DNA of 64,000 bases from Leptogorgia sarmentosa (lineage: Eukaryota). The stretch is taken from positions 8,618,001 through 8,682,000 of the forward strand of contig OZ210885.1 of NCBI GenBank assembly GCA_964658305.1. Reading direction: 5' to 3'. The position numbers and the translations under genes are program-made. Under the pieces are notes generated by a model. That model did no database searches. It was not told the origin of the DNA and was given only the letters and a program-made list of their open reading frames with translations. Of the stretch, positions 1 through 64,000 are shown one piece after another (positions within the stretch are counted from its first letter, which is position 1; every line of letters begins with the position of its first letter).

Positions 1-10309: not shown

Positions 10310-11815
10310 CTGCAGGTTCGCTGGTAAATAACATAAAATATATATCCCTACCTAAATATTTATATCCCTACCTTGAAATTACAAATATTTGAAGATACTT
10401 TTGCCTGTTGTATTTACCTTATTTTAGTAGTGATTCCAGTCATTCACTACAGGTGAACCAAACACAAATTCGTTTTCATTAATTTTGTCGCTGAAATCGC
10501 CGTAAATGCCATCCTTTGCAACTTCAAAAATTTTCTGGGGAAGAATACCCCCATAGCGTGTGACCTGCACAAGCACAAGCAGCTTAAAACACTACATAGG
10601 CATGTCAGCAAGCAAATTTAAAGAATGATATGGAAACCACATTAAGTCTTTTAACCACAAAAGTTACTCAAATGAAACAAAACTTTCGAAATATATTTGG
10701 GGACTAAAAGATAATAAGATAGATTTCGACATTAATTAATACGTGGTCAATAATTGAACAGTGTATTTCGTATACGGGATATACATTTCACCACTTCTAA
10801 AAACCTGGGAAGATTTTTTCATGATACGAAGATAGACTAATTCAGTAATGTAATATTGGCCAGTTTTTGAAAAGCTTCGGAAATATATCTTTCACGTGAT
10901 ATGATGATACGAAGTCGGACTATAATTACGTATCGTAATATACATTGTAGGTAAAACAGTATTATGTCAATGGACATAAAAACAAAACGCAAATGTGTCG
11001 ATAGATAATCAGCAAGTAGCAAGGGCCGAAGTCCCTGCATCTGTGAGCTGTCAAACTTGGCACTATATTTATCTAACTAAGCCAAAGATAATGCAAAGCG
11101 ACAGGGATTATAAATACGAGTTGTAAAATGAAATAATGTTGGATCTGAGTTTTCGGGACACTGTATGGACTGATCACTGCATACATACATACAAACTGCT
11201 AGTAAATACACATTGTCTGAATGAACATGCCAAATATTTCTGAAACGAACATGCCACCTTTGCGTCTCCCTTTTGACACAACCAACCGAAGCGCATTCCA
11301 GTCTCCTTCTGATCTCTATGTGTGTCTGCTGTCTACCATTTCCGCACTCACGCACCGGTCGTGAAAGAGTGCTACCAGGCAACTAGGTGAGTGAGCTCAT
11401 GATAAAATCAGTAAAAAGAAAGTTCGCCGGCAACGTCGTCTCCCTGGCGATATAACAACCACGTCGGTTTCAACCAGTGATGTTTGTTCAGATCCCGCGC
11501 GCTAAATTCTTCGCATTAAGATTATCACTAAAAAACGTTTTAAAAAATAATGACAATAAGATTGTTATAAAACTACTTATTTGTTGTAGCATCTGTGAAG
11601 CAATGTATAGTTTTAGTTGATTGAGTCATTCCATCAAAGAACAAAGCTAGTGTTAAAAACTTTGAAGACGTGAAATCACGCATGCGCTATTAACTGAAAA
11701 TTGAATATTACCTTCCGGGCGGTCGCGTCCCGTAATCTTAAGCTCGCTTTATACTGTTAAAATAAGGCTCGGAATAGCAAGTAAATCGCCTCCGGGCGAA
11801 GACTTAAAAAAGGAA

Positions 11816-11896
11816 ACTTGAAGAATCGAAGAATCGAAGACTTGAAGAATCGAAGAATCGAAGACTTGAAGAATCGAAGAATCGAAGACTTGAAGA
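11816..11896. repeat. 24-bp minisatellite x3.3 built from 8-mers
   Basis: (ACTTGAAGAATCGAAGAATCGAAG)n. Confidence 0.9.
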
Positions 11897-14134
11897 AGTG
11901 TTGTGAATTCCTTCCGTGTTTCTGCGTGGTGATGCCAAGTGTTGTAAATTCCGTATGTGTTCGCTATTCGTTCGTGCATCGTTTGGCCTTGATTTTGGCA
12001 GCAGTACTCTTCGTGTTCGTGCCTGTTTGCGGGGCCCTCTAGGGGGTAACGCTAAGGCGGTGGTCTTTATTTCCAACCTTGCTGCGTGCTTCTGTTGTCA
12101 GGTTGAGGTGCTTGACTGAAACCTGACGTCTCAGTTCTTCTTATCTTTTGTCCGTGTTTTGAGAAATTAGATCCTCGTTTGCCACGCATAGTGTGGGCCA
12201 TAGCGTACGCAGTTAACAGTTAATAAGTTGTTTCGAGACTGGGATCTCGTTTAAGCTTACATTAGGAGTAATACATTCTTGTTGAGGTGCACACAGTTTT
12301 TTCAGTATTAAAAGTTAGTGGTTTTTATTTCGAGACTGGAATCTAGTTTAAGCTTACTTTAGGTGACTTAAGCCGATTTTCCACTTGCGAATTTTGCCGC
12401 GCGAAGCGAATTTTTTCGCTCACGCGCATGCGTGTTCATAAATGTTATGTCGCGATAAAATTCGCCAACCGTTCGCTACGGCGAAAAAAGGAGTTCGAAT
12501 GATTCCTACTCGTTCGCACTTTTTCGCGGCGAAAAAAGTCGCGACTTTAAAAAATATATTTCAAAATTGCTCTTCAGTGATATATTCAGCATATCCAAAA
12601 TCTTTTCTTACACTTTGTACGTCGATTTTCAAGGTCGTCGGATCAGCAGCAATCTTAGCAAGTTATTTCGGAGCAAGAAGAGTCACCTGCGACTCAATGC
12701 TGCCATTTTGTTTTGTAGCTTCCGCACTTAGCTATGGAAAACAATGAGTTATTCGCGCGAACTATTTTGGCAAGCAAAACCGGCTTTACGCGGATATGAA
12801 CGTGAGGAAGACTGTTTTTATTCTGGGTCATGAGATTGATGAGAATGATTTTCACATTGATGTGCAAGAATCCATGAAGATTTGTACATCCGCTTCATCT
12901 TTGTTTCCTTCTATGAAACTCTTTAATCTGGCGGGCTCATGAAAACTTATAATTTTTCGAATTAATGAGTCGTAGGTAACGAGGATCTGTTATTAAGCAG
13001 GTTTATCAATATTTTGGGCAGATTTTTAGATTTAAATTGAAACACTGCTCAGTTTATGTTACACGGGATGATTTCCAACGAGGCAACGACGGTTCTCAAT
13101 GCAAATGAAGTTGCACGAGGCAGCCCGTTGAGGTGCGAATTGTCGTTGAAGATCGTTTTGTGTGACATCGACTCAGTTTACACAATGAATTTCTTGCAAC
13201 TTGCAGTGCAATTCTGTTGAGAGAACTTAGCAAATAGCATCTTTATTATTTTTGCTAATGTATTCTTCATAAATCAATACTAATTAAAACCTCTCAAATG
13301 TAGAATTATGTGATAAGAAATGTTGGGCGGTGTGACAGGATCTTATCAACACCTTTATACTTGAAACAACAAAGTTTGAAACAACAAACCTGCTGTTGCA
13401 TGTCCATTTACTTGTGACATTTACTGCATTCTAGTTATCGTGTTTACAAGATTGCCCGTTTTTTGACCATAGGAGGTACGATTTCCTGGCAACCATGGCA
13501 ACAGTGATTTCAACAAACATATTTTTGTGGTCAGTGTACCTTACCTGACAACATAGTATGAGTGCCATGCCAAAAAAGTATCGGAAAGTTTTGTTTTAAG
13601 TATTGGACCCCCTTAACTGAATATACAAAAACTCAAAATTAAATAAATATCTAAAGTAAATATCAAAGTCTAAATAACGAAATGCTCATATAAAATAAAA
13701 AACACAATCGTATTGTACGATATTTCATACGAGTAAATTGTAATTAACTGAAACAATATATACAAATGTTGATAGTAAAGAACATAAAACTCTTTTATCC
13801 TCCATTGTTGAAGTTACTGTTGCAAACATGTGTGAGTGTCTAAAGAACATAAGAAAATCCCCTTATGAGCAAATTCTGACCAGTCAAAATGAATTCCTGC
13901 TCGATATTTAGCAACAGAAAAGGAATGCTAGTCTTGTTGTATTTCTCTTAGTAAACCTATATTGATAAGTTCCAAAGCGACTGTAATCACAATGGATTCA
14001 GTAATACTGACAAACGTACGAACCTACTTTGTTAGATGAAACACGTGTGGAATGTGCTTTTGCTATCAAGAACACAAAGGTGCCCACAACTTCAATGATA
14101 CTTTTATCATGGGTTCAGAGGTGTGCATGTATCA

Positions 14135-14425
14135 TTACGGTGGTAGAGCTTTTTAAGCTAGTAGTCCTAGGTTATGGAATAAATTACCTGGCTCTATCAG
14201 CGATTGTACGTCCGTTATTTCTAAATTAAAGAGTAAGCTTAGACTCACATGGCATGTTTAAATTAGCCTATGATTTATGGATGTATATAAGTTTATAAGA
14301 ATATTTATAAGTAATGAGTATGAAATTTGTCATATTGTATTGTTGTAAATTGCTATATTAATGAATCTAAAGCGCTTAGATCTATGTGTTATAAGCGCTA
14401 TATAAACTTGTGTGATAATAATAAT
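14135..14425 (+). mobile_element. L2/CR1-type LINE 3' fragment
   Basis: Frameshifted YGGRAF..SPRLWNKLP...KSKL..H.FKLAY, followed by AAGCGCTTAGA...AAGCGCTATATAA and an (AAT)n tail. Confidence 0.6.
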
Positions 14426-14719
14426 AAATTAATGATAGAACATTTCCAGGGGTCAATGGAATTGTTTTTTGTTTGAATTGTTTGAATTTTCGGGTCGCTA
14501 AGCGACCTACCCCTAATGGTAGGGGGCTGTAGGTTCCTTTCGAACAAAATGGGAGCGGGGGGAGGCGGGTTAGTTTGAAGGAACACATGGTGTATTTTCC
14601 ATATATCGCCTTAGCTGACACGACTTTGATTAAAAGCGCTTTTGAGGAGTTTCTGTCCAATAATGGCCGAGAAAATGTGTTGAGAGTGACACATCCTGTG
14701 ATATTTAACCCAGCGTTTT

Positions 14720-15010
14720 AGTTTGTGTATTTGTGCACACCTGTTTCTTTTGAAACTTCAAAGAACAAAACTCTTAATGATCTAGTTTGGGCCTATCGTG
14801 GCTTTTTGAGGAGGTCATTGCCCAGGATGGAACGGGTCCGCAACGTGTCTAACGACGCGTCTTGCCATAACATCATTTCGTCCTTCGCGACCGAATCTAT
14901 CTCGTAGAGAAGGCGATAGACTCTTCGGATGGGCTCCTTGCAATCGCTCTTGTTCATCCTCTGGAACACGTGATCAGCCTGTGTCATTTGTCCAGTGTTG
15001 GCAATAAGGG
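14720..15010 (-). mobile_element. Possible L1/Tx1-type LINE C-terminal (zf-RVT-like) remnant
   Basis: CKEPIRRVYRLLYEIDSVAK...LW...ILG resembles a decayed C..ET..HLLY.C..V..LW motif. Confidence 0.4.
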
Positions 15011-15139
15011 AGGTCACATCCCACCAAAACAATTCACATGCAACAATTTAACAAATGTAAGTCCGTTACGGCAACACATAATAGGTAGCAAATTGGCATA
15101 GCTTTGCTGTCAATTTCTTTATGAAAGCTTTTCAAACTA

Positions 15140-15383
15140 AGGGGGTGGACAAAAAAAAGTGGCCCCCAGAACAATTCGGTTTTTACTGAAAAACATCTCT
15201 CTCAAGTAATCGGGAATGCAGAACCGCGTTTGGTTTGAATACGACCTAAGCAAATTTATAAATCTTTCAACCTAAGCAAATTTAAATCTGAAAATTTAAA
15301 TCCTCTTTAAATCTGCAAAGTTGTGGAGCTTGCCGCTTATAAACCGAATTGTTCTGGGGGCCACTTTTTTTTGTCCACCCCCG
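15140..15383. mobile_element. Tc1/mariner-type MITE
   Basis: ~42-bp TIRs GGGGGTGGACAAAAAAAAGTGGCCCCCAGAACAATTCGGTTT; TA on both sides. Confidence 0.85.
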
Positions 15384-15944
15384 TATATCAGTATAATTGT
15401 TGCCGAGGATTGATATTCACGTTTTTAAAATGGATCCTTCGTTCGTCTGTTCTGTCTGATCCACCCTTCCACAAATGTTGTTAAAGTTCGGCTCCCTAAG
15501 CGGCTATGAATATTAGTTAAAAATATTCCTACATTTAACTAAATAGTTGCGTGTAAATTAATATATAAATTTCATAGATATAAATATAATTATTAATACG
15601 TTTTATGAATTAAGTAATTCGCACTTGAAAACTGCGACTTTCTTTGTATGGGTTTTGACAATGTTGATTAGTACTTCCATCTCTTGAGCAACCTTCTCTG
15701 GGTTTTCATGTGCCAAGTCATTGGCTTGCTTTTGCTCCACTGTACGAGTGACATACTGGGTTTTTTTTCTGGCTGCTCTTGTACTCAAAGCGGTTGTACT
15801 CAGATTTTAGGTATAGCACAAAAAATGAGAAAAGTGACGTTTTAGTGGAATAACAAATACTGACACTGCTAAGCTTTTTAGACTACATAATTATAACAGG
15901 TCATTAGAAAATGTGTAAATTAAGCCTTCCTAAAGTTAATTTCA

Positions 15945-16900
15945 GTCTTCGGCTGTCGTTTCTTCTTTTCTTTTTGCATCCATGCAATATGGGCTCTACA
16001 TGAAGATTCATCTTCCCCATCGACTCAAGGAGGTGCCCAGTTCACAGTACCTCTCCGGACAACAGCCCTCAGTTTTTCTCCATTCTATGCCCATCTGCAT
16101 TCTTCCTTTTTCTCGCAAGAACAATGGGATCATTTCTCTCGTTTCGGAGCTCATTTTTAATCTTATCTCCAAGATATCTATATCAAATTTCCTGAAAAAA
16201 TATGATATATTTAATACCTATAGTAATAGATAAAACTCTATACCTAAATACTTGATTTAAAGTCAAGATTGTAATTTACAAATACAAAATAAAATATTCA
16301 CATAACCCCTGCAAGAAAGGGGTATTTAGTGATGATCGCACGGGAAATATCACGTCTTTGGTCAGGAGTAGGAGAACTATAAAAAAAAACATAGGAAAAT
16401 ACGGCTCTAATATTTTATCAACCTGTAATGTTTGATCAGATGTGACATTTCATTACAATTTGCAAGGATGGATGTTAATTGGTTCATAGGATATCCACAG
16501 AGAAATAGTAAACCTTGAAAGGTTTGTAGAAATTCAAGGACTACAAATATTAAATGTGATAGCCAACTTTCCAAAAACCATAGTCCATAAAACGAGCAAG
16601 GTGAACTTACATAGTAAACAAGCAAATCCTGTCATATATTGCCTGCACAAACTTGCACCGTACTTGCTTGGTTATGTTGAGTTTACTTTCAAGTGTTTCC
16701 TGAACTATTGGCGGGAAAGAAGAATCATCCTGCCAGCTTATGGGATTTGAATAAGAGGAAGAGATGGAAATTTCACTGGGAGAATGAGATGACGTTGAGT
16801 TGTCATGCATTCCTCTGATAGCCTTCAATAAGTTCAGTCTTGTGTCATTCCTGGTGACGAAATACTGCAAGGCATTTTCAGTGGGACAAGACATGACTTT
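15945..16900 (-). pseudogene. Decayed spliced fragments of a SAMD3-like (transposon-associated) gene
   Basis: ORF 16607..16894 ends at a GTAAGT donor; a downstream exon reads NWAPP*VDGEDESSCRAHIAWMQKEKKKRQP, resembling the GED..S...H...M..E.KK..P motif recalled for this family. Confidence 0.45.
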
Positions 16901-17133
16901 ACCATCAATACCTTCGTCTGTTTAAAATATAACAAAAAAACCCATAACTTTCCTACAAGCTCTAAATGATAATACATGAACAATATATTAAATGAAAAAT
17001 ATAACATCACACCAGCCTGTAATAAATAAAATGTCGACAGACGCAACACAACAATACATACCATAAAATGTCTCAAATGGGTTCTGTGTTTTTTTGTCAA
17101 CAATATAATTATATGGTATTGCATAGGTTTTAC

Positions 17134-17546
17134 TTTCTTGAGAATGTCCAAATGAACCAAAATAGCGTGAAAAATAATTACATATTTGTTCTTGTTTCTC
17201 GCCAGCAATTGTCCATTTGCAGATATACAGGCGATAAGGTATATTGTTCATTCTCAATAAGACCCGTTATAGTAAATCATTGATAGTGAGGGTACTATCA
17301 TGGGGCCATTGTTGGTGCTAGTCTAAATACCCAATCGGCTCTCTTCCATGGTTTAGAACGCCAGTCAGATGGGTTTTTAACTTCCATGCACTTGAATAAG
17401 ATTTCATTAAATTGATGAGTTTTTGGTATCATAAGCTTCATTTCTCCATGCCATCAATAATCATGTAAACAATCTCACGTGGTTCTCCATCCCATCTCTT
17501 CTGCTTCGCTTTATTTCTATGTTTGTAATACTTTTCACGTTCTTCT
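17134..17546 (-). mobile_element. Degenerate Sola-like DDE transposase exon
   Basis: Read across stops and frameshifts: EREKYYKHR...MIIDGM...KLKTHLTGVLNHG...QWPHDSTLTI...LYLQMDNCWRE.KNKYV...ILVHLDILKK. Confidence 0.65.
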
Positions 17547-17619
17547 CTGTAAAGTACCATAACACCAAATGAATATTATTTTACAATGTATGTATGGTAG
17601 ATATAACAAACTCTAATAT

Positions 17620-20256
17620 TTAACCATGCGCAAAGTCAGCACCGAGCTCGTCTTTTGTACCGACAGTGCACGTGATGCGAGTTATAACAGGAAAATGATT
17701 ATCTCATACGAACATATGATTGAAACTTTAACACTTTCTATCATATCAGCAACTTTCCAATAAAGAATATCGAATGGTTTTCCGTACAGGATTGCGTCAT
17801 CAATGCACGTGGGATGTGGCGACTTTCGGAAAGCGTAAAAAATCACGGGCCGCAGGCGAGTCACTTTCCGAAACTCAAGCCACATCCCAAATGTATGAAT
17901 AACGCTATCCTGCACGGAAAAATCATTTGGTAATTGTTTTATAAAATAACTACAGTGAAACAACGGATAACGTTAATTTCTTTTCCATAAATACGAAAAC
18001 CCTTGTTTGTTGTTTTCGATAGCAATTTGTGTTACTCTCAAATTTTCGTATTTTACTTTAATTTATTGGCGACATTTTAAAAATCCCGTGACTCGTGAGC
18101 ATTATGCTCGTGAGTAAGCATTCAGAATTTTCCAAGCAGGATACTGTGCAGGATTGTCTGATCCTGCAGCACTATTGACCAATCAAATTGTGTGTTTCAC
18201 TGTAGTTATTATGTAACAGCCTTTCACGGCCGAAAACAATTTACTCGATAAGCGTGGTGACGTTATAACGTGCTCAATAATAGCAGAACTGAGTCATTAG
18301 ACATTCGAAATATTTTCTTGTCAACAGAGATAACTTTTCTCATATGAAGAGTCCCTTAGTCTGCAAACAAACTTATAAGGATCGATGGTCCAATGTTCTA
18401 TCTGTAAGACACTGCTGAAATGAAAAGATTTTAGAAAATATGACTAAGAGATAATGACGTCTGAAGTTCAGGAAGCTTTGCTGATAATGCTGTAAATGTG
18501 ACGACCATTGCAAACATCATTGGTAATTTTACTTTTATTGACAAATATTCTATAATAATTCGATATTGTAAACCAGCAAATACAACTAAAAATCTACACT
18601 AAAGTTGAAACAAAATAATTTTCAAATCTACAGTTGCCTCTTATATTAACAATGAAAGCGAATTGCTAAACATTTGCAGATACAATTTTCACTGTTTAAT
18701 TTATTCAGTGACAGTGACACACAGCTAATTCCTGCGGGAGCGAGAGATCGAAGTGAGACGGAAAATTTTAGTGGCAAACTATTTTGACTATCTTATACGT
18801 TTACTATACCGTCATTGAGAATTAAGAGAAAATTCTTAGCGTGACGTTTTCTCGATAAATATTTACTGCATGGACTGAGTAAGAATGTTTGTAGTAAGAC
18901 AGGTGAATTCAAAACACGCAGAGTGCCACTAAAATATTTTCCCTTCCACCAATTATGAAAGTTATACAGCAATATAATACTTAATGTAAGCGATCTTTGA
19001 TTCGTACACCTAAATGACCTCATCAAAGAGGTAGAGTTAAGGTTCTGAAATGGAAGTTTCCGGCGATCTCGAGGTATTAAATGTTCACAATTTTCTGATT
19101 TATCGCAAACCATGGTGACGCCTTGTGAGAAGTTGGGTGCTTACAAATAATCTGAAAACGTTCCTATACCTTTTCTCATGGAGTACTTGTAGGAACGTAC
19201 TTGTAAGAAGGATGCAGAAACGTTTTCAACTCCAAAAAAATCAAAACCCACACCCTCGGTTTGGGAATGTATTGTCGTTCTTGTATTCTACACATTGTGC
19301 CTATTACGTAGTAATAATAACGTTTAATATTCATTTCAGACGATGTTGCAATTCCTCTTAAGTCTTCAACCTTTCGTTTGGAGTTGTTTTGAATGCGAGG
19401 ATAACTTATTAAGACGAAGGAAGCAGAGCCGACCTCCTTCCAGGCCAACACAAACCATTCCATTTGAGCCACATGCAATGGCGCGAACATCCCGATCGAA
19501 ATGAAACTCTTCAACACACTCTCCATTTGGTAGGTTCCACAGTTTCAGCGTATTGTCATAATCCGAGCATGACAACAGTGATTCACTTCCAGGCGCTAAT
19601 GCCAACGCTCTGATCCAGCCAGCATTTTTCATTGGAAATCTATAGAGAACCTTTCCAGTAATGAAGTCCTCAATCACCAAAGAACCATGACCTAAAAGTG
19701 TGGTTTAAAATTTTTAAATATGTTAAAGCAATGTTACACGAGGCAATTTTTGCGATCAAGTTTGGATTGATTGCCATGTTTTATAAATTGGTTGTTGCGA
19801 ACGAAAGATTTTGATCGCATTGCATACACAATGTTCTTCTTTCCCAAGGCAATTTTTGGTATATTAAATTGGATGTACAACCATTTTATCGAAGCGCATT
19901 TTCACTCGAATAATTTTTTGGCATCACTTGAGCCGATTTTGGATTGTTTGCCGTGTTATCTAACAGCTACGTTATACAGAATAATTATTTTGCCAATATT
20001 TGTGACGCAATTTTGGCTTCATAATGATTTATGTTGCAGGTATGTTACCCAAAGGAATTTGTCGCAACTGGCAATTAAATTTCAAGTAATGAGCTGCCTC
20101 TTCAACAGTCGCTTTTATGCTTTCATTAGAAATTAGTAATAGGTGCAGGCGTAAATTTAGGGATGCGCATCTTGACACCTTGGTAGTCTTGACACCTCAA
20201 CTTTCCCGCAAGTGTCAAAACTGCCCGCGCATATCTCACTTGGAGCCCGCACAAAT
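17620..20256. repeat. Right arm of inverted segmental duplication (probably extends further right, with its partner outside the window)
   Basis: For example TAACCATGCGCAAAGTCAGCACCGAGCTCG at 17621 is the reverse complement of 3435-3464. Confidence 0.93.
19366..19691 (-). CDS. Terminal WD40 exon
   Basis: Acceptor CTTTTAG|GTCATGG; LLSCSDYDNTLKLWNL...VCVGLEGGRLCFLRL; TGA stop. Confidence 0.9.
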
Positions 20257-23200
20257 TCCTAATTTCAATTAAAAGCATAAAGCGCCTGTGGGGAGGTAGG
20301 GTCCAGAGGTCACGTTATATAAGTTGCTGTCTCAGAAATTGTTCACGTATACCGCTACTACACTCGCTTTTCACAATTCTTTACATAACATATTAATTAG
20401 GTAATATTAGTAGAGTAAACAGATAATTATCTGCAAATATTTTCAGCGAGTCTCGTCTAAATGACATAGCTTTAAATCCGACGTTTCGTAACATGCAGCT
20501 AAAACTGCCTGATCTAAGGGTCAATTAGTCAGGGAATATTGCTGACCCATATAGCCGATGTGGAAACATGCCTATCTATCAGGTGATCTCAATACACGAA
20601 GAATGACTGGGACTAGATGTCGCGTAGCATACATTTTTCGATTGAAACAAATGAATTTCTGCTATTTCGATTCCATATTTTCGTATGCTATAGTTCTCGT
20701 AACTAAACATAATTACGAAATTTCAACTAGATTCATACAGAACAACGGAAGATATAATCGAGTGAATATAGCGAAATGGATTTCTATTCGGACAACTCTT
20801 TTTGAGTGCTGACTGGCTAAGACACGAACTACTGAGCCAAAGAAAGACTGCAGGGAGTGCTCGTATCAATTTTCTCATAAAGGAGTGAGGCTTAATTGCA
20901 GGATTCGCATAATCCAGTGTTTCTCAGATCAGTGGGTGGTCTATCCACGACAGGTCTTCCAACTTGCCTTGGGTTTTCATTTTCCCGGGTGAAAATTGCA
21001 GGGTGGACTTAGTACCCTCGCCAGGCCTTACGCTCGTACGCTCGGGGAAAATACATACCGAAGCGGTGGGTAATGCTCAAAGTTTCCGTGCGAATACTTG
21101 TTAGATAACATAGTTGCAAGTCAAACTGGTAATGCACGTGGTGTTTCGTGAGGTTAAGCCTACTGGAATGCGGTATATTCGCACGGGAGGTTTCGCATTC
21201 GGAGGTTCAAAATGCATCATATTCGCATGTTACTTCCATTGCTTGGATAACTTCTTGTTGGTTTGAAAAGACTCGTGTCTAGGCAGTTGTGCAGTGGACG
21301 GGGAAACAAGGGCGTGGACGGAATGTCGGAGAGTAAGGCTGTGCTGATACTAGAAGAATTGCGCAACCACACGTTGTTGCAATTGAGATTAAAAAATGAA
21401 ATAAATTACCTATAATAGCCACATGGCTGCCAGAATTGTTCACCCTTAAAACTCTTCTTGTAAATAAAGTAGAATCCTCGTCGCCCCACACTTTGTTCAG
21501 TTTCCACTTTATGACCGACGTTTTCTCTTCAGCTCCATTTTCAACTCCCCTCTTGTAAGAACTAACACCAAAGAGGAAGTGCTGGGCCACGCGAATTGTT
21601 TCAATTCTATCACTCGCACCTGATATGTAAGGATGCACAAATCCTTTGGCATTCACCCGCGCACCCTGTCAAAATAATAATTTACTGCTTAATACAACAT
21701 CGTTGCATTGGTTATTTTCTCAGCAAAATAAGATGAACGTCTTCCGATTGTTAACACTAATTATTAATATGTATTTTAAATTAAAAAATTCCGATGCGGA
21801 GTGCTAAGTTTGTTTGCTTCGTTGCGTGAAACTGCTTCAAACGTAACAGAGTAATTGGAAAAATTACCTTCAGAATTGGAATTGTTGAATTTAATTTAAA
21901 CACGCAGTATTAGTGACTGAAGGCAAGCGCGCAAATCGTCGGGGGGGGGGGGGGGGGGGGGGTGCAGGAAACATTGAGTTTAAATGTAAATGAAGTATGG
22001 CGTTTCCCAATTATCGTATCAGCATTTAGCAGTTATGTTTCGTAAATTTATGCTTCTAAATTACTGTAATATGTGCGAAGCACGAGTGGTATTCCAACAA
22101 ACATATATTCAATTAATACTGCGTTTTTTGGTTGTTTTTAAAATCAACGCCGGCTCGGAACGGTGTAATTAATAAAAATTGTTACTACACGCCTGTGTAA
22201 TTAATGTTTAATTCGTACAATTCTTGAAAGTTTTGACAATCAACGGAATTGACCATAATGATACAAAAACAAGAATTAACTGTATTCACAATGTTGATAT
22301 GTACTATCCTCTTTTCAAATGGTTTATTACGCACCGGTTAACTTGTTACACATGCAAAAAGGATACAGTTGCATTGGTGTTTACTTCAGTTAAATATGAT
22401 GCGTTGAATTATATAATTCGCTCCATAATTTACGTCTTGGTATATCTATTTTCCCAGTAAATTGCTGTAACATGTTAGATTTTAGATTAGCTTTTGTGTC
22501 CGCCGTACGAATTTTCCTCCTTCTATTCAGACATTTTTTTTTGTCATACCCTTTCCTTTTTCTATATGATTCAAATATAAATATTTTTGTTTATTCAGTC
22601 AAATCTTGTTATTTTTCTCTTACTTTGTTTTTAAACTTAGCTCGGGAAGGCATGCGCCGCCGTTTTTCCTGCTTGTGGATCAAACTTTACGTTATACAAG
22701 ATTTATTTTCTTTTTGTAAGAATTATTTCTTTGTCAAACTTGCAGATGGTTGAAATTTTTGTAGGTGTAAAGCAGTTTATAATATTCCAGTAATTTGACT
22801 AAAAGTGCTTGGTGGCTTTTAGTGCTACATTTATTGGATGAAATTGATTCCGAACACACAGGTCATGCATAAGGCGTTGTTTCTACAGGGTGTATCAAAA
22901 AAAAGTTTACTCGCGAAAAATGTCTTTTAGGCCGAAGCGCACGCACCCCATTGCAAACCATTGGTATATCTAAGTAGTTTGAGCCCTTCGGATACATCCT
23001 ACACTAAACGTTTGCAGAAAACGACCATTTTACGACTACGAAAAGTGTTATACAAAGCCGTAGTAAACATGGCTTGCGCGAAAAAATGTGAGGCGGAAAA
23101 TGCAATTTGATTTGACAGCCTAAATCTATCGAACAAGTTTCATAAGTTATTCAAGTTTTGAGAAATTTGGTGCACGCTGAGACGAACGTGCGATGTCCAA

Positions 23201-26200
23201 AAACTGGATTTTGCGTTTTTTCCTGCGTGATTACCGATTAATTTATGCATAATTGGATATTTGCATTAATTACCAATGCAAATTGCAAGCTAATTCCCAA
23301 AGGTACGTAATTACGCGAAGAAATTGCGGAAAATCCAGTTTTCGGGCATCGCACGTTCGTCTCAGCGTGCACCAAATTTCTCAAAACTTGAATAACTTAT
23401 GAAACTTGTTCGATAGATTTAGGCTGTCAAATCAAATTGCATTTTCCGGCTCACATTTTTTCGCGCAAGCCATTTTTACTACGGCTTTTTATAACACTTT
23501 TCGTAGTCGTAAAATGGTCGTTTTCTGCAAACTTTTAGTGTAGGATGTATCCGAAGGGCTCAAACTACTTAGATATACCAATGGTTTGCAATGGGGTGCG
23601 TGCGCTTCGGCCTAAAAGACACTTTTCGCGAGTAAACTTTTTTTTGATACACCCTGTATAATGTAATTATATGTGAATTCTAGGTAACATATCAATTTTT
23701 ATTGAACTTGTGACAAAGGTGTGAGTTTTAGAATGCTTTCCGGACAGAAATCCATTTTGCTAAATTCACTCAATCATATCTTTTGTTATTCTGTATTAAA
23801 CTAGTTGAAATTTTGTAATTATGTTTGGTTATGAGAACTTTTGCCCTGACAAAAACATGGAAATGAAATATAATATATTATGCGAGATTTCAATCGAAAA
23901 ATGGATTTGAATTTGACAACTAGTCTCAGTCTTTTTCCGTGTATTGGGGTCATCTTGATGTTGACAATATCAGTAATTAATGTATTCATGAATATAAACT
24001 CCACATAGAAATCTCAGACAGACTTGTATGGATGGGAAACGTATATTGCGCCAACTGGGGAATTTCAATATCAGCTTGAGGCTGGGTATATTTTGCATAC
24101 TGTACAACACTGAGCACTATTTACGTTCTTTACTTTTTTACGCTCACAGCGATGTAAGCCTAACCCTAACACAAAAGATTGCGATTATTACAAAAATACG
24201 ATATAGTGATAAAACTACATGACCATATGAAACCATGATACAGAAAATCAAGATATTTTGAAACTTGATTCAATGATTTTTAACGGAAAATACATTTCAT
24301 ACTGATACCAAAAGGCACACAGTATAAGAGTGAGATATTTTCCATTTCTTCATTTGGGAAGATATCGATCACGTGATCCTTTCCCGGCAATAAATTTGAG
24401 ATTTTAAAATGGCGACGTTTGTGCAAGAGCCGCGAACCAATCTTCATGGAAGTTTAATAAAAAAAGGAACATGCTTTTGACGAAAAAATGAAAATACTCG
24501 CAGAAAATAGTAAAATGATGCACAGGTTATCTTTAAATTTCGATATGATGTAATTAGCTAAAATTTTTAATTTTCAAATAATCAGGTTTACTGACTGGGG
24601 GTTATTAATATTTGCGACTGTATAATAAAGAATCGTAAAATATCGTTTTCGCCAGTCGAATATCAAATTCATGTATTGCATCGCTGTGCAATATCAAGCA
24701 TATCCAGGACAAAGTTAAAACATTTACCTTATGAAATCTGTTTTACTCCGCAGCTATTAAGCCAGATCTTAACCCCATTCTATTTTTCTATTGCCGATAA
24801 ACCTCAGTCCTATTGCATGAAATCTAATTTCAAGTCAAAAGCATACGCGAATCTCGGCTTTAATTTTATTCATTCACGATCGTTCCACATTTGACATAGG
24901 TATTGGACGGGTTTTTGTGCACGGATGTCATCAGCAGATGATTAATATAAATTTGTAATATAAAAAGTTATTTGCTACATTAAACTCCGGTCTTTGCTCT
25001 GTCATTACACGTAGCTACACACATGAATATATAACTTGCAAAAATTTAGACCTTACTTTCAAACTGAAATAAAGCGCGCCATAACAACGATCATGTAGCT
25101 ATTAGGGGTTCAAATTCTATACACTTTTTTGCAAATTAGAATAATCAGCAGTACATGCAGTAGAATCTTGCTATCTCGAACTCTCAATTGGGCAAGTGTT
25201 AGATGATAATTAGTTACAATACGAAGTATAGCATGTATCGTAAGGATGAGCGCGGGCTCAGAGAGAAAGACAAGAAGTGTGCACATGGCGGTTAAGAATA
25301 TTGTATTCGGGCGAGATTTTCCCCGTGTAAACTTTAGAAGAAAATAAAGTGTTTGAACCAGTCCGGCTTGTTAGTGAGGGATATTGCACTAACTAGAACC
25401 CGTGCAACACAACGAAAATTTGTTCGAGATAGCGGGAGTTCAACATAGCGAGGGTTGATATAAATGAAGTATGAGCTTCAGTTCGAGATAATGCGAGATT
25501 CGAGATAACCGAGTTATAGAGATAGCGGAATTCTCATGCATATAGCTACAAGCTTTATACAAAACCAGATTTGTCAATCTCTTACCTTAGGAGTTTTTCG
25601 GGCGCGGTCCCCAGTTATAGGCTTGTCAGTGATGTAAAACATTAACCATGTATAGCGGAATTTTTGAGCCTGGAATTTTAACTGCCTTTAAGTTTAACAA
25701 GCACGAATTTTCATGTCTGTGACATTGTGAGACATGGACATCATGTTATTATTACAGCTTGCATGGACATGGCCTGGTTATTATTATTGCGTTTTGACGT
25801 TTTGAGTTGCAGCTGATAATTTACAAGGGTGTAAGTGCATTATTTTCAGAATTTCCATCCATGCAGTCGATGCAGACAGCCGTTGAACAAAGACGTCAAC
25901 GGGTAGTACCCAATATTTCTCAATTGAGAACACGGGTAATGCCCACGCTGGACTATCGCCTGAGATTGCTGGTCGGCGTTTCAGTATTACTCTTGATATA
26001 GTTTTATTAGTGTTATATTTTTCTATATACTAAGAATTCCCTTAATCCCAACCCAAACCCTAGAATCCTAACCCTGACCATTATGGTCGGAAAAATATTG
26101 AGGAAAAAAAAGTTTTCATCACTAACGCTGAAAAAATGTGTGGAACTGGGGCTTGAACTATAGAACTGCAACGCACGCACCGCGTGCCTTACCACTTGAG

Positions 26201-29200
26201 CTAAATCGAGCTCGCTGCTCCCCACTCTTGCCTGGCTAAATGCATATGATTATAGATCCGGGCAATTACTGTTCATAATTTACCAGGCCAGGCTACTTAG
26301 ACGATAGTCCAGCGTGGGCATTACCCATGTTCTCAATTGAGAAATATCGGGTACTACCCGTTGAGGTCTTTGTTTAACGGGTGGGATATTAGTCAGTTGT
26401 ATTATCACGGAATAGTGCATGAGCGCTACAGTAGAATCCCGCTGATCTCGAACTCGGTTATCTCGAATCTCGCGTTATCTCGCGAACTTCAGTCAGTTCC
26501 ATTAAACTCATAGTACATTTACATCAACCCTCGCTATGACGAACTCCCGCTATCTCCAACTTTCCACAGTGCACGTGCTCAAAACATCAAAAAGATCAGC
26601 GAAAGAACTAACATGCACACGACTTCAACACCACCATTCACTTGGTTGTGTTCTTCCAGCCAAGGGCTGAACTAGGGGCTTTCTTCCAAATTTGTCTTCC
26701 GATTTCCAAATAATGCTTGGAACAAAGTTAATTCGATCTAGAAGCGCTTCACAATGAGCATGGTATGTGTCATTTTTCATGTACTGCAAGAAATGAAATT
26801 TGAAGTGCAGCTCAACTACAACAAGTATTAAGCCCTAAAAATAACGTTTGACAATCTTGTTCGGTAAAGAGACATCACGAAATTTGAATTGCAGCTCAAC
26901 CTATGCAACAAGTAACACGGCCAAAAATAACGTTTGACAATCTCGTTTGGAAAATGATATACATACCTGGACGCCAGAAGCAATTATGATATCATCCGAG
27001 CAGGGCACGAATTCTAACGCGGTAATGGCATTAGAACAAATGTTGTCATGAGACCATATTAACGTCGGCACGTTTTCTTCAACATTCCAAAGCTTCACAG
27101 ACCCACCGATAGACCCCGATGCAAAGCGAAGAGAACGATCATGACCTCCTAGCTCGCCTCTAACTTGAGAAATAGCATCCTTGTGCGCTGGGAATTTCAA
27201 CTGCGAGTTATTGTTAAGATGAAACAATAACAGTTCTCCGTCATCACAACCAAGCAATGCATAGTTTGAACCAAGAGCAGTAATGCAGTTTACTTTAACT
27301 TCTGGTTGACCCAAATTAATGCTGGCCTCGATATCATTAAAAGTTCTAAGTTCGATTCTGTTTACCTCGTCAACAAAAACGAAACGGACATCATCACTTA
27401 ATAAGCAGACAAAACGTATGGCGACTCCAGATTCGGTCTTTGCGAAGGTTTGAACTATTTTAGAACACTCTATGTCGACCAGTGACAATGTTCCCGAACT
27501 GCTTCCAGACAAAGCAAATTTCCCATTTGATGTGATGTCAATTGCTGTAACTACCGAGTCGTCAGGGTGACCTGCATGAAGGAAGTAAAATTTTTATTTG
27601 AAGTATTCAAGTATGCGACGCTTCAGCGTGATAGCCTGCCAATCATCGAAAAATATCCTTTAGACGACAAGTAATCTTTACAGGTGCAGCAATATAAATT
27701 TTATCCAGGTAGGAAAATGCATCGCTGATATCGAAAACGCAAAAGTCATTCACTTTTGTGAATAAAAGACTAGTATGCTGTAATAAAGGCCGTTTTCCAT
27801 TACAGTCGTTTTGCCCGCGCGGGCGGAGCGAACGATTTTAACTTCGTCAAAAATCCGTCGTGCGTGCACGCCAAGAAAGTTGAATGTAGTTCCACTTCTA
27901 AGCGTCTCCGCGCGTGCAAAATTAGACAGAGAACGCTCGGATTAGACACCCATAGGAAAAGTTGAAACATGTTGGCCGTGCGGGCAAAGCGACTGCAATG
28001 GAAAACTGCCGTAAATCACACCCATTTCATCCGAAATTCAATCACTTTCACCTGATAAATAGTACGTACATTGCACGAACTTTAATTTGAATGGCCATAA
28101 TATGTTTTTTATTGTTCCCAATCATTGCAGTTATACTAATTTTGACACACTTTTACACATTGTAGCGATGGATTTTTGTTTCTTTACTTATTTTCAAATT
28201 TTTGAGATCGCTAGATTTCTCTATTATGTATACGTTTACTCTAGACTAAAAGCTTGCAGTGGGCTGCGAACAGTCTTACACTAAACTCATGGAAAGACAG
28301 TTTAGTAGAACATAATTTCCGTGTCAATTGACAGCTAATCCCCCAAAACGCCAGCTGAGGTTTAAATCTTGAGGTATGTTCGCACAGCGCGACTAGTTAG
28401 GCTCGTTTTAGACGTCTAATTTGCGTCAAATTCAAACAATGAGGGAAGTAATCTCATGAATGAAACGGGCTTCAAGTTTATTTGGAAATCAGCAGATAAA
28501 AGCGGCCGAAAAATGGCCTGAAAAATTGCAATGTGTTGACATCCTTCATATGCCGTGAAGGCACATGGATGGGAAACTTACTGCATGTAGCAAAATACCC
28601 GTTTAGAAAAAGATGAGATCAAAAATAGCAAGTCGAATTTTTGAAATCTCGTAGTTTTGGTATTCTTTCGCTACATGCAACACGAGTAAAAACGGATACA
28701 GGTTTGTAGATACTCGTGACGAAACCGTTTTAATTGTATTCTCCGTAATCGTTTAATACATAATCAGAACGGAAAATAGCCTGTGAAGCTAGCCAAGACA
28801 ATTTCAGAGCTAACACGTAAATCAAATTCAATATTTGACTCATTCGCGAGTGAATGCAGTGGTTTTTCGGGAAAAATATATTCTCATTTAAAACGGATAT
28901 TTCACTCATATAAATTATTGTGTGTATGAATATAGTAAAAAATCCTGTTGTCGCATCAAAGACTTAAAAGTATTTAGAATTTTCAAATAGTCCTTGATTT
29001 ACCCACCTGCATTATGGCCGATCGAACTCCAAGTTGAAAGTTTCCGGTGGAGAAACACATTATTCTGAAGCAAGCCAAACAAAAGATCTTTGCCGTCGGG
29101 TGATATTACAAGTGGGACCCTCGGACGTACAGTCGATACTTGCAAAGAGTCGAGATTGATTTCACAAATATGCATATCAGGGCTGCATGTGTAAATCATG

Positions 29201-32200
29201 TTGCGATCGCATGCTATTTCCACTGTATAGTACACGGGTAAAATGACTTCTTTCAAAGACGCATCAGGATTTTGCCAGTCCCAGATGAACACATGGTTAT
29301 CTTTGCATCCAATTATAACATGCAACCCATCAGAACTAAAGCGAACAATCTCAGGTTTGCCATCGCTATCAATTCCACTGATCACACTGCCATCAGACAA
29401 ATTCCACACCTTAAAAAATAAAAGGAAAAATTAATGTTCTGTATGAAGCTTAAAACTTGTGATATAATGATTTATCATAACTAATTGTGAATATAATAAC
29501 TAACAAGCAAAGTAAGTTTCGTTACTTATATTATGCGTGCTACTCAAAGCGATTACTGGAAGCCAGTTTTTAAAGATGTAGAAAGAGCATAAAAAGTTAG
29601 TTAATACGTTCCAAATTAGTTTTTGCGTTTTATTTTCGAAAATATACGTACACTTGAGGAATAATATGACTGAACAAAGCTTCTGTAATGCATAAATAAA
29701 CCAATGGCGTCCATATTGGCCTGAATAAATTTCCTCCAAAAATAGCGTCTTTTTCCTTTTAAATTTGGCCGTGAATTAATGAGGTCACACGAAGATGGAG
29801 GCCGTGTGATTCATGATAAAGCTTTTAAACGTTCTAGAAACCACTAGAAAAGTTATGACAAGCTCTGTGCATGTCTTAAACTGTAAAAGCCATTTTCTTT
29901 ATAATCCGACCATGCATGTTGTGATACCATTTACGGAAATTGCGATCGATTTCACTCATTTTAGTATTTCATCTCATTACGGAACTTCAAAATTATTGAC
30001 TGAATTGAACAGGATGATAAATTCAGTACTTCGAGATCAGTGGGTTAAAGGGCTCGAACAGCAAGTTTTGCCATTTCATGAAAAGAAGTCGCGCGAAAGT
30101 CCCAGAAAGCCATCTTAATGAACAGCATTTACAGTTGTACTGCTTTGTATTACGAGCGACGATTATTGAGATATTTAATTTACAACTTTTTTTATAAAGT
30201 TGTCTTGTTTCAACGCATAACTTGAATAGCAATGGATCGAGTTTATGGTAAAATGAAAGGGACATCGTCGAACATGTTTTCGGGCATTTTCAGGGCTGAT
30301 TTTGTTCAATTGGTATAATCATGCATCATGTGGAAAAAAACTTAATATCAGTTCAAAACTGTATCAAAAATTTTTTTTTCCTATGTTGCCAAAGACAACT
30401 AATTCACGACTTAATTTACTTCAGGTGAGTGGGGGGGGGGGGGGGGGCTCCAGAGATCTCATCTTACGGCGGGCCTGCTTTAATTCTAAGATTCAGTACC
30501 AACTGCGACGTTAGGAATTAGGCTTGGAGTAGGGAATAAGAAATATAATTTCCATCACTCGAACACTTTTCCAGTGACATAATCTTGGTAATGATTTTGT
30601 TCAATTTGTGTCTTCAAATTTTATGTATGCATTTAACAGTTTAAGTGCATGTATACAACCGCGTGAATAAAGCTACTGCAGAAAGTTTGACTGGTTTGCT
30701 TGAGTTCAGGAGTCTATTGCAATTTTCGTTATACGAATAATGAAACGGCCATGCAAATTATGGAAAATTCAGAAAGGGTCATTTACTTGTTTGCAAATAT
30801 TTCAAGTTTCAACCGTTGTAAAAATGCTCGGAAAGCTATAAAATCGCAGATACGGAGCAGGCAATTGATAAAAAGCAGGCAATTGATAAAAAGCAGGCAA
30901 TTTCAAAATATTTAAGTTTTATTCTCGTCAGAGTTTTAACGGGTTGTTTTTGGAAATTCAACAAAGAGCAACTGTCTTGCTCACTACCTAAACGATAGAA
31001 ACAGATTTAACGTTTCGATGTAACGTCCTTCCTCGGGAATTCGTGTGTTCACTAATGTCGTTATTCAGTGGATGGCGCAATCTTACATGTGAACAACCAT
31101 CTCGTTACAGGAAATTATATAATAAGAAATTATAAATTGTTACAGCATGAGACCTCCTCCATTACACGAGCGGGGAGTTGAAATTTGATTTCTTTCACCA
31201 GTTGACAGGTATTACTATTTATGCATGCGTTGCTCACAATGAATTTTTCCACGATTCTTGCCCCATCTAGTCATCGATATATAATATACAGGATTATCTC
31301 GAGGGTCATATTATAATTGGACTATATCAAACGTCAATTATACATAACTATAGATACCGATCTTGAACAATATATATTTTGTGTCCCATCACAAATAAGT
31401 AAACTCGTACATGACAGAACTTCAACATTCAGTAAGTTGTTGCTGGGTTTCCCAGCAAGACAAAATAGATAGTAAGTATTTTTCCCGTATAGATGACAAA
31501 TTTGGTGGAGATTTTAGTAATGGGGATATTTTACGATCGGGTTAATCTGGTTCCAGATTTTCTAACTACAATAAAAATAAAAGTTGTATTTATAGTACTC
31601 AGTTGTGTTGGTAGTGACTTTATTAACAGGCAGCAAAGTGTCTACGCACTACCTGAATAATATAAACAGATTTTACGTTTCGAGCAAAGGCCCTTCGCTG
31701 GGATCGAATATTGTGTTAACCCAATTCCTGACGAGGGCCCTTTCGCTGGAAACGTCAAATCCGTTTGTATCCCTTATAGGTATTGAGTAGACCTTTATAT
31801 TCATACTTCAATTATTATCCATCATGGGTTATGTGTACGTTGACCTAAAACGGTCATATAGGTCTGAATGAAGTTGATGTATAGTTTATCTTAAATCTTG
31901 CATGAGAATCCATTCCATAACACATGGTAAATTAGTAACTTACTGAATCTGTCGAAATTTAAAGCTGTTTATGAAAGTCAATGCTTCAATGCTCGTATCC
32001 ATATACTGATATACAACTTTCCTACAACTGTCATTCTTATGTTTTCTTATTTGTATTATATATAAATGTATCTTTCTTTCTGTTCCGGTTTAAGATATGT
32101 CAGTACGTAGTCCTGGAATGCATTAAATGTGAAGTTACAGGTTTCAAAACAAAGCGCAAAACGCGGATGTCGGGCAGTTTAAGGCAGAGTTTCCCGTCCA

Positions 32201-35200
32201 TGCCTTGGATTTTCAGGATCTGATACGAACCTTCTTTAATTTTAACAAGAAATCTGATATAGCATCAGAAAATCAAAGTTATAGTTTATGCCAATCAACC
32301 GAAATCTGCGTGTTACATATACTGACAGCTGCACGCTGATGATTTCCTCTGTGTTTTCTTCATGAATGATTAATGCTTTCACAAGTATATGTACCCATGT
32401 TTTGTAAAAATTGTATACATTCCTAATAATAAATACGCCGAGTCGAAACGTGGGACAAACAATTGAAAAAAATTCTTGTGTTTGGACGTTTCTATTGTTT
32501 TGTATTTCTATATGGACAGTATGGCTAGTAGCCTTGTGTACCATACCTTTATCGAGGACTTCGTTGAGCCATTCCGTGCATCCTTTGACAGCGACACGAC
32601 ATAGCGATCATCAGCAGAGACTGCAACATGTTTTGCCCATTCAAGGTCACCTATTGATCAGGAAGGAAAAATAATCAATTCACAAATTGAAGCAAACATT
32701 AAAAGGATATTTTCTGTAACAGTCACAAATAGGTGCGTGATCATGTTGGACGCGTTATTAAAATTAATGTAAAAATCTTTGCTATTTAAGGATTCATATA
32801 CAATGAAAAGAAAAATCTTGAGTAGTGGATTAAATACTGTATCTAATATAACTTGATACTTTAACAAGCAGCAAAAGTTCTACTCACCAACTGAACGATA
32901 GGCAGTGAATTTGTTTTCTAACGTTTAGGTAGCAAGTAGAACTTTTGTTGCTTGTTGATGTTATTATATCCGGAACCTACACAGCAGTTGTCTACCAGCA
33001 TTCGATATTGCCATTTTTTTATCATAGAAGATATTTTCATCATCACAAATGGAGATGTATTTTTCACTTGTAAAAAAATGCACACATTGAGCTATCGCAA
33101 GCACCTCCATTCATATGAGGTTGCATTGATAAATAACTTTGTAGCAATAAATTACGATGAACTACTAGACTACCATCCTTTAGATATTTATAATGTAAGA
33201 ACTGGTGGAATTGTGAGAAAGTACATTAGAATGCGATACGATTTAGCGGATTGTGAAAAGTCAAGATGCAAATATATATTGTAATGTAATATATAATATT
33301 ATTATATACCAATCGTGAAAGTTTCTCTTTTCTTGTGTTTCATTGGTCGAGAGCGTATCACGTGAGAGTGTTGAAATTAGAGAATGTCTCGCATCAGCAA
33401 GAGAGAAAAGAACTCGATCGTGCAGTATCCTCCAGTACGGTCGAACAAACTCAGTCAATAAGCTATTTATTATATGGCAAAAGATGAACAAAACTCGTTT
33501 AATTACAACAATTCAACACTATGAACAAAACCGGTAAACGGCTAATTAATATAAGAACAGCTGAAGAAGTTCGCTAAAAATTGTTCTCTAAAATGTTATT
33601 GGCTACCAAAAAAAGGACAAAATGTTGAAACAAAAAAAGAACAGAATGTTCAAACATGTTTTTAACTTCTTTCGTCTTCGTTGTCGCTTGATTCAATAAA
33701 CAACCGACGTCGCTAAACGTGAGCGGTCCGTACTGCAGGTTACCGACCGCTCAGGAACCAATCAGGATGCTGTATTTTAGCAAACGGACCGCTCAGAACA
33801 CTTGCCATTATAATAAAATACGTTATTCACCGGTGAACAACAAAAAAAATCACGTGCGCCATCACGTGAAGACGCGACCTTTGGACGACCTGCTAATGCT
33901 TTAATTTAATTTAACATTTTAAGAATAAAATATTTCGTGCATTTTTGTTCACTTGTTCCGCTTTATTTTGTCGTTTCTTTGACGATTGGTGTATAATAAA
34001 GCACTTATTGACTGGGCCTTCGGGAAACCAGTGTGTTTTGTGGACCCTCGACCGTCGATGTTTCCCTCGGCTTCGCCTCGGGAAACATCGACGGTCTCGG
34101 GTCCACAAAACACACTGTTTCCCTTGGGCCCAGTCAATAAGTGTTAATTGTTCCCACATGCTGGACCATTTGTCAATATTTTAAATATATATAAGTTTCA
34201 TAAAAAAATCTGGTTTGTATTTATTACCGATAATAGGAGGGATTTCCAAAGAAATTAACCAATGCAAAACACGATATAGGAATATTCGCGCCCTCTCACC
34301 CATTTAGCCACACCAAAATTGTGCAAATTTACACTTATTTAGTGTTCGCTGAACACTTCGGCATTTAGAGTGTGGTCGCATATTGAACCTTATTCTAATG
34401 GACTAGACCATAAACTATCAAAAGAATGGACTGGAAACGCACGCTGAAACTGCACAACAACCGCGTGATACGCTTTATGTGGAACCCTGTAACTTCACAT
34501 AATAATCACATTAAATCCATTCAAAGACTTCGTATTGACATATTTCATACCAGAAGAGAAATGAGTGTGCAACTATCCACTGTTCAAGGCAAAAAATCAT
34601 CGTTGCAATAAGTGGTGAGAAATTTTATATCTTGATATTTTGCTTGCGTTTAGTTTGTCATTGTTGCCTTTCAGTATCAAATATTTCGTATCTCTACACT
34701 CTTTTTTATACTCCTGTAATAAACAAATTACTTCCCAGTTGCTCGTTTGTACCGTTATATACTCGCTGTGATCGCTAAGCTCACGATCGTATAAGCTAAG
34801 ATCGTATTTAGCGATCCATCACAATTGGTAAATAAAAATTGTATGCACTCGCCAACCGTGAAGTAGCCAATCTCTATGTATTGTCTTTCCATCTTAGACA
34901 GTCGCCAAATCTCATAAAACATTTCCCTTTCGTCAATGATGCTAAATAGAGATGTCTACCGTACGATTCGCAAATAATAAAATTCGAACAAACGAGTCAA
35001 CTGCGCATGAAGTAATTTGTTTATTATACATATGAATACAAGGAATAGTGTAGAGATATGGAATATTTGATACACACAGACGACAATGACAGACAAAACA
35101 CGAGCGAAACATCAAAATATAAAATATCTTAGCTTACTGTATTGTTTTGTTTTCAAGGAGGTTTATATCGTCATTCTGCATGAAACTAGTTGAAATTTTG

Positions 35201-38200
35201 TAATTACGATTGGTTATAAGAATACCAAAGGAATTCTTTTCTTTACATGCAATTATCTTAGGAAATACAAATCAAAAGGCAATTAACGTAGGCCTAATTA
35301 ATCTACGAAAGCCTGCTATCCATTCAACTGTAGTTAACCACCGGTTTTCTGTCTTCATATCAGTGCAGAGCGTTGCGCAGACAAGAACGTTTCTCATTAA
35401 CTATTCCGATTTGCTTATTATACACGAGTTCTACAAGATTTGAATTTCTAGGTAAATTTGTTCTACGTAAAAATAGTAGTTTTTGAACATGGTACAGTAC
35501 TTGAAGCACAAAAATTAACAAGGTTGAGGCTAGGTTCATATGAATTTAGTAAAATGAAAATGAATTTAGTGAAATGAAATGAAAATGAAATCGTCCGCAA
35601 CCTATTTATAAGAAAGCTGGCCCAAATAGACAATTTGAACTATACCTGTGACAGAAAAGCACTGTGTGTGAAGATTCCAAACTTTGAAAGTACCATCTTC
35701 AAATGTGGAAACATATCTAGACTCATCATCACATATTATAATATCTGTGACGTCATTTGAATGATCAGAGAAACTGTTTCGTTCCATGTACGCAGCAGTT
35801 CCCAGGTTCCAAACCCTGATACTTCCATCCCATGACGCCGTCAATACCTTCTTTTCTTTGGGAATTATTGCAACGACGCTGAAATATTACAAGTTGATTG
35901 TTTATTTCTAATAATAATTTTTTCTACCGAAAAAAGGCAAAGACGATCTCTGTCAGATTATTGATTCTTTAAGAAACCAATGTTATAAAAATATGCTGTA
36001 TAATTTATTCATGAATGATCAGGGAAATATGTCGTATTCATCAAATGTTAGTGCAAATAATAAAAACTACATCTATATATGGGCACTTTATTTTTTCCAA
36101 AAATCTTTCTTTAAGAAGTCTTTCTTTATTTTATGCAAAAATCTTTCTTTCATTAAGAAGATAGATAGATAGAAAAACCTCTATTTACACACGGTAGTCC
36201 CGTCAGTAACAAAAATTGCTGTTATCAATGGGAGCCCTATAGACATTATGGTGGAGTTCAGTACTGTTTAGATAATAAACGAAAGCAACATTACAAGATA
36301 GAGTAATGATAGATGTACAACAGGTAAAATTATGTTGCATTGGATGTCATACGCTTCAGACTAAATTTTAGTCTAAGCAAGATGAACAAAATCTTTCACG
36401 AATTAGTAATTCTGCAAAATTCAATCGCTAAAGGTTGCAAAGTACGGAAAAATACAGTCCTTTGAAGTTGACAAATTTGTATACTTTTTGTATTTGCGCG
36501 AATTTTATATAGTAGCTAATTTAATTATAATTTTCAGCGCCCGTGATACAAATGGATACCAATCTGCAACTTCGCACGGCTATATTTTCCGTATTTAGCA
36601 TTTTCCGCATTCAACACCCAGGAAGCGGGCGAGTGGGCCGGGCAGGCTACTGCACCCCGTCCCATCCCCTCCAATAACTTGCCAGAATTCTGGTAACGAT
36701 CTTTTTGGAAAATGAGAAACTTCGACAAGATTTAATAGGTCTCTCCCCAAACCCGCCTAGAGCGTAATCACTAATATGCATTTTCAAGCGCATAATCGTG
36801 AGTTCTTTTCGATGGGCCTTGTATTATCCAACATTTCACAACCAAACATTTAGTTTTTCTAATTTTGATAACGTCACAAAATGTCCTTCGTTTATCCCTC
36901 ATTAAAATCTTTCTAAAGCGCAAGTCGTCCATTGGAAATAAGCTTAAAGTATGTAGCACGACTATAACCAGGAGCCAATTAGTATAATGGTGTAATAAAT
37001 AGAAATTCTTATATGACTGAAAATTAATTTCATGGAGTTCATGCTCGCTATCTTTTCAAGTAATCAAAAACCGATTTAAAGAAGCAGTGCGTCTTAGTCT
37101 GACTGGAAAATATTGTGTTAAATGTATACAATGGATAAGACAGAATATGGGGCGCCTTAAGCTTAATGTTATATATATTGGGTCTTCGTTGTTGCCTTGC
37201 CATATAACGATGCTTTCGAGAAAATAGCGGTAAATTAGATAGTTCCTGGAGTGAACCCACCTGATGTAATTGGTATGACCTTCATAACAGGAAAGGGACT
37301 TTCCAGTGTGGAAACACCACAACCTCACACTTCCTTCCTCGTCTCCAGAGATAATATACTTTTTATCACCGCTCACAGCAATACTGGTAACGGGACCTTG
37401 AAGAACGTCAACGGTACGAATTTGCTGGAACGTTTTTAAATCCCAAATTTTTATTGTTCCATCGCCTGAACCAGACACAAGCATTGGATTGTTTTTTCCT
37501 GAATCTAAAAGAGAAACTTCGCACTTTAATCGAACTGGCACAAAAAAAAATTGGGAAAGCAAAGTACATGATATCCTCAATATGTTCAATAACTCAATCG
37601 TTGACAGGAGAGATTTTCATATATGCATTCTGCATGTCCAGGCAATGGATTTTGCAGTAGTCCATATACAGAAAGTTGATTTTGTTAATACCGTTAGGAT
37701 ATTGAAGAGAAATTTACGCAAAAAAGAAATTCCAATGTGTCAGGATAAGCTTGAAATACTCAAAATATGGCCGAACCGTCTGGCACGTACAATAGTCATG
37801 ATCACGAATGAATTGTGCAAAGTAACATCATTCTTCCAGTTAGTTTTGTATATGTTAAAGCTCATTACCTCCGCGAGGAGGTTATGTAATCATCTTGGTT
37901 TGTTTGTGTGTGTGTGTGTGTTGGTCTGTGAACACGATAACTTGAGAAATATCGAACATCTTGCACAATTGTTTGGCATTGCACAAGGAACAGATGATTT
38001 TGGTTCAATTTGGCTGAGAATCAAGTAAAACATTTATGAAAAAAACTTTCTTTGCTTTATTTTTTAAATATGAATGCCTAATGAAGTTAATTGATATTCT
38101 GGATGTGTTGTGTGAATTAGTTTATTTACGGTACCAAATTTGGGTGAAAATTTACTAAGCCCCCACCATCTACTTAGTCCCCTCTTCAGATAACCGCGCA

Positions 38201-41200
38201 CCTGAATGCAGGAAAACGTAAATAATCCCCCAAGGGGCTAAATAGAGGAAATACGGTAGTTTTTCTTGAAGCTGCTTGAAAAGTTAATTTCGCAATACGT
38301 GTTTAATTGGATTTTATACAAAACAAATTTCCTTCTCGTTTAATAAGAATACATACTGAAATACGCAGTCGTAATCAACATTTAATTTGGGCCGCAAAGT
38401 TCTAAAAGTTTGTTGAAGTTATTTCCTAATTTTATGATAATATAAGTGTTAAAACTAAGTTTAACTTCTGAAAAGTCTAAAAAGTTATTTCCTGAGGAAA
38501 TATTTGAGTACCTAAATTTATAATTGCTATTTCAACCTATATCCATACTATGTACTGTAAAGTTACTGAAAAGTCTAATGAAAGATCGTAAGAACTCTGC
38601 GTCGGTGCAATTACTCAAAACCAGAGTGTAACAGTACTGAACAGTACGTACGCTGTAGCATGTACCGCAATGGGAAATTTTCATTGCTGCATTGCTTCAT
38701 CATTATTAGTTTGCACATGTATTCATACTTATGTTTGGGAACATAACTGTGTTTAACTGCTCTTAACTGTTGCCTAACTGCTCTTTCATGTCAATGATAG
38801 CTGTGAAAATTGACTGATTAAATTCAATTATTATCACATTTATTCAAGCAACTAACCTACCAAGTTCTAACAGTACAGCACAATGTTTGTCACAACAATT
38901 ATAAAACAGGTCTAACTATATCAATTTTGTCTGTTGGAATAAGAGGATCTGAGGTCAAGATGGACAAGATAAGTCAAACGACACCTGGTTATATATCTTG
39001 GCAATGGACAGTATATCTAAAACAATATTACTTCACAAACAACATTCATGTTTCCATTTGTTACTATTCAGGCTTCCATTTGTTACTTTATCTATATAAT
39101 TTCATAAGTTAAAAACAAATGGTATAAAATGCTGTCATATTCTGTTGTCAGGTTGTAATTCAATTCATTCTCCTGTAATTGAATTCTATTATATATTGTA
39201 GTTCAACTCGATATGTGTACATTAATTAGATACATGTGAAACGGCTAGAATTGTTCTTGGTCGATATACATGCAGTATCCCTATGAAATGCATTTCAGAG
39301 CAGTGGCGTAGGATGGTGGGGCACTTGGAAGGAGCCCCCCTAACATGCGAGTAGTGTAGCCAATCAAATTGCAGCATTTGCAATAGTATACGAGTATGAT
39401 TCTACTAATAGCGTTTAGACCTCTTGTAAGTAATAATAGTAGAATCATACTCGTATACTATTGCAAATGCTGCAATTTGATTGGCTACTCTACTCGCTAT
39501 CTACTCTTCAATAGATAGCGAGTAGCAAACATGTGAATTTTCGTTAAAGAAAATGTCTTCTGAGACGCGTTTTTAAATAATTTTTTGCAATATTTTCATG
39601 TTTGATCTCTGATTCTACTAAAACAATTAGATTACTCGCTCTCGATTTCTACGAGATGATAGTTGATTCGGGCTTCGCCCTCATCAACTATCACCTCATA
39701 GAAATCTCAAGCTCGTAATCTAATTGTTAAATAAAATATACAATACCCGGCGTAAATGCCAAGTCTTTCGAATCTACTTGTACAGTATCACAATTTAAAC
39801 ATTAAGGTCTGCGACACAGGGTAATCAGTTGAAATATATACACACACAGGCAAATTGTCTCAAAGTATATTAAGAAAGCTAGCATAGATAAATCTAATGG
39901 CCATTTTAAAATACTCTTAGCATATACAAATACAACCAGCATAGGCGTACGAGGCGGGGGGGCTGGGGGGGCTGCAGCCCCCCCCAGCTTGGATTAAATG
40001 GACAATTTTTGGGCAATATATTTCGATTTTTGGGCAATATATTTAGGTTTTTCGGGCAATATATTAAAATATTCCGGTTTTTCGTCAAATATGTTCAAGA
40101 AAATTGAACATACCTAAAATCTTTCATGGCATAACAGCTGTTTCCACACGTACTAATCTCCAAAAAATATTTGTCGAGCGGGGAGGGGGGGGGGAGGGGG
40201 GAGGGGATTTAGAGATGTTTGGAATATTTTTTCGGCAAACTGCCCAGCCCACCCAAAATAACTTGGTCCCGTACGCCTATGACAACCAGCCTAAAAATTT
40301 GAAAGAAATCAGAAAGTCCTAAAATAGTGCTTGTACATGAAAGCACTGGCTACCACCATACTAACAATTACGGAAAGACATTGCTTTCTTTCTAGGCATA
40401 ATTTTTAATTACAATATTAGAATGCTGTTGCAAGCAGGTATTTTTGTGCAACAATTGGGAAAATGTATTCCAAAACATGATATTCCCCACCAATCATTGC
40501 TTTATTGAACCATTAAGGAAGTTTATAATAAATAATATGTTTTACCCGAATGAAATAACAAATATAATTCAGAAGAGACTCTATTGAGGTAAGATCTTCA
40601 AAAAGTTATGAAATATTAACTCATACAGTATTACATACCTGTTGCGACAACACATTCCACCCAATCTGTATGGCCAACCAAACTGGCCTCAAAATTTAGT
40701 GTATCGGCTTTCCACAACTTGATAGTCTCGTCAGGATATCCAACAGTAGCAATGAACTGTCCATCTTTGGTCGTACACAGCGACGTGACTCTCTCAGGAA
40801 TACTTGTTGAGAGGTTTTCTCCGGTAGATACACAATACACTTTCAGCCCTACAACGCATGATGGATACTCGTCAGACTGATGTTTCAATAATGTCTAACC
40901 CTAGACGATTTTTTGAAATCTTGTTTTTAATTGTGTCCCTCTCCGGCGCTGAACATGCTCTGGCTGTTGCTGGCTTATGTTTTTACACTGCGTTTCACTG
41001 CGCTCTACACGACGTTTACAGTTAACCGCTGGTTTGAAGATACGCAGTCGCTGGAATCCTCAAACGGCAAACCAGCTGTTGCAATTATTGTTCGAATATG
41101 AACAATTTGTACTTTTGGCGAAGGTTGAGAGGTGCTACTCAAACAGACGTATCTGGTTTTCCCAGGAAATCATTTTACTGCATCTACGTTGTAAAACTGC

Positions 41201-44200
41201 TGTTCCTGGCATCAAACACAAAAAGAATTAGTGAACATGGTCCAATCACACGATACTATGCCGTTTGTAAATTTCATAAACCCACCCTCTACCATAGCTA
41301 CATTGTTGTCAAATTGTATGCATTGTAAAGGGCATCCATACCAGTGGTACTGTTGGTAAAACTTGGTTACAGATCGCGAAAGTTACATCCGTGAAGCAAG
41401 GGCCATGTATGGCAGTTGGGCTTCGTTCAAAATAATGAAAATATACTTTGTTTTCAAATGTAGTCGATTATGTACAACAGGTTACAGGTACGAGTTCAGA
41501 TAAAATGGTTGAAATGTACGAAGGATTAACAATGAGCTCTCTTTCTCTCCAACCCGTTTCCGAAAGTTGAAATACAAATTTTTAATTCTTTTTTTTCCAC
41601 TGAGTATATACCGCACGAAATAAAGACAAACACCATTGAAATCCTAGTAAAATGATCTTTCGAACGGTGGGTCGCATGTTAGTTAAACACAACACAAAAA
41701 AAAATAAAGATTGATCGTCGGAAACGTAAGGCATTAGCATCTATCTGAGAAAAACAGAGTCCAATATGTTGAAATCCATGTCCTTATTTCTCACTGAAGC
41801 AGCATATTCATGAAACCTGTTTTATGTTCGTGTTATTTGCACATATAAAAACATTTTTACAAGCTTTTCTGTAATTGTCTGTAATTGTCGGAAATTTCCG
41901 CACGCGCACGGCATTTACTAAAACAGGATAAATCAGGTTGCGCAATAGTCTGAAACATGTGGAAAACATGCCTTTGATTACGTAGGGTGCGTTATTCGTA
42001 TGTTTTTCAGTCTTGGATAAACTCACTTCTGGTTTATTCGCACACGACATAAAAAACACGACAGGTGTCCCAGGAATTTCGCCCTCCCCCCAGCCAATTA
42101 TAGTCATAGGGCGAATTCGACCTAAATTAATATGGTGTTGGAGAGAAAGAGTACTTTTCGTAAGTAGTACATTTCTTTCTAAAATGTATTAACGATTATG
42201 CTGCACGAATCTGACTAAATGCTTCTGAATTTCACATATTCGCTACGAAGCACAAGTTGAATACATACAGTGAATATTTAACTCACTGTGATGACTGCGT
42301 CGCTATTTAGAGTGTACTCCCACTCAAATATGGAACGTTACGTGAAACCCAAGAACTGAAGCGATATGCATCAATCCGCTTCATAAACGTTCTTGTATTA
42401 AAATGTGAAGCCAATTTTTTTAGTAAATAGCGATGTACACAGTGGGGTAACTACTAGGGGCCCAACCTGGCCGGGGGCCCTGGGAAGAGGTTACTTCAGG
42501 GCCGTGGTTAATGTGAAATTCAAATAATTTTTATTGAAACTGAAGATGCAAAAAAGTTCGAAGTTAACAAAATGTTTGATATCATTGAGTAGCTGAAACA
42601 ATTTTGTTGCCTTTTAAAATGTGCTTGGATGTTGACAGTATATTAATTGTTGTATATTACAGTCGAACGTTTACTGTTGTCATTGTTCCTGCTTTATAGG
42701 AGATTATTTTAGTGTGCTTCTTTTTACGGATGTTTTTTGATGCAGTAGAGATGTTAAATAGCTATAATATGTTCTGTAAGAAATAGCAGAATTCAAATGC
42801 AAATAATATGCAGAATTCAGGAGAATATTTCGTAGAGTTAGCATTATGATAGTAAAAATGTGAAGCTAAGAGGTATAATAAAGAGGCCATCCACAACAGT
42901 TCAACCGAGTGCCGACACTGAAGATTTACGCCATTGAATTTGCAACGTAAAACAAACATTTTGTGAGTCAAGTATTTTCATTTCAAGAAAAAATAATTAT
43001 TTTAATTTAATAACAGATATTCCAACATTGAATTTGGTACCGGCGGGGTAACATATTTCCGAAAGTACATGACCATTTGCGGAGTTATTTGACAAACATA
43101 GTATGAAAAGGATTTAATTTTTTCTCTAATGGCATCGTTGCTGGCGTTCCTTCAGAAACAAAATCGTATCTCTTATCGAAACTCGCGCACTTTAACACTG
43201 ACTTTTAAGCAGATGGAAGTCGAGAAAACGTTTATGCAGATTTTCTTTTACCGATTCTGAACAACATTTTAATGTCCTTGTTTGGCTTGTGTTTAAGATG
43301 CTTACCGTCTTTTGTTCCAATAAACACTCGCTGATCATCTGCACTGAAATCCAGGGCATTAACTTCACTCTGCCCTTGGAACACAAAAAGCTGTTCATAA
43401 TTATCCATTCTCCAAAGGATTGTACTTTCGTCCCCCGACCCCGACGCTAGTATTGTTCCACTTTGTGACACAGCCAAACAGGTAACAACGGTAGAATGTC
43501 CCAGTAGTTGTTGAACTTCTCTACCTGTTTATAAAATAAGATAGCACGTACATAAAAGGGGGTAATAGGTAATTTTCACTCACATCGTTACTACATTGGC
43601 AGTATTTTTCAAAACATTGCGGCGATAAAATAAATGATTGAGATAAGTAACTACAGTAACTAACCCATCAGCTACACTCTGTTTACACCGCTAACTTCCA
43701 TTTATACTATTACGTCCCTATAGCAACTTAAACAGCAATGTAAGCGATAGACAAACACCGAAACGATCTTCAATACTAAAAACAAAATAACTGTAATTTT
43801 GCGGAATTTACTGTGGCGTGTTTTACAGGCGTGTGTTTTCATTCGTTACTTCTTGGGATTTCATAAAAGTATGCCCTCATCTTTGTTGTGCAAGTCCATA
43901 GATATAGGTATCGAGCCAACTTGAACGCTTGGGTAAGACTCGCTACCGGTCCCTGTTGCCTCGATAACTAAAGTGGTAGAGTAACGGTCAATGCCGAACA
44001 GTTTACTGAAACTTATAATATATTTACTAGTGTTTAAAATTTAGTGGCTGATGTTGGTGGTAGAAGAGAAAGTAGATAATTGGAAAGCATGCATGAAGCT
44101 ATAAACAGGAAATATTCTATACAGCGAATACCAATGATTGCACAGGAATGTTTTCCTACTTGTATTTGTAATTACTGAACTTTCACATTTAAAACTTTCA

Positions 44201-47200
44201 CTTTTTAAAAATGGCAGATATCATTTATGCACACGATTTCTTAATAATTGTATGTTTTATTGTTTAGAAGAAATAATATGTCACTCTGTCCGAATTGATT
44301 TTTATACTTTGATTAATATGTTGCAGACAAAAGCATTCCCTCCAGCCATTTGTGAGATTTTTAAATTTTTTACCCAGTAATCATTGATCCAGAAATGACT
44401 GAATTAATTTTTATCCCAGCGTAAATCTGGATGAACATGTCTCTTCAAGTTTCCAATCCAAATTTCAAATATCATAATATGACGACGACTACCGTACATG
44501 ATTGGCTAATTTTCTAATGAATTATCAATTACTTCACTTTAACCTTTGTTCCCTCACACATAACAACTGCATATTAACTATATTCTCTTTCAATGAATAA
44601 CCAAGATCAAAGCTTTTGTTTAGCTAAAAAGGCATGTATGAAGATGTTTAAAATAGAGTCATAGTATATACGCTACAATTCAATTTGTCAGCTTCCAAAA
44701 CTGAAACTTTTCTCAAAAACCGGGGCAGTGGGCTACAGGCACTGAGATATAATATTACTGGAGAGAGTGCACTCGACTTTTTCCATACAAAGGGGTGAAG
44801 CCAAAAACATGACGGATTTTCCGTTGCTGACGCCACTGGTTCTTATTTCTCATATAATTTCCACTGACCAACAGCGGTCTCATGTTTCCGACCGACGATT
44901 TTCCCTCTTTGTTTTTGTAAAAAAAAGCCGAAATTTTGTTTTTAGCTATATTGAAAAAATCAAGACATAAAGGCCGAACTTTTGCAAGGCTGAAAAGGTT
45001 TCACAATCCTTATAAGAAAGCAGAGTTATTTGAACCAGAAAGGTAAATGTAATCCTTTTTTATGCAAAAAATTGAATAAAATATTTTCTAAAACGACTAC
45101 CTTTCAAGTTTCAAATGGGAATTTCGAGGTCTGAATATCTGTGTCGCTTCATTTTTAACTAACTAGAATAGATGTCGCTACTTCTTCAGTCGTCTTGAAG
45201 GTATCAAGAGGATATGATATATCAAATGATATCAGAATGTCAAAAAAGGAAGAAAACCGAAATATCCTTTGCAAAAACCAAAATATTTTCGCCAAAACAA
45301 ATCCTTAGTGGGCTCAAAGTTAGTTGTGGTCAGTGGTGCTCCAATGAATCCACGCCATAATTTTGGCTTCACTTTTTGATGCCGTGCACTCTCTCCAGTA
45401 TTTCTTTAGCTCAGTGGCTACAGGTCTAAAAAATTTGGATAATTATCCGTGTAACGAAATGAGATTTGGATGGCGTAATATTATTAATACTTACTTATTT
45501 GCGCGAAATATGACGTGTGTATACAGTGGTTTATTTTACACTGCACCATTGATTTAGCTGAACCCGTGTAACTGTTTCTTGAAAAAATTCCAACATCTAT
45601 TTCAAGCATAAAAAGGTCAGCACTCATTTTCGAGCTGAAATTTAGACCACGTCGTCGAGTTTGTGGCGTTGTAGATTTTAAGGTCCCTACTATTAATTAT
45701 TGGACGACGTCGCACGAAATACCGCGAGTTATCGTTGGCGAGCGGATCAATTATTTGCCGATTCCGAAAAGAGAAGCACGTAATTAATCTGAGAACAACC
45801 GATATATAACTGAAGCAAAGCATAGCCACATTAACTAGGGTGATACGAAGCATAATGGGACGAGCCCTGAGGCCAGTGAGCTCCATGAGATTATATATAG
45901 CGCCGTAAATTTCCGATGTAACATGTACTTTAATAAACTTTTTATCTACTTAGTTCATTATCAGCGCTAACGAAAACAATTGAAGCTGAAGGCTAGTACA
46001 ACGTTTCTTGACAAGTGGGGATTTTGCACTGCAAAGTTTTGTTAATTAATAACGTCACCCGACTGGCTTTGCGAAATTGAGAGCGATTTCAAATTTGCTC
46101 AGTTTTTTTATACACGTATATCGCGCAGCCGCTCAACTTGCATAACTCAGAACTGATGATTCTTTCAAATGTGAGTGAGGATATGGTTGCACATGTAATT
46201 ACAATTACAAGAAGAGGCGCATTGAATCTGTGTTTTATCCCTTTTCCGGACCGACGATCGGTCAAAAAACTATTGAAAACCCCAAACCTTGCCATTAGTT
46301 TTATCCACAGTACGTTACCACACGGTTACCTACCTGTGTCAAGATCAAAGATTGTGATTGAACCATTCTCTAAACCACAAATTACAAGAGTAGCGGATGG
46401 AGTATTGGACGTCGCTAATGAGTATACCCTTGAAGCAAACGTTTTTCGAAAGATCTCAGGGCCTCCAAGATCTAAACATGAGAATTCCGGTATAAGACGG
46501 CATGTCTCCGTGCATGTTGCACGGAGTTGCTCTAATAGCGTCTTTATCCCCGGATACTCTTCATAAGATAGCAGTCTGCCTGGAAAACAAAAATACACAA
46601 CAGTATTACTGCACGTATATAACAAATTCAGAAAATTTAAAATAGCATTTAAAGATGAAGACAATTTCTGACCGGGAAAAAATAAAAACTGAACAACTAA
46701 CGGGGCTATCTGATTGTACTAGCTATATATATCTGTTTCTTGATTATTAATATAATAGGTTCTTAAAATTCATCATATGAGTTCTTTTCTAATTTCTAAA
46801 GGAAGTTTTTGATTGTTTTAACAAAATGTTCGTTCCCGTTCAGTGAATTTCATATGAAGGGGACATAAAGTAATATCAAAGTTTGAAAGTGAGACATTGA
46901 AAAAACGTTTTTGAAAGGTTTGCAATTGCATGTTAAAATGATGTTGTATTCTGTTTTATATTGTGGCAGTAAAAAGATAAGTAATTTATTTTATGATAAC
47001 GGAACGAGTATTTATGAATTGATTTATTTCCGCATATGTTACACTGACAAGGGTTAATTCTGCTATATACCAGCAGTTGTCATGCTTAGTTCCTAGTTAC
47101 AATTTTGTCATCAGAACCAACGATTAACAGAGTATAGTATGGACTATTGCTAACTTGATTAAGTTAGCAATAGTCCATAAATATCGACTTCAGCTCTGGG

Positions 47201-50200
47201 AAGAATAATCCTTCTTAGGTCGTGTCTTCAATTGTCAAACTCGTTTTGAGACAATCATTCTTTGCATGAAACTTTGTATAGGCTTCAGAAATTGCCACAT
47301 GTTAGTATTTGCAGGTTTTTGAATCACATTTTTGTGGTATCTTGTAGAGAGAAAATTGTACCAACATGATGATCTTTGAATGAAATTAAGCTTTTTATTC
47401 TACGCCTTTTGTCTTATAAATGTGCTCATTAAATAAACCGACTTTTTCATGGGAATGTCTAGACGGTTCACGATCACATTTTCTAGCATGTCGCAAATGT
47501 TTTATACATCATGAGCACTTTTGTTGATAAAGGTTAACCTTTTATATTCGTATTAAAATCATTGTTACTTAGCTGTAAACTAGCATCGGATGTTGTTTTT
47601 GAATACTTGTGATTGACCTTTGATGCATTTTCAAGGTCATCTGAACTTTTGATTCATACAAGTAAGCGTCTCATAAGCGTAATTGTTTCATATATAGCAT
47701 AGTTTCTCGATTACACAAGGCTCGCTGGCAAGGGAGGCGCGTGGTGATAACACGTTGGCTATCTCCTCGCCGTTTAATTTCCTCGATTACATAAGGCTCG
47801 CTGGCAAGTGAAGGGAGTGGTGATAACACATTGGCTATCTCCTCGACGTTTTCCTCGATTACATAAGGCTCGCTGGCAAGGGAAGCGAGTGGCGATAACA
47901 CGTTGGCTATCTCCTCGCCTTTTACTTTTAAAACCAGCTCACTGACGAGTCAAGAGGTTTTCAGAAATGTCGTAAGGTTTGCACTTCATTTTCTTCGATC
48001 GTATACTAACAACTCTGTGTGTTGGCACGAACTCATATGACGTTGTGCGACAGCCACATTGATACGATCGATCAGCCAGCTAATTATTTTCAATACACGC
48101 AGCGTGTTGTGCACGTGTTATGGTTTTATAATGATCTTTGGCAACTTACTCAACTGAGTGTACTTCCATATTTAGTGAGCCATGCAATCACTTTGAATTA
48201 CCCAAAGCATGCTTTACACGTGCTATACGAGGTACTGCGTCATGCGTAGACGCACATAATGTGACGATTTTACATTTGCTGTAATTACAGCGTTTACATT
48301 TTGTGGCCTTGTGGTAGTCAAACATTGTTAACCACTTCACTGATTGACGGCCCCACTCTAAGCGTTCGCCATATGTTGTGTAGAAATTTTAATGCCCGAA
48401 TGAATGCTGAGTTTGCAATTTTTGCAAAAATTGCAATTCCGGAGGGGCTTTCCGGCATTGTGTACTCTAACTTGTGGGCTTCTTCACCTATAGCTTACTT
48501 TTCTATTCATTAGAGTAACTGCAAACCATGATGATCAACGATTTATAGCTACAATTGCATAATTTTTGTAAGGATATCAGTCAATTGTGGAGTTTGTACA
48601 TGGGAAGATTTTGGAAAGCACCCCCCATGCCCCCTCCCCCATCGAGTTTACACTATGAATGAATGACTGATGTGAATTTTCCCCACTCATCAAAATAATG
48701 CCAAATTTCTTCGAAACTTTGCACAAAATAGTGAGGCAACTTAAACAAATCATAGAAGAATGAGACAAATTAAAGTTCATTATTTGAATTACCTAGGAGT
48801 TGAGGACAGATAGAATCTGGGTTTTCGTTGATGACATCGGCAGAGAACATTAACGAGGATTTGAGAAGTTGGATTTCCTCCGATTCTGTGTCCACAAAAC
48901 GAAAATCTGATATTACTGAGAATACGCTGACGTGTTTCGCTTTTTGTTTGAGCCAGTGTAGATCAAACAGCAACTGGAGTAGTTCACCATGTCGTCCCGA
49001 AGAATAAATGTGATAGGGTAGGTACTTGAAATAATAGTCTTTTTGGCAGGTAGTTGAATTATCATTCCAGTCACCATCCACGCACAGGCCACGAAGTGTC
49101 TTTACGAACTTATCCTGAACATCATTTAGTGTACCCATGTCTTGAAGTTTTGTCTGCGCAAAATCCAAAAGCAAGTCATGGACACGATAGCTTTTCTTTC
49201 CGTGGAGTTCAGGCCCTGAAATTGATCGAAATGTTAGGAAATTTGTACTAGAGGCGGACAATTTTTGAAATCTCAAAATCGCCGTTGAGTAGTATAGAAG
49301 GAGTTGTGCTATCAGGTTTTCGTAAATACGAAATGGCTTAGTCACAATAAGAATAATTATTGGCTATATCGAGCCAAGAATAATGCAATATCTGTAAAAA
49401 GACACATAGACTTAAGGTAGTCTTGGTAAAACTCCTAACTTCCTAAAAAGCAAACAATATTTTTTAATTTACATGATTCGCCTTATTATTACAAAACATC
49501 AAAAAATCCACTTGATCCACTTTGCAACCTGTATTACTGGTTCACTGACTGTTGTAAATTTTCGTGACTAATGACAATACTGCAAAGTGAACTTGGCACT
49601 GAAGATAAAAAATTTTCGGAGGATGTGCAGATCAAAACCGTTAAAAGATAAAACTGTACCTTTTAAGATCAGCGACTTTCTCTCGAGCACAGCAAGTATA
49701 TCTTTGTGTTTCTGAGGTTTGCGCGAAGTGTTTCCATTCTGGTTCTGTATCGAACACCACAGCAGCTCGAGTACATCTGACGGTATATCTGTATCCTCTG
49801 GAAATATAGCCAAATAAAGAAACATCTCGCGTACACTTTCGTCTAGGCGTTGGTAGCTCACATCAATGACTGCTAAGAGGTTATCATAAGGATAATCGAC
49901 TTTGGGAAATAATGAACGAATTCTCTCCAGGTCAGCATTTTTAAGATCATCTAAAACATCCTCCCAGTCTTGTTCCGCACGAGTGTCCGTTAAATTTGAA
50001 CCCACCAGTGACAGAGCCAGCGGTAAACCTCGACACTGCTCTAACAGGTCTGCAATAATTCGCCGTAAGTTTGGCGTTAACTGTTCGTCTGGACTTATCC
50101 CAGCGCTCTGATACAACAGCCCTCGGGATTTATCTTGTGGCATAATAACAAGTTCGTACTTAGTAATTCCCGAACCGCAAAGAACAGTAGCATCTCTAGT

Positions 50201-53200
50201 TGTTATTAATAATTGGCATTTGCCAGATAAGCAATTGAATACAGCAGCGTCGTCCACCTTCCAAACATCATCAACAACAACCAAACAATCTTTATCCATC
50301 TAAAAATGAGTTGAAAACTAGCTCAGAAATCGTATCTGTTAACTGCATTCAATAAAATTTACAACTCTTACTGGCCAAGGACTTCAAAGGCTCGCTTGCA
50401 ATTTTTTAGTGGCATTTTCTGGCCTTTCTGATATATGAGGCACATGTTCATAGGTGGATTTATGACGAATGTTCTGATTTTATTATTTCTGACTTCCGCA
50501 ACTGGTTTACTCTTTCACCTCTATCAAAGCGGAAATAATAAAAATCGTACTAGAAATAGCTGCAAAAATTGCAGTGTAAAAGAGTCCGAACTGCCAATGC
50601 ATGATATGAATGAAGTTTTTTAAAGAACTGAGAAAGTAGAGGTAATATTTATTATTTATAGACCCGGAGGCAATATGAAGCAAATATTTCGACCATTAGT
50701 CAAGCCACATCAGTCGTATGCAAGTATATATTGTTTTCGTTTCACAAGAATGTACGAGTTAAGAATTGTGCTTTGTTTACAAATAGTTACACGAGCTGGC
50801 AGTACAACGCACGAGAAATTTTCAATACTGAACGAGGCGAAGCCGAGTTAAAATGCTAACTTTGTTTTAAAAATTAAAGACAATTAATAAAGCTTACCGC
50901 CCTGTGCATGTGGTCGTGTCAAAGAAAAGACTTGGGAGAATTGCAACTATTATAGCTTTAACGTCCATCTAACATCAGACTTCTACATTTAACGTCGCTT
51001 TAATTTACGTTTACCAACGCTGTACCGGATATATTTTTCTGTATTCGTGCAAGTTGGCTATTCGAGCTTAGTGGCGTCCCCAGAGCCGATAAGTGGGGTG
51101 GACATATTCATAAATTCGTGTTGGCAGACCATAAAAACAATCGATTTCAAAAGAAATTAATTGTGCAAAACACGAATATATGAATATGTCCACCTCACTT
51201 ATCGAGCTGGGGACGCCACTGTTCGAGCTACATGCCATTAAAAATCGTCCCTACCTTGAAAATAGCGCTATCACATTTTATCACAAACATTAAATATAGC
51301 ACACCATACATACCGTGTATTTTCTTAACCAAGATTGCGCTGCAACAATATCACTGAACGACACATCTCCACCAAGGACTCTGACGAGGGTGTTAATCAG
51401 TTTCAAGCGATCAGGTGTTTGACCAATGTCAAGCCAGACAACTTGACGAGATTTTGAGACATCCCAGGCAACAGCTTGGGCTAACACCGTCTTACCGAGG
51501 CCTCCCATTCCACGGATACCAACGTCGCCACCATGACGTCCAACAACACCCACTTTGTTTCCCTGCTTGAGTAACTCCAATATCTCGGTTACTTCCGATG
51601 GCCGTTCTACCATGTGAGGAGGTAGATTGCGTAATCCATACGGAACTAGAATATCGAATAAAAAATATAGATGATAATTTTGAAATCACTCTGCTGCACG
51701 CTTCAAATAATTGTGTATACCAGAATGCATATTTGCCTAATTTCACCTTTGAACATTAATTTCGTTAAATATTAATTTTACGTCGCTCAGGCAGTAAAAT
51801 CTCTTGCTACATGTGGTTACTGAAGTGAGTCTAAACTTTATTCAAAATTTCCCAAGAAAAGCTATTTATAGTGTGCATTACAATTATTGATGAGAAGTTT
51901 GTGGCTGTTCCTGTTCGGAAGTTTATGCGTGCGCGCGCAGATGGTGCTAATTGGTACAGTGTTTCCTCACCACCTGTACTGCAGGGTGAGAGAACTTGGA
52001 GTACGGTATGATTTTGAAGTGCTGTCCACTGGGTGCAGTGGTGATATACAGATATGTAATATCAAACTACCATTCCTAATCATCGAGGTCATTCGTGAAT
52101 ACTATATCGAAATTGCATTCGAAACCATGCTAATATGTGGCTATACAAATAAGAATTAGACATTCTAGGGTATGATTCGGCTTCTGGACAGCCTACGTTT
52201 CATTGTATATATCGCGCAACGTCCATTTCAGTTGAAGCTTTCAAATCATGCTATAGAATATAGCTATAAACATCATTTACAGCATGGATTTTTAGAAAGT
52301 AGTGCAAACGAATAGTGACATCTCGGCAATCAGAGCCTCTAAAGTCACAGAAGTGGCAACCAGCAAGCTGACCAGTCTCTTCATACAAGTTACATAACTT
52401 TGCCGACAGAACACTTTTCCCAACGCCGGGACCTCCATTTAGGATCATAACTCTCGATTTCGTATCGTGAAGCCGTTTTTCAAAGTCGTCAAAGAACCAT
52501 TGTCTGGTCCCTTCTTGAAATTTTCGAATCAGCTGGTCAATCTTTCCATTAAATACAAATTTAGTTAATTTTTCAGAAGATTTTTCTACCACAGTTCGCA
52601 ACTTGACAACTTGACTTTCAACATTGGCTATATTGAATCTCCTATTAACGAAGCATTTTAGGACTTAAATCAAAAGAAGAAGCATTTAACTACTATGAGC
52701 AACATTTAAGCATTCTTGTCGCAATTGAGCGGCGTCAACTTTTCACGAGCGTTTTTTATTTGGTTGTGGCCTACGCAGTTAACCCGGCCAACATTAAAAT
52801 TCATTTTTAGTGATGATGAGTGCGACAGCGCGTACTGCACTGCCAATGCTTTCGGATTCCCACTAAATCTGGGAAGTGTTAGAAGACATATTGTATTCCT
52901 GTTGCCGTTTACTCTAACGAGATATTTTCCTACAAGAAATTCTTAGAAACAGAACGTTGAAGACCGGGAAGGTTCGATCGTAGGGGACAAATTTTGAAAA
53001 TTGAATGGCTGCCTGATACTCTGTAAATTTCCCTGCATAATATATTCTGCATAAATAGTTTCCCATCTTTCCTAGTTAATTGAAACACTACCTTTTTTCT
53101 CTGCAAAATCTGAATGCTCCGTCCACGGCTTTTTCTGACGACATTCGATTTCATCTGTTTTCTCCGCCAGACGTTTAAGCTCCATTGAGTTCTCAGCTGC

Positions 53201-56200
53201 AGACCTTTCAACCTCTTTAATTTTGCGAAGCAGTGTGGATTGTATGTTATCGAGTTTCTCCATCACTGGATTTATCTGAATAGATAAAATTGATTTAGTA
53301 ATATTCAATTTACGGGCTGAAACAAATTTGAAATCACTCTCAACTTCACAAAGCGGCTTAAGGTGTGTGATGTGATAATAGTTATAATCTGACATTATTA
53401 GTATAGGCAATTGTATGGTTTCGAGTGCAATTTGGAAAAATAGGTTCGCAAAGCGCACATGTATCTGCGAATGGTGAAGCAGAACTGACGGATGAGTCGT
53501 CGGAAAGCGCAATGCTAAAAAGTCCAGGTTGCGCTTAAAACTATCGCTGAAGTATTGGTTTAATTGCAAGCAATAAATGAACCTAAACTAAAGCTAACCC
53601 TAAATATGAAACTAATCGAACCCCAAAGTTAACGCACAAAACATTAAAACCTAGAACTATACTCAAACAGATTTCCTAAATCAGCATGCTGTCTTATTAA
53701 ATATGCGATGTTTAGTCAGTGTTGACTGTTCTCATATACAGCATTTCTCACCTTCCTCCTTCGACTCTTTCGTGAAAAATACGAGGAAATTCCTTGGGAA
53801 AAAACTTTCTTTGTGCCTCCAATATGTATAAAACTATGGCTTTATACTGAATATCGTGAGATTGCCTAATATTACATGTAAATGTCATTAAATTATTTAA
53901 TTATATCGTTTTGGCCTTATTTCAATTTTGACCGCCATCTTGAATATGATTAGATTTAACCTGCGAACAGGAACAACAAAATGTATCCAGTTTTTATATA
54001 GCGTGCTGTGACAAAACCGTTCATGAGTGGGTCATCTGTATAGTGCTCTGTATGCATTTTCAATTTACAAATCGAAAGGCCGATAAAACAGCGCGCTGCC
54101 GTTTCAAATGCTTCGTTAAATTACAACTGGACATTGACAGGGACCTGCAAAGTCAAGATTGTTTGCTTAAACCGTCGTACTTAAACACTGCACTTCACAT
54201 TTTCGCAAAAATCCCATCGAAACATCGCCTTCACTCCTCGAAGGCCGCCATCTTGCATTACGTAATTATAAGCAAAAGCTCGTCGCTGATTGGCTAGAAG
54301 CTAACAGCTAACAGCTAACAGCTAACAGGGTCATAGCATAGTATCTGCGTTCGCAGATACAAAAAACATGCACGAGTGAGTTTTTCAAAGACAAAAAAAA
54401 CTCACGAGTGTATGTTTTTCCAAATAGCATGAGAATTTAAGTAGATTTTACTTGTCTCGCTTTGTTCGGCCGCTAATATACGGAGATGTTTTGCTTGTCC
54501 ACCGAGCACTTGCTTGAACGAAGAGAAATCTCCGTCTCGTATTATAAAAAGGTTGTCATCATCGACTGCTGTTAATATCACTTTTAAGTGTCTGGTTCAC
54601 ATTCATCGCCGTTTCTTTTTCAATTCACAGTTTTCGTTCAGCATAAAAACAATCGATCAAAATATACAATCTAACACCTCTTGCGGAATATTTTGTACTC
54701 GCGCTGTATTTTCTTTTCAATGCGCCACTTTATCCGCACAATCAACCACAAGACTAGATATCTTTGGCGGTATTTTCATTTTTCGAACTATTTGTAAGCC
54801 CCTCTATCATTTGTCTTTTGCTAAAAGAATCTACCCAAAGAGGCAGCCATTATTTCATCCTCGAATAATTTCATATTTTTTATTGTTCGCCAGAAATGGC
54901 TTAATCTTATTGGCTAGCTTTATAATCTCAGCCAATCAGAAGGCATAAACATCTGAAGAAATTTGCACTGAATTTCTTTTTTTGGCACTGAATTTCCTTG
55001 TTTGGTACTGTATTTCCTTAAAATTGCACTTCTTTCAACCAATCGGAATCGAGAATTTTTTTAAAGTATATTATTAGATTAGAGATTAAGATGAGTATGT
55101 AAATTAATGAGAGAATATATATGAGCTGAGGACAGAGTTCGTTGTGCTGTGGACGACCTGACAAGTAAAGAGGGCAGGGTCACAAGGATTCGAGAAGAAT
55201 TAGTTGGAATTGAAAGCGTGTATCGAAGTGACTGAAAACAATCTTAGGCGAGAAGAGTAAAGTAAAATTGTTAGTTCCTGAATGAAAAAAAGGTGACGAA
55301 GCGTAACTAGTGTGGGGTGAACTAAGCTCCAACACTGAAAAGAATCAACTACGGTCTGATCTCCTGAAGTTTAAAGACAGTCGTTCTATACTTGGGAGTG
55401 CTCTAGTCGATAAACGATGGAGTTATATCCACCTCTCGCCCAGCAAAGGTTGGAAACCGAAGCCAGTCGCTTAGGCAGTTAATTCCGAAATTAAATAGAA
55501 TTACTGAAGGAGAACTTGAGGGCAATTACTGAGCAAGTCAGGAATCCTCGGGACAGAAACTACGCATTGTGGCTAGCTGAAGAGAGAAGACGGAAACTCT
55601 GTGGACTTGGTTTGTTTGAACTGCGACGCACGCCCGTGTGCTTACCATCTGAGCTTTATCAATATTTTCCTGACTTTAATGGTTGGGATTTTAGGGAAAG
55701 GGAAAATTGCTTCGCCGATCTTTTACGGGCTACCCCCATGCGTACCTATTTTTTCCTCTCTTATAAATTGGCCCTTTTTTCTCAAAATTTTCGAATTGCC
55801 ATCGAATAATTTTTACGTCACTGTGAGGACGAAATATTCCAATGTTTGGTCGACACAGATGTAAAGTCGAATATGAGCTAAAATTTTTGTGACGACATTA
55901 TACATAAGGTCTATTGAAATTTGATATGCAAGCTTCCTAGTTTGTAAACTTTTCAGAAATTTGTAGTTCAACGTTGGAACCTCAATAGCAATTTTGCAAG
56001 CAAAATAATTGTTATCTATCAAAATTTAGGTTTATCTTGCCTATGAGAATGGCTAAATTGTTTTGCTTAATGGGGTGTCCCAGCCCCTTGGGCTAGTTTT
56101 TTTCCCCCTAAAACAGTATTTTATTTATCAGTAATTGATATGTAGTGTGTTTTATTTATCAGTACACGCTTCGTTCTAAGTATTCTATTGCAAACGTGTC

Positions 56201-58116
56201 GCCAAAAAGTATGCACATGTTTGACTTGCAACGTTTAACGGGTAAAGCAAAACTCATAAAAACAGCATTATCGAAAAAAAGCACAGATTGCGTTCCCACG
56301 CTGAAAACTTGCACTCGCTCGCATTTGAAACATGTCTTATATTAATTTGAACAGCGTTTTCCTACTTATTCAACGACTGTTAAATGAAACATCAAAAGTT
56401 CCTCAAACCTTTGTGGCGTCCAAATCGTAGTTTTTGATACAACCGCAAAGTTCAGCTACACTTTCTGCAATTAGTTTTGCGTGACGACCATCAACAAGAA
56501 TGTCTGGAAATAATGAAGAAAATTTATCTTGAGTATCACAAACACTATAAATATACCGCTGCTAATGCGCGTAGCACGAAGGATACATGGAAAAGCATGC
56601 CCTGCTGTCCATACAAACTATTTGATAAGCATGGTCTGCCGTCGTTATTAGCAAACTTCAATATGCGGCCAGTGTAGTAGATAGGGGATAACAACATCAG
56701 CAAGCAGCACATGTCATACCCACTACCTAAACAATGCAAATAGGTTGGACGTTTTGAGTAAAGTAGATTTTTTGCATGATAGACATGCAAAAATTTCGAA
56801 ATCGTACAATCCAGAGCAACAGCGTTAAAGAGTATCACAAAGTTAGTAAAACTGTAAAGTCTGGTTGAGAAATGTTTTAAAATGCGAAAAATATGACCCT
56901 GTAAAGTTTTCAAATTTTGTATATTTTAGTATTACCCATGCATTTATATCCTTATCGAGAAAAGTCTATCAATTTTGCGTGTCTAATACTAAAATGAAAA
57001 AATTGGCAAAATTGCGTTAAACATTCCCGACTTTTGAATGATTGAAGTTTTGAACACAAATGTCCAACTGGAATTAGTACGATTTACGAAGTCTAATTCA
57101 TGTGAAAATTTTGATTTTATGCATATGTCAGCATATATTAGTTGTACTATACTGTATATCATGTTGTATACAGTATTAAAGGCATTTAACTTCTGCACTT
57201 ATATGAAGGTCTAAAAATAAATCACTGTCACCAATTCAACACTAGATTTCTATGTAAAGTTTCAAAGTATAGCTACACTATTGGAGAATTTAATTTTTTT
57301 TACCTGTTCGACCCCATATAATTTCAACGATTGATCGTATTGAGAATCGCATTGAATTGTATATATGGTAATATATGAATAAAATTGGATGATAAAAATA
57401 ATAATAAATGAATAATAAGAGAAATTCTTTCAACACATGGGGGTTTTCTTACCGGAGATAAAAAATGATCTGCGCAAAACATATTTAAAGGCATGATGAA
57501 ATTCCGGCAATAATGCTAATAATACAGTACCTGTTTTATTCCAGAAATCTAGTTCATCACAAATTATTTTTTCGTCAGCTATTGGTAAATTTAATATTTT
57601 GACCAAAGATTCCATTCCTTGAAACGAGGCATTGAACATATGTACTGTCCATTCAGAGATGTTACAATGAGCCCATGGGTTTCTGATGTCCGACCGAACT
57701 TTGTTTGCTTCAGCTGCAGCACCAGATGATACAAAAGGGTCTGCCTTGCCGATAATAGTCAAAAGTGCTGACATATCCATGGTTTTATCAAATCCAGTGA
57801 AATGTGCCATAAAGTCCGTGACGAATAGTTTCGCCAAAGAGACAGGATCTTTAACAGCATAATCATAAGCTGATTTAGTACGCTTGTGGATAATGTTATT
57901 GTTAATGTTCTGATATTGTAGGTTATGTGTGGAAGGGGGTAATTTCTTCCTTCTGTATGCTGCGAAATCTTGCTTTTGAATTTCATCAGGTGGTTGGCAT
58001 AAAGAATGATACCATTTCCCAAGTTCAGTGGCGACAACTTTCCTCAATGCAGGTGCAAGAACTTTGGTAAAGGCAATGCCAACTAAAACCCAATGTTGTT
58101 CTTCCTCTGATATCAT
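19366..58116 (-). CDS. Multi-exon APAF-1-like STAND protein: HEPN-like N-terminal domain + coiled coil + NB-ARC + helical domain + WD40 repeats (~1711 aa model)
   Basis: Hand-spliced exons, all GT-AG and phase-compatible: 58116-57531, 53792-53752 (tentative), 53275-53092, 51645-51314, 50299-49660, 49215-48793, 46579-46334, 43524-43306, 40848-40639, 37504-37261, 35878-35646, 32650-32547, 29409-29007, 27571-26967, 25669-25586 (tentative), 21665-21410, 19691-19366. Sum 5136 nt, open frame. NB-ARC motifs GMGGLGKT, LVVVDDVW, LLITTRD, CRGLPLAL, VHDLL; multiple GH...WD-type repeats. Confidence 0.8.
21410..21665 (-). CDS. Penultimate exon (divergent beta-propeller)
   Basis: Acceptor TTTTGACAG (phase 0), donor ATAG|GTAATT (phase 1, matching the last exon); lies within ORF 21279..21656. 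Confidence 0.75.
22886..23656. mobile_element. Foldback MITE with ~330-bp TIRs (Tc1/mariner-like ends)
   Basis: TA|CAGGGTGTATCAAAAAAAAGTTTACTCGCG ... CGCGAGTAAACTTTTTTTTGATACACCCTG|TA; arms nearly identical. Confidence 0.92.
25159..25535. mobile_element. pogo/Tigger-like MITE remnant (second partial copy at ~26429-26560)
   Basis: CAGTAGAATC..GCTATCTCGAACTC end and repeated TTCGAGATA motifs at the opposite end. Confidence 0.55.
25586..25669 (-). CDS. Candidate 84-nt phase 0-0 exon
   Basis: Acceptor ATTCCAG, consensus donor AAG|GTAAGA, open frame AQKFRYTWLMFYITDKPITGDRARKTPK; could be skipped without a frameshift. Confidence 0.45.
25880..26380. mobile_element. TIR element with ~85-bp inverted repeats and an internal tRNA-like segment
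   Basis: 25880-25965 is the reverse complement of ~26295-26380; internal AACCCT-like repeats and an A/B-box-like segment at ~26148-26213 (minus strand). Confidence 0.8.
26796..26947. repeat. Intronic ~84-bp tandem duplication
   Basis: Two copies of GAAATTTGAA.TGCAGCTCAAC...AAAAATAACGTTTGACAATCT.GTT. Confidence 0.75.
26967..27571 (-). CDS. WD40 exon
   Basis: GHPDDSVVTAIDITSNGKFALSGSSSGTL...FPAHKDAIS...FASGSIGGSVKLWNV; acceptor CATGCAG, donor CAG|GTATGT. Confidence 0.9.
27788..28010. mobile_element. PIF/Harbinger-like MITE
   Basis: TIRs GGCCGTTTTCCATTACAGTCGTTTTGCCCGC and GCGGGCAAAGCGACTGCAATGGAAAACTGCC. Confidence 0.7.
29007..29409 (-). CDS. WD40 exon
   Basis: VWNLSDG...VRFSSDGLHVIIGCKDNHVFIWDW; acceptor TTTTTTAAG, donor GCAG|GTGGGT. 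Confidence 0.85.
31655..31805. ncRNA. Inverted pair of degenerate minimal hammerhead-like motifs
   Basis: Plus strand CTGACGA-GGGCCCTTTCGCTG-GAAACGTC (31728-31756); minus strand CCAGCGAAGGGCCTTTGCTCGAAACGTA (~31675-31702). Confidence 0.45.
32547..32650 (-). CDS. Short WD40 exon (absent from the ORF track)
   Basis: (G)DLEWAKHVAVSADDRYVVSLSKDARNGSTKSSIK joins VWNL of the next exon; acceptor CAATAG, donor AAG|GTATGG. Confidence 0.8.
34001..34144. repeat. ~144-bp hairpin centred on GGCTTCGCC (non-autonomous TE family)
   Basis: CACTTATTGACTGGGCC...GGCTTCGCC...GGCCCAGTCAATAAGTG; a related hairpin GGGCTTCGCCC lies at ~39671. Confidence 0.85.
34620..35130. mobile_element. Old MITE with ~110-bp degenerate TIRs
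   Basis: GTATCAAATATTTCGTATCTCTACACT / AGTGTAGAGATATGGAATATTTGATAC and AATAAACAAATTACTTC / GAAGTAATTTGTTTATT. Confidence 0.7.
35646..35878 (-). CDS. WD40 exon
   Basis: VLTASWDGSIRVWNL...DHSNDVTDI...EDGTFKVWNL; acceptor TTTCAG (phase 2), donor ACAG|GTATAG. Confidence 0.9.
37261..37504 (-). CDS. WD40 exon
   Basis: LVSGSGDGTIKIWDL...IISGDEEGSVRLW...YEGHT; an alternative in-frame acceptor exists at 37534; donor CAG|GTGGGT (phase 2). Confidence 0.9.
39347..39498. repeat. ~62-bp inverted repeat (back-to-back ends of a repeat family)
   Basis: GCGAGTAG.GTAGCCAATCAAATTGCAGCATTTGCAATAGTATACGAGTATGATTCTACTA and its reverse complement ~28 bp away. Confidence 0.85.
39940..40281. mobile_element. hAT-type MITE (same TIR family as 9075-9445)
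   Basis: TIR CATAGGCGTACG; perfect 8-bp TSD ACAACCAG. Confidence 0.9.
40639..40848 (-). CDS. WD40 exon
   Basis: Phase-1 acceptor GTTGTAG completes GTKD-G-LKVYCVSTG; continues TIKLWKADT...LVGHTDWVECV; donor ACAG|GTATGT. Confidence 0.8.
43306..43524 (-). CDS. WD40 exon
   Basis: LLGHSTVVTCLAVSQSGTILASGSGDESTILW; donor GACG|GTAAGC. Confidence 0.9.
46334..46579 (-). CDS. Helical-to-WD40 linker exon
   Basis: (G)RLL...LIPEFSCLD...ICGLENGSITIFDLDTG; acceptor TTTTCCAG, donor ACAG|GTAGGT. Confidence 0.85.
47706..47917. repeat. 72-76-bp tandem repeat x3
   Basis: CTCGATTACAYAAGGCTCGCTGGCAAG...GATAACACRTTGGCTATCTCCTCG starting at 47706, 47782 and 47854. Confidence 0.9.
48793..49215 (-). CDS. Winged-helix MHD motif and APAF-1-like helical domain exon
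   Basis: YRVHDLLLDF...YYFKYLPYHI...LLFDLHWLKQK...PQLLG; acceptor TTTCAG, donor CTAG|GTAATT. Confidence 0.9.
49660..50299 (-). CDS. NB-ARC exon 2 (Walker B, RNBS-B, GLPL, RNBS-D)
   Basis: LVVVDDVW, LLITTRD, CRGLPLALSLVG, FLYLAIFPED; acceptor TTTTTAG|ATG, donor AAAG|GTACAG. Confidence 0.93.
51069..51221. mobile_element. 153-bp hAT-type MITE
   Basis: TIRs (T/C)AGTGGCGTCCCCAG; perfect 8-bp TSD TTCGAGCT. Confidence 0.9.
51314..51645 (-). CDS. NB-ARC exon 1 (P-loop)
   Basis: VPYGLRNLPPHMVERPSEV...VGIRGMGGLGKTVLA...VVWLDIGQ; acceptor TTCTAG (phase 1), donor ACG|GTATGT. Confidence 0.92.
52320..52641 (-). pseudogene. Truncated NACHT (NPHP3/nSTAND-type) N-terminal fragment with Walker A only
   Basis: FQEGTRQWFF...VMILNGGPGVGKSVLSAKLC...HFCDFR; family-like sequence ends after CRD, the frame stops at 52251, there is no Walker B and no convincing donor. 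Confidence 0.7.
53092..53275 (-). CDS. Coiled-coil linker exon
   Basis: INPVMEKLDNIQSTLLRKIKEVERSAAENSMELKRLAEKTDEIE has heptad-like character; acceptor TCTATTCAG, donor AAAG|GTAGTG (phase 1). Confidence 0.65.
53752..53792 (-). CDS. Candidate 41-nt linker exon (phase 1 to 0), or the end of an alternative 5' UTR exon
   Basis: Strong donor AAG|GTGAGA at 53752; acceptor TTTTTTCCCAAG at 53793; open frame (G)ISSYFSRKSRRRK; exactly bridges the phase-1 HEPN donor and the phase-0 acceptor at 53275. Confidence 0.4.
53932..53942 (-). promoter_or_regulatory. YY1-like AAGATGGCGG motif (second copy at 54245-54255); possible internal promoter
   Basis: CAAGATGGCGG on the minus strand ~180 bp upstream of the 53752 donor. 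The motif is also common in TEs. Confidence 0.3.
54300..54328. repeat. (GCTAACA)4 microsatellite
   Basis: Direct reading. Confidence 0.85.
57531..58116 (-). CDS. Exon encoding a HEPN-like (CXorf38/DUF4559/Swt1-like) helical domain with RxxxxH motif
   Basis: ORF 57430..58116 reads ...LAKLFV...DMSALLTII...IRNPWAHCN; donor ACAG|GTACTG at 57531 (phase 1); an acceptor AG lies 7 nt upstream of the ATG. Family assignment is from recalled motif similarity, not a search. Confidence 0.75.
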
Positions 58117-59469
58117 TATCGTTCTATGAAGTAAACATAAAATAATGGTGTTACAATTTTAGCTACGAAAGCACAAAGCTTTTGTAAACAGTACAGACAT
58201 AATTACTTTCTGACATTTTAAGTGTTTTACAAAAATGTGAAAGTAGAAGTTTCTTTGAAAATAATTGTATGGAATCATCTGGTAACAAACTTCAACACGT
58301 GGCCAGTAGCTATATAGGTACCGCTACCGAATAACAACATCAACTAAAGTTCTGCCCACTAGCTGAACAAATGCAATAAGAATAAGTGCTTCAAGCAAAG
58401 TCCAATAGTAAAAAATTAGTGTGTGTTAAAATGCCCGAGGGCCGTTGCACAAAACATCGAATCCTAGTTTATCCTGTAGGTAATTAGTAGAACTTTTGCT
58501 GTTTGTTGACATAATGTAGTATCCACTGCCTTTGACAATTATATGTAATTATTCAGTAATTTGTAGATAAGACGTGGGGTGAGTATATGAGACTCGAGTG
58601 CATCGAGGTCTCATATAAATTGAAACATTTTGCTGCTATAACGATAAATCAAATAATTATTCGGCAGCAAAAGGTATTCTGGCCCCTTTCTTATGGAATA
58701 TTAGGGGGCGGCTTTAACGTTTCAGAGAGGCCAACAATTTTCTTTCCCGTTGCACTGCAAAAATTGGGGGGATCAACAGGCCACTGGCCCCCTCTCTCGC
58801 CGGGCGAAATGATACGTTAACAGGGCGTTAGAAAATGGTTTTATTTGGGTGGGAACCGCAGCTCACGAGACGTCATACACCGCCACTAGGATTGGCGCTG
58901 AGCCTGAACGAGAAAATTTTAGAAATTTGGAATCTCTTGATGGTCGGAAATGGCATCTCCGCTGTCTTCCATATACCTCCCCCCCCCCCCGCCCTTTGGC
59001 GCCACCACTGGTAAAGCTACAAGGCAGTATCCAACATTATTATTTCACTCAACCAAAATTTTTGTCATGCGCATCTCTCCTTTTAAAGCCGTAACATATT
59101 ATCTTACTTCCTACTTTGCTATCGCAATTTATCTATATGAGTAACCCAGTTTTGAACAATCAGATAAGCCAGATTTATTCAATTTGTAAGACGAATGGAA
59201 AGTATTGACCACTCAACGCTGTCTCCAAATATTCGTTGCCTCGCAGTGTGTTCCGTATTTCGAGCATATTATGGATAGTTGTAAACTGACAACGATTAAA
59301 TATATCTATGTCGTTAATTGTGTCATTCAAGCCGTGCCATATTAATGTAATAAGCGCTTAAAAGTCACTTAGATCATAGACAATCGTCTATGTTCAGACT
59401 TAAGTAAAACATTGTTCTTTTTACATATCCTGTCCATCCTGAAATATGCATATACATAGCCTACTTATA

Positions 59470-60520
59470 ATTACGTGAAACACTGAGTATTTTCATGAAA
59501 TACACAACAACGGTAACTCCGAATAACGTAAGCATTTTGATTCAACGTTTCGACTTTATTTAGTCATCATCAGGACTCAGGAATGGTTCTATTTCATGTG
59601 CATGCGTTATATATACTCTACGTAATTTGATATCTAATCAGAAGAAAACCGATAGTTCTCTAGATGCTTTAGTCCCATGATTCAGTTCCGGTTTTTGTCG
59701 ATGAATGATTTTTTTCTTTGAACAGGCGATTTGACCAATGCTTAGCCCTGTCTATGATGTTGCAGTTGTTCAGTAGGTTCAGATAGTTAAATTGTTCGCA
59801 AGTGTTAATGTTTTTATCAATCTCTGAGTTTTTGTCTGTGATTGCATGTTCGTTCAGTCTTGTATAGAGGCATCTGTCTGTCTTTCCTATGTATGTTTTG
59901 CCGCACCCAGGACATGAAAATTTATAAACCACCGAACTTTGAAACTCCTTAGGTGTTTTATCTTTGCACGAAACAGTGCAAGTACTATGCACAAGTGACC
60001 TAATCCATGCAATTTTGTACGACCACGGACTAAAACTAGATTAATGGATATACTGGCCTGTGTGTGTGCTCTTACGAAAAATCGAAGTGCCGTTAGATTT
60101 TAATTCGATATCCAAAAATTTACCTCGTTATCGACGAACTCTTTATGCGTGAACTGTATATCCGGATGGTAGCTGTTCAGTTTATTTAAAATCAAGTTAA
60201 TATCAGACGGTTTCGCCAAAACTTGTGTGTCATCAACATATCTGATATAGAATTTTATAGTATCGTTTTCGAAAAGGTCTTTTATTATTTCGTCTTCTAA
60301 TGCCATCATGATGATGTTAGCTAAAGTTGGACTTAAAGGCGAACCCATCGAAACTCGAAATTGTTTATAAAGATCACCGTTGACGGAAAATTGAATTTTG
60401 GTACAATCATCAAGGATCAGTTTTATGGTGTTTTCGCCGTAAAGTGTGGTCATATGGTGTTTTCGCTGTGAAGTGATATGTTGGTAAATAAAGAAAGTTC
60501 GTAAATTTATGTCTTGGAAC
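59470..60520 (-). mobile_element. Penelope-like retroelement fragment (RT + GIY-YIG endonuclease), internally deleted
   Basis: RT motifs YKQ..VSMGSPLSPTLANI and YIRYVDDT (ORF 60100..60528); GIY-YIG VVYKFSCPGCGKTYIGKTDRCLYTRLNEH (ORF 59669..59992). Confidence 0.9.
59539..59578 (-). ncRNA. Minimal type I hammerhead ribozyme-like motif in the PLE terminal repeat
   Basis: GAGTC-CTGATGA-TGACTAAATAAAGTC-GAAACGTT-GAATC: conserved core, stem II GACT/AGTC, loop-less palindromic stem III. Confidence 0.6.
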
Positions 60521-61324
60521 GGTGTCAAGCGAAATTCCTGACCAAGCGTGACGGCTCATGTATTTCGCGTACGTAGGCGGGAAATACATGACGCTTGCGA
60601 AATACCTGACCCGATGAAAACCTCAATCAAAACCACTTTTCTTGGCTCACATCTCGGTTTATATCGTGCTTAATGCTACAATAATGTATTGTATCGAACA
60701 CCGAAGCTAGAATCAATTTTATATTTCTGATATTACAAAACAATCGGGAATATATGTGTTTTTTATCGATTATACTTTATATAGAGTATAGTCAGTAAAC
60801 AATCTGCGACTTCACGGGAAATGAATAATAAATAAATAGAAATATATTTTGCATATAGAATACATTTGCAAAAAAAAAGTTGATTATCCCCGAGCCACGG
60901 CGGGAAGCGCCGTCCGGGCGTTAGCCCGGGGCGAGGGAAATAATTCCGCACGGCATAGCGGAATCCAAAGTTGCTCGGCCGCCATTTTGGTGTAAGGGTG
61001 GTCATCACTGATCTCAAAATTATGGCGGACTATCATGAAGAGCCGAAGCTTTTTAAAGCTTTTGGAAAGGCGAAAACAAAGACAAGATCTACGCTGTAAG
61101 ACTTGAAAATCCTTCTCAGAAGATATAAAACGCTGAGTAAGAGGAACAAACGACTACGGATTGTAACACAAGAATGACAAGATAAGTTCGTAATCGTCAA
61201 TATATTGTCGGCACTCGGCAGTGAACTTTTGTTTTGCGTATTTACTATCTACAGTCTACTATTTGTAAAGGTCGCCGTAGCAGCATTTAATCTATTCACG
61301 GATCAATTCCAGAGTATAAGTTTA

Positions 61325-62194
61325 CATGGCTAGAAATATGCGACATGCAGTATTACGCAATGGGCATTCGGACTTTCAAAATGCTCGTAAATTTATAGTA
61401 TGCAGCAACGCAAAATAGTATGTCTTCTTACATGCGAAGTATAAACATGGTAAATCGACTTGTAGCGAATCGAAAAAGCAAAATATTGTGATATTTAGAA
61501 GCCGATAAACCTTGTCCCCGAGCGATTCAAACGTATCCATGGATTGTAGCGTATTAGCCGCCATTAATCATCAATTCTTATATACTTCACTGAAAGAGAG
61601 CGGTGTTTTAGGATACATGAAATACAAATTCCAACATGCGAAGCTTGATTTGTCAAGATGGGGTTTCGGCGGCTTCAACTAATATAAAACCTATAAAAGG
61701 TTACGTATCTTTCCCTTGTCCAGCTTTACGTTTATGTTCGATAGTTATGGATATTTCAAGCAAAGCGAAGCACTTTGCCGAACATAAACGTAAAGCTGGA
61801 CAAGGGAAAGATACGTAACCTTTTATAGGTTTTATATTAGTTGAAGCCGCCGAAACCCCATCTTGACAAATCAAGCTTCGCATGATGGAATTTGTATTTC
61901 ATGTATCCTAAAACACCGCTCTCTTTCAGTGAAGTATATAAGAATTGATGATTAATGGCGGCTAATACGCTACAATCCATGGATACGTTTGAATCGCTCG
62001 GGGACAAGGTTTATCGGCTTCTAAATATCACAATATTTTGCTTTTTCGATTCGCTACAAGTCGATTTACCATGTTTATACTTCGCATGTAAGAAAACATA
62101 CTATTTTGCGTTGCTGCATACTATAAATTTACGAGCATTTTGAAAGTCCGAATGCCCATTGCGTAATACTGCATGTCGCATATTTCTAGCCATG
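61325..62194. repeat. Near-perfect palindrome: 416-bp arms, 38-bp spacer
   Basis: Arms 61325-61740 and 61779-62194; I found about 2 mismatches by eye; mirror-image ORFs appear in the ORF track. Confidence 0.95.
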
Positions 62195-63519
62195 ATCTTT
62201 TTAAAGGCAAGACTTCACAAAATATTTACAAACTTTACTCCAAAAGAACACGAGCGAACATTATTGGCTGGAAATTGTTTCATATCAAAGACTGACTTGA
62301 ATATTTAAAACGTTTTATGCAAATAAATGTAGTATTTCGCACCGAATATCATTGTTGTCAATTTCCTGGACGCTGATTGGCTAAAAAGCTTCAACAACTG
62401 TGCAAATTAAACTTTAATTTGCACAGTGTGCAAATTAAACTTAATTGCACGGTTTCGAGCCCGCGATACATTATAAAAACAAATAAATCAACGCTTAAAT
62501 CAACGCTAAAATTCTTGTTTTTTCTGTCATTTATTGTCAACTTTGGAGAAAAAAGGTTAGTGAACATGTACTACAATGATATCAATACGAAATTACACTT
62601 GTTCTCGAAGTATTAATGAAAAATTGCAATTTTTCATTAATACTTCTCGAACCGTGTAATTTCCTATACAAATTCAAGTTTATTTTAGTCCGAATAACGT
62701 ACGGATGACAAATGGTTCTCCAAATTACAAAAATGCCAATAAAACAAAGATAAAAGCTGATATTTTGACTGTTTTCAAACAGAAATATGAATTTCCGATC
62801 GTGTTGCCATGACAACACCCTCAGGCAGCCTCTGAAGTACTTCATGTTCCAAAAATATAGTTGCATTAATTGGTCAGTAAGGCGAGGGGTTGCTGCATTA
62901 TATGTATTTCTAGTTATACTAGTATAACGCGTTTTAGGCCTACCTATGTAGGTATCTTCGGATACCATTGTAAGGTAGATCGCTATGCCCTAGTTTTAAG
63001 CTGCGGTTTTATAAGGAAAAGTTTAAATATTTTTAAATCAGTTTTGACTGTTCAATAAATTATTTGAACTACAAATGCACAATGTCAATGACATTGAATC
63101 ATTCATACAACCATAATATGAAGATATTTCAACATACGCACAATATACGCACCACCAACTAGTTAAATTAGATAGAAACGACTCAATGAGTTTAATATAG
63201 GCCGTGGGCTGTTCGCGAAACAGACTTTCGATTGGGGCTTCGCTACTTCAACACTAGCACAGTCAGCAACAGATGCCGTACTTGAATTTGGAGCCATTCG
63301 TAAAGAATTTTTGTAGGAAAATCACTTAAAAATCTCTATCAAAGTAAAACGTGTTGTTGTAGCTTCAGCAGTTGCGAAATTCATGAGCCAGCTTGGATGA
63401 CGCACATCATTTGCGCATGTGCAGAACTGCGATAATCATGTATTTAGCAAGTCAGGAATTTCGCGTCACAACGGATTCTCTAAAACATTGGCCAACAAAC
63501 TTAGATAAAAATCACATCC

Positions 63520-63630
63520 TAATCCTGAAGATGACTAAATGAAGTCGAAACGTTGAATCAAAATGCTTATACGTTATTCGGAGTTACCATTGTAGTGTAT
63601 TTCATGAAAATACTCAGTGGTTCGCGTAAT
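63520..63630 (+). mobile_element. Second, inverted copy of the PLE terminal repeat with hammerhead-like core
   Basis: CTGAAGATGACTAAATGAAGTCGAAACGTTGAATCAAAATGCTTA...; reverse complement of ~59470-59576. Confidence 0.75.
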
Positions 63631-64000
63631 AATTACACTCTTACAGTAAATCTAAGGCACGTAAGCATCGCATGGTAAAGAATTTGAAGAGAAGCGGCGA
63701 AAAATGATATAAATGGTCCGAAAATGAAAAAATATTAGAAATTTAATGTTGTGAAATTTGTATAGTGTTGTGAATTGCTTCGGATCTCGTGAATGAGTTA
63801 AGCAACGCTTGCACACAGGTGGATTTTGGCCAATAATTGGGGCTGTCTTCTCCAACCACAGCAGTTCAAGCGTTCGAATAAAGTTGTCCGCTTACTCTTT
63901 TTTACACTTAAGTTACTCTTTTTTACACTAAAGTTGTCCGCTTACAAATCACGACGGAATCATGAAGGAATCTTGACATGATCTCGTAGGATCAACCGTG

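Follow-up and report, generated by a model that had tools for sequence, protein, structure and literature searches.

A HEPN-like domain spliced to an Apaf-1-like NB-ARC-WD40 chassis in Leptogorgia sarmentosa: a candidate ligand-gated ribonuclease

The Leptogorgia sarmentosa genome contains a spliced gene in which a HEPN-like domain is fused to an NB-ARC-WD40 protein of the Apaf-1 type. The gene lies in the 64,000-nucleotide stretch of DNA analysed here (the window), and its product consists of a HEPN-like domain, a helical linker, NB-ARC, an APAF-1 helical domain and about 21 WD40 blades, in that order. The combination of HEPN with an Apaf-1-like NB-ARC-WD40 chassis is what is new, within the literature seen: no report of it was found, the published five-coral table (PMC10236652) being covered for 90 of its 180 WD40 rows. 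A first-pass annotation had mentioned HEPN-STAND fusions noted in silico in invertebrates and knew of no characterised HEPN-NB-ARC-WD40 protein; it overstated the novelty, since the principle of HEPN-STAND fusion is already catalogued in corals.

Results

Gene structure and splicing

A minus-strand model of 16 exons runs from an ATG at 58116 to a stop at 19366 and encodes 1,699 aa, bearing out the spliceable frame of about 1,711 aa that had been read from the sequence. All 15 introns have GT-AG borders, and the coding span of about 5,100 bases contains no internal stop and no frameshift. The features are as follows (coordinates, strand, description, basis).

57531..58116, minus: exon 1 (coding part), HEPN-like domain, aa 1-195, with D114 and R145-N146-x3-H150; joint 57531/56503 in X4-X6
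56409..56503, minus: exon 2, first part of the helical linker, aa 196-227; tblastn of P0001, joints on both sides
53092..53275, minus: exon 3, coiled-coil-like linker, aa 228-288, phase-1 end; tblastn of P0001, joints
52316..52628, minus: truncated NACHT (NPHP3_N) P-loop frame in intron 3; Pfam NPHP3_N, E 4e-11
51314..51645, minus: exon 4, start of NB-ARC, Walker A GMGGLGKT, phase-1 acceptor; Pfam, joints
49660..50299, minus: exon 5, Walker B, sensor-1 (ITTRD), GLPLAL, winged helix; Pfam, joints, PDB matches
48793..49215, minus: exon 6, MHD-type motif (VHD) and APAF-1 helical domain; Pfam APAF1_C, E 7.7e-11, joints
46334..46579, minus: exon 7, end of the helical domain and first WD40 blade; joint 48792/46578, homology
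43306..43524, minus: exon 8, WD40; homology
40639..40848, minus: exon 9, WD40; imprecise joint 43313/40849 in X4-X6, homology
37261..37498, minus: exon 10, WD40; splice signals and homology
35646..35878, minus: exon 11, WD40; splice signals and homology
32547..32650, minus: exon 12, WD40; splice signals, P0139 53%
29007..29409, minus: exon 13, WD40; splice signals, P0139 53%
26967..27571, minus: exon 14, WD40; splice signals, P0139 67%
21410..21665, minus: exon 15, divergent beta-rich stretch; splice signals, P0139 40%
19366..19691, minus: exon 16, final WD40 blades and stop; splice signals, P0139 57%
552..881, plus: final exon of a paralogue in inverted orientation, the two genes lying tail to tail; similarity to exon 16

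Between the HEPN exon and the helical domain, every joint is seen in three of four read runs: X4, X5 and X6 contain the canonical joints 57531/56503, 56409/53275, 53092/51645, 51314/50299, 49659/49214 and 48792/46578, and the DNA-like run X1 contains no splice joints. RNA is not on record for X4-X6, and we infer their nature from the splice joints and the exon-enriched depth; they come from a single study, as short contigs with diverged copies (loose ends) among them. One set of loose ends lies at 53188, within exon 3. The HEPN-to-NB-ARC fusion is a real spliced gene, and the same joints reject a reading of the HEPN and NB-ARC exons as two genes. The span from 57531 to 51645, which had been singled out for a transcript check, is linked in these runs through exons 2 and 3, which encode a linker of about 93 aa. 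The NPHP3_N frame in the intron was likewise rejected as a splice partner of the HEPN exon: the joint 53092/51645 skips this frame, whose depth is at intron level (0-9, against 44-205 in the flanking exon bins).

Two other proteins, P0001 (1,205 aa) and P0139 (1,709 aa), show the HEPN and NB-ARC-WD40 architecture, each in one frame. The window protein is 58% identical to P0001 across 1,203 columns (70% in the HEPN exon, 72% at the start of NB-ARC), and P0139, an independent protein, aligns with all 16 exons at 37-74% identity. For exons 9-16 the joints are placed by splice signals and homology to P0139, to which exon 9 adds its imprecise read joint.

Directly upstream of the ATG exon lies an AG (58125-58124), and this suggests an additional exon upstream of exon 1. 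The search of 58124-64000 for such a first exon gave nothing convincing, and the relatives exceed the window model at the N-terminus by only about 8-10 residues. A CARD or other domain upstream of the HEPN was rejected, as P0001 and P0139 begin 8-12 residues before a conserved Trp. At the other end of the gene, the last exon of the inverted paralogue is 88% identical to exon 16 in nucleotides and in 89 of 110 amino acids, with 21 non-synonymous and 7 synonymous codon differences.

The NB-ARC-WD40 chassis and its relatives

The chassis is as first described. Pfam recognizes NB-ARC in single exons (E 5e-18 and 2e-6) and, with APAF1_C, the helical domain; the best PDB matches of exon 5 are to Apaf-1 (E 1e-16); and GMGGLGKT (334), VVVDDVW (406), ITTRD (431), GLPLAL (490) and VHD (624) are all present, so that the Walker A, Walker B, sensor-1, GLPL and MHD motifs are intact, as they are in DED-bearing relatives. 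The many WD40 repeats correspond in a model of P0139 to about 83 strands and 21 blades, probably arranged as three propellers.

The 15 best NB-ARC matches of P0001 are 42-66% identical to it in the NB-ARC region, those with names being from Dendronephthya, Xenia and Nematostella. CARD-less Apaf-1-like relatives measure 1,327-1,402 aa from Walker A to the end, against 1,366 here. Next among the matches listed come cyanobacterial NB-ARC-WD40 proteins (30-34% identity); the HEPN profile matched none of the listed bacterial NB-ARC hits. The HEPN had been thought to stand in place of the CARD, a claim that falls: the 17 closest animal NB-ARC relatives examined carry DED, Death, TIR, HEPN or no N-terminal module in the record, and a CARD was found neither in the upstream exons nor in the relatives' N-termini scanned.

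In an NB-ARC tree of 27 rows (P0190, lacking a Walker A match, and the N-terminally truncated P0146 were left out), the three HEPN-bearing proteins form one clade (100/99) within DED- and Death-bearing octocoral proteins. They fall inside a clade of nine rows (100/100) with DED and Death proteins, and the Nematostella DED protein lies outside it. The tree is without CARD-bearing Apaf-1 because none occurs among the best 120 of 261 NB-ARC matches. Across the clade, the phase-1 acceptor of exon 4 is the point at which the N-terminal modules differ.

The HEPN-like domain

The RNPWAH noted in the upstream helical exon is present, at position 145, and the conservation asked of its R and H holds: RNx[WF]AH occurs in 131 of 135 homologues. 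Across an alignment of 111 rows (ten short homologues of the 120 listed were left out), R145 is kept in 110, N146 in 110, H150 in 109 and D114 in all 111. Close HEPN homologues number at least 129, many from large contigs. R-N-x3-H and the Asp also recur in four proteins of Mytilus, of which three are about 40% identical, so that the pair is found in octocorals and Mytilus alike and on three kinds of STAND chassis. Among close relatives the motif is not conspicuous, because some 60 further positions reach at least 90% conservation as well; C151 is the only Cys at that level. The window copy has K124 where 104 of 111 rows have E, and it also departs from the consensus at F16 and I153.

The motif stands at the end of a predicted helix (133-149), ahead of another (158-174; pLDDT 92.7), in agreement with the published placement of the HEPN motif at the end of helix 3, before helix 4 (PMC3710099), the helix numbering being assigned in this analysis. 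D114 begins helix 115-124; the Ex3[KR] motif is absent.

Of the HEPN families proposed for comparison, two gave weak matches in relatives and one gave none: at E<=0.05 HEPN_Swt1 matched 67 of the 111 rows and DUF4559 36, and the DZIP3-like HEPN (PF18738) matched 0 of 111. The window's own domain matched no Pfam family. Three relatives scored in detail fall below curated Pfam cut-offs; for DUF4559 (PF15112) the best relatives reach 24.6-26 bits against a cut-off of 27, and the window none. In the ESM Atlas, 11% of the members of the top clusters (0.97) bear HEPN_DZIP3 or DUF4559, and the recognition value, 2044, is below the 2300 mark. In a search of 48,161 chains the Swt1 C-terminal domain ranked second (VIA Z 7.1, rmsd 3.4, 118 of 136 aligned), a score below the helical-fold threshold and tied with unrelated helical bundles (acyl-CoA dehydrogenase, 7.4), and other HEPN proteins (7ae2, 2hsb, 5yep, 4rgp) lay within the top 50; Foldseek gave nothing at E<=0.001, and a profile search of PDB sequences with the alignment nothing below E 0.2. 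Profile, language-model and fold evidence points to the Swt1/CXorf38 side of HEPN. Because of the weak Swt1-HEPN and DUF4559 matches and the modest Swt1 fold match, the N-terminal domain is likely a HEPN domain, with RNase activity predicted from sequence and model.

The linker and the origin of the fusion

Between HEPN and NB-ARC lies the helical linker of about 93 aa; in P0001 heptad-like repeats lengthen its exon 3 part. The linker finds matches in the TPR-MYND family (E to 2e-12) and not among the DED or Death proteins. A simple heptad score does not single it out, and the label 'coiled coil' therefore rests on sub-threshold Pfam hits and composition.

Judged from these sequences, exon shuffling probably brought in the HEPN-plus-linker cassette from the HEPN-STAND-TPR-MYND family, and the cassette probably took the place of DEDs inside the octocorals. 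The module replaced was likely a DED pair in the lineage of CARD-less Apaf-1-like paralogues (PMC2246300, PMC10959488), since no CARD occurs among the 17 closest relatives examined. In such a history, an octocoral HEPN-STAND-TPR-beta-helix-MYND family would have supplied the HEPN-plus-stalk exons, which would have been swapped for the DED pair at the phase-1 intron preceding NB-ARC. Two independent captures were considered because a quick tree (54 rows) places the HEPN of P0139 among TPR-MYND HEPNs; an AU test (16 rows) did not reject a single origin (p 0.30).

Discussion

We give about an even chance to the reading that this protein is an Apaf-1-like NB-ARC/WD40 immune receptor whose HEPN stalk makes it a ligand-gated ribonuclease, with activation in a ring as the best mechanism. 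By analogy with Apaf-1 and other STAND proteins, the WD40 propellers would keep an ADP-bound monomer closed until a microbial or damage ligand opened it, and exchange for ATP would then drive NB-ARC oligomerisation. HEPN catalysis requires dimerisation (bioRxiv 10.64898/2026.05.28.728550), and oligomerisation could gather the stalks so that pairs of HEPNs build a two-subunit active site; cellular or viral RNA would be cut, and translation arrest or death of the infected cell would follow without caspases. Since the HEPN stands where relatives have death-effector adaptors, shutdown would likely proceed by RNA destruction and not by caspase recruitment. A fuller version is put forward more tentatively, at somewhat below even: an octocoral DED-recruiting Apaf-1-like receptor remodelled as a self-contained 'RNase apoptosome' through a three-exon HEPN-stalk cassette at one phase-1 intron, its ring killing or silencing the cell through RNA cleavage, with a three-propeller sensor and a variable stalk that tunes activation. 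Counting against the ring is a published hypothesis (PMC10959488) in which constraint on Apaf-1-like proteins without a CARD is relaxed and these proteins may fail to oligomerise.

The HEPN might instead be an active RNase with no homo-ring switch, pre-paired by the stalk and masked in the closed receptor, or paired in trans with related HEPNs. The helical linker of 95-145 aa with its heptad-like repeats in P0001, the large number of close HEPN homologues (at least 129, many from large contigs) and an autoinhibited state of CXorf38 proposed by modelling all favour this; we hold it unlikely, however, as the NB-ARC motifs are intact and shared with DED-bearing relatives, as expected of a working oligomerisation switch. 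A little less probable still is a non-catalytic successor of the DED pair, an adaptor or RNA-binding module that recruits another effector and keeps its motif for binding or folding. All other N-terminal modules of the clade are protein-interaction domains (DED, Death, TIR; PMC2246300), and the HEPN of Swt1, the closest solved fold, is possibly inactive because its motif is lost (PMC3710099), but unlike Swt1 the present family retains the full R-N-x3-H and the invariant Asp from octocorals to Mytilus and on three STAND chassis. That the architecture is real while the window copy, in a family with rapid turnover, is drifting and lacks a working effector seems improbable: the three consensus departures in the HEPN exon, the nearby inverted paralogue (21 non-synonymous against 7 synonymous differences in its last exon) and the broken NACHT fragment in intron 3 fit such drift, yet some 5,100 coding bases stay open, spliced and exon-enriched coverage appears in three samples, and 58% identity to P0001 is maintained over 1,203 columns.

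In corals and bivalves few immune genes are as expanded as the HEPN-STAND receptors, and no biochemical test of the predicted RNase output of an animal HEPN-STAND protein, or of a CXorf38-type one, was found in the literature. The present gene offers a clean test case: its chassis lies near Apaf-1, a protein with a well-understood switch, and it has natural sister proteins set apart chiefly by their N-terminal module, DED or Death where this one has HEPN. Should the RNase activity prove real, this would be an animal apoptosome-type protein with a direct enzymatic effector, caspase-free and like bacterial Avs, and a single event of exon shuffling would be shown to suffice for exchanging the effector of an animal NLR. 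As the principle is in print already, what is gained is a combination that is new and can be traced.

Comparison with known systems

The WD40 part of Apaf-1 has 15 blades. The coral sensor is longer, at about 21, and Apaf-1 aligns over only about 680 of the 914 columns of the WD40 part of P0139. Human and mouse Apaf-1 (1z6t, 3sfz, 5juy) share the order NB-ARC, winged helix, APAF1_C and WD40 propellers, give the best non-repeat PDB sequence matches, and take fold ranks 2-3 for the WD40 part of P0139; the coral protein differs in having a HEPN and helical stalk where Apaf-1 has its CARD. With bacterial Avs/STAND defence proteins that bear enzymatic effectors (PMC13581612) the logic of effector, STAND and sensor is shared, by analogy only.

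Like the coral and bivalve HEPN-STAND receptors, the protein has an N-terminal HEPN with Rx4H, a central STAND NTPase and C-terminal repeats, and those receptors show lineage-specific expansion and a proposed role in RNA-level defence. Such receptors include DZIP3-like HEPN-NACHT-WD40/LRR, HEPN-NB-ARC-TPR and DUF4559-NACHT-ankyrin (PMC10236652, PMC8260672, PMC9646362, PMC3710099), with HEPN-NACHT-WD40 and HEPN-NB-ARC-TPR listed in bulk for stony corals (PMC10236652 supplements) and HEPN-NACHT expansions reported for an octocoral (PMC8260672). They differ in HEPN subfamily (PF18738, 0 of 111) and in chassis; in the five-coral table (PMC10236652), all seven rows with an APAF-1 helical domain are CARD-type or DUF4062-NACHT. 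CXorf38/DUF4559 has RN-x3-H with an Asp about 30 residues upstream (D134/R162, equivalent by spacing to D114/R145 here) and, with Swt1-like HEPN, gives weak profile matches below Pfam cut-offs; it carries a Zn ribbon in a HEPN insert where the coral family has no conserved Cys.

The octocoral and Mytilus HEPN-STAND-TPR-beta-helix-MYND proteins (Dendronephthya LOC114528978; P0002-P0012, P0014), the probable donor family, have the same HEPN at 40-63% identity and a homologous linker but differ in NTPase and sensor, showing no match at E<=1e-3 to the window outside the HEPN exon. The CARD-less Apaf-1-like proteins of Nematostella, octocorals and amphioxus (PMC2246300, PMC10959488) have the same NB-ARC-WD40 chassis, and the HEPN-bearing clade probably belongs to their published subtree, as judged through named relatives and not through that paper's own sequences. 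Those proteins carry DED, Death or TIR, whereas the HEPN subclade carries a predicted enzyme.

Gene model and expression of the fusion

A six-frame reading, Pfam and tblastn with a homologue recovered a colinear exon series on the minus strand, in animal DNA of 34-42% GC whose best named homologues, for the N-terminal domain and NB-ARC alike, belong to Dendronephthya gigantea and Xenia, which makes an octocoral source likely. With exon boundaries set at canonical splice sites, the model comprises 16 exons (5,100 bases, 1,699 amino acids; ATG at 58116, stop at 19366), with all 15 introns GT-AG and no internal stops. All six motifs named in the first-pass annotation are present and its frame is upheld, whereas its length of 1,711 amino acids is off by 12 residues, a gap that alternative splice sites close by could explain.

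The region is present in six sequencing runs, none recorded as RNA, of which four were compared over 40500-59500. In X4, X5 and X6, three samples from one study, depth is enriched over exons, and the joints listed, 91 fewer than the total, include six of CT..AC type (57531/56503, 56409/53275, 53092/51645, 51314/50299, 49659/49214 and 48792/46578; depths 105-446); X1 has none of these six and covers the introns, as expected of DNA. The X4-X6 contigs are short, no single one reaching from HEPN to NB-ARC, and the short side of some joints is only 20-30 letters. Independent backing for the joining comes from two homologues of the same architecture, each a single frame on an ENA contig: P0001 (1,205 aa on 4,084 nt; 58% identity to the window protein over 1,203 columns) and P0139 (1,709 aa on 5,604 nt; matching 16 of 16 exons at 37-74%). 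These short contigs are probably transcripts. The HEPN-NB-ARC fusion is genuine, is expressed as a spliced product and recurs in at least three sequences. Loose ends at 48890, 49036 and 53188 in the RNA-like contigs show diverged copies, and X6 contigs run beyond the start of exon 1 (58124) into 28 letters absent from the window, in keeping with a first exon further upstream.

Intron 3 holds one further frame:

52316-52628, minus strand: truncated NACHT (NPHP3_N) P-loop frame, open, behind a phase-compatible AG (Pfam E 4e-11)

The RNA-like runs splice past this frame, and its depth there is at intron level (low in X4); splicing of the HEPN exon into it is rejected on these grounds. The frame could be a remnant of another STAND gene or a piece captured from one.

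Identity of the N-terminal domain

The window's own HEPN-like exon matched no Pfam family. In an alignment of 111 sequences (the window and 110 of the 120 listed short homologues), HEPN_Swt1 was matched by 67 rows, DUF4559 by 36 and PF18738 by none (E<=0.05); three relatives scored in detail fall below Pfam cut-offs. The top ESM Atlas clusters (0.97) contain HEPN_DZIP3 or DUF4559 members (11% of members), with a recognition value below the Atlas mark. The AlphaFold model of the domain is helical (pLDDT 92.7), and RNPWAH (R145-H150) ends helix 133-149, the same helix-end placement as that of Rx4-6H in HEPN domains (PMC3710099). Foldseek with the predicted domain returned nothing significant; among 48,161 chains compared by VIA-align, the C-terminal domain of Swt1 came second (Z 7.1, rmsd 3.4, 118 of 136 residues), tied with unrelated bundles, as were four further HEPN proteins at Z 5.3-5.6. 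For the HEPN fold proposed at first pass, the helical model and the Swt1 rank are favourable, the Foldseek result and the ties unfavourable.

D114 is kept in all 111 rows, R145 and N146 in 110 each and H150 in 109, some 60 other positions being about as conserved. RNx[WF]AH is retained in 131 of 135 homologues, Mytilus among them, bearing out the expected conservation of its arginine and histidine. For CXorf38, a 2026 preprint proposes, from modelling only, a His-Asp dyad (D134; RNEIMH from 162; bioRxiv 10.64898/2026.05.28.728550), with an Asp-to-Arg spacing of 28, similar to the 31 of the window domain. The N-terminal domain is very probably a HEPN of the Swt1/CXorf38 neighbourhood, and putative catalytic activity is plausible.

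Origin of the fusion

The NB-ARC plus helical region of P0001, used as query, gave 261 matches, of which 120 were listed. The best 15 after P0001 have 40-66% identity, and those with a species name belong to Dendronephthya, Xenia and Nematostella. They are followed, among the matches listed, by NB-ARC-WD40 proteins of cyanobacteria and other bacteria and by two amphioxus proteins. The cyanobacterial proteins (P0151-P0178, ~30-34% identity) come nearest after the anthozoans and ahead of any CARD-Apaf-1 among these matches, an order that the word-based search may bias.

N-termini of the NB-ARC relatives
P0001, P0139: HEPN
P0138, P0140: DED, two stretches each
P0143 (Nematostella): DED
P0136, P0137 (Dendronephthya): partial DED
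P0141 (Xenia): two Death domains
P0179 (amphioxus): TIR

The description of HEPN as standing in place of the CARD is not borne out, as the N-terminal modules identified in these relatives are DED, Death, TIR or HEPN. No CARD-Apaf-1 occurs among the 120 of 261 matches listed. CARD-less Apaf-1-like paralogues with DED, Death or TIR have been described (PMC2246300, PMC10959488). Among octocoral members similarity starts at a P[YFH]GL motif, which is the start of window exon 4 with its phase-1 acceptor. A tree of 27 rows unites the three HEPN-bearing NB-ARCs in a single clade (100/99), itself within a 100/100 group whose remaining members carry DED or Death. Both the HEPN domain and the linker match a family of Dendronephthya and Mytilus proteins with the order HEPN-linker-STAND-TPR-beta-helix-MYND (P0002-P0012 and P0014; here the TPR-MYND family), the linker having no match in the DED- or Death-bearing relatives. 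A quick tree hinted at two origins; the AU test did not reject a single one (p 0.30). The fusion is most simply explained by the transfer, within octocorals, of a three-exon cassette to an Apaf-1-like chassis of the DED type.

The distance from motif to NB-ARC is 145 aa in the window, 153 in P0139 and 194 in P0001, so linker length varies; where RNA-like contigs depart from the window at 53188, the letters recall, by eye, a heptad-like repeat of P0001 (aa 255-325). The TPR-MYND family itself is expanded in octocorals and Mytilus, with RNxWAH intact and a HEPN that escapes Pfam, and P0013 carries a HEPN of this type on nSTAND3-ankyrin.

Genomic surroundings

1-3465, plus strand: inverted paralogue, 3' end; identity is 88% in the last exon and 94-96% between the DNA downstream of it and 17620-18950
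5123-8690: 10-tRNA cluster separating the two tail-to-tail copies of the gene (Cys, Val, Asn, His, Leu, Gln, Ser, Glu x2, Gly)
59672-60555, minus strand: broken reverse transcriptase and GIY-YIG frames between 110-bp inverted repeats, in element 59467-63633
61325-62194: 870-bp palindrome within the same element

The last exon of the paralogue differs at 21 non-synonymous and 7 synonymous codons. The element, which we take to resemble a Penelope-like element, sits just upstream of the studied gene.

Sensor and proposed mechanism

Apaf-1 is the best non-repeat PDB match. The C-terminal 914 residues of P0139 were modelled with 83 strands in ~21 blades (pLDDT 80.9, pTM 0.55), and as Apaf-1 aligns over only ~680 columns of this model, there is probably a third propeller. 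With a self-built profile, 15 candidate blades were found, some weak.

In Apaf-1 and other STAND proteins, ligand opens a WD40-closed monomer and ATP exchange drives NB-ARC oligomerisation. By analogy, and given the intact motifs, ligand would open the monomer encoded here, ATP exchange would let the NB-ARC domains oligomerise, and the stalks would draw the HEPN domains into pairs; since HEPN RNases require a dimer (PMC3710099; bioRxiv 10.64898/2026.05.28.728550), the paired domains would then cut RNA. Taken whole, this chain is our best reading, about as apt to be wrong as right. The HEPN might instead be activated by unmasking or trans-pairing, which we consider unlikely, and a role as a non-catalytic adaptor is slightly less probable again. 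At position 124 the window copy carries K, against E in 104 of the 111 rows, and its frame is open and spliced; that it is a drifting copy seems the most doubtful of these alternatives, and quite improbable.

Comparison with known systems

In the literature searched, mostly open-access articles with part of their supplements, neither a HEPN-NB-ARC-APAF1_C-WD40 protein nor an activity assay of an animal HEPN-STAND was found. In cnidarians and other animals, CXorf38- and DZIP3-type HEPN domains occur in fusions with NACHT, CARD and Death, and an RNase L-like role has been suggested (PMC3710099); D. gigantea has 83 HEPN-NACHT proteins (PMC8260672), and the pearl oyster shows the same HEPN expansion (PMC9646362). 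Numerous DZIP3-like HEPN domains lie at N-termini in PMC10236652, whose tables include HEPN-NB-ARC-TPR and many HEPN-NACHT-WD40 genes (among 90 of the 180 WD40 rows) and, in the seven APAF-1-domain rows, no HEPN. The first-pass interpretation stands in part, as to a real, spliced fusion with a likely HEPN, but the HEPN-STAND class was already in print: the gene is a new combination inside a known and abundant class of predicted RNases.
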